A program made the translations under genes and the position numbers. This document shows positions 1-64,000 of a DNA stretch of 64,000 bases, in pieces. The stretch comes from an uncultured archaeon (GTDB lineage Archaea > Asgardarchaeota > Lokiarchaeia > Sigyniarchaeales > SOKP01): positions 776,242-840,241 of the forward strand of contig CAZALK010000001.1 in NCBI GenBank assembly GCA_964486045.1, read 5' to 3'. The number at the start of each line of letters is the position of its first letter. Positions within the stretch are counted from its first letter, which is position 1. The notes beneath the pieces are model-generated. The model saw only the letters and a list, made by a program, of their open reading frames with translations, was not told where the DNA came from and did not search any database.

Positions 1-2
1 GA

Positions 3-1103
3 GATAAAGGACGTGGAAGTAATCTATCTGAAATTTCAGAGCAATTTGGAATAATCTTCGAAAATGATCAAGTCTTAGATGAGAAGAATAACTTGGGATT
101 AGAAAATATCCCTCTAATTTCTACTTTTAATATCCCTCATCCCATTACAGCTAACATCGAGAGTTTATGTTATAGATCTGGATGTTCTCTTTCTATTGTG
201 GGGAGTGGAGCATTTTCAATAGCAGATTCAAATGAAACTTCGGAACCTTTCTCCTGTCCGATAGTTTGTGTAACCGAAATAAGTAATGGAAGAGTGTGCT
301 GTATAGGGAGTTATGAAATGTTTCGTGATAAAATTGGAGGAGGGTTTCAGTGTTCTGATCATCCAAGTTTTGCATTAAATACTTTTAATTGGCTTGTATC
401 TGATTATCGTATGGACTTGAGATCAACAACTGATAGCCCTACTCCCGCGTCTCAACCGATAGAACTTAATTCTACACTGGATGTCCAACCAGAAATTATC
501 ACTTCCTCAGTTCTAAGTGAGAAACGAGAAATAAATATTGATTTTTCCATGAAAATTTCTAAAAAAAGTGAATTATTTGGACTATTGAAGACATTCCAAA
601 ACCAAATAAGTACAATCAAAACGACAATTGATAAGTTAGTTGAATTATCATCAGAATCAGACGAAGCTATAATTGAATTACAACCTGATGAAATCTCTCA
701 GACTCAAAAAAATGATCAGAGTATTCAACCTAAGGAAGAACCCCTCCCTGATCCCCCTAAAATGAGTGAAGATGTCAAAATAGATGAGAGCAAACTTACC
801 GCCTTACCTCAAAAACCAGGGAGTTTGATAAAAGAGGAATTCGAAGAAATAGAAGAATCCGGTCTAAAACCGGTACCTAAACTGAAAACAAAAACTAAAA
901 CGACGAAGGAATTGAAGGACGAACGACAAGGCTTGGAAACTAAGCTAACTTCTGTTCAGGATTTATTGGAATTTATTGACAAAAAACATTCATCTGGAAA
1001 GATTGATGATAGTGAATTTTCAAAAAGATCAAAGAAACTACAAAACGACATGAAGAAAACAAAGAAAAAAATTAGTATTATCGATAGGTTATTAGAAAAA
1101 TAG
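3..1103 (+). CDS. 5'-partial protein: IFT52/GldG-like (GIFT, class I glutamine-amidotransferase-like fold) domain, Pro/acidic linker, C-terminal coiled coil
   Basis: The frame is open from position 3 (DKGRGSNLSEISEQFGIIFENDQVLD...), upstream of the TTG at 93. The motifs N-L-x-E-x-F-G-I-x-F-x-N-D-x-V, YRSGCSL, PIV...GRVCCIGSYEMFRD and FNWL follow the order seen in IFT52/GldG domains. Confidence 0.6.
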   Translation, partial: DKGRGSNLSEISEQFGIIFENDQVLDEKNNLGLENIPLISTFNIPHPITANIESLCYRSGCSLSIVGSGAFSIADSNETSEPFSCPIVCVTEISNGRVCCIGSYEMFRDKIGGGFQCSDHPSFALNTFNWLVSDYRMDLRSTTDSPTPASQPIELNSTLDVQPEIITSSVLSEKREINIDFSMKISKKSELFGLLKTFQNQISTIKTTIDKLVELSSESDEAIIELQPDEISQTQKNDQSIQPKEEPLPDPPKMSEDVKIDESKLTALPQKPGSLIKEEFEEIEESGLKPVPKLKTKTKTTKELKDERQGLETKLTSVQDLLEFIDKKHSSGKIDDSEFSKRSKKLQNDMKKTKKKISIIDRLLEK

Positions 1104-1124
1104 CGTAAGTATGTAATGTAAAAG

Positions 1125-2453
1125 TTAGTGATTATTTTTTGACTTTACGGGGTGATCTTCTGGAATATAAGGTTGTGCGTAGCGATTCACAATATTGAAA
1201 AAATCCTTATCACTTACTCCTTCCGTCATTTTCTTTAATTCTTCCTTAACTATAAGAAATGACTTTCTTAATTCGGCTTTAGACGTCGTCTCATGCTTTT
1301 TTTTTACTTCAATAACGATCTTTCTTATGACTTCTTCTGGGATGTCTAAATCTAATACTTTTATTTTATTTTGTAAAGCATAAGTAATTGATTTTGTTCC
1401 CGAGAATTTTCCCAAATAAAACTTTCTCTGTCTTCCAACCATATGAGGATTTATGGGTTCGTAAGTTAACGGATGAGCTAAGATGGCGGCAATATGAAGA
1501 CCACTCTCATGAAAGAAGGCATTATCTCCAACAATTGGTTTATATTGCGATATGGGTTTACCAAAATATTTCTCACATAGTTGACTTAATTCTGGCATTC
1601 TAGTCAAATCAATTCCAGTTTTAATTCCTAATCTTTCTAGAATAATAGCAACTTCATCAAGCGCAGCGTTTCCTGCTCGCTCAACATATCCATTTATACA
1701 AATGTGCGGATATTGACATCCTTCTAAAACGCCTGTTATAGTATTTGCTACAGCTAAGCCAAAATCATTATGTGTATGAATTCCCATCAGTGTTTTTCGT
1801 TTTAGAGGGTTAACTATTTCTTCTTTAATACGTTTAATTAAGTAAGAAGTAGATTGTGGAGTTAAAACTCCTACAGTATCTCCTAAAACAATTCTTTCAG
1901 CTCCATATTCAATAGCAGTGACAAAAACATTTTTTAAATGCTCAAAATCACATCGAGTTCCATCTTCAGAAACCCAATTAACTTTTAATCCATTATCCTT
2001 GGCATACTGAATTGCAATTCTAATCTGTTCTAATTGTTACTCCTCAGATTGTTGCAGCGTTTTCCGAAAGATTGCTGAAATTGGCATAAAAATTACAATT
2101 TCTTTAAGATCTGTATCAATACATGCATCAATATCATCTTGTCTTGGTCTAACGATTCCTAAAATAGTGGCCCTATTAAGATTTTCATTAACAATTGTTT
2201 TTACAATTTTCTTCTCTGAATCTGATACTGCCGGAAATCCTACTGCGATTAATTTAACTCCAATCTCATCCATTAGTTTAGCTAAATCGATCTTCTCCTC
2301 GAGTGTTAAATAAACTGTAGGACTTTGTTCCCCATCACGTAATGTTTCATCCCAAATCTCTATTTTTTTAGGTAATTCATATTTTTTAAGAGAAATTTCA
2401 TTGTAATCAACGAGGAGGTCTCGAAGTTCCTCCTTAGAGAATTTGTATGACAT
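1125..2453 (-). pseudogene. LeuA/homocitrate/citramalate synthase family (DRE-TIM metallolyase), interrupted by one in-frame TAA at 2037-2039
   Basis: Motifs DETLRDGEQ, EDGTR, LGDTVG, HTHNDFGLA, ERAGN and HESG are present. ORFs 2037-2453 and 1125-1787 share a frame, and the intervening DNA reads through as ...SEE*QLEQIRIAIQYAKDNGLKVNWVSEDGTR... Confidence 0.85.
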
Positions 2454-2601
2454 ATTTATTCTTTGTTATTCTTAATAATAATTAAAATTATGGGGAACAA
2501 ATAAATTTCATTTTAGGATACATTTATCATAAAACATGAGAAAAGAAAAGTAACCTACTCATCTCTATAAACAACTTGTAGATCACAAATATGGAGAACG
2601 T

Positions 2602-3021
2602 CTATTTAATTATGTCAGTTATGAAACAAGTTTCCACAATCTTAATGCCTTTAACCTGAGAGATTTTATCCTCAATTAGAGGATTAAACAACTCAATACT
2701 TCCTATCTCAACCTTCATGAAGAGACCACAATCTCCAGATAGTCTCCATACATCAGTAATTTCTTCAATTTCTAGCAAATCTTTTATTATTCTTTTGATT
2801 TCTTTAAAATCAGTTTCAACTTTCACAGTTGCTCTAGTACGAGGTTTATTATCAATAGAATAATCTATTGTGAACCTTTTAATTATACCCTCTTCTGTTA
2901 ATCTTTTTACGCGTCTTCTAACTGTTGCTTCAGTTTTACCTACAATTTCAGAAATATCCTTAAAAGACATTCTACTATTTTCTTTTAATAATTCTAATAT
3001 TCTTATATCAACAATATCCAT
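2602..3021 (-). CDS. Lrp/AsnC family transcriptional regulator
   Basis: N-terminal HTH MDIVDIRILELLKENSRMSFKDIS...TVRRRVKRL...GIIKRFT, followed by a RAM-type C-terminal domain (WRLSGDCGLFMKV). Confidence 0.92.
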   Translation of the reverse strand: MDIVDIRILELLKENSRMSFKDISEIVGKTEATVRRRVKRLTEEGIIKRFTIDYSIDNKPRTRATVKVETDFKEIKRIIKDLLEIEEITDVWRLSGDCGLFMKVEIGSIELFNPLIEDKISQVKGIKIVETCFITDIIK

Positions 3022-3859
3022 AATTTTGAAATCATAACTTTATTTTAATATTCCTTATGTAAAAACAATTTAACCTCATTATTAAATTTGATCAGATTTT
3101 AATTAAATACGCAAAAAAAAATGTCAAAAAAGTCGTATAATAATATATCAACTTGACTATTTTTAACAGAGAAGATACAGTTCAGTTATTATTTGCACAC
3201 TCATCATGATTAAAAAAATGATAAATTTTTTATTATAAATGTAAAAAAATTTACTGAGTATTAAATCTTCAGTAAAACCTCAATAATCAATACAAAATTT
3301 AATTTTATTGAAAAAGCATCTTTTCAAGAAGTCTTACTTTACTTAGTAGAGCAAGTGTCGCACCAATAGTAATTATTCCAGTTATATTAAAGAAAAGCAA
3401 TATAATAATTTCCTCAATGTATAATTTTAAACCAGATCTCACCCTGTCTTGTAGGCAAAAGCTTTCGGGGTGTTTTTTTAACAAAAAAAAAAATGAGATA
3501 TTGAAAAATATTTTAATTAATTTTATACTCTTCTTTTTGATATGAATATTAAAATGATACTAACACCCCCGATAGCAAGAAATAATGGAGCATATTTTCT
3601 TCTTGAAATAGTACAATCAGTATTAGAAACACAGATGTAATACTTTAACTTAGAAAAAACTAAATAAGAGAAGATTTTACAAATGTTAATTTGAATTACA
3701 AATGAAATTTGGTCTAAAAATACGCTAAAAAAATTAGACTCCCTTGACAACAAAGTTAAAGTAAAAGCTGATTAGTTTTAAAAGAAATCGTAGTAATATT
3801 AATATTAATAGAGATTTATTAATTTTGCAATATACACTCATAGTGAAAGTAGCAGATTT

Positions 3860-4660
3860 ATGTCAAAACAAATTCCAAATAACGTTAAGGGTTCTTTGCG
3901 ATCGATTGGCTTAACAGATTATGAGATCTCAATTTATCTAACACTTATAAGCAAGGGTCCTATGGATGCTAGAGAACTCTCCGAGGCATCTGGGGTTCCC
4001 TACTCTAGAATTTACAATATTTTAACACAGCTTGATAAGGAAAAGATGTGGATAATTAAAGAAGAAGAATCACGCCCCTCTCGTTATTTTGCTAAGAGTC
4101 CAGATGAAGCTCTTGTAATTGCAAAAAAGCAGTATAATGATAGTTTTAATGAACATTCGAACAGGATTATCCAAACACTCAACCCAATTTATCAGTCTCA
4201 TGATACTCCAATAAAAATTGCCCTCTACATTCATAGAGGTAGAGATGTATGCATTAATAAAGCTATTTCATTGATAAATTTGGCTAGAACTTCAATTTAT
4301 CTAGTATCTACCAAACTAGAATTTCTGGAAGTATTTTATGACGATATTAAGAAAGCTAGAGCCCGTGGAGTCACAGATTTAAGACTTCTTGTTGAAGCAA
4401 AGGCCTTAAAAGATAGTAAATTTCAACCGATACTCAAAAAATATGATCCTCTCTGCGAAATTAGATGGAGAGACCAAATATTTGGAAGTTCAATAATTAT
4501 TGATGAAGGAGAAGATGCATTTATTGTACTATCTGAGAGTTTCTTTCCTGAAAAAATGTCTTTCTTTGGCATAGCAACGGATCATGTAGCTTTTGGACCC
4601 GCCTCTTTGTATTATTTTGATTATCTTTATAAAACAGCAAAAGTGGCAAATTTGAATTAA
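3860..4660 (+). CDS. TrmB family transcriptional regulator
   Basis: LRSIGLTDYEISIYLTL...ARELSEASGVPYSRIYNIL winged HTH, followed by a PLD-like effector domain. Confidence 0.9.
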   Translation: MSKQIPNNVKGSLRSIGLTDYEISIYLTLISKGPMDARELSEASGVPYSRIYNILTQLDKEKMWIIKEEESRPSRYFAKSPDEALVIAKKQYNDSFNEHSNRIIQTLNPIYQSHDTPIKIALYIHRGRDVCINKAISLINLARTSIYLVSTKLEFLEVFYDDIKKARARGVTDLRLLVEAKALKDSKFQPILKKYDPLCEIRWRDQIFGSSIIIDEGEDAFIVLSESFFPEKMSFFGIATDHVAFGPASLYYFDYLYKTAKVANLN

Positions 4661-4868
4661 ACCCCTTCTAAAATTAAGTGAATTAAATTATCATTATTGT
4701 TTTTTAACAGTTTTATTAGAAGAAGAATTATGTAAATTACCATTTTGCTCTTATCACGTTTTCAGGGTATATTTCAACTCTATTTAGATATTATATTTAA
4801 AGCAAACCAAAGTCAACCTATTACAACTTTGTGAAATATGTAATAAAAAGAGAAAAAACTTAATTTAT

Positions 4869-5324
4869 TCATTTTAAAAACGTTCTCTTCCCCAGATAAA
4901 TAAAAAGCTCAGCTAATTCGAAGAGTGTTAAGGGCATTACCAGATTTGCCATGTCAGTACGAAGTTCTTCTTTATCTCTTCCAGAAAGGATTAAAGTCCT
5001 TATGTCTTCAACGTAATCATCCATGTTCAAAAATAATATTTCAATTTTATCTACACCAGTGAGTTCCTCAATATCTTTATCTAAATGTCGTTCTACATCA
5101 TTAAGTAACCCTAACTTCAACTTAGGGCTCAAATCGTACTTGACTATAAGCTTGTTCATTTCTTCGATAATAATATTTAAACTTAAGTTCCAATCTGCAT
5201 TTTCCTTATATTTTGGTATCAGAATATCGCTAATAATAATTTCAAAAAGCGTCGTCGGTGCTTTTTCATCAAATTCTACTTCTGTGCCCGTGCTTAATTT
5301 TACATTCTTAAGATCGTCACTCAT
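4869..5324 (-). CDS. hypothetical helical protein
   Basis: Clean ORF with a natural-looking acidic helical sequence. The ATG at 5324 (MSDDLK) is preferred over the upstream TTG. No recognised motif. Confidence 0.65.
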   Translation of the reverse strand: MSDDLKNVKLSTGTEVEFDEKAPTTLFEIIISDILIPKYKENADWNLSLNIIIEEMNKLIVKYDLSPKLKLGLLNDVERHLDKDIEELTGVDKIEILFLNMDDYVEDIRTLILSGRDKEELRTDMANLVMPLTLFELAELFIYLGKRTFLK

Positions 5325-5825
5325 ACCCAATCTCAACTTTAATCGTAAATTATGATAATACTTAATAATTAATGAATTACGATTTAATAAATATTTTTAC
5401 TCCCCAATATATTTAAAAAGTCTAAATTAGAAGAAAAATCTTTCATCATTTAAGGAAATGATAGAAAATTCTTTCTTTACTGTGTAGCATTTTTTTATCA
5501 TCCTTTTGTTATTTTTCACAATTATTAAAATAAAAAAAATTAAAAGATTAACTTTTCTTCAATATATTTTGAGATTGATTTAAAGGAAGATATGAACTCG
5601 TTTAACTCAAACACATCTGCTATTTTATTAGCCCATACGTTGCTATATGCGAAAAGTAGGAATGGGTTAATTACCCTCAACGAATTGTATTATAAAGAGT
5701 TAGACTACCTTAGTAAAGTGAATAGAGATTATGGTATTGGTAATAGGCTATTAAAGGATTTACCATTTTAGAGAGCCCATCATATTTATATATTCTTTTT
5801 TTCTTTAATTCATAGGGAAGATATA

Positions 5826-6899
5826 ATGGATTTTGAAGAAACCGTTCATTTATTATTGAGCAAAACAAGAAATAGAATTTGTCTAGATCATCAGTTGGTC
5901 GGTTTTGGAGATTATTCTTTCGTTTTTAGAGATATCAATTGGGTTTCAGAAACAGTTGATTCAAGCTACACAAGTGGTCTAGTAGGATTGGATCAACTCG
6001 TAATTTATTACAAACTTTTAGTGAAAATAAACATATCCTGCTAGAAGACCTAAAAGAGTTTCGTCTTAATGATTTATTTTATGTTGGGGCTGTCAAAACA
6101 CTTACACCTCTTTTGAAATTTGGGGGGGGATGAATTATTATTTGAGGTTGGTTTGCTGATAAAGACGCCAAAGAATAAGATTTTTCCCGCTACATTCTAT
6201 TGGGCTCAAGGAGGGCTATCTATAGGATGTTGGCAAAAAGAGATTCTTGGGAATTTCATAGGACTTAAAAATAATTTCCAATCCTATGAGTTTATACCTA
6301 TTCACTTTTCTGATATTGAAAAAAAAGAGTTAGCTGAAGCATTTGAGTCAACTCTTCGTAGTCTCCCTATTTCTGATTTTGAAGGCGAGTACTGGGATGA
6401 AAATGGGGGGATTAGAATGGGTATTGAATCAGGTATACCGTTTATTGAAGATATTCCGATTGAAGACAATGCATATTATGCCTTATGTTATTATGGCGGG
6501 ATGCTTATGGATATCATGAATGACTGCGCAAGTACAGAAGAGTTAGAAAGGTTTGAAAATCTATCACGGATTAAAAAGAATGTTGAATATAAAAATAGTA
6601 TCCTTTTAAAGTTCAGTAGGTATTTAATTCATAAATGCTATGATGACTTGATATTATTTCCCACTAAAAAAAAATCACGTTACTCTTTTCAGGCTTTGGG
6701 GTTATTCTTAATGGAAAATGGAATTAAAATACCTAACGACGTTAAAAAGGTCATTCTAGAAAGATCCCATTGGAAGGATGAATTCTTAAGATTTAAAGAT
6801 AGGAAAGAAAGAGCCAAAAGAAGAGAAGAATTGGTTGATTTTATTACAAAGATCTTAAATCATAGAGAAGGTAATTACATTTCTTTTCCTTATTTTTAA
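5826..6899 (+). pseudogene. hypothetical protein, probably one gene split by two compensating indels (ORFs 5826-6044 and 6120-6899)
   Basis: Both ORFs are in the same frame. A third-frame open stretch (FKLHKWSSRIGSTRNLLQTFSENKHILLEDLKEFRLNDLFYVGAVKTLTPLLKF) bridges them and ends at a G8 run at 6122-6129. Confidence 0.5.
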
Positions 6900-7319
6900 A
6901 ATATTTATCTTAAATTCTTATTTAGTTTCATTTGTCTTTTTTCTTCAGTTAATTTATTATATTCTTGCATTATCAACTTTTTCAACTTTTTCACACGACA
7001 AAAAGGAAATTTTTAAATAGTAGAAAATTTCAACATATATTGTTAAAGAAAGATCGGATGACCATGAACGACAATATATTCTTAAAGTGCGGAGAATTAC
7101 TCCTCATTGGGAAATACCTAAAGTCGAGCAATCGGCTAAATACCTCAACCCTTAACCCTGTTATTAGATTAAATTACGTCTCCTCTTTTTAATTTTTGGA
7201 TTCGTGGCTTCCGACTTTTTGCTTTTTCTATAAAACAAAATAAATACAATTTTTAATAGATTCTAGTTTAGCTTGAACTTAATTACTTAATTAAAGGCTA
7301 AAAATAATTAAAGATTTGA

Positions 7320-8513
7320 TTAAGACTTATTCAAATTAGGGATATATTTCTCATTTGAAAGCTCTATTAAAGAATTTGTATAATCAATTATTTTCTTCGC
7401 GATTTCTGGATTTTTGAGCATTTGTACTTCAACTTTTTCGCCCCTATCCCATAATAAATATGGAGTATCTTCAAAAGGTACTTGCTCTTTAACTTCCTTT
7501 ATCCAACTATCAGGTAATTCATTAGATAATTCTACATCAAGCATTTTCGCTAAAAAAATAGACCATGCTCTTGGTACGACAGTCATTAAATAACCTCCTC
7601 CTCCCATCGCCAACCATTTATTTTGACAATAATCACGTGAGGATGTTTTCAATGTTTGGGCTATATCTTTATAGACTGATAGTGAAAAACCCATCTCTGT
7701 TAAAGGATCATCAAAATAAGTATCTACTCCTAATTGTGTTATCAATATATCTGGTTTATATGTTTGCAATATTTTAGGTGTCGTCTTCCTAAAAAGTTTT
7801 ATGAATGTCTTATTATTTGTACCGGGTACTAAAGGAAAATTGATCGAATAGTCTTTACCCTTGCCCTCCCCTACCTCATTAATGAATCCCGTTCCTGGAA
7901 AAAGAGACCTCCCATCTTGATGATAAGATATTGTCAAAACATTAGGATCATCATAAAAAAGCCACTGAACACCATCACCGTGATGACAATCAATATCAAC
8001 ATAAGCAATTTTCATGTCTTCTTTTAGAGTTTTCAAATGGTGGATTGCTACAGCAATATCGTTAAAAATGCAAAACCCTGAAGCTTTTTCTTTACCAGCA
8101 TGGTGAAGACCTCCCACGATATTAAAAGCAACCTTAAAATCCTCATTATTCCATATTTTATCCGCAGCAACAATACTTCCCCCACACGCCATTGCAGCTG
8201 CTTCATACATTCCTTTAAATGGGGGGTTATCTCCCGGTCCTAAACCATAACTATAAGGATCTTTTGTTCTATCTTCCGGATTATTACTTAAATCTTTCAC
8301 GATATCTATATATTTGGGTGAGTGAACTCTTTCTAATTCTTTACGGGTCGCTTCTCGAGGTTTTAAGAGTTCAAGTCTATCATTTTCTAATAGTCTTAAA
8401 TCTTTCATAAGGTCATAAGTTAATTTAAACCTAAGAGGTTTAAAAGGATGGTCTCTTCCGAAATCGTATTTTTGATAATTTTCTGTGTAAATTAATCCAA
8501 CTTTGTCCACCAT
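7320..8513 (-). CDS. acuC: Zn-dependent histone deacetylase family protein (AcuC/class I HDAC-like)
   Basis: Motifs HPFKPLR, GGLHHA, SGFCIFNDIAVAI, YVDIDCHHGDGVQ, FPGTG, GVD...DPL and GGGGY. Confidence 0.92.
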   Translation of the reverse strand: MVDKVGLIYTENYQKYDFGRDHPFKPLRFKLTYDLMKDLRLLENDRLELLKPREATRKELERVHSPKYIDIVKDLSNNPEDRTKDPYSYGLGPGDNPPFKGMYEAAAMACGGSIVAADKIWNNEDFKVAFNIVGGLHHAGKEKASGFCIFNDIAVAIHHLKTLKEDMKIAYVDIDCHHGDGVQWLFYDDPNVLTISYHQDGRSLFPGTGFINEVGEGKGKDYSINFPLVPGTNNKTFIKLFRKTTPKILQTYKPDILITQLGVDTYFDDPLTEMGFSLSVYKDIAQTLKTSSRDYCQNKWLAMGGGGYLMTVVPRAWSIFLAKMLDVELSNELPDSWIKEVKEQVPFEDTPYLLWDRGEKVEVQMLKNPEIAKKIIDYTNSLIELSNEKYIPNLNKS

Positions 8514-8711
8514 TAATGTGACTAAATTTAAAATTAGTAATAATTTTTTTCAAATATAATTTCTACTCAAATATCTGAAATTCATTAGTATAATTGATAA
8601 AGCATAGAAAAAAACAGTATTATATAAGAGAAATTGTATTATCAAAATATCATAGGAAAAAATAAATATCTATAAATAGAATTCATATAAAATTAGTTTC
8701 TGTATTTTCAC

Positions 8712-9266
8712 ATGAGTATTTCATTTCGAAAGTTCATAACTCGAGTAGGTCAGCAATCAGAATTTAAACCACTTAAGAATCAATTATTAAATTATTTAAA
8801 ATTAGAAAGTGAAAATAAGTACAAAAACTACCCAAGATTACTTAACCTAATGAAAGGTTATTGGCCGAAATATAAAGATAGATCACGGATATCCCATCTT
8901 TTAAAAGATCATTATGAAGAAATCTTTTCCTTCTATTTGAATTCATTCTTTCAATTTCGAAAACGAGGTCTTTCATATGAAGATCCAGAAGCACCTACAC
9001 CTGTCGACTTTAAACTAATTTTCAAATATCATTATAACTTTAATGAAATTAGAGTAATTAAGGAAGTAATGAAGGAATTAAATATTCAAGGCACCTCAGA
9101 GTCTATTCTAAAACGAATTTTTATATTCGCTATAAGTTCCTTTAGCTACATGGTGGAACAAATTTTTGGAAGACCTTTTGCTTTTCAATTTTTCGATATA
9201 TCGTCTAATCCTCTTCCCAATGATGAATGTGAGGTAGTAGCGATAATCTCAGGGAGAGAACAATAA
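8712..9266 (+). CDS. hypothetical protein
   Basis: 184-aa ATG ORF filling the gap between genes; no recognised motif. Confidence 0.65.
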   Translation: MSISFRKFITRVGQQSEFKPLKNQLLNYLKLESENKYKNYPRLLNLMKGYWPKYKDRSRISHLLKDHYEEIFSFYLNSFFQFRKRGLSYEDPEAPTPVDFKLIFKYHYNFNEIRVIKEVMKELNIQGTSESILKRIFIFAISSFSYMVEQIFGRPFAFQFFDISSNPLPNDECEVVAIISGREQ

Positions 9267-9302
9267 CATCTTCAGTCTACGGATTATTAAATCTTCTGGA
9301 TT

Positions 9303-9734
9303 CTATTTTTCTTTTGTTAAAAATGAGCCTAAATCCATGAGATCATCCCCACGTTTAACTTGGATTTTACTTCTTATTCCCTTCGCTTTACGCTCTAAAA
9401 GTATAACGACATCAAGAGGGATTTTTCTTGGAACTCCACCTTGTTGTCGTAAAATTGCTAATAAATAATCTATGTTTTGTATTACGTCAGCACTTATTAG
9501 CTCATTATAAATAGATTGATAGACAGTTGGTTCCTTAATCCTTATATTACTCAGATAGCTGTATGCTTCTGGGGCTAATACTATCTTTAAGACATATTCA
9601 AGTTTATCCGAAATTGAAACATTTCTCTCTTTGGCGGCTTCTTGGCGCTTTTTAACCTCCATAGCAGCCTTCATTTTCCTCCTACGGATTTTTTCCAACT
9701 CGTGCTGTTCATAATCTTTATTGTCTTGATTCAT
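9303..9734 (-). CDS. PDCD5-like dsDNA-binding protein
   Basis: ELEKIRRRKM..., VLKIVLAPEAYSYLSNIRIKEP matches the PDCD5/MTH1615 pattern (L..IL.PEAR.RL.N....KP), plus C-terminal KIQVKR. Confidence 0.75.
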   Translation of the reverse strand: MNQDNKDYEQHELEKIRRRKMKAAMEVKKRQEAAKERNVSISDKLEYVLKIVLAPEAYSYLSNIRIKEPTVYQSIYNELISADVIQNIDYLLAILRQQGGVPRKIPLDVVILLERKAKGIRSKIQVKRGDDLMDLGSFLTKEK

Positions 9735-9944
9735 TTTATTAATTTTCTCCGTAAGTTTTTATCTTTGATAGTTTTCTATTATTCTAGAAGCTGTAATTTG
9801 TTAGTTCTTAGTAAAAATAAAACCTTGTTAGATAAAAAATGATAGGTAAAATAATAATTTTTTGAAGAAAAAAATTCCCCTAACAAAAAAATATTGGGTT
9901 ATTCTCCTTTTTCTCGTGATTTTAAAATATAAAATATGTTAATA

Positions 9945-10099
9945 TGGTCCCTCCCCCCGGATTCTTGCTGGATCCGATTCAGATCCATATTTCGAGCCGG
10001 GGACCGCTCGGTTTCGGCTGACGTAACCTCATTAGCTATAAGCTTTAGTACGCGATATTATCTACAGCCGAGCACTCTAAACCACTGAGTTAGGGAGGG
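9945..10099 (-). tRNA. tRNA-Tyr(GUA) with two introns (10013-10061 at 37/38; 9962-9990 in the T-loop) and encoded CCA
   Basis: The reverse complement folds as a cloverleaf: CCCTCCC/GGGAGGG acceptor (C1-G72, A73, the archaeal Tyr identity elements), ACTC/GAGT D-stem, CTCGG/CCGAG anticodon stem with CT-GTA-G|A, CCCGG/CCGGG T-stem. It is 77 nt after removing inserts of 49 and 29 nt. Confidence 0.93.
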
Positions 10100-10396
10100 A
10101 GTATAATTTAAAATTAAATAGTATTGTAATTAATATATTTTTTATGGTTTTCTATTCTTTTAGAGAGGAATAATAACAAAAATATGTTTTCACTTTTTTT
10201 TGTACTCACAAAATTCCACTTTTAGTTTAGAAAACTATTAAATTTGTTAACTTTATAAGATTATTAATCAAAAAATTTTCCAATAAAAAGTACTAAAATA
10301 CTTTTGTTGTGAAAAATTTTAATACTTTAATAAATAGTTATTTAAAATTAAACTAATATTACTAAAACAATTTAAAAGGCTAAATTTTATCTTAAG

Positions 10397-10915
10397 GTGA
10401 GAACTATCAGAGAAGAAACAGATTATACTGAAGCGATCGAGACCTATAAAAACGAGCCGTTTATTATTTTAGAACCATGGGGTAGGAGTATTGACCATTT
10501 ACGCCTAACAATCATAGGAAAAAAAGGAACTCCCTATGGAGGAGGAAAATTTGTATTTGAAATTAAATTTCCAGAAAATTATCCATTCGCACCCCCTTAC
10601 GCTTATGCTGTTACTTTAATGTGGCATCCAAATATAGACTCCTCAATTCCTCCTGGAAAGCTTAATATATGCTTGGATCTTATTAATCCGGATTTAGTTG
10701 GGAAGGTAGATGCAAGTACCGGAGCTTCAGGGTGGACTCCGAGTAAAACATTAACAAATATAATAGAAGCTTTAAAAGGTATGATGCACTATGAAGCTCC
10801 CTTCTTTAATCCAGGAGATCCACTAAACCATGAGGCTGGAGAACAGTATTTTCGAGCTTTAAAGAAGTTCGAATCTAAGGCTGCGGCATGGTGTAAGAAG
10901 TATGCAATGGACTAA
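10397..10915 (+). CDS. ubiquitin-conjugating enzyme E2
   Basis: GTPYGGGKF, FPENYPFAPP, WHPNI, ICLDL (catalytic Cys codon 10670-10672), WTPSKTL, DPLNHEAG. Confidence 0.95.
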   Translation: MRTIREETDYTEAIETYKNEPFIILEPWGRSIDHLRLTIIGKKGTPYGGGKFVFEIKFPENYPFAPPYAYAVTLMWHPNIDSSIPPGKLNICLDLINPDLVGKVDASTGASGWTPSKTLTNIIEALKGMMHYEAPFFNPGDPLNHEAGEQYFRALKKFESKAAAWCKKYAMD

Positions 10916-11414
10916 AAAGAGGCTGTTGTAAACAACCGAAACACGTATCTGAGCAATCTATCTAATAAACCAATATTTTAATCTATTTATTTTCTTAAAA
11001 AGTTTTTAGGAATTGAAATATATGCCACAACATGAAGGAAACCATTCAATGATTATTTTCTATTTTTATTTTCTATTTTTATTTTCTAAGTAAATAATTA
11101 ATTGATTCAAGAACTTACATTTCCCTCTCTTTAATAGAGTGTTTGGGAATATATTTATTATTTTTTATATTATTTTTTTTATAAAACTTTGACTGATTAC
11201 TTTTAGGAACTTTTTCTTTTTTCTGCTCTTTGCCTGATCCGGTTGACCTAAGCCTTTTCCCTTTATTTTTCCTCTGATAATTAGCGTTTTCTTCTATTAA
11301 GCTGGAAATAACTTCTACTATCTTATCAATTGTGGCGTTTTTTCAACCTGGATTTGTTTTATAACATAAATCTTTTTAAAAATAATTTGATTCTACAAAA
11401 TATCAGATTTAAAA

Positions 11415-12296
11415 GTGAAATTATTGCTCAAAAAATCAAAGGGATTAAAAGCTAATTATATCGATTTAAATAAATTTGATATATCTTTATTCAAAGGAGT
11501 TTTAGCAGAAAAAGCATCAAAAATAATACCAAAGATGTTTGCAGGTATTCAAAAAGCCCGAAGAGATTACAAAGAAGAATTGAAAAGCCCTCTATCAGAG
11601 AATCAAAAAGCACACCCGGAGTTGTGGGATGAAATTGTTGAAAAGTCTCAATCTTTTGGAATAGATCTTATTGGTTTTACCCCCATTGATGAAAATTTAA
11701 TCTTCGAAAAAGATTATGTAGGAGGAATTGAATTATTATACAAAAACGGAATTGTATTAGGAATGGAAATGGATTATGATGCAATCAACACTGCTCCCGA
11801 TCCCCCTGCTGGTTTAGAATCTCTTAGGATTTATGCTGAATTAGGAGATGCTACGAACAAATTAGCAGATTTTATAAGATCTAAAGGCTTTAGAGCTATT
11901 GCTTGTCATCCATTAGGTGGGCCCATTCTTTATCCTGCTATGGCAGTTAAAGCAAATATAGGGAGAATAGGAAGACAAGGGCTCTTAATCACTAAAAAAT
12001 TTGGTCCTAGACAAAGATTATCCTTGATTTCAGTAAATGCTTGGCCACTTCCGGAGAATCAAGATGACACATTTGAAATTTCGGAGTATTGCGCGAAATG
12101 TAGACGATGCATTAATTTTTGTCCTGTAAAAGCTATTATGGAAGAACCAGTTGTAAATGATGATGGAACAATAACTCGTATCAATAGTGACAAATGTTTT
12201 GAGTATTTTTACGAAACTACTGGATGTTCAGTATGCATAGAAAAATGTCCATTTCATAAAACTGGGTATCAAGTAATGTATTATAGGCGATTATAA
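11415..12296 (+). CDS. QueG/reductive-dehalogenase-like cobalamin and 2x[4Fe-4S] protein
   Basis: GIDLIGFT, AVKANIGRIGRQGLLITKKFGPRQRL, CAKCRRCINFCPVKAI, C...CSVCIEKCPF. Confidence 0.8.
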   Translation: MKLLLKKSKGLKANYIDLNKFDISLFKGVLAEKASKIIPKMFAGIQKARRDYKEELKSPLSENQKAHPELWDEIVEKSQSFGIDLIGFTPIDENLIFEKDYVGGIELLYKNGIVLGMEMDYDAINTAPDPPAGLESLRIYAELGDATNKLADFIRSKGFRAIACHPLGGPILYPAMAVKANIGRIGRQGLLITKKFGPRQRLSLISVNAWPLPENQDDTFEISEYCAKCRRCINFCPVKAIMEEPVVNDDGTITRINSDKCFEYFYETTGCSVCIEKCPFHKTGYQVMYYRRL

Positions 12297-12326
12297 ATAA
12301 ACATTATAATTTAAGATAAAAGAATC

Positions 12327-12944
12327 ATGAAGAGCGTATCATTTAAAGGCAAAAAAGTTATTGTTTTTGATCTGGATGGTACAATTGTAAGATTGTCTGT
12401 AGAATGGGTATCTTTAAAGAACAAATTAATGAACGATTATTCAAAAATATATGACGAAAGTTGCTTCTTTAAGAGTGTCTCTGCTTGTTTAAATAAAGTC
12501 GTGGAAAGAAGTGATAATCATGTTTTAGAGTCTTTTTTTAAGATTATTCGTAAATATGAAATAGAGAAGATACAAGAAACTCAGCTTATAGAAGAATCTG
12601 TTTTTTTTATTAAAAATAAAGAGTTATTTGGGGTAAAGGAAAATACTAAATTGACTATCTTATCTCTTAATGCAAGAAGAACAATAATTTCTTCTTTAAA
12701 ACTGGCAAAAATACGTAGTAAATTTGATTTTATTATAGGAAGAGAAGATGTAAGAAAGTGGAAACCAAACCCAGAGGGACTTTTAAAAATTCAAAATCAT
12801 TATAAAGTAAGGAAGGGAGAAATGATATACTTCGGAGATTTAAGGAAAGACATTTTAACAGGGGAAAACGCAAGGATCGATACCTTTCTTATAAACGATT
12901 TAATAAGTTTAGTAAGTAAAAAAAGCGATTTCAAGAATAATTGA
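12327..12944 (+). CDS. HAD-superfamily hydrolase
   Basis: FDLDGT (motif I), KPNPEG (motif III), GD...D (motif IV). Confidence 0.9.
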   Translation: MKSVSFKGKKVIVFDLDGTIVRLSVEWVSLKNKLMNDYSKIYDESCFFKSVSACLNKVVERSDNHVLESFFKIIRKYEIEKIQETQLIEESVFFIKNKELFGVKENTKLTILSLNARRTIISSLKLAKIRSKFDFIIGREDVRKWKPNPEGLLKIQNHYKVRKGEMIYFGDLRKDILTGENARIDTFLINDLISLVSKKSDFKNN

Positions 12945-12947
12945 AAA

Positions 12948-14531
12948 TCACATAAATGCTATTACAACATTATATTTTTTAATTTCTGATTCTGCTAAAG
13001 CTTTACCTAAAGGACTTAAAGTTATAATATCGTTGCTCTTTATTTTTAAGGAGGTTAGTTTGATATTGGGGTCTTTTAATGAAGGCATATAAGGATTCCA
13101 ATAAATTTCTTTAGTCATGGAGTTAGTTATCATCCATAATTCAGGATCTAACTTGTGTTCTGAAATTTCCATTGCTTTAAAAATGTAATCGACATCTGCA
13201 TCAAAAGGCACAACAATTTGAACATTTTCTTCACCTTCAATTTCCCCACAAGCAAGACAGTCATCTCTTTTTAGAATATGTAGGTGATCAAATTGGCCAT
13301 AGATCCCATTGTAATTGACATATGGAGGTTCCATGGGTGCACCAATATTTCGACCATTGACTCTGAATAGAAGTTTAAGTGCCTCTTGGGATTCAATACT
13401 AGAGATAATAGAACTAACTGTTTGGATTGCTGGTATTTTATTTCCGAGGATATTCTCCATTTCTTCAAATTTGTAATCAGGACCGAATGTTTCATTGATG
13501 TTTGCCTTCCAATCTGCAGTCTCTTTTTCAGTTAGGGATAGTCGTTCTTCTTCTGCTACATTTTCATTGAATACTCGTTCCCGTAGTTTTTCCAATTCTC
13601 CTTGGGCAATTTCTTTTAATTTAAGCACTTCATCGTTTAGATTGAGATCTGGTTTATGTCCATATTTTTTTTCGAATTCAACCTCCGCTTTTATAACACA
13701 GTGATTTCGATTGCGCGGTAGTCCTTTTAAAGTACATGCAGCAACTAATTTATCGTCAGCAGGGGGTATAGGTACTAAACACCTATAACATGGAGTTTGA
13801 TCTAAAATCTCAGGAGCGTACTTCCAGTCAAACACCATCTCAATTTCTTTCCTAAACTTTTCTATTAAAGGATTTATTTCCCTTTCCTTGATTCGTCCAA
13901 TTTCTTCTTCTAATTCATCAATTCTTCTTTGAGCTTTAAAATATTCAGGATATTCCATTTCTGTAATGTCCCATAATCTTGTTTCAACTAAATTCTTGAT
14001 TTCCCTTTCCCTATTTTTATATTCTATCTTGGAATCTTTAGGAATTACAACTTGAACATGCCCTTCAAAGCCTACAGTTCCCCCCTCTACCATTGGTTTT
14101 TTCATTCTAAGACAGATTTTGTTCAAGTCTAGTCTTGCATTAAAATTATCTAAAGCTGCAATTACCACATCTGATTCTTCATAAGCGGACATTGGTAATT
14201 TTTGAAGTTTTTCAAAATAAAAATCAATCTTTACGTATGGATTCATTTCTTTCAATCGTTCAGCTGCAACTTCTGCTTTCGGTCGTCCTTCATCTCCAGG
14301 TCTGAAGAGCATTTGCCGTGATAAATTTGAAGTCTCTATTGTGTCTAAATCGATCAAAATAAGCTTACCAATACCCATCAGTGTGAAGTCCTTAGCAATT
14401 TCGCATCCCAACGCTCCGATTCCTACAATCATAATGCAGCCATTTGAGATAACTTCTTGATCCCAACCATCGATGAGTTGTTGTCTTGCATACATTCGTG
14501 ACTTAACAATATCTTCAATCTTTTCTGTCAT
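12948..14531 (-). CDS. ubiquitin-like-protein activating enzyme E1 (ThiF adenylation domain, catalytic-Cys domain, C-terminal ubiquitin-fold domain)
   Basis: YARQ, GIGALG, DLDTIETSNLSRQMLF, ALDNFNAR, Zn pairs CYRC and CLAC, ACTLKGLPRNRNHC, KIPAIQTVSSII. Confidence 0.9.
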   Translation of the reverse strand: MTEKIEDIVKSRMYARQQLIDGWDQEVISNGCIMIVGIGALGCEIAKDFTLMGIGKLILIDLDTIETSNLSRQMLFRPGDEGRPKAEVAAERLKEMNPYVKIDFYFEKLQKLPMSAYEESDVVIAALDNFNARLDLNKICLRMKKPMVEGGTVGFEGHVQVVIPKDSKIEYKNREREIKNLVETRLWDITEMEYPEYFKAQRRIDELEEEIGRIKEREINPLIEKFRKEIEMVFDWKYAPEILDQTPCYRCLVPIPPADDKLVAACTLKGLPRNRNHCVIKAEVEFEKKYGHKPDLNLNDEVLKLKEIAQGELEKLRERVFNENVAEEERLSLTEKETADWKANINETFGPDYKFEEMENILGNKIPAIQTVSSIISSIESQEALKLLFRVNGRNIGAPMEPPYVNYNGIYGQFDHLHILKRDDCLACGEIEGEENVQIVVPFDADVDYIFKAMEISEHKLDPELWMITNSMTKEIYWNPYMPSLKDPNIKLTSLKIKSNDIITLSPLGKALAESEIKKYNVVIAFM

Positions 14532-14653
14532 TCAAAAAATCCTCAATTTTTTTAGATATACTAATAATTTAATTATCAAAATTTAAACTCTTTTAGATGA
14601 AATTAAAAGGGTGATTACTTCTAAAATAGTTAACTACTTTAGGAATAAGTGAA

Positions 14654-17600
14654 TTATTTTTTTTTTTTTTCCCCCGCCTCTTTAATCAATCTTTTTAAGT
14701 TATTTACTTCTTCTCTCTCTTTAGACTTTTGTAATTTTTCTTTAAATCCTGCTTCATCTTCCTCTCTTTTTCCTAATTCATGAATGAGTTCTTCTTTAAT
14801 TTTTATTAACTCCCCTACTTTTATACGAAAATCCTTAGATTCCTCTAAAATCTTTATTTTTTCTTGTTCTTCAATTAATTTTTTATTTAATCTCCTTTCT
14901 TCAATCAGTCTAGTTATTTCATCAGCAGATTGACGAACCTCACCAATAGTTCCTTTTAACTTTAGTTCTTCAGTTTTAATTCTATCTTCTTCTCTTTTTC
15001 TTTGTCGTTCTAATTGTTCTTGAATCTCATTGATCCTAATTTCTTCAGCTTTAACTCTTTCTTCCATTACTTTCATATTTTTAATCTCTGTTTCTATGTA
15101 TTTTATTTCTTCATGCCAGCCTATTTCTTCAAATTTTAGTATAGCTTGATCATAATTATCGTTGGCTTTTTTAAAATCATGATACGCTGCTTTTTTTTTT
15201 CCTTCATCAATTAATCTTAAACCTTCATCTTTTGTTTGATCTGAACGTCGCTTAGTTAACAGTAATGCTCTATATTGCCTTTCCTGCTCTCGTTTTAACT
15301 TTTCTTGTTCCAATCTTCTTAATCTGACTTCTTCCTGAAATATCTCATATTCCTTTTGTCTTTCTATTTGCGCAACTTCCTCTAATTGTTTCTTTTCATA
15401 ATAATTAGTTTGTTCTTGTTGTAAATCTCTTATTAGTGCATTCAAATTATTAATCTCGGGTTCCCATCCAATATTTTCTTCTAAAATATTCCTAGCTAGA
15501 ATATATAATGAAATTGCTTTGTCATAGTCAGGGATAGATTGTTTTAAATATTTTCCTGCTTCTTCTAAGAAGGAATAAGCTGATTCTCTTATATTCATTT
15601 GTTTCTGAATAACTTTTTCTCTTTCTTGAACAACTAACAGATGAGCTTTTTTCTTTTCCCTTTCTAGTCTTTGTCTTTCTTCAATTAATAACTGTAAGTC
15701 CTTTTCTTCTTGTATCTTTTCTAATTCTCTCTGAAATTTTAATTCTTCAGTCTTTTCTTTTTCCTTCATAATTAGTTTAACTTTAGTCACCATAGTATTA
15801 ATCGAATCGGTAGGAAAATTGATTTCATTTAAAATAAGCTCTGCCTTTCTATACATTTCGATTGCATGTTGATATTGGGTTTGTTTAAGATGAGATTCCG
15901 CTTTATTTAAAATTTTAAACGCTTGTTGTTTTCTCTCTTCCATCATTGACTTTCTTCGATCACTTTCTTCTAATTGTATTTTTTTTGCTAGTAATCGTTC
16001 TCTTTCAACCTTTGCTATTTCGGTAACCTTTTGCTGTAATTTCCATTCATCTTTATCCTTCTGTAGATAAAATTCAAAGGTTTTTTGTTTTTGCAGTTGA
16101 GATTCATTTTTTCTTTCTAGAACCTTTTGAATCATTTCTCTAATACCCTCAGTTGGGAATCTAATCTCGTTAAGGATTATTTCTGCTGAATAATAATATT
16201 TTAAAGCTTTATCATATTGAGCTTGATTCAAGTAATTTTCAGCAACTTCAAGAAAGTTAAAAGCCTCATTTCTTCTTTTTTCGTTATACTGATGTCTTTC
16301 CCTCTGCTTTTCGTATTCAATTTGTTTAGTTTTTGTCTTTAACTCACTAATTTTTATACCTTCCCGGATTTTTTGCTGGAACTCTCCTTCTTCGCGTTTT
16401 TTTTGAAGTAAAATCTCCAAGTGCTTTTGCTTTCTTAATTTATTTTCTCTATTTCTATCATGAACCTTGTAAATCATTTCTTTAACTGCTCCTGAAGGGA
16501 ATCCTATTTCACTTAAAAATAATTCTGCTTGGCGATATTTATCAATTGCCTCTTCATATTGACCTTTAATTAAATCCTTTTCAGCATCGTCCATTAAACT
16601 AAATGCCTTTGTTTTTTGGTGTTCTAACAAATTTGACAAATCTTCACGTTTTAGAATTTCAATTTGTTGTTTTCGTAATCTTTCTTTTTCTCTTTGAATA
16701 TTACGATTGATACTTGCTTGGAATTTCTCCTCTTCCTTTTGCTGCTCACTTAATAAGTGTTGTTCCCTTTCTTTCTTCTTTTCTATCTCTCTTTTTCGAT
16801 CATTAATAATATCTATAGTTTCATAGAATAATTTCAAATATTCTCCAGTCCACCCAATTTCTGTTAATATTACTATAGAATTATTGTATTTTGTCAAAGC
16901 GTTATCAAAATTATTATCTTTAAGCAATCTATCTCCATCTTCAATTAGTTTAAATGCTTCCTCTTGTTTAATTAAATTTTGGGTTGAAGTAAGTTTTTTT
17001 CTTTCTCTAAATTGTACCTCCTTTATTGCTATTTCTTTTTCTCGTTGTTGTTGTTGATCTATTTTTTCTAAGAAATCAAATCGAGCTTTATCATCTTCTA
17101 TTGCCTTTTCTAACGATCTCTGTTTCAATAAATCGTTTTCCCTTTTCTTGCTTTGAATACCTAGAATTGTTTCCTGAATGATAGGGATTTCATCAATCCA
17201 TTGGATTTGAGCAAAAATATTTGTTACCTCAAAATAAATTTCCAACGCCTTATCATAATTCGTCTGTGAGAGAAAAATTTGAGCATCATCTAATAATTTA
17301 AAGGCATATTCTTTTTGTTTCTCACGATAAGCAAGTTCTTTCTCTCGGTTCCTTAGAACAATTTGTTTATGCTTTAAATCTTCTTGCTGGATCCTTATCT
17401 CTTTTGAAATTTGTTCCTGAAAAGATTTTTCCAACTTTTCTTGTTCTAAAACTTCACTTAAATCTCTCTGCTTTTTTAATTCTGCCTTCCGCTTCCTTTC
17501 TTCAATTACATTTATGGCGTTTTCGATTAACTTTATTTCATCACCCCATTCAATTTCTTCAAAAAGTACTGTGGCATTTTGATATAGCTTTAGTACCTCG

Positions 17601-20600
17601 TTAAAATTACCTTTTTCCAAATGAGATTGTGCTATTTCTAATATGTTGAAGGCTTTCTCTTTCTTCTGTTCAGTTATTAGTCTAATGTCTTCCTGTTTTT
17701 TCAGTTTTTCCTGCTTTTCAATCATTTTTTGCTGTTCTATTCTAACTTTTTCAACAATTTGTTGTTGAAATATCAACTCCTCCTGTTCCTTCCTAGTCTC
17801 TAGCTCCAATTGCGTTATAATGTTTAACTCCTCGGTTCTCCTTTTTTCCTGAATTTTCTGAATCATTCCTTGTATAATTTCAGCTGGAAAACCAATTTCA
17901 TTTAGCAACAATTCAGCCTGTCGATATTTTTTTATTGATTGGTCATATTTACCTTGGTTCAATAAATTTTCTGCATTGGTCATAATTCCAAATGCTTCTG
18001 ATTTACGAGTTTCAATGCTTGATAATGTTATCTCGCGTTTTTGTAGTAGAATTTCTTTAGATTTAATTTTTTCTTGTTCTTTTTTCAAATAATCGGCTAT
18101 TTTTGCTTGAAATTGCTCTTCTTCTTTCTGATGATTCAAAGCTAATTTAAATTCAGTTTGGTGTGCTTTTTCTTTTTCTGACTTCCTCTCTTGTATAGTG
18201 CCAATCGTATCATTTAAGATTTTTAAGTAGTGTGTTCCCCACCCAATTTTATTTAATAATTCTATGGCTTCACGATAATTTTTTAAGGCTTCATCATAGT
18301 TTTCTTCGATAAGTAACGCTTCTCCTGCTTCAATCAGTTTAAACGCTTCTTGTTCTTGAGTTAAATTCTGATCAGATATAAATTTCTCCCGTTCCAGGAA
18401 TTTAAACTCCTTTATAGCATCCATCCTTTCTCTTTCTCTATGATATTTAACTTGCTCTACAAAAGCCCTTTCCTTAACCTCCTTCTTAATAGCTTTTCGT
18501 AACTGCTTTTGTTTATATAATATTCTTTCTTTCTTTTTCTTCTCAATATCTTGTATTGCTTGTGTTAATAATGGAATCTCATCTACCCATTGAATTTGGG
18601 TAAATATGCTTATTACTTTATGATAATTTTCAAGAACTTCATCGTAATTTCCTTGCGAAACTAATATTTGAGCATTTTCTAACAAATTAAACGTTTCTTT
18701 TTTTCTTTCTTCACGATAAGCAAGTTCTTTTTCTCTTTCTCTATGTATAATCTCTTTTTGTTTTAATTTATCTTGGTGTGATTTTAACTCTTTTGTTAGC
18801 TGTTCTTGAAAATTTTTTTCTTGCTTATCTCTTTCTAAGTCTGCTTGTATTTTGATCTGCTCCTGTAATGCTGCTTCTCGTTTTTTATTTTCAATTTCTA
18901 TTATTGAATTTTGAATTAAGCTAATTTCATCTTTCCATTGAGCATCAGCAAAGAAGTTAATAGAGTATTGCAATATTTCGATAGATTCGTCATATTTTCC
19001 TTTAGATGCTTCTTCTTTTGCTTGTTCAAGTAACTTAAATCCTGCTTTCCTTCTTTCTTCTTGATATTCTAAATCTTCTGCTCGTTCTTTTAATTCAATC
19101 TCTTTTTTCTTTATTTTTTCACGTTCTTGTTGTAAATTTTTAATAATTTGCATTTGAAAAGCGTCTTCTTCCCTCTGTCTTTCAATGGCTTCCTGCACCT
19201 GTTTTTGTTCTATTAATTTTTGATTTTTTCGTAACTCTTCAACTTCTAAAATTGAATTTTCAATTACTGCTATTTCATCTTTCCACTGAATTTCTGCAAA
19301 AATATTTCCTGCATTTTGATATGCTATAATTGTATTTTCATATTCTCCCTTTTTTATGAAATTGAGAGCAGAATCTAAATATTCGAATGCAACCTTTTTT
19401 CTCTGCTGAAAATAAATCAATTCTTTTTCTTTATCCTTTAATATAATCTCTTTTTGTTTTATACGCTTACGTTCCTTGTTTAACTGATTAACAATCTGAA
19501 TTTGAAATTCTAATTCTGATTTTTCTCGCTCCTCTAATTTCTGCTGAACTTCATATTGTTTCTTAAATTGTGAATTTTTAATTTTTTTGACATTTGAAAT
19601 CGTGTTATTGATTGTAGAAATATATGTTTCCCATCCAGGTCCTAAGTTTTCAATTAGATTTAGAGCTTCATTGTATTCACTAATGGCATCGTCATAATGT
19701 TTTGCTCGTAAGATGGTATCAGCATTACTTAAAATATTAAATAGTTCTTTCTCCTTCTTAGCTTCTCCAATTCTTTTTTCTTCATGCAGACTTCTTCTCG
19801 AATCTAGTTCCTTAGCTGATTCTAATATTTGCTCTTGTTGTTTTCTAGATATAGATTTCTGAAGATTTTTTAAATCTCTTTCCCTCCTTTGTCTCAACAA
19901 TACTGCATTCTTTTCTCGATCCTTCTTCTTTGTTATGTCTTCTATTAAATTAATAATTGGATGGATATATGAATCCCAATCTATGGATTTAAATAATTCA
20001 ATGGCGTTCTCAAATTTTTGAATAGCTTGATCATAATTTTTCTCCATTTCGAGTCGTTTACCAATATCTATGAGATTAAATGCATCATTTTGAATAGCTT
20101 CCTCTTTTTTCTTTTTTTCTTCAAATTTAATTAACCTTTCTTTCCCTAACTCCGATTCGGATTGTTTAGTTTTCTCCACAATAATTTTTCCTTCTATTTC
20201 GGTAACTGCTTGTTTCTGCTGAGATTGGAATTTTTCAAATTGATCTTTGTCTTTTTTAAGCTTTTCAATAATAACATTTATTTTTTTAGTTTGTTCATTC
20301 CAACCAATCGAATTCAACAATTCTATAGCTCTTTCATAATTCATTATCGCTTGATCATATTTTCTTTCTTTTTCAAAGATTTTTGCTTTATCAATATGAG
20401 CAAATGCATGGTCTTGTTTTTCTTCTTCTTGTTTTTTCCTTGATCTATATCGAGCTATAGATTCCGCTTTATCAACGCTTGTTTTTTGCCCGAACATATC
20501 CACAATTTCAATGTTTTTATCCTCTAATCCCTTTAGATATTCCTCAGATTGACTCAAGTCTTGAGGTTGTTTCAATTTCGTTAGTTGTTCTCTTTTTGAA

Positions 20601-21019
20601 ACCTCACTAAGATTTTTAATTTTTAATATAACATTTTCTAATTGACCCTCGGACCAACCAGATTGAGATAATAAATTAATAGCAGATAAATATTGCTTAA
20701 TAGATTCTTCAAAAAAACCATCAGATTCTAATTTTTTAGCACCTTCTAATAAAGCGAATGCTTGGTCTTGTAATTGCTCTGCTTGAGCTCTTATCTGAGT
20801 CTGTTGGTATATTTTCTCTTGTTTCAAAGAATTTTTTAGTTCATCTATTCTGTCATAGATATCATTAACTCTATGCATTAAATATCCGCTTTGCTTTAGG
20901 AACTCTACAGCATTTTCATAGTTTGATATTGCTTGTTTTGGATTTTTCTCTTCTTCAAATTTTTGAGCAAGTTCTAAAAATTTAATAGCTTCTTTAGCTA
21001 ACTCTTCTGGATTTTGCAT
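14654..21019 (-). CDS. giant helical repeat protein (18 MIT/TPR-like units separated by E/K/Q/R-rich coiled-coil segments)
   Basis: 2121-aa ORF. The unit AF.LL..A......G.Y..AI..Y..A...L..I[GQ][WF] can be counted 18 times at roughly 116-aa spacing. No TM segment or signal peptide is visible. Confidence 0.85.
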   Translation of the reverse strand: MQNPEELAKEAIKFLELAQKFEEEKNPKQAISNYENAVEFLKQSGYLMHRVNDIYDRIDELKNSLKQEKIYQQTQIRAQAEQLQDQAFALLEGAKKLESDGFFEESIKQYLSAINLLSQSGWSEGQLENVILKIKNLSEVSKREQLTKLKQPQDLSQSEEYLKGLEDKNIEIVDMFGQKTSVDKAESIARYRSRKKQEEEKQDHAFAHIDKAKIFEKERKYDQAIMNYERAIELLNSIGWNEQTKKINVIIEKLKKDKDQFEKFQSQQKQAVTEIEGKIIVEKTKQSESELGKERLIKFEEKKKKEEAIQNDAFNLIDIGKRLEMEKNYDQAIQKFENAIELFKSIDWDSYIHPIINLIEDITKKKDREKNAVLLRQRRERDLKNLQKSISRKQQEQILESAKELDSRRSLHEEKRIGEAKKEKELFNILSNADTILRAKHYDDAISEYNEALNLIENLGPGWETYISTINNTISNVKKIKNSQFKKQYEVQQKLEEREKSELEFQIQIVNQLNKERKRIKQKEIILKDKEKELIYFQQRKKVAFEYLDSALNFIKKGEYENTIIAYQNAGNIFAEIQWKDEIAVIENSILEVEELRKNQKLIEQKQVQEAIERQREEDAFQMQIIKNLQQEREKIKKKEIELKERAEDLEYQEERRKAGFKLLEQAKEEASKGKYDESIEILQYSINFFADAQWKDEISLIQNSIIEIENKKREAALQEQIKIQADLERDKQEKNFQEQLTKELKSHQDKLKQKEIIHREREKELAYREERKKETFNLLENAQILVSQGNYDEVLENYHKVISIFTQIQWVDEIPLLTQAIQDIEKKKKERILYKQKQLRKAIKKEVKERAFVEQVKYHRERERMDAIKEFKFLEREKFISDQNLTQEQEAFKLIEAGEALLIEENYDEALKNYREAIELLNKIGWGTHYLKILNDTIGTIQERKSEKEKAHQTEFKLALNHQKEEEQFQAKIADYLKKEQEKIKSKEILLQKREITLSSIETRKSEAFGIMTNAENLLNQGKYDQSIKKYRQAELLLNEIGFPAEIIQGMIQKIQEKRRTEELNIITQLELETRKEQEELIFQQQIVEKVRIEQQKMIEKQEKLKKQEDIRLITEQKKEKAFNILEIAQSHLEKGNFNEVLKLYQNATVLFEEIEWGDEIKLIENAINVIEERKRKAELKKQRDLSEVLEQEKLEKSFQEQISKEIRIQQEDLKHKQIVLRNREKELAYREKQKEYAFKLLDDAQIFLSQTNYDKALEIYFEVTNIFAQIQWIDEIPIIQETILGIQSKKRENDLLKQRSLEKAIEDDKARFDFLEKIDQQQQREKEIAIKEVQFRERKKLTSTQNLIKQEEAFKLIEDGDRLLKDNNFDNALTKYNNSIVILTEIGWTGEYLKLFYETIDIINDRKREIEKKKEREQHLLSEQQKEEEKFQASINRNIQREKERLRKQQIEILKREDLSNLLEHQKTKAFSLMDDAEKDLIKGQYEEAIDKYRQAELFLSEIGFPSGAVKEMIYKVHDRNRENKLRKQKHLEILLQKKREEGEFQQKIREGIKISELKTKTKQIEYEKQRERHQYNEKRRNEAFNFLEVAENYLNQAQYDKALKYYYSAEIILNEIRFPTEGIREMIQKVLERKNESQLQKQKTFEFYLQKDKDEWKLQQKVTEIAKVERERLLAKKIQLEESDRRKSMMEERKQQAFKILNKAESHLKQTQYQHAIEMYRKAELILNEINFPTDSINTMVTKVKLIMKEKEKTEELKFQRELEKIQEEKDLQLLIEERQRLEREKKKAHLLVVQEREKVIQKQMNIRESAYSFLEEAGKYLKQSIPDYDKAISLYILARNILEENIGWEPEINNLNALIRDLQQEQTNYYEKKQLEEVAQIERQKEYEIFQEEVRLRRLEQEKLKREQERQYRALLLTKRRSDQTKDEGLRLIDEGKKKAAYHDFKKANDNYDQAILKFEEIGWHEEIKYIETEIKNMKVMEERVKAEEIRINEIQEQLERQRKREEDRIKTEELKLKGTIGEVRQSADEITRLIEERRLNKKLIEEQEKIKILEESKDFRIKVGELIKIKEELIHELGKREEDEAGFKEKLQKSKEREEVNNLKRLIKEAGEKKKK

Positions 21020-21208
21020 TTTAAATGAATCTATTTAATTGTAATTTGAATTAAGAAATAACAATAATTTCTCTTACTTTAATGTATCCCAACTAAGTAA
21101 TTAAACTTTTTATATGGTGATAATTATGTTAACTAAAATATAGAGTACGCTAATTGTTTTTGGAGTTACTCTTAGAAAGAATTTAAAATTATTTAAAAAA
21201 ATAAATTT

Positions 21209-23179
21209 ATGGTAAAAAACGAAATGGATTTAAAAAATAAGAATATCCTTATTGATTTTGAGCCAATTTCAAGAAGAGTTTTACTTACAAACGATATATC
21301 AATCTATGATCTTCTTTCAGAATTGAGCATCCGAATAAGATCAATATGCGGTGGTGCAGGTACATGTGGAAAATGTAGAATTTTAATCCAAAAAGGTAAA
21401 GAATATTTAATTCCTCCAGGTAAAACTGAGAAAAATTTCTTAGATCAAGGAGAATTGAAAGAAGGATGGCGTTTAGCTTGCCAATCTAAAATAGATATGA
21501 GAAAACTTCATTCCCTAGAAAAAGTTACTACACCACAATTTCGAATATTCCTACCAAATGAGTTAATCCTTGAGGAATTTAATATCCTTACTTCTGGAAT
21601 GAATAATGAGGTAAGATTATTTCCCATGGTTAAGAAATATTATCTTGAAGTAAATAGACCTTCTTTAAAGGATCCAAAAGCGGATGTTGAAAGAATTATC
21701 ACTAAACTCCTTTCAGTGGATGAGGATTTAAGGAATATAAATCAAATTAATGTCGATTTCAAATTGTTAGATGTAATACCTAAATTATTAAGGGAAAATA
21801 ATCATAAAATAACAATTGCGTTATGGAATAATAATACTATAATAGCATGTGAGCCGGGAAACACGGCTAATGACAATTATGGAGTTGCATTTGATATCGG
21901 AACCACAACAGTAGTAGGATATTTACTTAATCTAAATAGCGGCAAAATCCATGCTTTAAGTTCATGTTTAAACAGCCAGACTGCGTATGGGGAGGATCTA
22001 ATAACTCGAATAACTCTCATAAAAAATGATAAAAAGAATCTTGATGTACTAAACTCCACCATAATTTCTGATATGAATGAAATCCTCTCGAAAGTATGTA
22101 TTAATGCCAGCGTTGACTCCTCTCAAATTTACGAAGCGAGCATTGTGGGAAATTCAGTAATGCACCACATTCTTTTAGGAATAGACCCTATTAACATTGG
22201 ATTAAGCCCATTTATTCCTGTGATACAAAAAGGTTTGAATGTAAAAGCTGAAAAACTAAACATCAACATTCTTAAAAATGGAAACATTTACACTGCTCCA
22301 ATTATCTCTGGCTTTGTGGGAGCTGATACCATAGGTGTAATTTTATCTTCAAAAATATACGAAAAAAAAGACCTAACTCTAATTATTGATATTGGAACTA
22401 ATGGGGAGATCATTATTGGGAACCGTAAAATTTTAGCAGTTGGATCATGCGCTGCAGGTTCAGCATTAGAAGGTGCTCATATAAGTAGTGGTATGAGAGC
22501 AGCTGCAGGTGCAATTGACACTTTAAAAATAATACCCGAAACTTTTGAAGTTAATTTTTCAACAATAAAAAAGAGAAAACCATTGGGAATTTGTGGATCT
22601 GGGTTGGTTGATGCTGTATCCGAAATGTTACGATCAAAAATTCTTACTCGGAGTGGTAATTTTAATAAAGAATTCCTTAATCATGAGAGAATTAATAAAA
22701 CAGAAAAAAAAACTGAATTTATTATAGTTAAAAAAAATGAAACTTCTCTCGGTAAAAACATAACTATCACTCAAAAGGATATAAGACAAATTCAAATGGC
22801 AAAAGCAGCATTTTATTCTGGAATGAGGCTAATTTTAAAACATTTGGGTGAAAAATTAGTACTAAAACAAGTATATTTAGCAGGAGCTTTTGGAAATTAT
22901 ATTAACAAGGGAAATGCCAAATTTATTGGAATGATACCTGATATTCCGGATAATAAAATATACCAGATAGGCAACGCAGCTGGAATTGGTGCTCAACATT
23001 GTTTGTTAAACAAGACTTTAAGAGTTAAAGCTAAAAATTTACTAAAGGAAATTCAATATATCGAAATTGCTGTAAAGGAAGATTTTCAAAAAGAATTCGC
23101 CGAAGCTATGTATTTTCCTCACTTGAATCTAGATTTATTTTCCAGCTTGAAAGAGTATGAAGAAATCCCAAAAAGATAA
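21209..23179 (+). CDS. RACo/ASKHA-type reductive activator of corrinoid proteins with N-terminal [2Fe-2S] domain
   Basis: CGGAGTCGKC...RLAC, FDIGTTTV, YGEDLITRI, GFVGAD, DIGTNGE, GICGSG, LAGAFG, GNAAG. Confidence 0.92.
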   Translation: MVKNEMDLKNKNILIDFEPISRRVLLTNDISIYDLLSELSIRIRSICGGAGTCGKCRILIQKGKEYLIPPGKTEKNFLDQGELKEGWRLACQSKIDMRKLHSLEKVTTPQFRIFLPNELILEEFNILTSGMNNEVRLFPMVKKYYLEVNRPSLKDPKADVERIITKLLSVDEDLRNINQINVDFKLLDVIPKLLRENNHKITIALWNNNTIIACEPGNTANDNYGVAFDIGTTTVVGYLLNLNSGKIHALSSCLNSQTAYGEDLITRITLIKNDKKNLDVLNSTIISDMNEILSKVCINASVDSSQIYEASIVGNSVMHHILLGIDPINIGLSPFIPVIQKGLNVKAEKLNINILKNGNIYTAPIISGFVGADTIGVILSSKIYEKKDLTLIIDIGTNGEIIIGNRKILAVGSCAAGSALEGAHISSGMRAAAGAIDTLKIIPETFEVNFSTIKKRKPLGICGSGLVDAVSEMLRSKILTRSGNFNKEFLNHERINKTEKKTEFIIVKKNETSLGKNITITQKDIRQIQMAKAAFYSGMRLILKHLGEKLVLKQVYLAGAFGNYINKGNAKFIGMIPDIPDNKIYQIGNAAGIGAQHCLLNKTLRVKAKNLLKEIQYIEIAVKEDFQKEFAEAMYFPHLNLDLFSSLKEYEEIPKR

Positions 23180-23441
23180 AATAATGCCTAAAAAATAGCA
23201 TTGCCTTAATTGTATTATTATTATCTCTGAATCACAATATTGTATAAATTAGAATTAGAATGACTAAAATTGTGTTTAAGTTTTTGTGAATATATTTATA
23301 TTTTGAACATATTAAATCTATAATTTAATTTGTATTAATAAATTAAATAAACTATTAAATATCATAATTTTAATATTAATTTATATAAAAAACAAAATAA
23401 TTAATAATAAAAATCAAAAAAGGCGACGTGAGTAGACCTTA

Positions 23442-23966
23442 ATGTCAAGTTTTAAACTGAAAGTATTACTTACTGGCGCGGCTGCCGTCGGTAAGACAAG
23501 TCTGGTTCAAAGATTCATCAAAAAAAGATTCCAAGCTAATTACAAATTAACAGTCGGAGTTGACATTTTGACTAAGGATGTAGAATTCAGACCTGGGGAA
23601 ATAGCAACTTTAAGTATTTGGGATATAGGAGGTCAACAACGTTTCGAATTTATACGGAGCACTTTCTATAAAGGAGCTGCAGGAGCATTATTAGTTTTTG
23701 ATTTAACCCGAGAACAAACATATACAGAAACAAGGAAATGGCTCACTGAGATAAAACAATTCGCTGGAGAGTCAATCCCGTTTGTTTTAATTGGAAACAA
23801 AGTGGATTTAGTCGAAGATGTAGGAGAAGTAATAGATAGGGATGAAGTTCGTGCATTTGCAGAAAATGAAGGTAGTATATATATTGAAACATCTGCTAAA
23901 ACGGGAATTAATGTTGATGAAGCTTTCACTGAGCTTACAAGTCGAATTATTGATTTCAGAACATAG
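23442..23966 (+). CDS. Rab-like small GTPase (no C-terminal prenylation motif)
   Basis: G1 GAAAVGKTS, G2 TVGVD, G3 WDIGGQ, FYKGA, LVFDLT, G4 NKVD, G5 ETSAK. Confidence 0.95.
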   Translation: MSSFKLKVLLTGAAAVGKTSLVQRFIKKRFQANYKLTVGVDILTKDVEFRPGEIATLSIWDIGGQQRFEFIRSTFYKGAAGALLVFDLTREQTYTETRKWLTEIKQFAGESIPFVLIGNKVDLVEDVGEVIDRDEVRAFAENEGSIYIETSAKTGINVDEAFTELTSRIIDFRT

Positions 23967-24047
23967 AACCTGTTTTTAAATTCGATTCTCAGAACTAATA
24001 CGCTTAATATCTTATATTTTATTATGTGAAATATTATTTAAATTGGT

Positions 24048-25457
24048 TTAGGATGGAAAATCCTCATATAAATCATTATGAATAACATTTATTGCGTCAA
24101 TTAGTTTTTCTCTCTCAATCACTAATGATAAATTTAACTCATCATAACTTTGAGAAATTGCTTTAACTTTTACATTTTTTTTATCCAATGCACTGAAAAT
24201 TTCTGCCTTTGTTTTAGTTTCAAGGATTTTTAAACCTGTGATATTAATTACGGCAACATCTTCCCATTTAATTTCAAAAAATTCTGAAAAGAACTTTGAG
24301 TTGTTTAATGCTTCTAATGCTTTCTTTGAATCTTCCGCATTGACAATAAATGAAGTGCTTATTTCAGATGAGCTTTGTGCTACTAACGATACACTTATTT
24401 TATTCTTACTCATAGCTTTAAAAATTTTTGCTAAAACTCCAGGGACGTCTACTAAACTGCCAGATATTACATTTATAATCGTTGCAAATTCCACAGCTGA
24501 GATCCCTTTTATTTGTTCCTTATCTGAGTGATCTGAAATTTCTGTAAAATTATCATCTAATGGTTTATTAAAATTTCTAATTTCTAGAGGAATTTTATAC
24601 TTTTCTATCGCTTCTAAACATTTAGGGTGAAGGATCTTTGCCCCAAAGTTAGCAATGTGCTTTGCTTCATCATAATCCAAATTTTTAATAAGGAATGATT
24701 CGGGAACATATTTTGGATTTATAGCCAATAATCCGTCAACATCTTTCCATAAAATAACTTTAATATTTTTATCGTTTCCGATACTGTAAAGAGAATGGGC
24801 GAGGATTGTGGCTGTATAATCTGAGCCCCCTCTTCCTAAGGTTGTAATATAACCAATTTTATTTCTACCAATAAATCCTGTTAAACACATTACTACATCC
24901 TTTTTTGGGTTTTCTAAAAGAGGAAGTAACAGTTTTTGAATCCGAGAATTTGTTAAATCATATAGAGGATATGCATTATTAAATTCATCATTAGTTATGA
25001 TAATTTTATTTGCAGGAATATAAACAGAATCCAAACTACAACTTAAAAGATATTGGTTTAAAATAAATGTCGAAAGAATTTCCCCAAAGCTAAGAACATA
25101 ATCTCTATAATAAGGTTCTAATCCAAATTCTTTTATATCCGCAAACGCATCATCTAATTCACTAAGTTTGATATCAACCCAATCTTTTGCTCTAATATAA
25201 TGTTCAGAATCCTCTTCAAATATTTGTTCGATTATATCCAAATGTTTTTTTTCAATCAAGGATATATTCTGATCAGTTACTTTTACATCTTCTAGTCCCT
25301 GAGCAGTTTTTAAAAGTAAATCTGTTATTCCCTTTAATGCTGAAACAACAAAGATTTTTTTTACATCTTTATAGACGTTTGTAATTGACAAAATTTTTTT
25401 GAATGCTGTTTTATCTGTGAAACAAGAACCTCCGAATTTCATAACAATTATTGGCAT
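24048..25457 (-). CDS. lysC: aspartate kinase with two ACT domains
   Basis: VMKFGGS, VVSA, SFGEILS, TTLGRGGSDYTA, DVDG, GAKILHP, two C-terminal ACT repeats. Confidence 0.93.
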   Translation of the reverse strand: MPIIVMKFGGSCFTDKTAFKKILSITNVYKDVKKIFVVSALKGITDLLLKTAQGLEDVKVTDQNISLIEKKHLDIIEQIFEEDSEHYIRAKDWVDIKLSELDDAFADIKEFGLEPYYRDYVLSFGEILSTFILNQYLLSCSLDSVYIPANKIIITNDEFNNAYPLYDLTNSRIQKLLLPLLENPKKDVVMCLTGFIGRNKIGYITTLGRGGSDYTATILAHSLYSIGNDKNIKVILWKDVDGLLAINPKYVPESFLIKNLDYDEAKHIANFGAKILHPKCLEAIEKYKIPLEIRNFNKPLDDNFTEISDHSDKEQIKGISAVEFATIINVISGSLVDVPGVLAKIFKAMSKNKISVSLVAQSSSEISTSFIVNAEDSKKALEALNNSKFFSEFFEIKWEDVAVINITGLKILETKTKAEIFSALDKKNVKVKAISQSYDELNLSLVIEREKLIDAINVIHNDLYEDFPS

Positions 25458-25569
25458 AAGTTTTAAACACCTTTTTGTAATTTTTAATTCTTGTAAATTT
25501 ATATTTTTTCAGCAAAAGTTAATAAATTTTAAAGAAAAAGTAAAATTTCAGACCCGATTCTCAAATAAT

Positions 25570-26442
25570 GTGATTGACTTTCATTTGCATTCAACTAGTT
25601 CTGATGGTTTAGACACACCCTCCCAATTAATAGACAAAGCAATTGAACTTAAATTAAAGGCAATAGCTCTAACCGATCATGATACTATTATTGGATTGGA
25701 AGAATTTTTATCTTATGGAGAGGAAAAAGAATTAATTGCAATACCCGGCTTAGAAATTTCGATTCGACATGAAATTGAGAGAGAATTGATAGATGTTCAT
25801 GTTATTGGATTAAATATAGACTACAAATCCCCACAGCTAATAAAAACAATTGATGATCAAATTAAAGGTCGAATAGAGCAGAAAAAAGCCATCTGTAAGC
25901 GTTTGAGAAATGAGTTAGAATTTGATATCACGTTCGAAGAAGTTAAGAATAACGCAGGTGGAATGATAGTTGGTCGACCTCACATTGTAGAAATCATGAT
26001 TAAAAATAATCCACAATTAATCAAAGGAAAATCTAAGAATGATCTGTTCAAGATGGTTAGTCTTGGCGGTATTGCATATGTTGATCGAGAAGTTGAACTC
26101 AACTTTGAGGAATCAATTGATTTGATTAAAGCCGCTGGAGGTATTCCAATTCTTGCACACCCTGGAATTTATGAAGTGTCAGATCGTGCAAATTTTATTG
26201 AATTTTGTGTTAACACAGGGATTGAAGGAATTGAAGTTGAGTATATATATTCAAAGAACAGACCATATTATGAAACAGATAAAGCCGAATGGGCTCAGGA
26301 GTTTTTCCCAAACTTCTATCGAAAAATCGCTGAAAAATATAATATATTAATGTCTGGTGGTTCAGACTATCATGGAGGGAAAAAAGGGATAAGAATGGGA
26401 GAAGCAAATGTCCCAAATGAATATTTAACAGGGATAATTTAG
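25570..26442 (+). CDS. PHP-domain metallophosphoesterase (TrpH/YciV-like)
   Basis: DFHLHSTSSDG, ALTDHDT, GRPH, LAHP, GGSDYHG. The start is moved to the GTG at 25570, which removes the overlap with lysC. Confidence 0.9.
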   Translation: MIDFHLHSTSSDGLDTPSQLIDKAIELKLKAIALTDHDTIIGLEEFLSYGEEKELIAIPGLEISIRHEIERELIDVHVIGLNIDYKSPQLIKTIDDQIKGRIEQKKAICKRLRNELEFDITFEEVKNNAGGMIVGRPHIVEIMIKNNPQLIKGKSKNDLFKMVSLGGIAYVDREVELNFEESIDLIKAAGGIPILAHPGIYEVSDRANFIEFCVNTGIEGIEVEYIYSKNRPYYETDKAEWAQEFFPNFYRKIAEKYNILMSGGSDYHGGKKGIRMGEANVPNEYLTGII

Positions 26443-26458
26443 GTTAAAGTTGGTGGTC

Positions 26459-28426
26459 TTATTTCTCTAAAAGTTTTTGTAATTCTTGGATTTGAATCTC
26501 AATTTTTTCTTCATATTCAATAATTTTTTTCTTTTTTTCTTCAAGTTCTTCCGCAGAAATTTCTCCCATTAGTTCTTTCATATCAAAGTCTAATTTCATT
26601 TTATATAAGTCTGCCTTCTTTAATTTTAGATCAATAAGGGTTTTTTTTGCATGTTCGGCTTGTTTTTTGTCAATAACAAGTGGTGTTTCCTCTGATTCTA
26701 TGAGTTCTTTTGAGAGTCCTTCTAAATCTTTGGATTCTTTTGGTATTTTTTCTGATTCTATGGATTCATGTTTTTCAATAGATTCTTTTATTTTTGAGGC
26801 TATGGGTGGTTGGGGTGGAGTACTTTGGCTGTTTTTTTCAAAGAGTTCGGAAGGTCGAGATGGTGATCTTACTTTTAATGATTTATCACTAACTTTACTT
26901 TCATCCGGTTTTTTTGGTTGATCTAATTCCATTTTACCTATTTGATTAGGTTCATTCTTAACATGACCGTAAGATGATGTTTTAAGTTTTGATTTAGCAC
27001 CTTTAGGGACTACTCCTATAGTTTTTGGTCTGATTTTTACCATATAATCTTCAGGATTTAATTTTAATCCTACTTTTACAACATCAGCTTTGAGGTTCTT
27101 CTCGATTATTTTATCTTGTAATCTTTTACTAGATTTTATCCATTGTCTAGAAGTATCTTGCTTTATATTTGGTGATACTGGTACCTTATCCTCTATATCT
27201 TTTTTTTGCGTTGATGTTGATGGTGGTAGTTTGGGTGCTGGAGGTAAAGCTACTTCTAAGGTTTCATTTTGGATTGAAGGTTTGGGTTTGCTAACATTTT
27301 CCGATATTTCTTCTTTTTGTGATTCTATATATTTTTCAGAATTATCGGATTCTATTGGATGCGCAGGAGTTGGCTGGGGTGCTCCAACTTGTTCTAACAT
27401 TATCTTGATTTTTTGGGATTTCTCATAAAATTCTTTCCCTAATGAATCATCTCCTAAATCTAAACATAGATAGCTAATTTTATCAAATAAAAAAGCAGCT
27501 TTTTCAAAATTTGCACTTTTTAATGACTTTGTAGCTTCTTCGATTAACTGATCTCTTTCTAATAGTGGTTTTAATAAGGGAGAGATTTCAGCACTCATTT
27601 CTAAAATATCGGCAATAATTTGAATCATTTTGTCTCGATTTTCTGGTTTCTTCGCAATCATAGAGTATGATTTTAAACCTAGAATTCTTTCTATATTAGC
27701 GGGATTTTCTGCTCCACCTAAATCTTGTTTATTTCCAATTACTGCTATGTGGGCATGAGGTGCTTGGTCTTTTATCAGTTCCAAAAAAAATTTGCTTTTT
27801 TCAACATTTACTAAAGTAGAATCCGTAATCAAAAGTACGGCATCACTTCCTTTAATGAAATTACTCCAAAGATAGCTAAATTGTTCTTGTCCAGCAAAAT
27901 CCCATAGATGAAAGTGTAATTTCCCAATTCTAACAGTAGCGATATCACCTGTAATTGTAGGTATATGTTGTATGGGTATCTCTTCCGCTCTTATTAATCG
28001 AGTTATTGTTGTTTTCCCCACTCCTGAAAATCCAACTAACGATATCTTTGGACGGAGGTTTTTATGGTTTACATCTACTATGGGATCAAAAACTTCAAAA
28101 GTTTTTGCATCAAAGCGATGTTGTAAGATTTCTTCAAATAAATCAACAAATTCCCTTCTACATTTTACTAATTCCTTTTTTATGTTCTCAAATTTATCTG
28201 TTAAGCCAGTAACAAATAAAAACACCAAGCCCAGGCTCTTTTTCGTTATATATGATACTCTAAACTTATAGTAATCATGAAATTCAACAGTATCTTCTTC
28301 ATTGAATGATTCGTCGTCCAATATTTCTGTAACAAGATAATTTAAAGCTTCATGTTTAAGTGCTTTGCCAAAATGTCTATAATATAAAAGTTCGTCTCCT
28401 TTATATATGAAAACTTGTCTTAATAT
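26459..28426 (-). CDS. longin-like domain + Arf-like small GTPase + helical bundle + Pro/Lys-rich linker + coiled-coil fusion protein
   Basis: G1 GFSGVGKTT, HIPTI, WDFAGQ, NKQD. The frame extends 35 codons upstream of the TTG at 28321 to an ATA at 28426 (ILRQVFIYKGDELLYYRHFG), which completes a longin-like N-terminus. Confidence 0.8.
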   Translation of the reverse strand: MLRQVFIYKGDELLYYRHFGKALKHEALNYLVTEILDDESFNEEDTVEFHDYYKFRVSYITKKSLGLVFLFVTGLTDKFENIKKELVKCRREFVDLFEEILQHRFDAKTFEVFDPIVDVNHKNLRPKISLVGFSGVGKTTITRLIRAEEIPIQHIPTITGDIATVRIGKLHFHLWDFAGQEQFSYLWSNFIKGSDAVLLITDSTLVNVEKSKFFLELIKDQAPHAHIAVIGNKQDLGGAENPANIERILGLKSYSMIAKKPENRDKMIQIIADILEMSAEISPLLKPLLERDQLIEEATKSLKSANFEKAAFLFDKISYLCLDLGDDSLGKEFYEKSQKIKIMLEQVGAPQPTPAHPIESDNSEKYIESQKEEISENVSKPKPSIQNETLEVALPPAPKLPPSTSTQKKDIEDKVPVSPNIKQDTSRQWIKSSKRLQDKIIEKNLKADVVKVGLKLNPEDYMVKIRPKTIGVVPKGAKSKLKTSSYGHVKNEPNQIGKMELDQPKKPDESKVSDKSLKVRSPSRPSELFEKNSQSTPPQPPIASKIKESIEKHESIESEKIPKESKDLEGLSKELIESEETPLVIDKKQAEHAKKTLIDLKLKKADLYKMKLDFDMKELMGEISAEELEEKKKKIIEYEEKIEIQIQELQKLLEK

Positions 28427-28466
28427 GATGTTTCACCAACAAAATTTAAATTAAATTCTACTGAGA

Positions 28467-28958
28467 TTACCTCGAGATGTGTCTTACTAGATCTTTAATT
28501 ATAGAATATTTCCCCTTTTTTATTTCTTCTTGTTTCAGAGTATCCCCGATTCTTGTTAATTCTTTAGAAAAATCAAACACAGAAAATTCTTTTATCTCTT
28601 CCGTTTTTGAACTCTCACTTAATTTCTTCAAAAATAAACTAATACTAGGCATAAATTTTGCTAAATTAACATTCAAATCTAATTTTGATATTAAAATCAA
28701 TTTTTTTGTGAACGAAAATAGATAATGATGTTCCTGAGCTTCTAGAGCAAATGAATTTATCTTTTTTAAATTTAACTCACTAGCGATTTGTTTTGAGTTT
28801 GAAATTAGTGAGAGTAACCCTTGAGGAATAATTTTTCCTTCAGAAAATTCTTTAATCTTCGATCCTAATATTATTCCGTACTTATTTGATATAGCACACT
28901 CCGCATTTAGATCAGATTTTAATTGCGCAATGATATCCTCGTAATTAATATTACTCAT
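28467..28958 (-). CDS. Roadblock/LC7 (MglB/LAMTOR-like) domain protein
   Basis: Helix followed by CAISNKYGIILGS, a helix ending ELNL, and three short strands (SFALEA, YLFSF, LILISK), which is the roadblock topology. It lies directly upstream of the GTPase gene. Confidence 0.6.
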   Translation of the reverse strand: MSNINYEDIIAQLKSDLNAECAISNKYGIILGSKIKEFSEGKIIPQGLLSLISNSKQIASELNLKKINSFALEAQEHHYLFSFTKKLILISKLDLNVNLAKFMPSISLFLKKLSESSKTEEIKEFSVFDFSKELTRIGDTLKQEEIKKGKYSIIKDLVRHISR

Positions 28959-29208
28959 AATTTGGAAATATTGTTTTTAAACACATAATGGAAACCTATT
29001 TATTTATATTTATTTTGTTAATAAACTCATTATTAGTCTTATCTCATTGAAGATCCTTAAAACCAAATTTGTGGTTAAATTAGTGCCTTCATAGGAAAAA
29101 ATGAGATAGAATTAAGCCTTGACTTTTTAGTATAAAAAAAGATTGCCCAATTGGTTTAAATTTGTGTATTCTAAGCACTCTAAACAAAGTTGAATCAATT
29201 AGTAACTC

Positions 29209-31512
29209 CTAAATGACCCAATAATAAGGAACTGTCTTACCATAAGCGCTTTTTGAAACATATATTCTATTCAAATAAGTTAAATTATAATACATTTCAA
29301 TTTCTTCTCCGGATAGTTGACCAAATAATTCAAAACCCGAGACTAAGAGATAATTATCTGATAGTATCAAGAAAACATCCTTTTCTAAACCAATTTTTAA
29401 TTCAATAAGTAAATTTACATCATTTTGAATATGAAAACGTGGATTAAGAAAGTCATTTGTAGCAGTACGGAAAATTAAAGTATCATTGAGTGGAATAGTT
29501 GCATTTCCTTCATTGAAGGGGTAATCATAATATATAAAAATTGAACTCCACCCGAATTCGGCAATTATAACATTTTGATTAGAACTATAGGTTGAATACC
29601 ATTGAACGGTACTAACTTCTTGTCTTGTTATACTATAAAATTCAACGGAGGAATTAAGTTCGAGATACGTTGCCAATAGAGAGAAGGTTGTTATAAAAAT
29701 TATAAAGATCTTTATTTTTAATGATTGTATTGAGTTGGTTTTTATTAATTTATAGAAATAGGATACAAATCCAATGGCAATAATAACAGATGTTAAATAA
29801 AAAATCCTAGAGAAGAAAGTGAGTGAACCTGAAATGAAATCAAAAGAAAAACCTGCTATTAAAATAATTACTAACACAAATCCCCACAGAAATAATGGTT
29901 TTCCTCGAGGTTTGAATTGGAATATAAATAATCCCCATATTGCTAATGACCAAATAATCAGTATTTCAAATCCCGTAAAAATCGTTATAATGTTAAAATT
30001 AAACAAAAAAAAATTAATAACAGCAAAAGAGGATATTAGGATTAACACTAATGCAAGAATTATGGGGAACAGGAATTTTTCCTCTATCTTTTTAAAAAAT
30101 TTATACTTTTCTCCCCGTAGTACTGAAGAATACCTACCTTTCGTAAAGTTTATGAATTTATGTGTTTGTAAGAGTACTAATCCTTCTAATATTGCTATTA
30201 TTACTATCCCAAATAAAATATACTGCCACGGTATAGATCCTAATCTAGTAAAAACAATAAAATGCCCCGTACTAATATTTAAGAGATAAAAAATAAAAAA
30301 TATACACAAACAAATACCCAATAGTATGAAATCAGAACCTCTCCTATAACTCTTAACAAAATATATCAAGTAAACCCACAAATAGGAAATTAAAAGTATT
30401 ACAGCGATTAAGGAGTGAATTAACAGGCAACTAATAAAAAACATTATGATTAAAAAGTACGAGAAAAACATATTCGATAAAATATGTCTTTTTTTTGGTA
30501 GCTTTTCTTGAATAAAAGACTGTAATCTTATATATAAAAGAAAGAATAATGCTATTCCAATGATTAAAGCAAGACTAGAAGGCCAAAACTGAAACATCAT
30601 ATTTAGGAACCCTAATGACGAAAAAAACAAAACAAAAATCCCGAATATAGCCAAATTTTTATTTCGAAAAATCCTCATTAGAAGAGTATAAACCAATAAC
30701 GAAGAAATTGGAATAGTGTAAAAAACAAAAAATCGAGGGATAAGGAAGATATCCAATCCTGAAAAAAAATGAATTACAGCCCCAAAAACATGGAATCCAA
30801 AAGTACCGAAATAATCGCTTAAAGGTAAATAATTAATATCTGTTATAAATTGAATGATTGAAATGTGCATCCAGGGATCTGTACCTACAAATGTACTGAC
30901 CCCCAAAACACCCAAAATACAAACTAAGAAGAGAAAGATAATTAAGAACACCGCGTTTGAGAATTTAAAACTTTTAATATATTCTAAAATAGAGAAATTC
31001 TCAGTAAATTCTTCTCTATAACCGTTAGTTAACTTAGATTTAAATGCATCTAGTGTTTCACTTCTTAAATTGAAAAAAAGGCTCAATAATATAACTAAAA
31101 TGAAGGTTATTACCAGTGTTAATAAAAAAAACCATTCAGTTATAGGAATTCCAAGATAGAATCCACCTATCCCAACTATAACATAAAATGATAAATTAGT
31201 TACAATTGTAAGAGCTAATTTCTCTAAGAGATTCAAATTTATTTTCTTAAATGTAATAAAAATAATCGGATAGGTTGGTAAAAATAATAAAGTAAAACAT
31301 GTACTCAGATAGACACAGAAATAAAAAATTAAATCTAGAAAAACTATTTGTGACAACCCTGAAAAAATGTTGAAATTAATAATTTTGAGAAAAATAAATA
31401 TTATGGAGATTGTAGAGATTAGTATTATGAAGAAATGAATTCTTGCCTTTAAGTAAAAGATTATATTATTTAAGTCCAATTTTCGATTTTCCATTTCAAT
31501 ATCATATTTCAA
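29209..31512 (-). CDS. large polytopic membrane protein, possible GT-C-fold glycosyltransferase
   Basis: Many hydrophobic helices, a GTDPWMH loop motif and a soluble C-terminal domain. The start overlaps the epimerase stop. Confidence 0.6.
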   Translation of the reverse strand: MKYDIEMENRKLDLNNIIFYLKARIHFFIILISTISIIFIFLKIINFNIFSGLSQIVFLDLIFYFCVYLSTCFTLLFLPTYPIIFITFKKINLNLLEKLALTIVTNLSFYVIVGIGGFYLGIPITEWFFLLTLVITFILVILLSLFFNLRSETLDAFKSKLTNGYREEFTENFSILEYIKSFKFSNAVFLIIFLFLVCILGVLGVSTFVGTDPWMHISIIQFITDINYLPLSDYFGTFGFHVFGAVIHFFSGLDIFLIPRFFVFYTIPISSLLVYTLLMRIFRNKNLAIFGIFVLFFSSLGFLNMMFQFWPSSLALIIGIALFFLLYIRLQSFIQEKLPKKRHILSNMFFSYFLIIMFFISCLLIHSLIAVILLISYLWVYLIYFVKSYRRGSDFILLGICLCIFFIFYLLNISTGHFIVFTRLGSIPWQYILFGIVIIAILEGLVLLQTHKFINFTKGRYSSVLRGEKYKFFKKIEEKFLFPIILALVLILISSFAVINFFLFNFNIITIFTGFEILIIWSLAIWGLFIFQFKPRGKPLFLWGFVLVIILIAGFSFDFISGSLTFFSRIFYLTSVIIAIGFVSYFYKLIKTNSIQSLKIKIFIIFITTFSLLATYLELNSSVEFYSITRQEVSTVQWYSTYSSNQNVIIAEFGWSSIFIYYDYPFNEGNATIPLNDTLIFRTATNDFLNPRFHIQNDVNLLIELKIGLEKDVFLILSDNYLLVSGFELFGQLSGEEIEMYYNLTYLNRIYVSKSAYGKTVPYYWVI

Positions 31513-32480
31513 TCAATTTCTAAATCAATTTGATACTTAGCGCAATACCATTTTAGATAATTCTTTAAACCCTGCTCTTGAATATACTCCGGCTCGAAGT
31601 TAATTAATTTTTTTGCTTTAGTTATGTCAGCATAACTATGTAGAATATCTCCTTGCCGAGGATCTGTATAAGTCAAGTTTAAATTTTCTTTATTTGTTAT
31701 TTTAAGCATCAACTTTGCAAGTTCAACTAATTTGATTGGTGAATTTGCCCCAATATTAAATATCTCGCCAGTAGTATCGAATTTTGCTGCTAATAAATTT
31801 GCCCGAACAACATCTTTAATGTAGGTGAAATCTCTAGAATTTTGCCCATCACCAAAAATTATAAGATCCTCATTTCGAATTATTCTCCCAAGCCAGATAG
31901 CTATAACTCCACTGTAAGTCGAATCTTTTTGTCTCGGTCCATATACATTAAAATATCTTAAAATTGTAGTATTTAATCCATAAAGTTGGCTATATACTTG
32001 AACATATCCCTCACCCGCTAATTTGGAAACGGCATAGGGAGATTTCGGATTTTTTTTCATATCCTCTTTCTTAGGTAAGGAAGGTTCATCTCCATAGACA
32101 GAAGAACTTGATGCAAAAATGATTTTATCGATATTGTTTTTCTTTGCAGTATTCAATATGTTTAAAGTTCCATTGATATTAACATCATTACAAGACTGGG
32201 GCATCAGAACTGATTGTGGAACACTCGTAAATGCCGCTTGATGATATATTATATTAATATCTTTTGAAATATCTAGCAATAAATTAATGTCTCTTATATC
32301 TCCTTTAAAGAATTGAAAGCTTTTACTTTTTTGGGCTTTATCTAAATTTTCTAATCTACCATTGAATAGGTTGTCAATTCCTATAACAGATGCACCCAAT
32401 TCGAGTAATTTGTCTGTTAAATTGCTACCAATGAAACCAGCGGCACCAGTAACTAAAACTTTTTTATTTTCAAAAAACAT
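31509..32480 (-). CDS. NAD-dependent nucleotide-sugar epimerase (extended SDR, WbpP/GalE-like)
   Basis: GAAGFIG, ASSSSVYG, YAVSK, RYFNVYGPRQ, RDFTY. Confidence 0.93.
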   Translation of the reverse strand: MFFENKKVLVTGAAGFIGSNLTDKLLELGASVIGIDNLFNGRLENLDKAQKSKSFQFFKGDIRDINLLLDISKDINIIYHQAAFTSVPQSVLMPQSCNDVNINGTLNILNTAKKNNIDKIIFASSSSVYGDEPSLPKKEDMKKNPKSPYAVSKLAGEGYVQVYSQLYGLNTTILRYFNVYGPRQKDSTYSGVIAIWLGRIIRNEDLIIFGDGQNSRDFTYIKDVVRANLLAAKFDTTGEIFNIGANSPIKLVELAKLMLKITNKENLNLTYTDPRQGDILHSYADITKAKKLINFEPEYIQEQGLKNYLKWYCAKYQIDLEID

Positions 32481-32794
32481 AGATAAGGTCCTTATTTTTT
32501 AATTTAATTGAGTTATCAATTTTTATCATTAAAAAAATACTTAGTATAATTTGAAATTTATCCTAAATGATGGTTTAAGTAAACAAATTTGCAAAATAAT
32601 GAGATGCTTTCCAATTTAAATAATCTTAAATTTTATCATAGAATCTTCTACTCATCATAAACTTCCAGAATACTGAGCTGTTGAATTTGACATAGTTTAT
32701 AAATTTATTAGTTGAATAAATTTTAAATTCAATAACATCAATATTTATTCAGTAAAATTGAAAATGTAGAGAATTACTAAAAGGCGCTTTATTT

Positions 32795-33652
32795 TTGACA
32801 ACACTGAATAAAAAAGAGAAATTATACACCTTAACGAATAATTCAGAAACTATAGAGATTAATAAAGAAAATCTTTATCAAGATTTATACGATTACATTA
32901 AGAAATTCAAAAATGAAGAAGAACGTGTTCTTATCTCAATAATTTTACCCATGTATAACGAAGAAAAGACTATAAAATCAGTTTTAGAAAAATTACCTTA
33001 TGATAACTCGATTGAAATTATCGTCGTAGATGATCATTCAACTGATTCCAGCATAGAAAGAATTGAGGAAGTTAAACTAAATAGGGATATTAAAGTGATA
33101 AGTCATAAAAGGAATCTAGGTTACGGAGGAGCTATAGCTTCAGGATTTTCGCAAGTGAATGGAAACATTATTGTTACTATGGATTCAGATGGGCAACATA
33201 GCCCCGACGATCTCTTTAATTTAGTTAAACCAATATTCGAAGATGAAGCTGATTATACAATCGGATCAAGATATAAAGGAACATATTTTTATAAATTACC
33301 TATACTAACTAGATTAGGAGAAGTCCTAATAGAAAAGTTAATACAAACTTTTTTTGGTGTAAGAATAATGAATAATCAAACGGGATTTCGTGCTTTTAGT
33401 CGAAAAATTCTACCAATTTTTGATAATACTAAATATTTTGGGTACGCTTTTTGTATAGAACAAATTTTAAAAGCTTCAATTTCAAATTATAGAATTAAAG
33501 AGGTCCCGATTAAAGTGTACCGGCGTGAATATGGCTCCTCACATGTCAGATTAATGAAATTAACCAGAAGAATCTTTTCATGTTTATTCTACTACTTCGT
33601 TAGAAAAATAAAATTAAAGACAAAAAGAACAAAAAGAACTGGTCATTATTGA
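32795..33652 (+). CDS. GT2 glycosyltransferase (DPM-synthase-like)
   Basis: ILPMYNEE, VDDHSTD, NLGYG, MDSDGQH, GSRY, TGFRAF. Confidence 0.92.
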   Translation: MTTLNKKEKLYTLTNNSETIEINKENLYQDLYDYIKKFKNEEERVLISIILPMYNEEKTIKSVLEKLPYDNSIEIIVVDDHSTDSSIERIEEVKLNRDIKVISHKRNLGYGGAIASGFSQVNGNIIVTMDSDGQHSPDDLFNLVKPIFEDEADYTIGSRYKGTYFYKLPILTRLGEVLIEKLIQTFFGVRIMNNQTGFRAFSRKILPIFDNTKYFGYAFCIEQILKASISNYRIKEVPIKVYRREYGSSHVRLMKLTRRIFSCLFYYFVRKIKLKTKRTKRTGHY

Positions 33653-33719
33653 AATTGTAAATGGTCTATTCTGGTAAAAACCTTTTATTAAAAATAATTA
33701 ATTCTTGATAAATCAAACT

Positions 33720-34790
33720 ATGAAAAGAATTATAACTTGTATCGGGATTCGCCCAGATATAATCCGGCTATCCCAAATCATCAAGAAATTAGACATTTTT
33801 TTTGAAAACATAATTGTCGATAGTGGTCAACATTATGATTATAATTTAAATAAAATATTTTATGATCAGCTAGAAGTTCGCTTACCTGACTATAATTTAA
33901 ACATAAAAAGTGGAACTCATGCATCCCAAGTTGCAAAATTAATGATTGAGTTTGAAAAAACTTTGTTTAAAGTAAAACCAGATTTTGTTATAGTCTTAGG
34001 AGATAATAACAGCAGTTTAGGTTTTACTTTAGCTACATCTAAATTAAATATACCACTAGTTCATATTGAAGCTGGTATGCGGAGTAAAAACTGGTTAATG
34101 CCAGAAGAGAAAAATCGTGTTATAATTGATCATTTATCAGATATTAATATATGTTATTTACCTGAACATAAAGCTAATTTGCTAAGAGAAGGGATAAGTC
34201 CTCGACGATGTTGGGTTGTAGGAAATCCCATTATAGAAGTTGTTAATGCAGTAAGAACAAATTTTGAGCAAGATTCTCCCTTTTATTTAGTGACTTGCCA
34301 TCGTGCCGAAAATGTTGAAAATGAGAAAAATCTTAGCAAAATATTGGCTTTTCTTGAGACACTTTATAAGAATAAGAAAGTTGAAATAAAGTATATTTTA
34401 ATGCCGAAAACAAAGCAAATGATGGAAAAATACGGATTAAAATTTCCAGAGGGGATCAATACCATCCCCCCACAAGGATTCCTTGAATTTTTAGGCATGG
34501 AAAAGGAAGCAGAATTAGTGATTTCGGATAGTGGAACCGTTGTCGAGGAGTGTGCCATTTTAGGAACACCTTGTTTGACAATTCGTGAAAGTACCGAAAG
34601 AATTGATTTAATAGAACTTGGAGTAAATACATTAACTGGTATAGACCTAGAACAAATGTCATCCGCGGCTGAATTAGCATTATCACAGAAAATAGAGCCA
34701 GTAAATCATTATGGAAAGAATATTGGGCAGAAAATTTGTAATATTTTAATTGGGAATTCTTTAAATTTCTATAGATCTAGAGAGAGATAA
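33720..34790 (+). CDS. wecB: non-hydrolysing UDP-N-acetylhexosamine 2-epimerase (WecB/CapG family)
   Basis: GIRPD, SGQHYD, LGD, HIEAGMRS, PEEKNR, VGNP, HRAEN, SDSGTVVEE, TER. Confidence 0.9.
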   Translation: MKRIITCIGIRPDIIRLSQIIKKLDIFFENIIVDSGQHYDYNLNKIFYDQLEVRLPDYNLNIKSGTHASQVAKLMIEFEKTLFKVKPDFVIVLGDNNSSLGFTLATSKLNIPLVHIEAGMRSKNWLMPEEKNRVIIDHLSDINICYLPEHKANLLREGISPRRCWVVGNPIIEVVNAVRTNFEQDSPFYLVTCHRAENVENEKNLSKILAFLETLYKNKKVEIKYILMPKTKQMMEKYGLKFPEGINTIPPQGFLEFLGMEKEAELVISDSGTVVEECAILGTPCLTIRESTERIDLIELGVNTLTGIDLEQMSSAAELALSQKIEPVNHYGKNIGQKICNILIGNSLNFYRSRER

Positions 34791-34799
34791 AGTTAAAAA

Positions 34800-35702
34800 T
34801 CAGATTTTATAAATGTTGCTTTTTTCAATATAATCTAATAAATCATTTAGAGCAGTTTTAATATCTGACATTCCAAATAGCTTTGAAAGTTCGTCATATT
34901 TAGTCCCAAGTGTGCGGTCGACTTTTTCATCTGGTCTATTTATACGATTAATATTCAATTTTTTGTTAAATGTGTCATTAAAAACATTCATTAATTCATA
35001 TTTATTTAATATTTCATTAGGAAGAAAATGATGGACATGTGAAATTTCTTTTAATTTATCAAAGCTATACGTTTCAATTATTTTCTCACAAATTTGAGCA
35101 AATTGTAAAGTAGTTATACCATTCCAGGTATGGTGTTCCCAACCACTTATTGTTCCACCATCATGTTGATTAAGAAACCATTCTAAAAGAAATGTTACTT
35201 CTTTCTTAAATTCTGGACCAATTATAGAACCCCGGATTATTAGTGTAGTTCCATCAAAGACTTCTCCTAAACTTTTGGATTTTCCATATACATCTAACGG
35301 GTCATGTTCGTCATTTTCAACATAATTTCCTTTTGATCCGCTAAAAACGCAGTCTGTACCAATTTGTAATACTTTTATATTATGCTTTTTTGCATACTTA
35401 GCTAATTCCCACGGAAAGTCCGCATTTATCTTAATCGCACGAATCACCCCTGATGGATCATCGTCTTTTGAGAAAGGTTTGGTAATCCCTATACAATTAA
35501 TAATATATTCAATATTTAGATTGAGAATATTAGTATTATCCAATTGAGAACAATCATATGCATCGAAAAGAAAAATTCGATCTTTTTTATATTTTACATT
35601 TCTAACTGTTCCATAAACATCAAAATTCTTGTTCCTTGAGAGGTAATCAAAAACTATTGATCCTAACATCCCACTAATTCCCAATACTAATATAGTAGTC
35701 AC
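34800..35702 (-). CDS. RmlD-like NDP-4-keto-6-deoxyhexose reductase
   Basis: GISGMLG, INCIG, TDCVFSG, YGKSK, SIIGPE, WNGITT. Confidence 0.85.
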   Translation of the reverse strand: MTTILVLGISGMLGSIVFDYLSRNKNFDVYGTVRNVKYKKDRIFLFDAYDCSQLDNTNILNLNIEYIINCIGITKPFSKDDDPSGVIRAIKINADFPWELAKYAKKHNIKVLQIGTDCVFSGSKGNYVENDEHDPLDVYGKSKSLGEVFDGTTLIIRGSIIGPEFKKEVTFLLEWFLNQHDGGTISGWEHHTWNGITTLQFAQICEKIIETYSFDKLKEISHVHHFLPNEILNKYELMNVFNDTFNKKLNINRINRPDEKVDRTLGTKYDELSKLFGMSDIKTALNDLLDYIEKSNIYKI

Positions 35703-35731
35703 TTTTAATACCTCATTTTATAATATTTTCT

Positions 35732-37123
35732 TTAACGATTTTCAACTTCCCAAATCTCTTTTCCCCAGTAGTCTACTGGAAAACGATAATCATCACCCCT
35801 ACTCTCTTCTAAAGAACTTGTTGAAAAGAAAATAATACGAGTGTCTTTTTCTAATGGCCTAAATCCATTGGCATATTTAGGGGGTATAAACAATATTTGT
35901 GGATGCCTATCAGATAAAATGTAACGATTAACCTTCTGATTTTTTGAAGGGGATTTAATATTATCTAGTTTTACAGCAGCAACAATAGCAGAACCTTTTG
36001 CAACATAAATATATTTAGCTTCATTCATATGCCCATGAAATGCACGAATAGTTGATGACGAAAAGTTTTGAACTTGATAAAAACGTTTAACTCCATAAAA
36101 ATTGAAATCATTAGCAAAATTTAGACTACCTCTATCATCAACAGCAATTCCTCCTTCAATTAATTGTAATTCCTTTCTACCAATAGTTTGTGCTGTTTTT
36201 ACTCTTTCAGCCAATTTTAGATTAGAATAAATTCCCTGATGGAAATTCAATATTGTTGGAGATTTAATTATTTCTCTTATCGCATCTTCAATACTATACT
36301 TAAATTCAAAACCAGTATTCACTATTTTGCTGCTATCTACCATATAGCTTCTCTTATCAACAATATTACTATCTATTTCAATTTTACAATCCGTAATTTC
36401 ACTTACAATTTCCCCTAATCGCAATAAGCTTTGATTTTCACCACTAACATTGTAAATTCCATGTAAATTGTTTTTAATAGCATGAACTATAACTCTAGAA
36501 ATATCACGAATATGTACAAATGGACGTTCTTGTTCTCCACCGAAAATCGTGATTTTATTAAATCCTACTGCTCTGGCTGCAAACGTGTTTACAACTAAAT
36601 CGTATCGCATTCTTGGACTTAATCCATATGCTGTACCCAATCTTACAATGCAATGATTATCAGCACATATCTCTCTTATAAGGCGTTCTTGAGTATATTT
36701 TGTTTGACCATAAAAATCGATAGGAAATCCCCCATCTCCTTCTTTTACAATCACATTTGGTTCACTTCCATATATACTACAAGTGCTAGTGTGGACAACA
36801 AATTTTTTCATTTTCTTACAGATTTCAGCAATATTTCTCGCACCTATGCAATTTGTTTCAATAGCTAAGTTGGTGTCTATCAAACACGCAGGATCACCCA
36901 CAATTGCCGCTAGATTGACTATTGTATCATAATTCTTGATAATCCTTTCAATTTGATCTCTATTTCGAATATCTGCTTCAATAAATGGATTTGAAGGATG
37001 AAGATCTTTATAAAGATGATTATCTAAAATGTCAACTTCCCATTCCTCCTCTTGTTTCATTACATCATATAATATGCTTCCAATATATCCAAGCCCACCA
37101 ATGATAAGAATATTCTTACTCAT
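35732..37123 (-). CDS. SDR epimerase/dehydratase fused to a C-terminal cupin (FdtA/WxcM/RmlC-like)
   Basis: GGLGYIG, STCSIYG, YGQTK, then DDRGSL...KRFY...RAFHGH...E...IPPKYANGF. Confidence 0.85.
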   Translation of the reverse strand: MSKNILIIGGLGYIGSILYDVMKQEEEWEVDILDNHLYKDLHPSNPFIEADIRNRDQIERIIKNYDTIVNLAAIVGDPACLIDTNLAIETNCIGARNIAEICKKMKKFVVHTSTCSIYGSEPNVIVKEGDGGFPIDFYGQTKYTQERLIREICADNHCIVRLGTAYGLSPRMRYDLVVNTFAARAVGFNKITIFGGEQERPFVHIRDISRVIVHAIKNNLHGIYNVSGENQSLLRLGEIVSEITDCKIEIDSNIVDKRSYMVDSSKIVNTGFEFKYSIEDAIREIIKSPTILNFHQGIYSNLKLAERVKTAQTIGRKELQLIEGGIAVDDRGSLNFANDFNFYGVKRFYQVQNFSSSTIRAFHGHMNEAKYIYVAKGSAIVAAVKLDNIKSPSKNQKVNRYILSDRHPQILFIPPKYANGFRPLEKDTRIIFFSTSSLEESRGDDYRFPVDYWGKEIWEVENR

Positions 37124-37478
37124 ATTTTTGATCCATTTTTTTTTTAAAATTAAGAATCTATATATTAATTAAAAATATAAGAGCGGTTTTATAGATAATC
37201 TAGATTTTGATAGAAATTTATATCGGTTTGTAAACATCAAATTATACTTTCTAATAAAAATTGATTTGTTAAGAAAAAGATTTTAATTTATATTTAAGAA
37301 TAAGTATTTTGTATATTTTGTATGAGTTTGTATATTTCATAAGAGAGATTAAGGTTTTAGAAGAATTATTAGAAGATCAAAAGAATTTAAGTAATTTTCT
37401 TAAATTTTAAATAAATTGCATTTTTTTATTTAGATAAAAGATTGTTTGTTAATTAATTTCTATTTGATCTCGATTTCA

Positions 37479-38450
37479 ATGAATTTAGAAAAATTTAAAG
37501 ATAAAAAAGTTATTATTACTGGATGTTCTGGCTTTATTGGAAGTCATTTGACTGACAGCATTTTAGATGCTGGAGCAAAAGTAATTGGGATTGATAATTT
37601 ATATAATGGGTTATTGATAAATTTAGAGAATGCTCTTAAAAATCCAAATTTTAAATTTTATCAAGCAGATGTACGTGATTCATCTTTTCTTATAGAAATT
37701 TTTAATGATGTTGATTTAGTTTATCATGAAGGTGCATTTATAAGTGTTCAGCAGTCGATAAAAATGCCTGAATTATGTAATAATGTAAATGTAAATGGGA
37801 CCATAAATGTTCTCAACGCCGCAAGAATTAATGATGTTGATCAAGTAATATTTGCTTCAAGTGCTGCATTATATTCTGACGATTTAGAACTACCTAAACA
37901 CGAAAGAATGTTTCGTGATCCTAATACTCCTTATGGAGTATCAAAATTAGCGGGAGAAGTATACCTATTGTCATTTTATAAAACATATGGTCTAAAAACA
38001 ACCCCTTTAAGATATTTCAATGTGTACGGTCCGCGACAGCGTAATACTGAATATGCGGGAGTTATGGCCCTCTTCATTGAAAATATATTAAGATATAGCA
38101 AAGAACCTACTATTTTTGGCACTGGTGAACAAACTCGAGATTTTGTTTACGTTAAAGATGTAATTAAAGCTAATTTAATGGTTGCATATCATCCAAAAGC
38201 CGCTGGTGAAATTTTCAATGTAGCAACAGGTAACCCGGTTGATATTAATTCTCTTACTAAATTGATTTTAAAATATACTGAGAGAGAAGACTTAAATATT
38301 AATTATGGCCCTGAACGACCAGGAGATATACTACATAGTTATGCAGATATATCTAAAATAAAAAATTTGATAGATTATAAGCCAGATTATTCTATAGAAC
38401 AAGGAATTTCTGAATATATCTCTCGACTTAATGAAATAATAAAAAAATGA
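37479..38450 (+). CDS. NAD-dependent nucleotide-sugar epimerase, paralogue of 31509-32480
   Basis: GCSGFIG, ASSAALY, YGVSK, RYFNVYGPRQ. The ATG at 37479 is preferred. Confidence 0.92.
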   Translation: MNLEKFKDKKVIITGCSGFIGSHLTDSILDAGAKVIGIDNLYNGLLINLENALKNPNFKFYQADVRDSSFLIEIFNDVDLVYHEGAFISVQQSIKMPELCNNVNVNGTINVLNAARINDVDQVIFASSAALYSDDLELPKHERMFRDPNTPYGVSKLAGEVYLLSFYKTYGLKTTPLRYFNVYGPRQRNTEYAGVMALFIENILRYSKEPTIFGTGEQTRDFVYVKDVIKANLMVAYHPKAAGEIFNVATGNPVDINSLTKLILKYTEREDLNINYGPERPGDILHSYADISKIKNLIDYKPDYSIEQGISEYISRLNEIIKK

Positions 38451-38463
38451 GAAGATTAGAGTA

Positions 38464-39687
38464 TTGAATATTCTTGTTTTACAAGAAACAGATTGGTTAA
38501 CTCGAGGACCACACATACAGCACCATATTTTTGAAAGGCTTTCAAAAATACCTTCTATAAAAATAACTGTAATTGATTATGATATAGAAAAAAAAATACA
38601 TTCAAACTCCCTTTTTATTAGAAGAAAGGAATATAGGAACATAAATCGCACAATAAAGAATTCAAAAGTAAAAATTATTAGAACAGCACATTTGCAAATA
38701 CCATATTTCCGAAGGATTACTTCTTTAATGACAAATTTCTATGAAATTTTAAAGATTATAAAAAGAAATCGACCTGATATTATTATTGATTATTCAATAA
38801 CAAATGGTTCTATTGGATTTATCTTTGCGAAACTTTTCCATATTCCATTTATTTTCCACTATATTGATATTTTGCATCAATTAGTTATGATTTCTTATGT
38901 TCAAAATATTGCAAGAGCAGTTTCTCGCGTTTTATTAAAACATTCTGATTTAGTCCTAATTTATACGATCTTACATCAAAAATATGTTATTGGAGAAGGA
39001 ACTTTACCACAAAATGTTAAAATTATTAGGAATGGAATATCACTGGAGAATACAATAGTAGATGAAAAAAAATTCAATTTTTTAAAAGAAAAACTCTCGA
39101 TTTCAGATAAGGATTTTGTAATCTTTTTTATGGGATATTTATACGATTTTGCGGGACTAAAAGAAATTATCGATTTTTATCATCATGATGTAAAGAACGG
39201 AAACTATAACCTTAAATTCTTAATTGTGGGAGATGGCGGTATTTATAACAAATTAGTAAAATATGTGAAAGAGATTAACGCTAATTGGGTAATCCTCATA
39301 GGTAGGGTTCCTTACTTTGAGATTGCAGAATATATTCATCTTGCTGATTTGTGTCTTTTAAGTTTTAAAATTAATTCAGTCACGAAAGAAATCACACCTA
39401 TTAAGATAATTGAGTATATGGCAATGAAAAAACCGGTTTTATCAAACTCATTACCGGGTGTAGTTTTAGAATTAGGAGAAGAGAGTGGTGTTATATTTGG
39501 AAAGAATCAAGTAGATTTAATTGCTAAAATTAGAGAATTAATTCCTCTTAAGGAAGAATTGAATCAACGTGGAGAAAAAGGATTTGACTTTATAAAAAAA
39601 AAATATCTTTGGTCTGAAATATTAAAAGTTTTTAAAAAAATAATGATTGATGTAATTTCAAAAAAATTCAAAGAATTTAAAAAATAA
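38464..39687 (+). CDS. GT4 glycosyltransferase
   Basis: IRNG, LIVGDG, GRVPY, PIKIIEYMAMKKPV. Confidence 0.9.
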   Translation: MNILVLQETDWLTRGPHIQHHIFERLSKIPSIKITVIDYDIEKKIHSNSLFIRRKEYRNINRTIKNSKVKIIRTAHLQIPYFRRITSLMTNFYEILKIIKRNRPDIIIDYSITNGSIGFIFAKLFHIPFIFHYIDILHQLVMISYVQNIARAVSRVLLKHSDLVLIYTILHQKYVIGEGTLPQNVKIIRNGISLENTIVDEKKFNFLKEKLSISDKDFVIFFMGYLYDFAGLKEIIDFYHHDVKNGNYNLKFLIVGDGGIYNKLVKYVKEINANWVILIGRVPYFEIAEYIHLADLCLLSFKINSVTKEITPIKIIEYMAMKKPVLSNSLPGVVLELGEESGVIFGKNQVDLIAKIRELIPLKEELNQRGEKGFDFIKKKYLWSEILKVFKKIMIDVISKKFKEFKK

Positions 39688-39697
39688 AGGTATTATA

Positions 39698-40885
39698 ATG
39701 AAAATTGCTTTTGTTGCATCCCATCTAACTATTTATGGTGGTGGTGGGAAATTCCTAGTGGACTATGCCAACAAATTTTGTGAAATTGGTCATTCTGTAA
39801 CGATTATTGCCCAAAAAATAAACAAAAAGATGTATAAATTTAAAAAAAAAGTATCTCTTAAAGAAGTCGGTGGTCCTTTACCTTCAAACCCTTTATTTTG
39901 GCTTGAATTCAATAAAATAAAAAGAAATTATCTTAGAATAATTAATCAATTAGACTGTGATTTATTTATATCATTACATTTTCCTACGGGGTATTTTTGT
40001 TCAAATATGGAAAAAAGTAAGAAAAAGAAGCATATATATTTATGTTTAGAACCATATCGTTATTTTCATGATAAAAGGTACTATTCAAGCGCTCCATTTC
40101 TTATGAGAATAATTAGTGTGTTTCTCCGGATTTTCTTTAAAAAATATGATATGATCGGAGCACGCTCTGCTGCTAAAATGATCTGTATCAGTAATTTTAC
40201 TAGAATGCGTGCTAAAGAGTGGTATGGTAAAGAAAGTATTGTACATTATATTGGGATTGAAGTTAATGATAAAAATGATAATGTTAGTGATTATGATCTT
40301 AGAAAAGATTTAATGTTAAAAAGAAATACTCCAATAATATTTACCCTTGGATTATCTGCTCATTTAAAAGGTGCTAAGGAATTGATTTATATTTTTAAAA
40401 GAATACTTAAAAAAAAACCAGAAACAATATTGTTAATAGGGGGACTTCTAACAAAAGGGAATAAAAAGATCATTAAAAATTTGATAAAAAAACTAAAAAT
40501 CCCTGATCGAAATGTTATTCTTTATGGATTTATAGATGGTAAGTTCTTAAATTCCTTTTATGCTCAATCAACTGTAACTTATTATACCGCGATAGATGAA
40601 TCATTTGGCTTAATTCCATTAGAATCAATGAAAAATGGTACTCCTGTAATCGCTTTTGAGGGTGGACCTTCAGAAACTATTGTAGATGGAAAAACAGGTT
40701 ATATTATTAAAACAAATAATTTCGATGATTTTGCTCAAAAAACCTTAATGCTTATGGAAGAAGAAAAACTCTATGAACAATTTTCGGAGAGTGGAAAAGA
40801 ACATATTCGTCAAAATTTTAGCTTAGAGAAACGATTTTCCTCTTTAGAAACAATTTTACAGGAGATCATCAAAGAAAAACAATAA
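39698..40885 (+). CDS. GT4 glycosyltransferase
   Basis: YGGGGK, ESFGLIPLESMKNGTPVIA, GGPSETIVDGKTG. Confidence 0.92.
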   Translation: MKIAFVASHLTIYGGGGKFLVDYANKFCEIGHSVTIIAQKINKKMYKFKKKVSLKEVGGPLPSNPLFWLEFNKIKRNYLRIINQLDCDLFISLHFPTGYFCSNMEKSKKKKHIYLCLEPYRYFHDKRYYSSAPFLMRIISVFLRIFFKKYDMIGARSAAKMICISNFTRMRAKEWYGKESIVHYIGIEVNDKNDNVSDYDLRKDLMLKRNTPIIFTLGLSAHLKGAKELIYIFKRILKKKPETILLIGGLLTKGNKKIIKNLIKKLKIPDRNVILYGFIDGKFLNSFYAQSTVTYYTAIDESFGLIPLESMKNGTPVIAFEGGPSETIVDGKTGYIIKTNNFDDFAQKTLMLMEEEKLYEQFSESGKEHIRQNFSLEKRFSSLETILQEIIKEKQ

Positions 40886-40905
40886 ATTAAGAAATTAATA
40901 AATTT

Positions 40906-41634
40906 TCACGGTTTTATTACAAAATCATTTGCTTCTCGAATGGAATTTGAGTCTATGGGTTCAAAATACCTATACCCCATTTGTTTGAGGAACTCAAAAC
41001 ATTTTTTTTTAATCGTATCACCATGAGTTTCTATGAGTATAATTGGTTTAGAGATTGATAATAATTCTTTAGCTCCTTTAAGAACTGATAATTCTGCACC
41101 TTCCACATCTATTTTTAATAGGTTTGGAATTAATTTACTCTCTTTTATAAATGTATCAAGTGAAATTACTGAAACAGGTTGAGATCCACTTGTATTTAAC
41201 CTACCCTCCGCATTGCTATGAGCTTTTTGAAACCAGGAGAGTCCATCTTTATCTGCTACCGCACAGGGTACAATTATTACATTTTCTATATTATTTAATT
41301 TGAGCATTCTATATAAAAAACTTAAATTACGAGGAAATGGTTCAAACGCATAAATTAATTTTGAATATCTTGAGAAAAGCAGTGAATAAATTCCTACATT
41401 TGCCCCTATATCAAAACATACAAAATTTGGTGAAATCAAATCTTTTGTGATCTTTAATCGCTCTGGTTCACTACGGTTAAAAATAACCGATATTCCTCTT
41501 CCCTTGCCTGCAGGAGCACCCATTATTAACTTATATCCCTTCAACGGACCTTTTAATATAACCAAAGGTATTTTTGTAGGGATAATTTTTGTAAGACTGA
41601 TGAAGAATTTGTCTAATAATTTTTTTAAATTCAT
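40906..41634 (-). CDS. FkbM family methyltransferase
   Basis: DIGANVG, AFEP, KIDVEGAELSVLKG, IETH. Confidence 0.92.
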   Translation of the reverse strand: MNLKKLLDKFFISLTKIIPTKIPLVILKGPLKGYKLIMGAPAGKGRGISVIFNRSEPERLKITKDLISPNFVCFDIGANVGIYSLLFSRYSKLIYAFEPFPRNLSFLYRMLKLNNIENVIIVPCAVADKDGLSWFQKAHSNAEGRLNTSGSQPVSVISLDTFIKESKLIPNLLKIDVEGAELSVLKGAKELLSISKPIILIETHGDTIKKKCFEFLKQMGYRYFEPIDSNSIREANDFVIKP

Positions 41635-41954
41635 TTAGGTCAGCAAAACAATTTTAATTACGTTTAAAAACTAAAGCCATTCCCTTTTTTTAAATCCTTT
41701 CTTTACATACTAAATAGATAGAAGTATTTTTAATCTAATGATAAACTTTTAATTTTCTTTAGTTTAGTAAATAATACAATTTTTAATAATGTTTTAGAAC
41801 TGTTATAATTAAATTAAAAACAAACCATTGCTTATAAACAAGTATTATTATAAACGACTTTAATACTAGAAATATAGTTAGGAAGAAATAATCATGTTAA
41901 AGAACTCTATATACATGGAATTATAATAAAAAAAGAAAATCACGACGATTACTA

Positions 41955-43226
41955 ATGCTGAGTAAAATTGTAAAAAGTTTTTGGAATTTGTTAAAAAGAT
42001 TTCCAAGATTACAAGAAAATCTTTACAAATTTTACGCGTGGAGGATTTTTGAGATCGTTCCAAGGTTGAAAAAAATTATTTATAAATTTTATGATAAATT
42101 TTGGTATTTAGAATTATATATTGATAACAATGTGCAAAATCTCTCTAATATTTTACAGAATAATCTTGAAATTGATATTGATAGGTTGAAATATTATGTG
42201 AATTATCCTATTTATTCAATAAGTAGAAATCTTAATATAGAAAAAACTTGGGATATCTATAGCAATTTAGAAAAGATTTATGAGTCAAATCAATTCGAAT
42301 TTATTAAACAACATTTTATGGATAAAAAAAATTGGAAAGAAATTGGTTTATACAATATTTTTATTGATCAAATAATTCAACACAAGGAAAAATTTGATTA
42401 TTCTGATGTAGATCAATTCACAGACTTATTAAATTCTTTAGATGAATCATATCACCACTTTGACTTAGGTAAAATTAAAAATAAAATAAGAGTAGGAATT
42501 GGGAGTAAAGGTGAATTCATCCTATTTGAAGGCATTTTTTTTCTTTCTCTTTTAAGAATCCTTGATCTCAACACGGTCCCTATTGAAATAATTGCTAGAC
42601 ATCCACAATGGACTAAATTTTGTAATGAATTTTTAAAATTTAAATCAATTCATGGAGTTATTTACCAGCCTTTAATACATCCTGATTTGAATTTGAAATC
42701 ACTTGAATCCAATAGTGAGGAACGATTTAATATTATAAAAGATAACCTGGACAAAAACACGGGGATTGTATTAGATATTGGAGCCAATCTAGGTTTTTTT
42801 TGTCATAAATTTGAAGATATAGGATATAATTGTCATGCTGTGGAGATTCGACCTGCCAACATTTATTTTATGAAAAAATTGAGAGACATTGAAGATAAAA
42901 AATTTAAGATAATCAATAAATCAATTTTTGATTTTAAAGATTCAAAAGAATTTGATGTTGTAATAGCCTTAAATATTTTTCATCATTTTTTGAGAGAAAA
43001 AAAATTGTATTTTAAGTTAATCAAATTCTTGAAAACTTTAAAAATGAAAGTGATGTTTTTCCAACCTCACGATCCTAATGAAGATATTATGCAGAACGCT
43101 TATACTAATTATGGTAATCGCCAATTTGTTGATTTTATTATTAGATTTTCATGTTTAAATAAATTTATGTTGCTGAACGAAAACGTGGATGGTAAAAATC
43201 GACCTATATATAAATTGATTAAATGA
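41955..43226 (+). CDS. class I SAM-dependent methyltransferase with an N-terminal degenerate ParB/Srx-like region
   Basis: C-terminal VLDIGANLGFF and FDVVIALNIFHHF; upstream IRVGIGSKGEFILFEG...LRILDLNTVPIEIIARHPQW. Confidence 0.7.
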   Translation: MLSKIVKSFWNLLKRFPRLQENLYKFYAWRIFEIVPRLKKIIYKFYDKFWYLELYIDNNVQNLSNILQNNLEIDIDRLKYYVNYPIYSISRNLNIEKTWDIYSNLEKIYESNQFEFIKQHFMDKKNWKEIGLYNIFIDQIIQHKEKFDYSDVDQFTDLLNSLDESYHHFDLGKIKNKIRVGIGSKGEFILFEGIFFLSLLRILDLNTVPIEIIARHPQWTKFCNEFLKFKSIHGVIYQPLIHPDLNLKSLESNSEERFNIIKDNLDKNTGIVLDIGANLGFFCHKFEDIGYNCHAVEIRPANIYFMKKLRDIEDKKFKIINKSIFDFKDSKEFDVVIALNIFHHFLREKKLYFKLIKFLKTLKMKVMFFQPHDPNEDIMQNAYTNYGNRQFVDFIIRFSCLNKFMLLNENVDGKNRPIYKLIK

Positions 43227-43233
43227 AAACAGA

Positions 43234-44568
43234 TTAACCCTCAAAAATCTCCGTTAAAACTCTTCCATCCATTTCTGATGGAATTGGTTCACCAAATAAT
43301 GAAAGAATTGTTGGTACAATATCGTATGGAGTTATATCTCCTATTTTTTTTCCCTTTTTTATTCTCGATCCTTGAATCATAAAAACCCCATAATTTTCAC
43401 TATGGTCTCCGGTGTGAGCTGGATTGAAATCAATAATTTCATCTAAATTTAATTTTTTACCATTTGGTAATTCAACTTTAAAATTTCTATTATCCCCAAA
43501 AAAATCATTAATTCTTACAATTAATTTTTTTGAAGTAGACCTAATATTAAAAAGTTGTTTTTCTTCACATTTTATTGATTCTATTGCTCTCTTAAAGTCA
43601 TTTAACGGGCGTAAAGAATTAGGTCTCATTCTAAAAACTACAGATTGTGTCATGTATATCCCATATACGTCATAATAGAATTTTAATTCTCTAAGGAGAT
43701 AAAGAACATTTATCGTTCTGAAGTTTTTTCGATTTTTTTTTTCAATTTCCTCAAAACCGTGATCTGAACAAATAAATAGATGATATTTATTCTTTTCAGC
43801 AAAATTCTTTACTTTTCCGAAAAAATTATCAACGATTTTGTAAGCGTTGGGAAGAACATCAGAATATTTTGATTTTTCACCCATACTTCTCCAATATATA
43901 TGACTAAGCGTATCAAAAGAATAGTCGAAAAATACTGTAAAATGTGATTTGTATTTTTTAAGCAACTTGTAGTATAAATTTGTATGAATGATCAGTTCAA
44001 TTTCCTTCAAAAGATACATTCTCTCCTCTAAACTGCTTTTAAAAGATAACACAATGCTTCGCTTTATTATTTTAAATAAACCCTTAATAGAAAATTGAAA
44101 TTTAAATAGCTTCCAAAAGATCTTAATTAAAAATGTTAAAGAATATTTTTCTGATCTTGCCTTTTTATCTAATTCACCTATAAAATTTAGTTCTTCAGGA
44201 TAAGTGTTTTTTTCTAATAACATTGGACTTGGAATACAGAAACCGTCAAATTTTTTTGCACTCCAAACACTTAAAGGTCTATAAACCCCAATTTTAAACC
44301 CTTTTTCATGCAAGATATCCCAAATCTGTTTAGAACTTAAATTTTCTTCTTTAGAATAAAAATCTCTAATTCCGTGTTTCTCTACTTTCTTTCCTGTAAA
44401 AATTGAACAAAAAATTTTTGGGGAACTTAAAAATCCCTCAGCTCTTAAAACTGCAGAGACTCCATTGTTAGTAATATCTTCTATGTTTTTTAATTTATTT
44501 TTAGCTTTTAGTTCCTCAATGATATTCCAGCTTAGTCCATCTATAGCCAATAGAATAATTTTTTCCAT
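43234..44568 (-). CDS. alkaline phosphatase superfamily (nucleotide pyrophosphatase/phosphodiesterase-like) protein
   Basis: LAIDGLSW, SIFTG...HGI, DTLSH, SDHGF, GDH, DIVPTIL...MDG. Confidence 0.88.
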   Translation of the reverse strand: MEKIILLAIDGLSWNIIEELKAKNKLKNIEDITNNGVSAVLRAEGFLSSPKIFCSIFTGKKVEKHGIRDFYSKEENLSSKQIWDILHEKGFKIGVYRPLSVWSAKKFDGFCIPSPMLLEKNTYPEELNFIGELDKKARSEKYSLTFLIKIFWKLFKFQFSIKGLFKIIKRSIVLSFKSSLEERMYLLKEIELIIHTNLYYKLLKKYKSHFTVFFDYSFDTLSHIYWRSMGEKSKYSDVLPNAYKIVDNFFGKVKNFAEKNKYHLFICSDHGFEEIEKKNRKNFRTINVLYLLRELKFYYDVYGIYMTQSVVFRMRPNSLRPLNDFKRAIESIKCEEKQLFNIRSTSKKLIVRINDFFGDNRNFKVELPNGKKLNLDEIIDFNPAHTGDHSENYGVFMIQGSRIKKGKKIGDITPYDIVPTILSLFGEPIPSEMDGRVLTEIFEG

Positions 44569-44843
44569 CCTTAAACAAAGAGTTTAAATCTTTCTTTTTT
44601 GATAAAATTTGTCTCTGTTATTAATAAATAAAGATAGAAAGAAAGGATAAAATGCGAAAGGAGCTTGAATTTTCAAAAGTTTTAGGCTTGATTAAACTTT
44701 TTCTAATCTAAAAAAACCTAAATAAGATTGTAAATAATTAATTTAAATCAAATATTTTAATATTTACAATTTTTACAAGTCGAAAAATATTATCAAATAA
44801 TATTTTTTATTTGAATTGGAAGAACAAATTAAATCGATAAAAA

Positions 44844-46355
44844 ATGATAAACAAGGAAGAAGCTTTTAAAAGTTTTTTCATAATTTCAATCTCCTTAAGT
44901 GTTGCATTTATTTCTAATCTTTTAATTGTTATTATATTAACACGTATTTTTCCTCCTGAAGAATATGCGGTTTATCAATTTTCATTAACTTTCTTAGCAT
45001 ATTTTACTATCTTTTCAAATATAGGCTTAAGTACAGCATTAATTCAACAAGTATCAGCAGAAAAAGATAAAGATTCTAATAAGAATGTAAAACGATTCTC
45101 TGAGGGTTTAAAATGGATTTTTTTGTTAACAATATTTTTTTCACTAATATTATTTTTTTTATCTGATCTCTTTGGAAGATTTTATCAAATACCCGGTTTA
45201 AGTCTCGTTCTTAAGCTTACATCATTAATTGTTTTTTCTAATAATATTGTGAATTATTTTGAAAGTTTATTTCAAGGACTCTGGAAGTTTAAACTCTTTG
45301 CTATTTCTTTCATCTCAGCAAAATTGATAAAGGTAATTATTGTTTTTTTTGCATTATTCACGAGTATGACAATTTCTCAAGTAGTCATGTTATTTTCAAT
45401 TGCATCCCTAATCCAACTTGTGGTAATCTTAATCTTTTCCCAAATAAAATTCAAGTATTTTTCTTCTATATTTACTCTTAACTGGAAGCTCACCAGTAAT
45501 CTTTTAAAATTCTCTGTATTTATTTTTTTATATGTATTTCTTCAAAATTTAATAACAAACTCAAATCAATTTATCTTAGCGTTTTTTGTTACACTTGATG
45601 AATTAGCATATTATACAATCGTTCTTTGGATGATTGTAAGTTTATCCATACCAGCAATAATATTTTCAAGATTTATACTTCCTTATGTGTCTCATTATAT
45701 CCAGAAAGAGGGTGAAGAAAAGGAAAAAATTGGGACAATGTATAATTTAATTTTTAAATACGGCTTACTGATAACGATACCAATGTCTTTTTATTTTCTC
45801 TTCTTCTCAGATTTTTTAATTGCATTTGTTTTTGACCCAAGTTATTATCCCGTATCGAATTATCTCAAGTTATATATATTTTTTTTAAACATTAACATAA
45901 TTGATGTAGCGGGAGGTCATTTCTTATGGGCTTCTAATGAACCTAAACTTGTTTATAAACTTTATACGGTCACAGCTGTTTCTACAATCGCTTTAAGTCT
46001 GATCTTGATTCCTCTTTACTACACATTTGGAGCATTAATATCTGTTATGATCCCGCATACAATTTACACAATATATTCAATCATTTTGGTGAAAAGGAAA
46101 AATAACATTAATTTCGACTCAAATTTAATTTCCTCAATCTTAAAATATATAGTATCAGCAGTTACAGTGATTTTATTACTTTTTATATCTAATCTAATCT
46201 TTCCATTTAATCTGAATAACTTAGTAGTTTTAATTGCTTTTTCGGGTATTTATTTTGGTATTTTTTTCGTTATAATTTTATTATTACGAGCAGTCACTAT
46301 TGCTGAAATTAAAGATTTCATTAATGTTCTCAAAAATTCAATTTTTAAAAATTAA
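44844..46355 (+). CDS. Wzx/MOP-family oligosaccharide flippase
   Basis: About 14 hydrophobic helices, with ILTRIFPPEEYAVY and NIGLSTAL N-terminal signatures, inside a glycan cluster. Confidence 0.88.
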   Translation: MINKEEAFKSFFIISISLSVAFISNLLIVIILTRIFPPEEYAVYQFSLTFLAYFTIFSNIGLSTALIQQVSAEKDKDSNKNVKRFSEGLKWIFLLTIFFSLILFFLSDLFGRFYQIPGLSLVLKLTSLIVFSNNIVNYFESLFQGLWKFKLFAISFISAKLIKVIIVFFALFTSMTISQVVMLFSIASLIQLVVILIFSQIKFKYFSSIFTLNWKLTSNLLKFSVFIFLYVFLQNLITNSNQFILAFFVTLDELAYYTIVLWMIVSLSIPAIIFSRFILPYVSHYIQKEGEEKEKIGTMYNLIFKYGLLITIPMSFYFLFFSDFLIAFVFDPSYYPVSNYLKLYIFFLNINIIDVAGGHFLWASNEPKLVYKLYTVTAVSTIALSLILIPLYYTFGALISVMIPHTIYTIYSIILVKRKNNINFDSNLISSILKYIVSAVTVILLLFISNLIFPFNLNNLVVLIAFSGIYFGIFFVIILLLRAVTIAEIKDFINVLKNSIFKN

Positions 46356-46358
46356 GCT

Positions 46359-47495
46359 TTAAGATATAAAATTCTTGTAAACCATTTCTATTTTATCCGT
46401 GATTACATCCCAAGAAAAATTATCTAGCACTAAATTCCTTCCATTCTTCCCAAACGTACTTGACTTGTCTTGATCATGTAAAACATTCATAATTTTTGAT
46501 ATTATAGATTTTGCATCAAAATTTTTAATCAATAAGCCGTTTTCATTATCTCTTAGGACTTCAGAAATTCCTCCAACATTTGATGCAATTACTGGTGTTT
46601 CACATGCTAGACTTTCAAGCAATATTGTTGGAACACCTTCAAATCGAGAAGTAATAAGTACTACCTTACTCTGATTATAGATATCGACCATTTTTTCATA
46701 TGGATAAAAATCAGAGTGGAGAATAGGGAGGTTTTTTTGAGCTGGCTTAATTAATCTTTTTAAAGGACCTTTTCCTATTATTAAAAATTTCAGATCCTTA
46801 TCATGTTTATAAAGTTCTTTAATAACATTCATATACACATCAAATCCCTTGATATACGATAACCTCCCGATGAATGTGACATATATTTTCCCAGTTTCTT
46901 TTTTTTTTTTAAAAATCTCAGTATTTACACCATTCGGAATATAATAATTATTATTATGTCGAATATTATAGCGTTTTTTAATCACATCTAAATCTTTCTG
47001 AGATACAGAGATTAATGCATCTGCAGTTTTTAATGTAAAACTCCCTATCCATTTATCAAAAAACATATTTTTAAAGCCTAATTGTAACTTTTCAATAAGG
47101 CTTGAACTAAGAGTTTGTGGAGTTCGTATACCTCCGTGTATATGTAGTATAAAAGGGAATTTTCTTATTTTTCGAAGTAGTGCACTCTGAAAAGAAGTTA
47201 AGAAAATGTAAGAATGTACATGAATTACATCATAATTTTGAAATTCTTTTTTTAAAAAAGTATATATATTGACAAGAGGGTTCATCCCCCATAAACTATA
47301 ATAGTTTTTTTTGTAAATTATCTTAATTGAACCATCAAGGAAATCAATTTTAACTTTTCTTTTTAAGATATCTGAGGTTAGGATCTCTGAATCAAAGTTT
47401 TTTTTTTTTTTTAAATTGATTGCTAAATTTTTACAAAAAACTTCAGAACCTCCTAAATGTTCAGGAGGGTAAGGATTAATATGAAGAATCTTCAT
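46359..47495 (-). CDS. GT4 glycosyltransferase
   Basis: GGSE, IPNGVN, GRLSYIKG, SRFEGVPTILLESLACETPVIASNVGG. Confidence 0.93.
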   Translation of the reverse strand: MKILHINPYPPEHLGGSEVFCKNLAINLKKKKNFDSEILTSDILKRKVKIDFLDGSIKIIYKKNYYSLWGMNPLVNIYTFLKKEFQNYDVIHVHSYIFLTSFQSALLRKIRKFPFILHIHGGIRTPQTLSSSLIEKLQLGFKNMFFDKWIGSFTLKTADALISVSQKDLDVIKKRYNIRHNNNYYIPNGVNTEIFKKKKETGKIYVTFIGRLSYIKGFDVYMNVIKELYKHDKDLKFLIIGKGPLKRLIKPAQKNLPILHSDFYPYEKMVDIYNQSKVVLITSRFEGVPTILLESLACETPVIASNVGGISEVLRDNENGLLIKNFDAKSIISKIMNVLHDQDKSSTFGKNGRNLVLDNFSWDVITDKIEMVYKNFIS

Positions 47496-47980
47496 TTTGT
47501 CAACACTACTCACCAAAGATATATAATTACACGAAAAATCTAAAAAAAATACTTAAATAATAAAAATAAATAAATCTAATTTAAAAATTAATAAAATTCT
47601 TGAAGTGTTTACAAGTAAAATAAACTCTCTATCAAATAAAACTTTTTTTAAGAGTTTTGAATAAATATATTAGAAAATAAAAATGATAATTCTTGTTTTC
47701 TGCCTTCAAATAGAATCCTCTTGATTTAGTTTAAAAAATATTAGATATAAATACTTTTCCTCTCAAAAGTGGTAGAAGAACCCAAAGATATAACTAAATG
47801 TGAATTTATTTAAGAAATCCAATTTTATAATTTTCAATTATAAATTAAGTATGTTTAGCTTATTTTATCCTCATAAAATGATCTATGGAAGCTAGTAAAA
47901 TATATACTAAAATAACGGTATCTTATCTATTTGTTGACCGTAAAAATTAATATTTTAATCATAAAATAACAAGAAAAAAG

Positions 47981-49858
47981 ATGTTTAATAAAAGGAAACG
48001 TGTTTTAATACTGACTCTCATTTTATGCTTGATTTTCGGAGCGTCAATGCTCTCTCTCAATACTCCCGAAATATTACAAACAAGTAGGAATAATAGTATT
48101 AAGGATAATGATGAAAAACCAAAAATATCGGCAAATCATGACACTATATTTATTGATGGTAATATTATGTTCGCCAATAATGCAAGTACCGAGAGTTGGA
48201 TTGGTAATGGAACTTACAGCAACCCTTATATCATCGAAAATTATGAAATCACTGCTTCTATAAGGCACGGGATTGAAATTCGAAATACAGATGTATATTT
48301 CATTATCAGAAATGTGACTGTGAGTGATGGTCGTTCAAACTATAACCATGGATTCTATTTCAACAATGTGATCAATGGAGAATTAATAAACAACACTGCT
48401 GACAATAATATTGCCGGCGTTCTCCTTAGGAATTCTAATAATAACACCTTTACGAGTAATTTAGCAACTAATAGTTTGCATGGCTTTCGAATCTGGTATT
48501 CCAATAATAATACTCTAACTAACAATACCGCTAATAGTAATATTGATTACGGTATGTTTTTAGATAATAGCAATAACAATACAATTTCGGGAAATATAAT
48601 ATTGTTTAATAGTTTGGGGAGCATTTATGAGAAAGATAGCCTGTGGAATGATATTTTGGACAATATACTCGGTCCGCATCCATTCACCTTATTTTCCGAC
48701 GTCCATGGCTTTAACAAAAATGGATCATTCACAATAACCTGGACGGTTTCGGAAAATGCCGATACTTATACTTTATATCAAAATGACGAAATAATAGCTG
48801 AAGGGATAACGATAACGAATTACACTATCACCGATTTACCTGTTGGAACTTACACGTTTTATGTGAAAGCGATTAATAATTATGAAGAAAAATATTCGAA
48901 TACGATTGAAGTAATTGTTAGTAATATCATTCATGTTGACGGAAATTTTAATTTTTATCAAACAGCAGTCGCCAAAAATTTTACTGGCAACGGAACTTAC
49001 GGCAATCCCTATATTATCGAAAATTATGAAATTCTCGCTTCAGTAGGACACGGAATTCATATTCAAAACACGGATGTCTATTTTATAATCAGAAATGTAG
49101 GAGTGAGTAATGGTCGTTCAAATAATTATTTTGGTTTTTATTTAGCGAATGTGACAAACGGAAAATTGGAAAATAATACCGCGAGTAATAATCTATATGG
49201 TTTCCTCCTTAATGATTCCTATAATAACACCTTGGAGGGCAATACCGCAAGGGATAATCTCAATGGAATCACAATCAATTCTAGCAATTACAATAATCTA
49301 ACAAACAATAGTGTAGGGAATAATAGGCATGGGTTATCCCTCGATTCATCCCATAATAATTCCTTGATGGGCAATGAGGTAACGGATAACACCTATCTTG
49401 GGGTTTACCTAGATTCTTCCAATAACAATATCATAATGGACAATATCGCAACAGGTAATCTCAATGGTTTTACTCTCAGCTCTTCCAATAATAACACAAT
49501 AACAAACAATACCGCTAATAGTAATGACCAGAATGGTTTTCGCCTTTGGTACTCTAACAATAACATTTTGACCGACAATATCGCTAATAACAATTTAAAA
49601 TATGGTATATATTTAGAAGAAAGCAATTTTAATGAAATTTCGGGAAATTCTTTAGAAGATAATGGTCTAGGTTCTATTTATGAAAAGATGAGCGAAGAAA
49701 TAGACTTTCCGGATATATTTTTCATTTCAGCAATAACTGTCGTAATTGCTGTTGTATCATTTATTATTATTAAAGCAACATTTTTTATCAGGAAAAAAAT
49801 TAAATTATCAGGTTTTAAATTGTCATTAAAAAAGATATTTAGAGATAAGAATATATGA
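47981..49858 (+). CDS. membrane-anchored surface protein with two NosD/CASH parallel beta-helix blocks separated by an Fn3-like domain
   Basis: N-terminal signal/TM. GNGTYxNPYIIENYEI occurs twice, Asn-rich G.x.L..SNNN.L..N repeats follow, with ITWT...YTLY...YTFYVKAIN between them. C-terminal TM plus basic tail. Confidence 0.88.
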   Translation: MFNKRKRVLILTLILCLIFGASMLSLNTPEILQTSRNNSIKDNDEKPKISANHDTIFIDGNIMFANNASTESWIGNGTYSNPYIIENYEITASIRHGIEIRNTDVYFIIRNVTVSDGRSNYNHGFYFNNVINGELINNTADNNIAGVLLRNSNNNTFTSNLATNSLHGFRIWYSNNNTLTNNTANSNIDYGMFLDNSNNNTISGNIILFNSLGSIYEKDSLWNDILDNILGPHPFTLFSDVHGFNKNGSFTITWTVSENADTYTLYQNDEIIAEGITITNYTITDLPVGTYTFYVKAINNYEEKYSNTIEVIVSNIIHVDGNFNFYQTAVAKNFTGNGTYGNPYIIENYEILASVGHGIHIQNTDVYFIIRNVGVSNGRSNNYFGFYLANVTNGKLENNTASNNLYGFLLNDSYNNTLEGNTARDNLNGITINSSNYNNLTNNSVGNNRHGLSLDSSHNNSLMGNEVTDNTYLGVYLDSSNNNIIMDNIATGNLNGFTLSSSNNNTITNNTANSNDQNGFRLWYSNNNILTDNIANNNLKYGIYLEESNFNEISGNSLEDNGLGSIYEKMSEEIDFPDIFFISAITVVIAVVSFIIIKATFFIRKKIKLSGFKLSLKKIFRDKNI

Positions 49859-51780
49859 GCTATAATTTTATGCGTATTATTATAAAAAAAACCAACCTAT
49901 ATTACCTTGCCCTTGTTTTAGTGGCAATTATTATTCCCATAAGCCATTATCCACACATTTATGGAGTAGACGCATTTCAAGTGATATGGATGGCAAATGC
50001 TCTTAGAGAGGGGGCATTATTTTCTGGTAATACATGGTTAATCCATCCTGCATCCTACTTTGGATATTATCCATTTTCTCATCGAGCGATAGGAGTTCCT
50101 CTGTTTCTTGCCTTCTTAATAAGTCTTCTGAACTTTGTTTCTTTTGGTATATTTGGTCTAGCTGAGGCAATATTAACCTTTAATATTATACTCATCATAA
50201 TTCTTTATAAAAGTTCTCGAAATCTGGGAAATAGACTATTTGGAGAAGATTGGATTCGATTTGTGTTTGTAGCTGCTGTTTTATTATCCCCGAACGTCAT
50301 TTTTGATAATACAATGACCATAAGTACCAGAATTATTATAACTATTGTCATGATAGTTCTGTTAAATTTAAACTTAAAAATATTAAGTAAAGATTATAAT
50401 TCTAAATTTAAAACAACTATTTTCCTGTTTATAATCCTCTTGGTTGGTGCTTTAGCTCATAGACTTTGGATAGGTTCAGTTTTAACGATAATATTCATGA
50501 TCTTTACATTTTTTATACGAAAATATAAAAAATTACAACACCTCACTGTATTTTTAATTCTGCCGTTAAGTATCTTCGCTTTTTTCTATGGATTCGAAAT
50601 TTTTAATATTAATCCTCGTATCGGTCTAGGTGTTAATCCAACCCTTTTCGAGATAATTCCATACTTCTTCAATTATTTTGGATTTTGGACAGGATTAATT
50701 TCCATTTTTTTCCCGCTTGGGTTAATAATAACCCTGTATAAACTAACTTTTACATTTAAAAATTCTAATGCATTCAAAACATCTAAGAAAAAGAACACAC
50801 ATCTCAACAATTCTCATCTCGAGTTTGTTGACAATTTTTATTATTTACTCCTTTTTCTTATACCTTTCCTATATATGAGTTTTACTCTTTTTTATGCAAT
50901 AACCTTATTTTTACCTATTATAATAATTTTTTCCATTCAAGGTCTAATTTATTTTAAGAAGTTTATTTCAAGGATTTCTAAAAAATTAGAGTGGGTTTTC
51001 CCGATAGTTCTCTTATTTTCAGTAGGGGCTTATTACTCTCTGAGGTATAACCCTTATCCAATTATTGTATTTTGGGATGTATTTTTTATCTTGGGTGTTT
51101 CTTTGATCTTATTTTTGTCGGTTTTTTTAATTATTAATTATAATAATCTAACTTTTTCACGTGCTTCTTTTGATCCCCATAAATTGAAAACAGGGATCTG
51201 GATTATAGCATTAACAATTTCTTTTTTAGTAATTTCGGAAATAAATATAGAGGCAGGTAGAGCCGAAGTCATTAGCAGTCCCTACCCATGGGAAAATAGA
51301 TATTTTACCAATGAAGAAAACGAAATTATTGAATTTTTCCAAAATGAAGATATTGATGGTTTGATTTTTTGTGCTGCTGGTATATTTATCTCTGAAAGAA
51401 TTGGAGGGGTTGGTTTTTTACCCACTTTTAGCAAATCTACTCTTACTGGAGTACCCTTATTTTATGGTCTTATTAATCCCAATTTCGTTCATGAAAATAC
51501 ATTATTTTCATTTTCCGAATTGGAAAGTTTCGGTTTTTACAATTTTAATGAAATAGATCCCATAACAGAGTTTTTGAATGCTATTAGAATATTAGATGTA
51601 GGAAAAGGGGAAGATTTTCATTCTTTGGTCTCGTATAATATGCAATATATTATTTCTATTAACGACACTTTTCAGTCAGGTGGTATAAATAAATGGCCTT
51701 TAATTCGATCTTTACAGCAGTCGGAATTATTTGAACCCGTTTTCTCAACTTTACATTTATTGGTATGGAAAATTTATTGA
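49855..51780 (+). CDS. polytopic membrane protein, possible GT-C-fold glycosyltransferase
   Basis: Many TM helices, YGVDAF in the first external loop, SYFGYYPFS, soluble C-terminal domain. ATGA overlap with the upstream gene. Confidence 0.6.
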   Translation: MSYNFMRIIIKKTNLYYLALVLVAIIIPISHYPHIYGVDAFQVIWMANALREGALFSGNTWLIHPASYFGYYPFSHRAIGVPLFLAFLISLLNFVSFGIFGLAEAILTFNIILIIILYKSSRNLGNRLFGEDWIRFVFVAAVLLSPNVIFDNTMTISTRIIITIVMIVLLNLNLKILSKDYNSKFKTTIFLFIILLVGALAHRLWIGSVLTIIFMIFTFFIRKYKKLQHLTVFLILPLSIFAFFYGFEIFNINPRIGLGVNPTLFEIIPYFFNYFGFWTGLISIFFPLGLIITLYKLTFTFKNSNAFKTSKKKNTHLNNSHLEFVDNFYYLLLFLIPFLYMSFTLFYAITLFLPIIIIFSIQGLIYFKKFISRISKKLEWVFPIVLLFSVGAYYSLRYNPYPIIVFWDVFFILGVSLILFLSVFLIINYNNLTFSRASFDPHKLKTGIWIIALTISFLVISEINIEAGRAEVISSPYPWENRYFTNEENEIIEFFQNEDIDGLIFCAAGIFISERIGGVGFLPTFSKSTLTGVPLFYGLINPNFVHENTLFSFSELESFGFYNFNEIDPITEFLNAIRILDVGKGEDFHSLVSYNMQYIISINDTFQSGGINKWPLIRSLQQSELFEPVFSTLHLLVWKIY

Positions 51781-52254
51781 ATATCTAATTTTATACATAA
51801 GCAAAGTGTTCTAAATTGTCTTTTAGAGGAACCCTCTTATTTAACTCAAGGGTTTTCATAATGAACTTTTTACCCAATATTCTAAATTCACAGAGAGAGC
51901 TGTTACTTCAAAATCCCATTTTATCTAAGGCATTCACTGCAATTATTTTACTGTCTTCAACTTTATGTTGACGAGTATGCTTTAAAATAATAAATCATAT
52001 TTTAAATCTTGCTGTTAAATTCAGTGCATGACTTTTCAAGTAAAAATGTACACTTTAAATAAATTTATATATAGAGGAATAATAAAAGATATAAGACGCA
52101 GAAGATTGAAAACCAGAAGAACCTTACTTAAAGTATTATACAATTTTGACAAATAGACAATATTCAATAATTCAGCCATTACCTCTAAAATTCAGGCATT
52201 TCTTAGGAAACCTTTGAATCGTTTAAAATTAATACCAGAAAGGCACAGAAAATC

Positions 52255-52447
52255 AAAAAATACCCGACAAAAGTTTAAATTAATAAAAATAATCATTATT
52301 ATTAATAAATCATCCATTAGTTTTTGAGTATAAATAAATCACATTAAACACAAAAAATACCCAACAAAAGTTTAAATTTCTACAACAGATCATAATTATT
52401 ATTAATCGTCCAATAGTTTTTTAGTACGAATAAATCACATTATACAC
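52255..52447 (+). repeat. imperfect tandem duplication (2 x ~97 bp) containing a BRE/TATA-like element
   Basis: The units 52255-52351 and 52352-52447 both read aaaaaatacccRacaaaagtttaaatt...ataaatcacattaWacac and end just before the ATG at 52453. Confidence 0.85.
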
Positions 52448-52452
52448 AAAAA

Positions 52453-54123
52453 ATGACTCTTGAAAATCCAAGTTTAAAGAATTCGAAAATCGATAGGATT
52501 GAAGACTTTCGTGCTAAGGAACACAAAGTTCCAAAAGGAAAAGAAAACCTAACGTCAATCGTTATCCCTCTTTATAATGAACAAAATTCAATTAAGGATT
52601 TAATTGACAGAATACCAAACCACAATTTATATGAAATTATTATAATTGATGATGGATCTACTGATAATAGTGTTGAAAGAATAAAAGAAATTACCAATAG
52701 AGAAATTAAAATCATTCACCATAAAAAAAATCAAGGTTATGGTGCAGCATTATTGACTGGTTTTAGACATGCCACTGGAGATATCATTGTCACAATGGAT
52801 TCAGATGGACAACATAATCCTGAAGAAATTCCTTATTTAATTAAACCAATTATCAGAGATAAAGCTGATTTTGTTGTTGGATCCAGATATCTAGGTAAAT
52901 GGTATTATAAAAATCCTCTCTATGCTCGTGTAGGTGCATATTTTATAAAAGTATTCTTTAGAATGATCTTTCTTCAAAGAGTACATGATAACCAAAGTGG
53001 TTTTAGAGCTTTTAAGAAAGATATCACTAAAATTTTAGGGAATATGCGGTATACAGGAATGGGTTTTTCCACTGAATTATTATTTAAAGCCGCATCTAAT
53101 CATTTAAAGATTGTTGAAACTAAAGTTTCTGCCAATCCCCGACAATATGGTATATCTAATGTAAATCTTATAAAGATTCTCAAATCTGCCTCTTTTTGTA
53201 TCCTTTATTATTTCTTAAGAAAAATGGAAATAGATCTAAATCGGTTTTTTCTAAAAAAAATTATTTATTACTTTTACAGCAAAATTAAAAGAAAATCAAT
53301 CTATCTCCAAAAAATGACTCTCGAAGATCTAATTTTACAGAAACCTCAAAACACCATTTTAGAAAAAAAGTTGATTGAAATAGGAAATGGATTGATCCTA
53401 AAAGAAGTTCCTAAAGAAAGGGAAATATTGGATTTAGGAAAAAAATTTGTTAAAATCATTATTACTATCCCCGCTTATAATGAAGAAAAGTCAATAGCGA
53501 AAGTGCTTCAAGAAATAAATTTAGTTATGGAAAGAACTAAATGGTTCTATCAGATGTTAGTAATTGATGATGGGAGTACAGATAACACAAAAGAAATAGC
53601 TATTAAAAATGGAGCAACAGTAATATCTAATAAAATTAATTTAGGTCTAGCAAATACATTCCGAAGAGAAATGGAAATTTGTAAAAATTTAAACGCAGAC
53701 ATTATTGTTCATACAGATGGAGATGGACAATATCCTCCTAAACACATTCCAAAGATGATTGAAAGTGTTCTCGATGGGAACGATTTGGTGTTAGGTTCAC
53801 GATTTGGAAACGGTATCTACGACGGAACCATCGGCAGAAAACTCGGAAATCTTTTTTTCGCAAAAGTTTTTTGCTTACTATTTAGAAAAAATATCAATGA
53901 TACCACAACAGGTTTTAGAGCGTTCACTAAGGAGATTGCCCAGTTACCCATTAAAAGTAAATTCACGTATACTCAAGAGCAATTGATACGAGCAATTAGA
54001 AGTAGGAAATCGGTTAAAGAAATCCCTATACAAGCCAGAAAAACAAGGAAAAGTAGATTATTTGGTAATATCCTTGAATATTTTTACAGAGCAGCAATTA
54101 CTATTATAAAAATATTTATTTGA
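52453..54123 (+). CDS. tandem two-domain GT2 glycosyltransferase
   Basis: Two complete sets of GT2 motifs: IPLYNE/DDGSTD/DSDGQH/GSR/SGFRAF and IPAYNEE/DDGSTD/DGDGQY/GSR/TGFRAF. Confidence 0.92.
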   Translation: MTLENPSLKNSKIDRIEDFRAKEHKVPKGKENLTSIVIPLYNEQNSIKDLIDRIPNHNLYEIIIIDDGSTDNSVERIKEITNREIKIIHHKKNQGYGAALLTGFRHATGDIIVTMDSDGQHNPEEIPYLIKPIIRDKADFVVGSRYLGKWYYKNPLYARVGAYFIKVFFRMIFLQRVHDNQSGFRAFKKDITKILGNMRYTGMGFSTELLFKAASNHLKIVETKVSANPRQYGISNVNLIKILKSASFCILYYFLRKMEIDLNRFFLKKIIYYFYSKIKRKSIYLQKMTLEDLILQKPQNTILEKKLIEIGNGLILKEVPKEREILDLGKKFVKIIITIPAYNEEKSIAKVLQEINLVMERTKWFYQMLVIDDGSTDNTKEIAIKNGATVISNKINLGLANTFRREMEICKNLNADIIVHTDGDGQYPPKHIPKMIESVLDGNDLVLGSRFGNGIYDGTIGRKLGNLFFAKVFCLLFRKNINDTTTGFRAFTKEIAQLPIKSKFTYTQEQLIRAIRSRKSVKEIPIQARKTRKSRLFGNILEYFYRAAITIIKIFI

Positions 54124-54531
54124 ACGACTTTTCTAATACAAATTTTCTGAAATTAATTCTATTCTGAATCGATTTGACCATATATAAACTTTATATCTTA
54201 CTATTCTCTATTCCTTAAAATAGGTCTAGCTGATTTATTACAATTAAAAATTGCTGATATCATAAAAAAAAATCGTCAAGATTCATTTATAAAAAAATTA
54301 GAAATGAATTACTAGGCACTACTGAAATTATTATGAAATCAAGAAAAATGGATTTAAATAATTCTTAGGACTATAATTCTTTCAATAAGTTAAGAAATGA
54401 TTCACAATTTCCTTATTTCTATTCATTCTATTTTATCAATATTAAAAGAGATTTTTTTAACGATCAAAAATATCAAAAAGTCTAATTTTTAAAATTGCTT
54501 AACTTTACTTAAAGTAAACAAATTAATATAG

Positions 54532-55083
54532 TTGTTAATATTGGCAGCATTAAGTAGATATTTGACAAGGATAAGAGAAAATAAAGTTAGACCATATATA
54601 AAAGGAAAAGTTTTAGATATTGGATGTGGTGATGCTAAAGCAATTAATTATAAGGCGGTAACTAGATATTTCGGAGTAGATTTAGAATATAAATGTAAAG
54701 GATTAACCAAAAAGTATCCGTTGGGAGAGTTTTATTCAAAAAATTTAGAAAATGATAAAATTAATCTGCCTGAGAATGTGGATTTAGTTCTTATGACAGC
54801 ATTTATAGAACACATAAGGAACTATGAAAATCCAATAAGGCAATCAATCAATAACTTAAAGAGTGGCGGAAGGATTGTGATAACAACCCCCACTAAATTT
54901 GGAAATTTTATTCATTTCTGTGGTGAGATATTTGGTTTGTTTCCAAAATCTGTAAGAGATAGTCATAAAATAATTTTATCAAAAAGTGATTTTATAAAAA
55001 TAGGACAAAAATACAATTTAAAATTAAAAATATACAAAAAATTTGAATTGTTTTGTAATCATCTAGTGATTTTTGAAAAATGA
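54532..55083 (+). CDS. class I SAM-dependent methyltransferase
   Basis: VLDIGCG, GVD, FIEH, LKSGGRIVITTP. Confidence 0.88.
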   Translation: MLILAALSRYLTRIRENKVRPYIKGKVLDIGCGDAKAINYKAVTRYFGVDLEYKCKGLTKKYPLGEFYSKNLENDKINLPENVDLVLMTAFIEHIRNYENPIRQSINNLKSGGRIVITTPTKFGNFIHFCGEIFGLFPKSVRDSHKIILSKSDFIKIGQKYNLKLKIYKKFELFCNHLVIFEK

Positions 55084-55274
55084 ATACAGTTGACTCTTAT
55101 ATTACATATCCTGAGAATGTAATCACACACAATGTTTATTAATAATGAAGATATTTTAATTTGTCAGTTGAAACCTCGAAAATGAAAGTTTTAAGTATGT
55201 GCCTTAATTAAAAAAAAGAAGACAAAAAATGACTAAAATTTATCTCGAAAAATAATTATAATCGTGAATAAACA

Positions 55275-56444
55275 ATGAATATTAAAATGATATTATACAA
55301 AGAATTCATTTCAGATACTAGGGTCCAAAGAGAAGCAATCTTTTTAGCTCAAAACGGGTATGAAATTGAAGTAATTAATTGTAAAGGTCCTAAAGACAAT
55401 AAAACGAATATAAATAATAATAGACGAATAAAAAATAGTGAAATCATTGAAGTTCAACCAAGAAAACGTGAAACAGTAAAATCACTGTTAAAATTTTGGA
55501 TTTTAGCTTTTTATCATTTAATTAAAGGGGAAAAAACCCCAAATATAATACATGCTCACGATTTAACAGGACTTCCACCAGCAGTTTTATACAAAATATT
55601 ATATCCAAAAGTCAAATTAATTTATGACTCACATGAACTTTTCCCAGAAGCGGCTAAAGAGAAATTAAATAAATTCTATTGGTTATGTTTTCTGTTATTA
55701 GAATATATTTGTAGTAAATTTATTACAATTCTGATCGGTGCAAGTCCATTACAACTTAAAATTCTAAAAAGAAGAATTAATAAACCTCAATTTTGTATTT
55801 TGAATGTACCCGATTTAGATATAGTTAAAAAAGAACTTGATTATGAAAATCTTAAAATTCATCCTTTAAATACTAATAATGAAAAAATTATTAAGATAGT
55901 CTATTCTGGAGGAGTTTATAAGCTTAGAGGATATGATGAATTTGTTTTATCGGCAGTTAAAATATTTGAAAAAAATGCTAATTTTGAATTTTGGATAGTT
56001 GGTGATGGCATTTACTTAAACAATGTAAAAGAGATGGTAAAGAAGCACAAACTAACTGATCATTTTATCTTCACGGGAGCAGTTTCATATGTTGAGCTAT
56101 TAAAACTAACCTATAATTGTGATATCGCTGTTGGGCTTTATCAAAATACGATAAATAATAATATAATGATTTCAAACAAAATATTTGAGTACATGTTAGT
56201 TGGGATACCGTTTATATTTACCAGCTTAAAGTCATCAAAACCGTTTATAGATAAAGTGAATGCGGTTAAAATTGACTTTCCTCTTGACCCCGAAATAATT
56301 GCAGATAAGATCTTATACCTATCGGATAATAAAAAGCTACAGCATGAAATATCTATAAAAAGCAGAAATTTAATTAAAGAAAAATTAAACTGGAAAAATG
56401 AATCAACCGAATTAGTTAAAGCATATTTAGAAGCTTTAAAATAA
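55275..56444 (+). CDS. GT4 glycosyltransferase
   Basis: DTRVQREA, HAHD, YDSHELFP, VGDG, SNKIFEYM. Confidence 0.92.
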   Translation: MNIKMILYKEFISDTRVQREAIFLAQNGYEIEVINCKGPKDNKTNINNNRRIKNSEIIEVQPRKRETVKSLLKFWILAFYHLIKGEKTPNIIHAHDLTGLPPAVLYKILYPKVKLIYDSHELFPEAAKEKLNKFYWLCFLLLEYICSKFITILIGASPLQLKILKRRINKPQFCILNVPDLDIVKKELDYENLKIHPLNTNNEKIIKIVYSGGVYKLRGYDEFVLSAVKIFEKNANFEFWIVGDGIYLNNVKEMVKKHKLTDHFIFTGAVSYVELLKLTYNCDIAVGLYQNTINNNIMISNKIFEYMLVGIPFIFTSLKSSKPFIDKVNAVKIDFPLDPEIIADKILYLSDNKKLQHEISIKSRNLIKEKLNWKNESTELVKAYLEALK

Positions 56445-56639
56445 TATTTAAAAAGATAGAGTGGTATTAAAAAATATTTACTCATAAATTTAGTAATCAA
56501 GGAGTTTTCCTAATATAATTTACAATTATATCACAGGAAAAATATTAAAATTTATAGTTTCTTATATAATGATCTTTAATATTCGATTTTTTCCTTAATA
56601 AAAACTAAAATTTAAACCTAAGAAATTTATCAAATATAT

Positions 56640-57338
56640 ATGTTAAATCTACTAAGAAGAAGCTATGTTTTTATCCAAAAATTAGTAAGTTTGCTTGGGT
56701 TTGACATAATAATAAACAGAGTTATTTCCAACCCAAATTTAGAACACCAGGTGAGTTTACACCAAAAAAATATTAAAAATCTCTGTGTAGTACTTAATAG
56801 AGAGAATATGCTAAAAAGTTTTCCTAAAAACGGTATTATTGCCGAACTAGGCGTTGATAAAGGAGATTTTTCATATAAAATTATTTCTTTAACTCAGCCA
56901 AAAAAACTATACTTGATAGATAAATGGGACTCGAAAGGATACAATAAGGATAAAATGAATTATGTTAGAAAAAGATTTCAAAAAGAAATAAATGCTGGAA
57001 TAGTTACTATAATAAGAGGAACATCCGAGAAAGAATTAAAGAAATTCAAGAATGGATATTTTGACTGGGTATATATCGATACATCTCATTCTTACAGCCA
57101 AACAATGGAAGAACTGGAATTATCTCGAATAAAAGTAAAAAATGGTGGAATAATTGCTGGTCACGATTATTGTCAGGGAAGTATTAAATACGTCCTAGCA
57201 TATGGCGTGGTGCAAGCTGTGAATCAATTTTGTATAAAATATGATTGGGAATTTATTTATCTAACTCATGAAACTCACAGATTTTTAAGTTTCGCGATAA
57301 GAAAAATATTGTATATTAAAGAATTTGAAAATTTTTAA
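56640..57338 (+). CDS. class I SAM-dependent methyltransferase (Methyltransf_24-like)
   Basis: AELGVDKG, LIDKW, FDWVYIDTSHSY, GGIIAGHDY, GVVQAV. Confidence 0.88.
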   Translation: MLNLLRRSYVFIQKLVSLLGFDIIINRVISNPNLEHQVSLHQKNIKNLCVVLNRENMLKSFPKNGIIAELGVDKGDFSYKIISLTQPKKLYLIDKWDSKGYNKDKMNYVRKRFQKEINAGIVTIIRGTSEKELKKFKNGYFDWVYIDTSHSYSQTMEELELSRIKVKNGGIIAGHDYCQGSIKYVLAYGVVQAVNQFCIKYDWEFIYLTHETHRFLSFAIRKILYIKEFENF

Positions 57339-57519
57339 TATATTCGACATTTTAATTTATTAAAATAACCTTAATAAAGCAGATCTCCGCAAAATAGACA
57401 GTTTTTATCCTCTAAATCAAGCTTTACCTCTTTCTTAACCCGTTCAGGAATTTTTTTGATTTGGTATTAAAAATAATATTAATATTTTTATTAACTATCA
57501 AAATATCCTTCGATTTAGG

Positions 57520-57812
57520 ACATCCCACTTATCATCTTGCCTAAATCCGTTCCTACAACTAAAAGAGATTAGATGTTAAACAGAACGATTGAGGTACGAA
57601 GGAAAGATAAATAAAGATTACATTAAAGTTTAAATGAGACTATGTATTGCTAAGTTTAAAACTTAAGTTAATAACAACAAAATATTTAGTGATAATTATG
57701 CATATTTGCCTTTTTATATCTCAAACTCATCCAATTAAGAAAATAAATTTGAATGTTGGAGATATTGCTAATCAAATCTTAAAACTCTTACCTTCATATG
57801 AAAAAATTAAAG
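57520..57812 (+). repeat. direct repeat copy 1 (~290 bp) of 61752-62042: upstream region plus 5' end of a GT4 gene
   Basis: Shared blocks cctacaactaaaa..gattagatgttaaaca, aaaacttaagtta, gtgataattatgcatatttgcctttttatatctcaaactcatcc and tatgaaaaaattaaag. Confidence 0.92.
57698..57812 (+). pseudogene. truncated 5' fragment of a GT4 gene
   Basis: MHICLFISQTHP...NQILKLLPSYEKIK is nearly identical to the N-terminus of 61928-63082 and stops at the transposase junction. Confidence 0.85.
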
Positions 57813-59024
57813 TTCTTTGGTCGAAAGCCCTTTGAGTAAAATCCGCTCTCCCACGAGGGGCGTTAAGCTCCCTAAGATGCTTTTTTTCTCATCGACCGGT
57901 AAGCTTGAACTTCGTTTTTGCGAGATCGAGCAAAGCTTATCTCTTTTCTTCAACTTAAGATCTCTCGAAGCTGCCTTTAACGCCTTCTTCGTGAATTTCC
58001 GTAGTTCGATCCCCTTCTCCTTGAGCTCCTTTAGCAAGACCGAGTTTTTTGGATTGATATCCACGATTGGCACGGCATTCATGGATTCAACCTGGGAGAG
58101 CACAGACAAGTCCGAATAAGCGGCATCTGCGACCACGTACCAAAGATCTTCCCCCGAACGATTGACAAGGTTTTTTACGGGTATGATCGTATCGGAAAAC
58201 ATCTTAAGGTCGGAGCGGTGTCCCGTGTCAAGCTCACAATGGAGGGGAAAGCAGCGTGCATCGCATGCAATGGAAGATTTATGCCCGAAAAAAGTGCCCC
58301 GACTCCCGGTGCCGATGGAGCCGGTCTTATATTGATTATTCATAGGTACATTCGTGCTATCCACCGATACCACGCTTAAATCGAACATCTCTAAATGGGC
58401 GAGTTTATCATTTAATATTTCATCAATATCGACTGCCATGCGTTCCAAGTCTCGGAAGGCGGCATAAAAGGCGTTTTGGCCAGGGGATCCGCCAAAAAAA
58501 CCGAGCTTACCAGCTAACGGGAAAGTCATCGTCCCGTTAAATGAGGGTGTCTTTAGATCACCGACCAATTCGGCGGTACCTGAAATACGCTTGGCGCGCA
58601 GGTACATTTTTGTGTTAAAAAAGGGGATTAAAATGCCTCGTTCCTCCACAGTAAGGTCAGGGAACAGCTTGCTCGATGCTACCAGTCCGATAAAGCATTC
58701 TGGAGTGGGAGTCATCGCACATCGCTTGGAACGATATTCTGCAGCAAAAGCGTCCCTAACTTGATTTCCAACGGTCGTGTAAAAGCCATCTTGAACACGC
58801 CCCGTAAGGCCTATCAACTTGTTTTTACACACCTCATAGATTTGACCCATCCGTTTATCTGCAGTACTTCCCGCTGGGAACTTCTTGTCCATTCGTTCAA
58901 CGTAATCCCTTATCTTTTCGGCATTTCTAGATGCTAAGAGCGAAGAAACACCTGATTTCGTTAGTCCAAATACTATTTGGAAAACAGTCATTAAAGCAAA
59001 CTGCAGTATCCGATCGGGCGTCAT
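57807..59024 (-). mobile_element. IS4/IS5-like DDE transposase, probably C-terminally truncated
   Basis: Abrupt rise in GC content. VSVDST, FGHK and VVADAAY supply the first two catalytic Asp motifs. No Y..R..IE motif is seen, and the stop comes from the adjoining GT4 remnant. No terminal inverted repeats were identified. Confidence 0.8.
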
Positions 59025-59470
59025 TATCGTTCCTGATTTATTTTGATACTAATTGATAATTCACGTGCTTGATCTTGAATCCCTTTAAATTCATTTATGA
59101 TGATATCTTGATAATAATCATCGATATAGGGAAACTTTACTATTGATGGCATGAATAATTAAATAAATGAACCAATTTAAGTTTAATATCTCCTAATTTT
59201 AAAGAAATATTTATAGAAAGCGTAAATTTATGAAAAAAAACTCTAAATTTTAACTCGAAAACTTTCTTGGGAAATCTTTATAAGAAATAAAAAATTTGAA
59301 AGGAAATATCGCGATTGTTGCTATAATTAATAACCTGAACTTTTTACTTGGAGGAGAAATTATTGGAAATAACAACAATCCTATTATAAAAAATAACGCG
59401 ACAAAACCTAATCGAGCTCCAAATATAAAAAGAAATCCAAAAAAATAAACCACCGAATATCAAAATAACT

Positions 59471-61387
59471 TTATTCTATTCGCTGAATCTTTTGATTAAA
59501 AAACAATTTAAGCCACACATTTAAACAAATTAATTTAAAGATTAAATTTGTATTATTATTGAATTTCGTTTTCTTATTTAGTTTTTTTTGAATTTTTTCA
59601 AGATTAAACAATTTAAATAAATAAGGATGAGGTTTTGAAATTAATTCTTTAACAAATTTATTCTTTTTATGATTAATCCAATATTTATCTGGAGCGGCGA
59701 ATCCTATTTTATCGGTTCGAAATAAGTTCATTTTAGGGACATCACTTATCATTGCATGTCTTAAAGCCCATTTATTAATTCCTCTATTGATTTTTAAATT
59801 GCTTTTTGTTGCAAGAACATAAACCACTAAATTATGATCTAAAAAAGGTGTCCTATTCTCAATAGAGAAAGCCATTGCGTTTCTATCTTCCCATCTTAAC
59901 AAATGTTGTAATTTATTTTTTATGTGTGATAGTAAAGCCTTATTTAAATCCTTATTATCATATAATTTTGATTTATAAAAATCAATACTATTTTCTTTAA
60001 TAATATCATTAAAAAATGAAGAGGATAAATATTTTATATTTTTATATAAAAGTTTTTTTTTTAAAAAACTAGGAATAAATTGATATGAAAGTGTTTTTAT
60101 TGCTTCAAAATTCATTCTCTTTAACTGAATAAATAATTCTATTAAAAATCTTTTTATTTTTTTTCCCCTTATTAATTCTGCTAAATAATATCCAAACATA
60201 TAATCATAACCCGCAAATATCTCATCGGCCCCTTGTCCATCTAATAATACTTTTTGATTGTTAGTTTTCGCCAATTTCATAACTTCAAATTGTGTGTATG
60301 GTGAAAAAGATGGTACTGGTTCTTCTTGATGATATATAAAAGTATTAAAATTTTTTATTACATCACTTATACTTGGAGATTTTTTTATTCCTTTTACATT
60401 TTGAAATGAATTTACTATATTGTCTACATATTTGGTTTCATCTAATTCAAACCATTCTCCATATAGTATAGAATAAGTTCTAAATATGGAATTTGTATTT
60501 ATCAATAATTTACTCGCTATCGATACTATACTTGAAGAGTCTAGCCCTCCACTTAAACAAGATCCTACCTCTACATCACTTCTCAATCTTAATTTGATAG
60601 AATGTTCTATTATATTTTTAATTTGTTTCACATGTTCATTTATAGTTCTCTTCTTGAATTTACTAGAAATTCTGAACTTCTTAATTTCTGAATTACTATT
60701 CCACCATTTTATAAATTTTAAATTATTATCTAAAGGTTTTTTATTATTAATTTTAAGAAAATGACCTGCTGGAAACCGTCTAATTTCTTTAAAAAATGTT
60801 GAATCTGAATGATCAACTCTATCAAGAGAAACATAATCAAAAATAATTGATTTATTAGGAGAATAGTTTTGAATAATCTTAAGAATAGGTTTTATTTCTG
60901 AACAAAAGATTAAATTATTCTTATATTTGGCATAATACAATGGTTTTATACCAAAACGATCTCTAGCAATAAAAATTTCTGATTTTTTTTTATCATAAAT
61001 AATGAAACTAAACATGCCATTAGTTAATTCTAGTATTTTAGATCCATATTTTATATATCCTAATAATAATATCTCAGTATCCGAATTCGATTGAAAAGAC
61101 AAATTGTTAAAATCGTGAAGTAATTTATTTCTAATTTCAATATAGTTATAGATTTCACCATTAAGGATGATTACATAATTACCATCTATAGAACACATAG
61201 GCTGATTACCTGCTTCTGATAAATCAATAATAGATAATCTTTTATGTCCTAACATAATTTTATCTTCTAAGAATAATCCTTGAGCATCTGGACCACGATG
61301 GTTTAATTCATCCAAGATATCTTGGAATTGCTCTTTTTTAATACCATCTTTTCCAGAATTTAAGATATAAGCAAGAATTCCACACAT
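59471..61387 (-). CDS. asnB: asparagine synthase (glutamine-hydrolysing)-type amidotransferase, glycan-cluster type
   Basis: MCGI, HRGPD, RLSIIDLS, NGEIYN, RDRFGIKPLYY, LSGGLDSS, GQGADE, ENRTPFLD. Confidence 0.95.
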   Translation of the reverse strand: MCGILAYILNSGKDGIKKEQFQDILDELNHRGPDAQGLFLEDKIMLGHKRLSIIDLSEAGNQPMCSIDGNYVIILNGEIYNYIEIRNKLLHDFNNLSFQSNSDTEILLLGYIKYGSKILELTNGMFSFIIYDKKKSEIFIARDRFGIKPLYYAKYKNNLIFCSEIKPILKIIQNYSPNKSIIFDYVSLDRVDHSDSTFFKEIRRFPAGHFLKINNKKPLDNNLKFIKWWNSNSEIKKFRISSKFKKRTINEHVKQIKNIIEHSIKLRLRSDVEVGSCLSGGLDSSSIVSIASKLLINTNSIFRTYSILYGEWFELDETKYVDNIVNSFQNVKGIKKSPSISDVIKNFNTFIYHQEEPVPSFSPYTQFEVMKLAKTNNQKVLLDGQGADEIFAGYDYMFGYYLAELIRGKKIKRFLIELFIQLKRMNFEAIKTLSYQFIPSFLKKKLLYKNIKYLSSSFFNDIIKENSIDFYKSKLYDNKDLNKALLSHIKNKLQHLLRWEDRNAMAFSIENRTPFLDHNLVVYVLATKSNLKINRGINKWALRHAMISDVPKMNLFRTDKIGFAAPDKYWINHKKNKFVKELISKPHPYLFKLFNLEKIQKKLNKKTKFNNNTNLIFKLICLNVWLKLFFNQKIQRIE

Positions 61388-61751
61388 TTTTAGAAAAATC
61401 GTCCTAATTTGGTTAAATTATATCTTTATAAAAATTTAATCACACTTTTAATAATTAATTATATTTATAACGAAATAGATAATAAAGCATTGTATAAGAC
61501 TTCTTCCTTGATATCACGTAAATATCATATCATTAATTAAGAGAATTTTTTGCCCTTAAATTAGAAGTCATTTATTTTGTTATAAAAATAATAAAACTAT
61601 CAATCAATAGAATTTTTTGCAAAAAAATAAATCCAATAAACCCAAATACAAAAACAATTTAGAAAACAGGATAATAAACACTTTATATTTAAGCAAAGGC
61701 TGTATAATTCTCGTTAACACCCTTTTTGTGAATAACTCTCAAAAAAAAAAA

Positions 61752-62042
61752 ACATCCCCTTATAGTCTTGCGTTAATCAGTCCCTACAACTAAAAAAGAT
61801 TAGATGTTAAACAAAAGGATTGAGATCCGAAGAAAAGGCAAATAGAGATTTTATCAAAATTTAAATGAGACGATATATTGCTAATTTTAAAACTTAAGTT
61901 ATAAGAACAAAATAATTAGTGATAATTATGCATATTTGCCTTTTTATATCTCAAACTCATCCCAATAAGAACTTATCTTTGAATGTTGGAGGTGTGGAAA
62001 ATCAAATCTTACAACTCTTACCTTCGTATGAAAAAATTAAAG
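61752..62042 (+). repeat. direct repeat copy 2 of 57520-57812
   Basis: Same shared blocks as copy 1; this copy continues into an intact gene. Confidence 0.92.
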
Positions 62043-63082
62043 ATTTACACATCTCTATTATAACACAATATTCTGAATATGAACCTATTTCAAATAAAGT
62101 TAAAATTTATCAAGTTCATAAATTCGAAAGATATATTCTTGATACGATTTATTTCATAATTAAATCATTTTTCCAAATCCTTAAAATACATAAAAAAAAG
62201 CCAATTAATGTATTGAATACTCATCAACTCTCAATTGTTTTAATATCACCAATCTTAGTTCGAATGCTTTTTAAAATTCCAATATTAATGAAATTACCCC
62301 TTGATTTTAAAAGCATTATAAGGGATTCATCCTATGGAACAGTTAAATTAAAGTTGTATAGATATAGTTGGTTTAAATTTCTTAGAAGATTTGTTTTAAA
62401 GAGGATAGATTTCATAAGATCAATAAATGAGCTGATGGTTAAACAATTAAGAGAAAGGAGTTATCAAATTGAGAGAATCCTAAGAATACCTAATGGAATA
62501 AATAGTAAAGACTTTATTGGCATAGAAAAGGATAAACGAGAGGAAGTTCATTTTGGATATGTTGGAAGATTAATGAAATTTAAAAATTTAAGATTTCTAA
62601 TTAAAGTTTTTCAAGAGTATTTGGCAAAATATCCAAATGATAAATTATACATTTATGGAAGAGGTTCTGAGATAAGTTTCATTCAAGATTTTATTTCCAG
62701 GAATAATTTGGAAAAGAATATAATTCTATGTGGATATAAAAAAGAAAAGGAAAAAATATATAAAAATATTGATGTTTTAATAGATCCAGCATTAGCACAA
62801 GGGATCTCTAATGCAAACCTTGAAGCAATGAGTACAGGAACATTTCTCATTGCATCAAATGTTCAAGGAAATATAGATTTAGTAAAACATAGAATAACTG
62901 GATTATTATTTAATGCTTATAATGAAGAAGATTTATTAAAACAATTATATACATTTAAAAACGATAAAAAACTTGTTCAAGAAGTTATTATTAATGCAAA
63001 AAAAGAAGTTATTACTAATTATGACATTGATGTTGTTACAAATAAAATATATAAATTTCTAAAATCAAGATTATATATTTGA
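61928..63082 (+). CDS. GT4 glycosyltransferase
   Basis: GGVE, IPNGI, GRLMKFK, QGISNANLEAMSTG...SNVQG. Confidence 0.92.
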   Translation: MHICLFISQTHPNKNLSLNVGGVENQILQLLPSYEKIKDLHISIITQYSEYEPISNKVKIYQVHKFERYILDTIYFIIKSFFQILKIHKKKPINVLNTHQLSIVLISPILVRMLFKIPILMKLPLDFKSIIRDSSYGTVKLKLYRYSWFKFLRRFVLKRIDFIRSINELMVKQLRERSYQIERILRIPNGINSKDFIGIEKDKREEVHFGYVGRLMKFKNLRFLIKVFQEYLAKYPNDKLYIYGRGSEISFIQDFISRNNLEKNIILCGYKKEKEKIYKNIDVLIDPALAQGISNANLEAMSTGTFLIASNVQGNIDLVKHRITGLLFNAYNEEDLLKQLYTFKNDKKLVQEVIINAKKEVITNYDIDVVTNKIYKFLKSRLYI

Positions 63083-63642
63083 AATTATTTTTAAATTTTA
63101 AAGAGAAGTGACAAATTACATAGTAAGAATTTAAATCGTTGATTATTTGAAGAAATCATATTTAATTGCCTTAATGATGATTATTCAAGGCTTTTAGCAG
63201 TTGCCAAAATTTCAAGACTCAAAAGGAATGGAATAAGATTTAGGTTATATATGAGATAACCTTATGGCTTATAGATACCCTAATCAAATTAATTCCGAAA
63301 AAAGAACTCAATTTAGAAATAATATTGGGAAATTATACATGTAGTAAATATATCGACCAATAAACATGAGAAACTACCGCACCGAGACCTTTGTAATCAA
63401 TGATCAGAAAATTTGCATTAAATATACCATATAGACCTTTTGCAATATAATACTTTTATTCCGAAAAGTACTTGATTGAAATTTTTGATAATTTTTATCA
63501 TTTAATGCTAAACAGGGAGAGAGAGAAAAACTGAGTGAATAAATAGTATGAAATTAATTGCTTATTCTATCTACTTAACTTGAATTTTTTTTTTAGTTTC
63601 AAAAGGGGAGAAAATATTGTAATTACATTAAATTAGACAATA

Positions 63643-63999
63643 CTAAGCTGATTTATACAATTCAACTAGCAAATCCATCCATTTTCTACTAATTTTATTT
63701 ATATTATGTTGTTCTTTAACATATTTGAATGCATTTTCCGAAAATTTATCATATAAATCTTGATTTGTCAGTAAAATTTTAAGATTGTTAACCATTTTTT
63801 TAAAATTATTATCACAGACGAAACCACATTCGTACTTTGTTAAAAATTTTTCCGGATTGACATTTAAACTAAGAATAGGGGTTCTATTTTTTGCAGCTTG
63901 AATGAACGTATTGGGAAAACCTTCATGAATAGAAGTATTTATAAAAACTTTAGCATTTTTAAAGTATTTATTAATTTCTTCAAATAAAACAAAGGGGAT
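63643..63999 (-). CDS. C-terminal part of a GT4 glycosyltransferase running off the window (absent from the ORF track)
   Basis: The minus strand reads IPFVLFEEINKYFKNAKVFINTSIHEGFPNTFIQAAKNRTPILS...LYKSA*. Confidence 0.88.
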   Translation of the reverse strand: MPFVLFEEINKYFKNAKVFINTSIHEGFPNTFIQAAKNRTPILSLNVNPEKFLTKYECGFVCDNNFKKMVNNLKILLTNQDLYDKFSENAFKYVKEQHNINKISRKWMDLLVELYKSA

Positions 64000-64000
64000 A

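Follow-up and report, generated by a model that had tools for sequence, protein, structure and literature searches.

An 18.5-kb interval in a Lokiarchaeial genome that is rich in eukaryote-like genes is probably explained by shared ancestry: the interval appears to be a syntenic block, inherited in one Lokiarchaeial family, in which independent eukaryote-like modules stand among housekeeping genes without belonging to a common pathway. The first module, an E2 and an E1, would supply the enzymes of a lineage-specific ubiquitin-like (Ubl) conjugation system encoded by scattered, non-operonic genes. The second, a Roadblock gene followed by a longin-Arf-like GTPase gene, would be a separate operon, and the third, a Rab-like GTPase, an independent conserved singleton. 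A HAD phosphatase and a giant MIT-repeat protein are the only E1 neighbours kept beyond the family and are candidate accessory, scaffold or substrate proteins.

Gene content of the window

The window, that is, the whole 64-kb stretch of DNA that was analysed, contains an E2, a Uba3/SAE2-type E1, an MIT-like giant, Rab-like and longin-Arf-like GTPases and a Roadblock-fold protein. Indeed, every gene class named in the earlier note, which was made from the sequence, was recovered by Pfam, Foldseek, an AF2 model and alignments, including the IFT52-GIFT gene upstream. Its remark that no Ub, RING or JAMM gene could be found there also holds, as Pfam searches returned no Ub, JAMM (JAB) or RING match within the 64-kb window and a check of GG-ending reading frames found no plausible one there. 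The window opens within a gene for a 457-aa protein with a GIFT domain of the IFT52 type and holds the 3′ part of that gene (1..1103, + strand), whose start lies 271 bp before the window. The full-length gene (G000 C1:775971-777344; L069) matches PF23355 at 39.5 bits against a cut-off of 27.2, and its ABC_transp_aux score falls under the cut-off for that model. Because the GIFT domain is common to bacterial GldG-like proteins, the PF23355 match does not imply an IFT function.

Several genes of the interval are not eukaryotic-signature (ESP) genes. A 4Fe-4S protein (11415..12296, + strand), which Pfam and family-profile matches liken to reductive dehalogenase or QueG, is present in only part of the genus genomes. 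It is followed by a HAD-IA hydrolase (12327..12944, + strand; HAD_2, 85 bits), for which the best match, pyrophosphatase PpaX, is sub-threshold (75 bits against a cut-off of 218). A corrinoid activation protein (RACo/AcsV-like; 21209..23179, + strand), an aspartate kinase (24048-25457, - strand) and a PHP-family phosphoesterase (25399-26442, + strand) are metabolic genes within the syntenic block.

Synteny across Lokiarchaeial families

Collinearity of the block extends over the genus and six other genera of the window's family (f1) and takes in the metabolic genes, whose positions within this family are as well conserved as those of the ESP genes. The order E2-HAD-E1-giant persists in two families, f1 and f3; the single genome that represents f3 retains the order RACo-MIT-E1-HAD-E2, interrupted by insertions. 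The HAD hydrolase is the most widely kept neighbour of E1, which it adjoins in families f1 and f3 and, within f2, in genus g5. In closed genomes of f2 and f4, E1 and E2 lie more than 1 Mb apart among unrelated neighbours, and neither window GTPase has its orthologue among the GTPases that adjoin E1 in f2. For example, the closed genome G032 carries E1 at 3.32 Mb, E2 at 0.22 Mb, the Rab-like gene at 3.35 Mb and the Roadblock-GTPase pair at 2.15 Mb. The synteny in relatives to which the earlier note had looked is therefore real across f1 as collinearity, but outside that family E1, E2, the Rab-like gene and the Roadblock-GTPase pair are scattered. The tie that it had proposed to GTPase-controlled membrane remodelling finds no comparative support, since the modules are dispersed outside f1 and the metabolic genes are equally well kept.

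A single-chain E1 and its E2

The E2 (10397..10915, + strand) has a UBC fold (Pfam UQ_con, PF00179, 89 bits). By our own count its HPN motif occupies residues 77-79 and its catalytic cysteine is residue 92, and the segment WHPNI...NICLD aligns with both features of the yeast Ubc1 active site. Judged by motif, it is an active-type E2. Its orthologues are 91-94% identical within the genus and 70-76% across the order.

The E1 (12948..14531, - strand; ThiF, PF00899, 198 bits) is of the single-chain canonical type. Besides its adenylation and catalytic-Cys domains it has a helical insert of ~85 aa and two CxxC zinc pairs, and its C-terminus is formed by a ubiquitin-fold domain (residues 434-527), a beta-grasp domain with a pLDDT of ~88 in the structure model. 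The catalytic-Cys segment, AACTLKGLPRNRNHC, sits in an inserted domain and has the CT...P...HC motif form, and the predicted catalytic Cys266 (codon 13734-13736) is invariant in 13 orthologues. A profile of the E1 orthologues matched the active adenylation domain of Uba1 with an E value of 8e-54, and the best Foldseek match was UBA3 (2nvu_B, E 1.6e-21). Structural alignment over the full length was obtained with canonical E1s only: UBA3, SAE2, UBA1, UBA6 and UBA7 alone align as far as residue 527, the alignments to SAE2, UBA1 and UBA3 ending at residues 522-527 and those to MoeB, ThiF and UBA5 at 419-431.

In its order of adenylation domain, Cys domain and UFD, and in the CT...P...HC surroundings of the thioester cysteine, the window E1 resembles the E1 subunits of the UBA3-Ubc12-NEDD8 and SAE2-Ubc9-SUMO systems. 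Unlike UBA3 and SAE2, it is a single chain with one adenylation domain, lacking both a separate inactive partner subunit and an inactive adenylation domain, and it retains the MoeB-type zinc CxxC pairs. In a tree, it is nested among archaeal operon-type E1s of ~410 aa, and other Asgard E1s are at least as close to those of eukaryotes. Only the f4 E1 orthologues have a further ThiF domain, which is N-terminal and degenerate. A Uba1-like single-chain fusion arose independently in a sister family, which bears on how the eukaryotic E1 architecture may have evolved.

By analogy with the established E1/E2 mechanism, the E1, probably a homodimer, would adenylate the C-terminal glycine of a Ubl and then take up the modifier as a thioester on Cys266. 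The C-terminal ubiquitin-fold domain would recruit the E2, to whose HPN-associated cysteine the Ubl would pass. No dedicated E3 or protease gene is linked to the window E1/E2 system.

The MIT-repeat giant beside E1

The giant (14654..21019, - strand) is a protein of 2121 aa with 18 MIT-like three-helix units that recur with a period of ~116 aa and are separated by charged coiled coils. As a whole it scores 93 bits against the Pfam MIT model (PF04212; cut-off 30), and single stretches span model positions 2-36 or 3-53 of 66. Like MIT proteins such as Vps4 and spastin, it has a three-helix unit, which aligns with helices one and two of the MIT model. In contrast to those proteins, the giant consists of 18 units strung on coiled coils without an enzymatic domain.

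The position of this gene raises the possibility that E1 and the giant are a functional pair, in which the giant would serve as scaffold, as E3-like adaptor or as main Ubl substrate, with the E2 and the HAD phosphatase as accessories. The giant lies directly upstream of E1, 122 bp away on the same strand, and this adjacency is kept in every f1 genus examined, including g13, in which the rest of the block is lost; in f3, a shorter MIT-repeat protein of 894 aa is encoded 2.5 kb from E1. However, an MIT-repeat protein beside E1 was not found in f2 or f4, the gap between giant and E1 widens to 0.7-1.5 kb in some genus genomes, and a paralogous giant on contig C8 has different neighbours. Moreover, the 122-bp spacer holds a TATA-like TTTAAAT and its own Shine-Dalgarno motif, so co-transcription of the two genes is not implied. 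On balance we consider such a pairing unlikely. A more specific version, in which the giant is the main target or dedicated platform of a Lokiarchaeia-specific, dispersed Ubl-E1-E2 system, is decidedly unlikely. Its conserved core would be the E2, the PpaX-like HAD phosphatase, E1 and the giant, and conjugation would be coupled to a rod of ~0.2 µm whose 18 MIT-like docking sites might receive ESCRT-III-type partners. Set against the preferred reading of a block of independent modules, the top rank in ESP density and the persistence of the E2-HAD-E1-giant core in two families, f1 and f3, would allow for some functional coupling between E1 and the giant.

A third E1/E2 pair and its candidate modifier

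In eukaryotes, one ubiquitin is served by two E1s and many E2s. The known ubiquitin operon of archaea, Asgard archaea included, is of the Caldiarchaeum type, Ub-E1-E2-RING-Rpn11 (PMC5654768, PMC6043591; Asgard survey PMC9192718). The genome-wide search for Ubl, RING and JAMM genes that the earlier note had suggested revealed, outside the window, a classic Ub-E1-E2-JAMM operon on contig C5 (173.0-175.8 kb), a compact JAMM-E1-E2 set on contig C2 and, on contig C10, an orphan 83-aa ubiquitin-like gene with a GG C-terminus. With the C5 operon and the C2 set elsewhere in the genome, the window E1 and E2 are a third pair. The second, non-operonic Ubl pathway that had been proposed is therefore separate and non-operonic as suggested, but it is third in number. 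Like the archaeal operon, the window system has a catalytic-Cys E1, a UBC-fold E2 and a GG-type candidate modifier. It differs in that its genes are scattered with no linked RING or JAMM, in the greater size of its E1, which has a helical insert of 85 aa and a more extended Cys domain, and in that it is limited to Lokiarchaeia families and shares a genome with the classic operon.

The orphan C10 Ubl is the likely modifier for the window E1 and E2. Its conservation among orthologues is 69-96%, and the C10-type Ubl, E1 and E2 are all restricted to Lokiarchaeia families f1, f2 and f5, with Ubl and E1 also present in f6 and relatives of all three proteins in f3 and f4; 222 other Asgard genomes from 26 other families yielded none of them. 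Pairwise gene links were seen as well: the Ubl is 1.4 kb from E1 in G027, G033 has a Ubl fragment 340 bp upstream of E1, and G037 has the order Ubl, Ubl-domain protein, E2 paralogue, the last two overlapping by 13 nt. The common range of Ubl, E1 and E2 is a single clade and counts as one evolutionary event.

Alternatively, the window E1 and E2 could be extra enzymes for the classic ubiquitin of the C5 operon, a reading that would tell against the one preferred here. Although the eukaryotic precedent and the lack of a Ubl in the window itself would fit, the C10-type Ubl is the one linked in G027, G033 and G037 and also matches the narrow range of the window E1 and E2, and the C5 Ubl ends in ...STAG, not GG, and has its own adjoining E1 and E2. 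We regard service to the C5 ubiquitin as improbable, more so than either proposal for the giant.

Density of eukaryotic-signature genes

Five Pfam-defined ESP genes fall within the 18.5-kb interval, the highest or second-highest density in the genome, the top rank being obtained on a count that merged the adjacent C5 operon genes. When the 116 ESP genes were placed at random, the probability of a maximum of at least 5 was 0.07, for an interval that was chosen after the fact. The density above background that the earlier note envisaged thus holds as a rank, but it exceeds chance only marginally. Least probable of the explanations considered is joint action of the Ubl pathway and the MIT giant with the two GTPase modules, Rab-like and Roadblock-Arf-like, in membrane remodelling: the high density, a block stable in at least seven genera and the presence of MIT-like hairpins in the giant as well as behind the G domain of the Arf-like GTPase would agree with it, but the metabolic genes are equally well kept in place, f2 and f4 have the modules dispersed and f3 has them partly so, synteny is absent outside f1, and the density is marginal against random placement for an interval so picked. 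Genomic wiring of Ubl conjugation to GTPase trafficking in Lokiarchaeia is an attractive idea but an unsupported one, and we set it aside. The results that remain are a third Ubl-E1-E2 triad with scattered genes and a named candidate modifier, the persistent adjacency of E1 and the giant, and the Roadblock-GTPase pair described below.

GTPases and the Roadblock partner

The Rab-like small GTPase (23442..23966, + strand; Ras family, 165 bits) is a conserved single-copy orthologue, 63-73% identical across the order, and its best solved relatives among PDB matches are Rab22A, Rab14 and Rab11. In three closed genomes its orthologue is 28-232 kb away from E1; in G026 and G030 the two are on separate contigs.

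The second GTPase (26459..28426, - strand; Arf, 71 bits) combines a putative longin-like domain, an Arf-like GTPase domain, an MIT-like hairpin and a low-complexity and coiled-coil tail, and its best solved relative is Arf1. The gene was called at 26459-28321 (- strand) with a TTG start, and a conserved N-terminus was found 37 codons upstream of this TTG; the probable start is the ATA at 28424-28426, which is preceded by a GGTGA Shine-Dalgarno motif. The N-domain of ~130 aa is conserved, has no Pfam or Atlas match and shows a sequence pattern compatible with the longin order of strands and helices (beta-beta-alpha-beta-beta-beta-alpha-alpha). Longin-GTPase fusions are known in strain MK-D1 (PMC10933270). 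The long low-complexity and coiled-coil tail sets this protein apart from MglA, Rag and Asgard GTPases.

The Roadblock-fold protein (28467..28958, - strand) was recognized from an AF2 model and Foldseek; it gave no Pfam match, and none to PF03259 even at E <= 10. The model (pLDDT 75) has an alpha-beta-beta-alpha-beta-beta-beta-alpha topology, and its best Foldseek matches are Prometheoarchaeum Roadblock3 (9jue, TM 0.71, E 7e-6), followed by MglB and LAMTOR. The gene lies 40 nt upstream of the Arf-like GTPase gene and is co-directional with it. As in MglB-MglA and Ragulator-Rag, a Roadblock-fold protein is thus paired with a small GTPase, and by this analogy the two are most likely a regulator-switch pair of the MglB/MglA or Ragulator/Rag kind. 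In MK-D1, GTPase genes generally lie outside operons with Roadblock genes, and matches between Asgard regulators and GTPases are hard to infer from genome layout (PMC10933270); in contrast, the window Roadblock and GTPase form a conserved two-gene unit. No Roadblock orthologue was found in four f4 genomes. The adjacency is present in f1 and at 7 of 7 loci outside the window's family (in f2 and f3), and the two genes change place together, without linkage to E1 and E2. The two genes are therefore adjacent wherever a Roadblock orthologue was found, in three of four families, and provide a concrete pair to study.

A third E1/E2 pair and its candidate modifier

Every gene class that an earlier note had listed in this stretch of the Lokiarchaeial genome (5.18 Mb, 45 contigs, ~30% G+C) was confirmed by Pfam matches, sequence searches against the PDB and two AlphaFold models. 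Publicly available copies of the genome's proteins carry the label Promethearchaeota, a name for Loki-type Asgard archaea. These include an E2 (10397-10915), which is a UBC protein with an HPN motif and a catalytic Cys, an E1 (12948-14531), a giant protein (14654-21019) of 18 MIT-like units with a period of ~116 aa, a Rab-like GTPase (23442-23966), an Arf-like GTPase (called gene 26459-28321), and a protein without a Pfam match whose predicted fold is a Roadblock domain (28467-28958). The IFT52-like gene scored above the Pfam threshold when the full-length gene was used. As already noted for the cluster itself, genes for Ubl, JAMM and RING proteins were not found, here across the entire window, and a six-frame scan of the window for a hidden GG-ending Ubl frame returned just two, both implausible. 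ARAGORN predicted no tRNA between 9000 and 30000, and a putative two-intron tRNA-Tyr proposed earlier at 9945-10099 was not detected. Separately, a homocitrate/isopropylmalate-synthase-like (HMGL) gene at 1125-2453 (-) forms one 442-codon frame with a single in-frame TAA at 2037-2039.

The proposal of a separate, non-operonic Ubl conjugation pathway was supported and extended by a search of the whole genome. Contig C5 carries Ub, E1, E2 and JAMM in consecutive genes, and a compact JAMM-E1-E2 set lies on contig C2; therefore, the window E1 and E2 constitute a third pair. The C2 set (173.1-174.9 kb; JAMM, a 305-aa E1 and an E2-like gene), whose E1 forms a long branch in the E1 tree, may be a prokaryote-type system. 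Elsewhere, contig C10 encodes an orphan 83-aa ubiquitin-family protein that ends in ATQAGG-stop and is adjoined by unrelated genes. This Ubl is 92-96% identical within the window's family (f1) and 68-90% identical in other families, and some orthologues have one additional residue after the GG. Across 301 genomes sampled from the phylum, the Ubl, the Cys and C-terminal ubiquitin-fold part of E1, and the E2 all occurred in the Lokiarchaeia families f1, f2 and f5 only; Ubl and E1 were also present in f6, and the 222 genomes from 26 other families yielded none of the three. All three were also present in f3 and f4, which were examined in a separate sample of relatives. Moreover, the genes are linked pairwise in individual genomes. 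For example, E1 and Ubl lie 1.4 kb apart in G027, a Ubl fragment is positioned 340 bp upstream of E1 in G033, and in G037 (contig C630; locus L072:366-2452) a free GG-ending Ubl is followed by a 379-aa protein with a C-terminal Ubl-like domain (...ATQSAG) and then by an E2 paralogue, with a 13-nt overlap between the last two genes. This common phyletic range and these context links lead us to assign the C10 Ubl to the window pair as its probable modifier. A complex prediction for E1 and the C10 Ubl scored 0.10, which gives no verdict for or against binding, and no Ubl/E2 operon was seen beside the class-level E1 relatives of f5 and f6 on their short contigs.

Architecture and relationships of the E1

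The window E1 combines an adenylation domain, for which the nearest match is the active domain of Uba1, with a helical insert of ~85 aa, a thioester motif (AACTLKGLPRNRNHC) in which Cys266 is invariant, two invariant CxxC pairs, and a confidently modelled C-terminal beta-grasp domain. UBA3 was the top Foldseek hit, and alignments extended out to residue 527 in canonical E1s only. In a quick maximum-likelihood tree, assessed by SH-aLRT alone and weak at its deep nodes, the f1, f2 and f4 forms grouped together (SH-aLRT 95) within a well-supported seven-member clade nested among ~410-aa archaeal E1s. This assemblage was in turn sister, with weak support (83), to ~1000-aa Uba1-like proteins. Since the tree nests the window E1 within the ~410-aa archaeal forms, we rejected two ideas: that no other archaeal E1 is closer to those of eukaryotes, and that it was acquired from eukaryotes. 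The f4 orthologues (L044:2989-5367, L045:1613-4555 and L050:2427-4544) are 705-980 aa long, lack the helical insert and have an additional, degenerate ThiF domain at the N-terminus. They thus display, in an archaeon, a single-chain pseudo-heterodimer architecture like that of Uba1, which appears to have originated independently.

Several relatives carry stop-containing insertions of 27-33 nt within highly conserved motifs of these genes: in E1 of G018 (L037:4423-4452) and, at the same site, of G019 (L016:1624-1656), in E2 of G018 (L037:458-490), and in the Ubl of G027 (L045:6188-6214). For two of these insertions (z-scores -4.2 and -2.6), the predicted structure is helix-bulge-helix, with an outer helix formed by flanking coding sequence. 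The insertions could represent either mRNA mini-introns of the bulge-helix-bulge type or artefacts of assembly.

Conservation of the gene block

Neighbourhood conservation upheld the cluster within f1 but only in part or not at all beyond it. The order E2-HAD-E1-giant-RACo-Rab-AspK-(PHP)-ArfL-Roadblock-DUF6541-epimerase (HAD, a HAD hydrolase; RACo, corrinoid activation protein; AspK, aspartate kinase; PHP, PHP-family phosphoesterase; ArfL, the longin-Arf-like GTPase) is kept across the genus, represented by 24 genomes, and in six further genera of f1, with metabolic genes retained as faithfully as the eukaryotic-signature protein (ESP) genes. In one f1 genus (g13), E2-HAD-E1-giant alone is retained. 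The single f3 genome keeps RACo-MIT protein-E1-HAD-E2 in order, with unrelated insertions, and has the Roadblock pair and the Rab orthologue on different contigs from the E1 locus. The modules lie scattered in f2 and f4, where E1 and E2 are neighboured by unrelated enzymes and sensor kinases. This is illustrated by two closed genomes, in which E1, E2, Rab, the Roadblock pair and Ubl lie at 3.32, 0.22, 3.35, 2.15 and 1.09 Mb (G032) and at 1.59, 0.50, 1.54, 2.85 and 4.22 Mb (G038). The suggested tie to GTPase-driven membrane remodelling therefore lacks comparative support. GTPases do occur upstream of E1 in f2 (G030, G034, G038, G036 and G032), and in the f2 genus g5 the GTPase, E1 and HAD genes are separated by only 2-7 nt; these GTPases are of two types, non-orthologous to those of the window, and a conserved E1-GTPase linkage was rejected.

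The dense ESP cluster described in the earlier note held up. Among ~116 Pfam-defined genes of ESP classes in the genome (89 of them Ras-superfamily matches), the five in this interval are the genome maximum, in a count that pooled neighbouring genes in the C5 ubiquitin operon and so undercounted it. The density is real but only marginally unusual: when genes were placed at random, 7% of trials contained a window with five of them at some point in the genome, and the interval had been chosen post hoc.

The sole cross-module association to outlast the f1 block is the adjacency of E1 and the giant, with HAD and E2, which is a testable lead. The HAD hydrolase adjoining E1 (12327-12944; L039:16960-17568) best matches the pyrophosphatase PpaX in NCBIfam, well below threshold, and it is pure speculation that it clears pyrophosphate from the adenylation step. 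On contig C8 (162.0-169.3 kb; L071), a paralogous MIT-repeat giant of 1761 aa comes after a Ras-like GTPase, the alpha subunit of the proteasome and an ORF of 133 aa. Three genomes of the genus share this order, which is not conserved in f2, f3 or f4; a proteasome-giant link was discarded, as the giant follows Ras-psmA within the genus only.

The Roadblock-GTPase pair

Roadblock followed by the Arf-like GTPase is the sole unit that is adjacent in every family in which both genes were detected (f1, f2 and f3), including all seven loci examined outside f1; a search of four f4 genomes recovered no Roadblock orthologue. Orthologues place the true start of the GTPase 37 codons upstream of the called start, at a conserved MLRQVFIY. 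The extended N-domain of ~130 aa has a longin-like pattern, and an Atlas feature search with the GTPase N-terminus gave no usable match. Where orthologues have ATG, the window (28424-28437, -) has ATA, 6 nt after a GGTGA motif; ATG, GTG and TTG are all absent from the conserved N-terminus, and a TGA stop lies two codons upstream. These features suggest a non-canonical start for this gene, and the identical arrangement is present in G024.

Follow-up and report, generated by a model that had tools for sequence, protein, structure and literature searches.

The E1 gene and its surroundings

The window, i.e., the whole 64,000-nucleotide stretch of lokiarchaeial DNA analyzed here, encodes on its minus strand an E1-like protein of 527 amino acids (P0001, 12948–14531), for which ThiF was the sole match in Pfam (E 1.8e-58) and 571 relatives were retrieved in a homolog search, the names of which assign the genome to Promethearchaeota/Lokiarchaeia. 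The N-terminal part of its adenylation domain (residues 1–164, 14040–14531) has the complete set of an active domain (GxGxxG, D, NxxRQ, K and D-R), represented by GxGxxG at residues 37–42, D61, D63, N69, R72, K85, D128 and R133, and in addition features the arginine finger, Arg16 (14484–14486), which in enzymes of MoeB, UBA1 and BilD type acts in trans, and Gln160 at the position gating Ubl residue 72. Downstream of a helical insert described below, the crossover loop starts with a first zinc CxxC motif (CYRC, residues 248–251, 13779–13790) and leads to Cys266 (codon 13734–13736), the predicted thioester-forming cysteine, and a helical catalytic-cysteine domain (residues 267–362, 13446–13733). 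The re-entry loop, with its motif at residue 365, and the C-terminal part of the adenylation domain including the second zinc CxxC (CLAC, residues 425–428, 13248–13259) occupy 13245–13445, and a predicted E2-recruiting ubiquitin-fold domain (UFD, residues 430–527, 12951–13244) with its motif at residue 489 completes the chain, all on the minus strand. A separate cysteine domain is thus inserted into the adenylation domain by crossover and re-entry loops.

An earlier sequence-only reading had quoted these motifs without stating the strand, and all of them are present in the order given there. All adenylation, zinc and thioester residues, including those of the N-terminal part, are invariant among 108 full-length homologs, and Arg16 is kept in 108 of 108. 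In the IPA[IV] signature that had been cited for eukaryotic E1s, the proline is replaced by alanine in 104 of the 108 sequences. Only two of the 13,666 open reading frames of the genome, those for P0001 and a paralogous E1, match the combined pattern CxxC..CTxxxxPxxxxHC, which was absent from all 20,000 shuffled sequences. P0001 is a real, conserved, canonical-type archaeal E1.

Neither the E1 gene nor the E2 gene of the window contains an intron. In four genomes of one genus (G019, G030, G117, G159; L047:6520-6550, L048, L049, L050), on the other hand, the loop encoding GxGxxG of the E1 is interrupted by a stop-containing insert of 30 nt, which has the form of a bulge-helix-bulge intron, its stem showing compensatory changes; when both bulges are cut behind their second base, the motif is recovered. 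Similar putative intron-like inserts of 27–32 nt reside in E2 and Ubl orthologs belonging to the same pathway as the E1 (L061:3821-3853 for the E2 of G008, L096:485-520 for the Ubl of G030 and L118:6180-6220 for the Ubl of G349), where their removal would restore the conserved frame. Directly upstream of the E1 gene and in the same orientation, a 2121-residue MIT/TPR-like repeat protein is encoded (14654–21019, minus strand), which is conserved at this place across the family albeit with variable length. Elsewhere in the window, a probable gene for tRNA-Tyr(GTA), which encodes the CCA end and is interrupted at least twice, was recognized by eye at 9945–10099 (minus strand), divergent from the E2 gene, where both ARAGORN and Rfam had missed it. 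An isopropylmalate/homocitrate-synthase-like gene (1125–2453, minus strand) is broken at about 2037–2039 by one in-frame TAA; an intron was considered for this break and rejected.

Predicted structure and relation to known E1 enzymes

In the AlphaFold model of P0001 (mean pLDDT 82), the core is MoeB-like, the part following Cys266 forms a helical domain and the tail adopts a beta-grasp fold, while the catalytic loop (residues 254–268) is of low confidence with pLDDT below 50. Residues 279–362 are modeled as all-helical, in agreement with the helical domain of about 90 residues that had been predicted to follow the cysteine; this domain is about 30 residues longer than in Helarchaeal orthologs. 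When the whole model was submitted to Foldseek, Uba3 was the top match (2nvu_B, E 6.5e-25), and structure comparison aligned the entire chain along Uba3 and Uba2.

Pfam holds no family for the tail, the cysteine domain or the helical insert, and a profile comparison of the tail with a fungal Uba2 segment found nothing, such that the assignment of the tail as a UFD rests on structure. Folded alone, the 98-residue tail reached a pLDDT of 94 and a pTM of 0.85. In a comparison with 48,161 chains, ranks 1–7 were taken by UFDs of Uba2, Uba3 and plant E1 (Z 8.2–10.2), above ubiquitin, and superposition on 5fq2_B gave an rmsd of 2.1 over 85 residues. The beta-grasp fold, the absence of which had been named as grounds for discarding the canonical E1 reading, is thereby borne out in silico.

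The Helarchaeal ortholog P0124, which lacks the insert, can be aligned over its full length to human Uba3 (residues 26–395, E 1e-42) and thereby ties Cys266 to the known catalytic cysteines, i.e., those of Uba3 and Uba6. Residues 203–283 of P0124, its small cysteine domain, also align without gaps, though weakly (E 3.3), to the four-helix region of the inactive domain of UBA6, hinting that this UBA6 region may be a decayed cysteine domain.

Taken together, structure and alignment uphold a Uba3/Uba2-type architecture rather than that of a simple ThiF/MoeB protein. As a surprise, this does not stand, for the Caldiarchaeum E1 has already been modeled on Uba3 and C-terminal ubiquitin-like domains have been listed for Heimdall and Loki E1s (Hennell James 2017, PMC5654768), and E1-E2 transfer was shown in the same work with the reconstituted cascade of Caldiarchaeum subterraneum (Csub_C1476). 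[quoted passage not shown] With human UBA3 and UBA2/SAE2 it has in common the domain order, the zinc CxxC pairs, the catalytic and re-entry motifs and the UFD fold.

Databases name such proteins differently, and the sole Pfam match, the source annotation as 'ThiF family' and the fact that MoeB gives the best superposition of the core (Z 31.3, rmsd 1.9 over 235 residues) would all fit a MoeB/ThiF/UbaA-type activator of sulfur carriers or SAMPs. Homodimers of this type resemble P0001 in adenylation core and in carrying their own arginine finger. They are, however, proteins of about 250 residues without separate cysteine domain, UFD or E2, quite unlike P0001; the genome contains a plain MoeB-like gene on contig C2 beside sulfur-relay genes, and the neighbors of P0001 relatives are genes for Ubl, E2, JAB and RING proteins. 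We consider a function in sulfur transfer hardly credible.

A lineage-specific insert

The sequence-only reading had made no mention of a charged helical insert of 81 residues (165–245, 13797–14039, minus strand), which lies between an adenylation strand and CYRC and is helical in the whole-chain model. It is present in 114 of 134, one of one and 12 of 14 genomes of three families belonging to the order of the window and in none of 11 genomes from four other families of the same class; it is a later, derived addition. An atlas search with the insert gave scores of up to 0.81 only, i.e., at chance level. By analogy with the FCCH and coiled-coil elements of eukaryotic E1s, it might, speculatively, form a wall of the cleft for Ubl and E2. 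Within the Asgard sample, the P0001 clade as such occurs in a single class. Other Asgard classes contain E1s of 330–450 residues with the same general design, as does the genome under study in the form of a paralog encoded on contig C5, and the architecture therefore is the Asgard norm.

Probable partner proteins and a likely second conjugation pathway

The genome (99% complete) encodes five ThiF-family proteins, and comprises three E1-E2 sets and several Ubls. Besides P0001 and the MoeB-like gene, these include an operonic Ubl-E1-E2-JAB set at G000:C5:172904-175999, the E1 of which has 410 residues and the architecture of P0001, and a 297-residue ThiF-family protein (G000:C1:277660-278553), the N-terminus of which we take to be UBA5-like.

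In the window, the probable cognate E2 of P0001 (172 residues, 10397–10915, plus strand) features HPN at residues 77–79 and a loop insert after Cys92 (10670–10672). Its gene is convergent with that for the E1 and two unrelated genes lie in between; E1 and E2 are not co-transcribed. The start of the E2 gene at 10397 is irregular, many orthologs being without in-frame ATG, GTG or TTG and apparently beginning at ATT, ATC or TTG after a GGTGA-like motif; orthologs that look short were suspected to be truncated and mostly turned out to have odd start codons instead. A Ubl of 83 residues that ends in Gly-Gly and scores above the Pfam ubiquitin cut-off is encoded on contig C10 (G000:C10:126194-126445) and is 92–96% identical across most of the family. 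Large proteins in three genomes (G000:C13:8740-10611, G138 and G186) carry a domain 40–50% identical to this C10 Ubl, which in the first of them is bounded by a Gly-Ala-Gly junction.

Only the E2 is located near the E1 at our locus, and fuller clusters with genes of Ub, E2, RING and JAB type occur in relatives. Locus L085 is a Ubl-E1-E2-JAB operon, of which the Ubl best matches the C10 Ubl (47% identity, E 1e-19) and the E2 best matches the E2 of the window (1.6e-43 vs. 7e-27 for the other E2). In G255, genes for an E3-like UBC/RWD-RING protein, E1, E2 and JAB stand in a row; in a Helarchaeon, E1 and E2 genes are 8 kb apart with unrelated genes around them; and the gene for this Ubl adjoins the E1 gene of a tandem type described below in L062, G347 and G349 of family f30. 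Among 251 Asgard genomes, the Ubl was found in 50 of 60 genomes of the class and the E2 in 53 of 60, both in none of 190 outside it, counts which were taken among kin that share genes, such that the matching ranges overstate independence. Within the family of the window, an E2 ortholog resides within a few kb of the E1 gene in 12 of 15 loci, a proximity of little weight as the whole neighborhood is syntenic, and in family f2 the two genes are unlinked in five of five loci. Complex prediction for the E1 with the E2 of the window returned a score of 0.00 and speaks neither for nor against the pairing.

The common phyletic range and the neighbors in four unrelated contexts lead us to regard Ubl, E1 and E2 as a second, dispersed pathway of the Lokiarchaeia. 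The pairing of P0001 with the E2 at 10397–10915, as put forward earlier, thus gains support from gene linkage in L085, G255 and the Helarchaeon and from phyletic range, and linkage and co-occurrence make the C10 Ubl the probable cognate tag. The UBC/RWD-RING protein G000:C1:892641 is a candidate E3 and the JAB protease G000:C10:184111 a candidate isopeptidase. Overall, we think it likely that P0001 is the E1 of a dedicated Ubl conjugation pathway, the second in Lokiarchaeia, operating with the C10 Ubl and the E2 of the window.

With two further E1-E2-Ubl sets in the genome, cross-talk is possible. If P0001 and its operonic C5 paralog shared Ubls and E2s, no dedicated pathway would exist, and the multiplicity of E1-E2 sets and Ubls in one genome, together with the relatedness of the two long E1s as paralogs, would be in line with this. 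Yet, each E1 clade retains its own Ubl and E2 neighbors across orders, the Ubl from the C5 operon ends in Ala-Gly rather than Gly-Gly, and the gate residue is Tyr in the C5 E1 vs. Gln160 in P0001. Sharing therefore appears unlikely, and we adhere to a dedicated pathway.

Oligomeric state and tandem relatives

In UBA1 and UBA6 as well as in bacterial BilD, an inactive and an active adenylation domain are arranged in tandem, and in UBA1 and BilD the arginine completing the ATP site is supplied by the inactive domain (PMC12355090, PMC10557695). Human UBA3 and UBA2 need the inactive APPBP1 and SAE1, respectively, for this arginine finger, whereas in P0001 a single chain holds both elements: Arg16 and the active site are jointly invariant in the 108 homologs. 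P0001 is not a tandem protein, it has no inactive adenylation domain fused to it, and none of the five ThiF genes in the 99% complete genome encodes an inactive paralog.

A fused inactive domain is confined to relatives. A search with an 800-residue relative yielded 21 clusters of tandem inactive-plus-active E1s (P0123, P0360-P0379; L062, L105-L108) from sources named Sigynarchaeota or Lokiarchaeia, which are 730–880 residues long and possess a UFD; in the sister family f30, they were present in four of four genomes. The dead half has kept Arg16 in 21 of 21 cases, carries D128N in 21 of 21 and is without all cysteines, while the live half retains every catalytic residue and is missing Arg16 in all 21. 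The tandem orthologs of family f30 thus match UBA1, UBA6 and BilD in layout and division of labor but, unlike BilD, keep a UFD. The dead half best matches the P0001 clade (135 bits vs. 57 for the inactive domain of Uba1). Grouping of the live half with the active domain of Uba1 was rejected (AU p 0.015), that of the dead half with the inactive domain of Uba1 was not (AU p 0.445), the dead half alone being without firm placement. Best match of the dead half and failure of the live half to group with Uba1 make convergence on the UBA1 layout likely, i.e., the tandem form would stem from a separate duplication inside the P0001 clade.

Such complementary decay is the expected fate of a duplicated homodimer and supports a homodimeric state for P0001. 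The earlier proposal of a single-chain, probably homodimeric enzyme is retained as probable, as judged from the joint presence of Arg16 and active site, the lack of an inactive paralog and the tandem pattern. As canonical E1s are pseudo-dimers, a heterodimer with an inactive subunit after the model of Uba3-APPBP1 or Uba2-Aos1 could be envisaged for P0001. With no gene for such a subunit found in the 99% complete genome and Arg16 invariant in the P0001 chain, we rate this as very improbable and favor the homodimer.

Phylogeny

In an LG+G4 tree, P0001 nested among Asgard E1s (99/96.6), distinct from the ThiF/MoeB class, with Uba1 and Uba2 outside; as in all our trees, Uba2 was represented by a single sequence and Uba3 and APPBP1/Aos1 were absent. 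Under a mixture model, deep nodes dissolved, especially when the long branches of inactive domains were included, and P0170, another operonic archaeal E1, became the maximum likelihood sister of Uba1 plus Uba2 (98/94).

According to the sequence-only reading, P0001 stands near the ancestor of canonical E1s. In favor of its clade as the closest living relative of the Uba1/Uba2/Uba3 ancestor, P0124 matches Uba3 with 150 bits, above the 138 and 136 bits of two other archaeal E1s, and sisterhood with Uba1 plus Uba2 was not rejected (AU p 0.18, 0.34 and 0.094). Maximum likelihood trees, on the other hand, never joined the two clades, P0170 takes the sister position, the P0001 clade is restricted to one class and the insert is derived; orthology to UBA3 or UBA2 has no tree support. 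The ancestral position proposed earlier is thus not supported by the trees, while sisterhood is not rejected in the topology tests (AU p 0.09–0.34). P0001 is a derived, lineage-specific paralog; it is unlikely that this insert-bearing E1 is closer to the canonical ancestor than other Asgard E1s, and we see little prospect even for its clade as a whole to be the closest relative.

Proposed mechanism and implications

Based on these findings, two copies of the E1 would dimerize via their adenylation domains in a MoeB-like manner, each lending Arg16 to the ATP site of the other. Linkage and co-occurrence suggest that the enzyme adenylates the C-terminal Gly-Gly of the C10 Ubl, and homology that Cys266 takes over the Ubl as a thioester. 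The C-terminal UFD, a fold predicted in silico, would bind the E2 of the window, and the Ubl would then pass to Cys92 of the E2. Substrate ligation by the UBC/RWD-RING protein as E3 and removal by the JAB protease as isopeptidase are candidate steps.

While the headline architecture is already known, the likely partner Ubl and E2, the helical insert and the tandem relatives are new here; the literature searched, with few subscription papers among it, held no description of the insert, the C10 Ubl or a tandem Asgard form. More tentatively, and with less confidence than for the dedicated pathway itself, we suggest that this pathway is a second, orthogonal one whose E1 forms may represent living stages toward asymmetry: in the outer orders the enzyme would be a plain homodimer, in three families a homodimer extended by an FCCH-like helical insert, and in a fourth an independently fused inactive-plus-active protein with UFD that resembles UBA1.

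If true, archaea would already have split ubiquitin-like signaling into parallel dedicated pathways, comparable to those of ubiquitin, NEDD8 and SUMO in eukaryotes. The cascade, nameable from Ubl, E1 and E2 to the candidate E3 and JAB, would stand apart from the operonic Loki system and be open to in vitro tests, and the three forms of one ortholog would offer a direct comparison for the step from homodimer to pseudodimer, which is usually only inferred for eukaryotic E1s.

Follow-up and report, generated by a model that had tools for sequence, protein, structure and literature searches.

In a window of 64,000 nucleotides from an uncultured Lokiarchaeal genome, we identified a gene for a 2121-aa protein whose 18 three-helix units are modelled as a long beaded rod, headed by an N-terminal pair that resembles MIT domains and closed by a charged tail. 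Because the helical rod is long and its first knob resembles MIT domains, we tentatively propose, at a little under even confidence, that the protein is a soluble rod of tunable length that carries binding functions at both ends and serves as a tether or scaffold over long range. The genus holds 27 full-length orthologues (~2120 aa, identity 52–71%). The preliminary description of this DNA, made from sequence alone, saw no transmembrane segment, in keeping with a top 19-residue Kyte–Doolittle mean of 0.94. NCBIfam gave no match close to a cut-off, and the protein was not found described in the literature searched.

Repeat layout and modelled architecture

Eighteen units at ~116-aa spacing had been described at first. 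The count holds, as does the period for most units, but units 1–2 depart from it, since the spacings run 76, 118, 108, 113 and 118 aa and then 114–119 aa (Table 1). The periodicity is not due to chance, because self-identity, 0.088 on average (SD 0.010), reaches 0.166 at a lag of 116 and 0.201 at one of 463. Among homologues, rod spacing is held to 113–119 aa in 497 intervals, and 556 rod units from 54 homologues reproduce both the hairpin pattern (A 83%/F 86%, Y 92%) and the turn motif (I 74%, then Q 41% or G 36%, then W 67% or F 26%) read from the single sequence. We also found a duplication of a 463-aa block of four units, missed earlier, which explains why this genus carries 18 units and several sister genera 14.

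Table 1 Features of the rod protein and its gene neighbourhood (nucleotide positions within the window)
Feature	Position	Strand	Basis
Rod protein gene, 2121 aa	14654..21019	(-)	ORF, ATG start; orthologues within genus
Starts of units 1–9: aa 11, 87, 205, 313, 426, 544, 660, 776, 892			
Starts of units 10–18: aa 1009, 1123, 1239, 1355, 1472, 1586, 1700, 1814, 1933			
Unit 1, aa 4–65, shortened MIT-type three-helix bundle	20825..21010	(-)	hhalign, fold match, conservation
Tandem head, units 1–2, aa 4–146	20582..21010	(-)	AlphaFold pLDDT 96.7; calpain-7 match
Units 3 and 4, aa 198–370, conserved bundles	19910..20428	(-)	Conservation; present in 4-unit homologues
Rod, units 5–18, aa 419–1985, degenerate bundles on continuous ~93-residue helices	15065..19765	(-)	AlphaFold units 6–8, conservation
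Duplicated block of four units (2 x 463 aa), 7–10 vs 11–14	16286..19063	(-)	43% identity, unit mapping
Charged C-terminal tail, aa 1986–2121	14657..15064	(-)	Alignment, 27 family homologues
Terminal amphipathic helix, then lysine run	14657..14722	(-)	Pattern in all four families
E1 (ThiF family, UBA1-like), downstream of rod gene	12948..14531	(-)	UBA1 enzymes closest among solved structures, E 3e-41
RACo-type ASKHA/Fe-S gene, divergent neighbour	21209..23179	(+)	Synteny
Rab-like small GTPase, divergent, 2.4 kb upstream of rod gene	23442..23966	(+)	Neighbourhood, orthologue mapping

In the AlphaFold model of units 6–8 (pLDDT 87; helices 52–144 and 168–261 unbroken), a rod unit comprises one ~93-residue helix and a 17-residue reverse helix, so a small bundle forms where the short helix meets the last part of one long helix and the first part of the following one. 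Because single ~93-residue helices link the units, the model predicts a beaded rod rather than a TPR solenoid, bearing out the long periodic rod originally envisaged. At ~11 nm per unit, 18 units would span ~0.2 µm, and lengths across the family would range over roughly 0.05–0.3 µm. The spacers give no clear sign of the proposed coiled coil: their hydrophobic periodicity has maxima at 3.14 and 3.42 rather than at 3.5. These spacers show a conserved yet discontinuous hydrophobic stripe, with 47% E/K/R, no Gly or Pro and >20% large hydrophobic residues, and opposite charges, which a single alpha-helix (SAH) domain would pair at both i,i+3 and i,i+4, are enriched at i,i+3 (z 5.1) and not at i,i+4 (z -0.8). 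Foldseek with both models (head; units 6–8) returned nothing with E below 0.001, Atlas searches gave weak, unnamed bacterial clusters only, and a PDB sequence search with rod units gave short designed-TPR matches only.

Spectrin-repeat rods are likewise built of serial three-helix bundles, helix C running into the next helix A, and the modelled rod shares this long helix continuing from bundle to bundle. However, spectrin repeats are contiguous ~106-aa bundles of three long helices, whereas here the bundle takes up ~55 aa, its middle helix has 17 residues, and ~60 aa of each long helix lie outside any bundle; no spectrin Pfam match was found at E 0.01. At the far end of the protein, the terminal helix pattern recurs across the four families of the order (M 88%, K 89%), a conservation that rests on pattern matching because a tail-only HMM did not find the family-2 and family-4 tails.

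MIT likeness of the N-terminal head

The resemblance of unit 1 to MIT domains, noted earlier from its sequence, is supported both by profile and by fold. Against 29 Asgard Vps4 MIT domains, hhalign aligned unit 1 over all three helices (P 94%, E 1e-7, 61 columns) with a 9-residue deletion that shortens it between helices 2 and 3, and the region matches VPS4A residues 5–71 by profile (E 2e-4). E22 (100%) and R57 (88%) occupy the places of the acidic helix-1 and Arg helix-3 residues of MIT domains. Unit 1 superimposes on Sulfolobus Vps4 (2w2u: Z 11.1, rmsd 1.2, 62/74 aligned) and on VPS4A (2jq9: rmsd 1.6 over 60/71), where helical bundles without kinship can attain Z 10–12, so that Z 10–11 is not decisive for an MIT fold. 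In the proteome, unit 1 is the best non-Vps4 match to the Asgard Vps4-MIT profile, with a weak 15.2 bits.

Units 1 and 2, joined in the model by one 52-residue helix, form a tandem for which seven of the nine top fold rows (VIA) are MIT domains. Only with calpain-7 does the head profile align across the two units (E 3e-9, positions 3–137 of 143), and calpain-7 is both its best long natural profile match and its best fold match (Z 11.6, rmsd 6.4, 129 aligned); TPR profile matches cover ~25 residues. Head and rod units alike are modelled as stand-alone three-helix bundles, as in the MIT domain (PF04212; Vps4/VPS4A/B, MITD1, spartin, katanin p60). Unlike the known MIT proteins, the rod protein repeats this bundle 4–25 times on continuous helices and has no ATPase, protease or kinase domain; its N-terminal pair is shared with the tandem-MIT adaptors calpain-7, LIP5/Vta1, ULK3 and Atg1. 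The sections of an Asgard-ESCRT survey covered here make no mention of a multi-MIT protein (PMC10936438). Behind the head, units 3 and 4 sit on linkers of variable length (103–121 and 93–115 aa) and are retained even in 500-aa, 4-unit homologues.

Distribution and gene neighbourhood

Homologues occur in all four families of the order, including the cultured P. syntrophicum and L. ossiferum (DSAG12_01966, NEF87_004398; accessions found in no paper searched, nor in the supplements of PMC9834061), and none was found in 226 other Asgard genomes searched, so the family appears limited to one Lokiarchaeal order. Orthology of the family-2 to family-4 proteins was assigned by best hit, architecture and neighbourhood. 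Secreted Bacteroidota proteins with 57-aa hairpin repeats matched the profile via the hairpin only and were rejected as homologues. Contigs of one RNA run cover the P. syntrophicum homologue, although contigs cannot show transcription. Unit number takes values of 4, 7, 9, 10, 14, 17, 18, 20 or 25 and is mostly constant within a genus; the changes fall inside the rod, while the head and the C-terminal amphipathic-basic helix persist. In family-2 homologues a disordered linker replaces much of the rod.

Members of three families keep the Rab orthologue no more than about 6 kb from the rod gene (0.3–6 kb away in most family-1 loci, seven family-2 genomes and one family-4 genome); elsewhere (G006, G082, G038) the two are far apart or unlinked. 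In the present genome, a paralogous rod gene likewise has a Rab-like gene 1.5 kb away, against a baseline of 6.5% of genes with a small GTPase inside 2.5 kb. The linkage may be passive, since RACo stays in the same synteny block, along with a histone-deacetylase-family gene and a PDCD5-like gene; RACo illustrates that unrelated metabolic genes, too, are conserved by block synteny. In each of the four families, some members carry a roadblock-longin gene at the 5' side of the rod gene or of its tandem paralogue, the P. syntrophicum copy being the protein of PDB 8YQG/8YQK; this gene went undetected in 129 of 131 family-1 genomes and likewise in the present one. The Rab-like GTPase and the roadblock-longin protein are the older neighbours of the rod gene, the latter lost here. 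Asgard archaea hold many Rab-like GTPases together with ESCRT-III, their Rabs are generally not encoded alongside their regulators, and pairing GTPases with partners from genome layout is hard (PMC10933270).

Possible functions of the rod

As a tether or scaffold, the protein would use its MIT-type head (units 1–2, aided by units 3–4 on flexible linkers) to grip short MIM-type helical or extended tails, with those of ESCRT-III as the most obvious candidate ligands. The degenerate units 5–18 would stiffen the rod and set its reach, and the C-terminal amphipathic-basic helix could anchor it on a membrane or a small-GTPase-marked site. The likeliest pathway partners would be the Rab-like GTPase and a probable roadblock-longin regulator, not E1. 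Tethers of the golgin and EEA1 type offer an analogy, in that they combine a very long charged helical rod with functional ends in a small-GTPase context. Such tethers are long dimeric coiled coils; for the rod protein the spacers show the discontinuous stripe and the periodicity given above. It differs in its regular MIT-like knobs, it has no transmembrane, GRIP or FYVE domain, and no sequence relation was found. A bolder version, in which tandem amplification of an MIT-type unit yielded an archaeal tether family that connects ESCRT-III with a Rab-like GTPase module over ~50–300 nm, the distance differing between lineages, as a prokaryotic functional analogue of golgins and EEA1, we consider unlikely.

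Less likely than the tether or scaffold is a self-assembling structural fibre or cytoskeletal cross-linker, packed side by side, head to tail or along a filament such as Lokiactin. The strict rod spacing, which tolerates no indels, would suit it, as would a conserved F (86%) and I (74%) halfway from one bundle to the next, which keep heptad phase with bundle cores spaced 77 residues apart; this patch could pair with a partner helix or a half-staggered bundle, and the terminal helix could insert into the MIT head. The residues of that helix are spaced as in helical MIMs, the IST1 motif for example, but Met and Ala stand where MIM1 has Arg and Leu. The spacers lack clean heptad periodicity, unit number varies six-fold, and the largely replaced family-2 rods also argue against a fibre. 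The ~11 nm repeat equals two actin subunits, a numerical coincidence only. The mid-spacer F and I would need a partner surface, which the tether reading leaves unnamed.

That all 18 bundles are ESCRT-III-binding MIT sites along a scaffold, as a strong form of the preliminary proposal would have it, now seems quite improbable: the long periodic rod of that proposal stands, and its 18 equivalent sites are weakened. MIT domains can indeed be overlaid on rod-unit models (5lb7: Z 10.0, rmsd 2.2, 67 aligned; 2w2u: Z 9.3, rmsd 1.3, 63 aligned), yet TPR-type and designed bundles fit them equally well. Pfam MIT gives the whole protein a summed 93 bits, above the cut-off, but no single unit passes the curated 30 bits (best unit 25, the genome's Vps4 60). 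Several rod bundles match the head in conservation within the genus. The sites are weakened because the Asp/Arg pair was not found in units 5–18 (L/I/V takes the acidic position in 80% of the 556 rod units, and there is no helix-3 Arg motif), because hhalign matches them to Asgard Vps4 MIT over 9–54 columns (P 0.2–91%), mostly the hairpin, and because 4-unit homologues exist. On sequence grounds, the MIT hallmarks are retained by the N-terminal units only, and units 5–18 have lost them.

An adaptor of the ubiquitin pathway, co-expressed with and binding E1 and the nearby E2, is more improbable still. USP8 and AMSH couple MIT domains to ubiquitin enzymes, and USP8 is among the fold matches of the head; a proteasome alpha gene lies next to the gene of the paralogous rod. 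The E1 gene does adjoin the rod gene at 122 bp in the same orientation, as first noted, and does so in 25 of 27 genus loci and several other genera, with E1, HAD and E2 kept within ~11 kb across two families. The genus-level adjacency was discarded as evidence because RACo is conserved to the same degree, and no special E1 link emerged: an opposite-strand subtilase gene intervenes in six genera of the family and in family 3, E1 lies 30–50 kb away in three single-contig family-2 genomes, none was found at E 1e-60 in four family-4 genomes with rod homologues, and metabolic neighbours are equally conserved within the family. Direct adjacency probably arose by loss of the subtilase gene and looks secondary. 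Neither Pfam nor NCBIfam places a ubiquitin-binding family in the protein. Scanning the 122-bp gap for sigma-70 promoters and terminators is uninformative in archaea.

An ordinary TPR solenoid is scarcely credible and already largely refuted by spacing and model: every hairpin does follow the TPR pattern, the Pfam TPR scores exceed their cut-offs when summed, and the L. ossiferum homologue is listed as a TPR protein in UniRef, but the hairpins lie 76–119 aa apart, never 34, are isolated, each closed by a third helix, do not stack into a superhelix in the model, and superimpose as multi-unit stretches on solenoids only at rmsd above 40.

Read as a tether or scaffold, the family would supply a non-Vps4, MIT-type candidate partner of ESCRT-III and a candidate effector encoded near a conserved Rab and near a roadblock-longin protein that has been crystallised; two cultured species are among its carriers. 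MIT-type repeats on continuous helices would be an unusual design for a rod of adjustable length, and the single-order distribution would point to parallel evolution of cellular complexity, not to a direct ancestor of a eukaryotic protein.

Repeat organization and distribution of the rod protein

The open reading frame, length, strand and 122-bp gap to the E1 gene that the preliminary description gave for the rod protein were all borne out by an ORF check, and the protein is, as claimed, free of transmembrane segments, having no hydrophobic segment at all. Its 18 units start between aa 11 and aa 1933, at spacings of 76, 118, 108, 113 and 118 residues and thereafter 114-119. This periodicity is far above background: self-identity reaches 0.166 at lag 116 and 0.201 at lag 463, against a mean of 0.088 (SD 0.010), and the lag-463 signal reflects a four-unit block duplication whose copies are 43% identical.

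Matches occur in 107 of the 134 other genomes of the window genome's family (family 1), and each of the order's four families has some; none was found at E 1e-8 among 226 genomes sampled from the remaining Asgard orders. One genus has the protein in just 1 of 7 genomes. The cultured species P. syntrophicum (DSAG12_01966, 985 aa) and L. ossiferum (NEF87_004398, 1077 aa) carry unannotated homologues. Length is ~2120 aa in 27 genomes of the window genome's genus, and homologues of other genera have 4, 7, 9, 10, 14, 17, 20 or 25 units, a number mostly constant per genus, with two classes in some. Gains and losses of units fall inside the rod, while units 1-4 and the tail are retained; linkers 2-3 and 3-4 are free to vary, and all 497 rod intervals measure 113-119 residues. 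Every homologue ends in an amphipathic helix followed by a lysine run. Ends that are conserved around a middle varying by whole units are what one expects of a spacer or tether, and on this ground our preference is for a rod that would bind at its ends.

In seven family-2 homologues (two in the table), a low-complexity linker close to the N-terminus contains 4-5 Y/F-x-P-S/T-F/Y motifs at ~30-aa intervals, which are candidate short linear motifs. Secreted-looking Bacteroidota proteins (P0100, P0131 and similar) have hairpin repeats of 57-60 aa, half the archaeal period.

The window genome also encodes a 1761-aa paralogous rod (C8:164034) that occurs across the order at 590-2547 aa; the surrounding gene order is retained in several genera, and a Rab-like gene lies 1.5 kb away in the window genome, where the baseline share of genes with a small GTPase within 2.5 kb is 6.5%. 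In family 4 (loci L083, L084, L158) two rod paralogues stand in tandem, separated by an IFT52 GIFT-like gene; at two of the three loci this array is co-oriented behind a roadblock-longin gene.

Predicted architecture and MIT likeness

AlphaFold modelling of units 6-8 from a 50-row alignment (pLDDT 87) predicted helices at residues 2-29, 32-48, 52-144, 148-164, 168-261, 264-280 and 287-312, the low pTM (0.36) leaving the overall path undefined. A single ~93-residue helix runs from helix 3 of each unit through the charged spacer into helix 1 of the following unit, and the reverse-running part per rod unit is one 17-residue helix only. Net advance, computed at 0.15 nm per residue, is ~11 nm per unit, so the protein would measure ~0.2 µm in all if extended. 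We regard the rod architecture itself as highly probable. Spacers are 60% E/K/Q/R without Gly or Pro, are enriched in i,i+3 charge pairs, and conserve hydrophobic positions, chiefly F (86%) and I (74%), which lie halfway from one bundle to the next. Of the "coiled-coil rod" first described, the rod stands with its modelled long helices, and the coiled coil is a possibility only: hydrophobic periodicity analysis revealed no clean heptad in the spacers. A self-assembling fibre or cross-linker is a possible but rather unlikely account.

The units had also been likened to MIT domains, and this holds for the head (units 1-2) by several tests; units of the rod are better described as degenerate. The head was predicted with confidence (pLDDT 96.7), and MIT domains filled seven of the nine top rows of its structural comparison, led by the calpain-7 tandem MIT and Sulfolobus Vps4; the latter aligned at rmsd 1.2 over 62 of 74 positions, though for helical bundles the Z-scores of these matches are indecisive. 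Calpain-7 was the best natural profile match across both head units (E 3e-9), TPR matches covering ~25 residues. Profile alignment of unit 1 with 29 Asgard Vps4 MITs (61 columns, one 9-residue deletion, P 94%) places E22 (100%) and R57 (88%) where these have Asp (97%) and Arg (100%); an Asp-Arg salt bridge has been described in calpain-7 MIT1 (10.1101/2022.10.18.512775). The acidic residue is retained in units 2-4, but rod units lack both it and the Arg, align with Asgard Vps4 MITs mostly within the hairpin, and resemble MITs no more closely than they do TPR-type and designed bundles. The Pfam cut-off for MIT was reached by no single unit. Eighteen working ESCRT-III sites seem improbable, the rod units having lost these hallmarks.

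Genomic neighbourhood

The adjacent gene encodes a ThiF-family E1, closest among solved structures to UBA1. Direct adjacency holds in 25 of 27 loci of the genus, but RACo adjoins the opposite side just as constantly. An opposite-strand subtilase gene intervenes in six genera and family 3; loss of this gene most likely produced the 122-bp arrangement. In three single-contig family-2 genomes E1 lies 30-50 kb away. We consider an E1 adaptor quite improbable.

At six loci (L004, L016, L017, L031, L032, L068), from two genera, the E1 orthologue is interrupted in frame by 30 nt that include a stop codon, always at codon 41-42 in the glycine-rich loop. This insertion forms a hairpin, has bulge-helix-bulge-like flanks and is probably an archaeal intron interrupting protein-coding sequence; it is absent from the window's own E1. 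Similar 30-nt insertions with a stop occur near the WDIGGQ motif of two Rab orthologues, at two slightly different sites, and additional cases are suggested. In family 2 (L052, L053, L055-L057, L059-L062), E1 has a different Rab-like gene, of ~200 aa, at most a few kb away.

The Rab-like GTPase and a roadblock-longin gene are more deeply kept at the rod locus than E1. An orthologue of the window's Rab-like GTPase lies 0.3-6 kb upstream of the rod gene in most loci, across three families, a linkage to be read with the caveat that RACo, a deacetylase-family gene and a PDCD5-like gene also travel with the rod block; in some genomes it is unlinked. The roadblock-longin gene (270-300 aa) stands at the 5' end of either the rod gene or a tandem paralogue in members of all four families. 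A fusion of the two domains, it is present in families 2-4, its P. syntrophicum product (DSAG12_01965) being identical to the protein whose crystal structures are PDB 8YQG and 8YQK; in family 1 the gene was found in 2 of 131 genomes, and neither in the other 129 nor in the window genome. The window is rich in eukaryotic-signature genes (E2, Rab-like, Arf/Roc-domain), and its HMGL-like gene is apparently split.

Coordinates of genes in the window and at related loci
Feature	Location	Remark
HMGL-like gene	window 1125-1787, 2037-2453	homocitrate/isopropylmalate synthase type; two ORFs
E2 gene	window 10397-10915	
Rab-like gene	window 23442-23966	
Arf/Roc-domain gene	window 26459-28321	
Paralogous rod neighbourhood	window genome (G000) C8:162026-169319	downstream of Rab-like GTPase, proteasome alpha subunit, 133-aa gene
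Roadblock-longin fusion, P. syntrophicum	L071:6344-7150	
Family-2 homologues with linker motifs	L071:7422-10388, L072:7973-11206	five others
Rab orthologues with insertions	L045:2629-3180, L064:11477-12028	

A proposed rod binding at its ends

A contiguous TPR solenoid is excluded because the ~93-residue helices are continuous and the sole back-running element is the 17-residue helix, and we give it hardly any weight. Our leading, still tentative, reading is a rod whose MIT-type head would bind MIM-like tails and whose basic amphipathic C-terminal end would bind a membrane or a GTPase-marked site. We found no published description of the protein in the non-subscription literature searched, and the relevant section of an Asgard-ESCRT survey (PMC10936438) does not mention it. 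We regard the rod protein as real and unusual, a repeat protein of a single Lokiarchaeal order that is probably derived from MIT domains.
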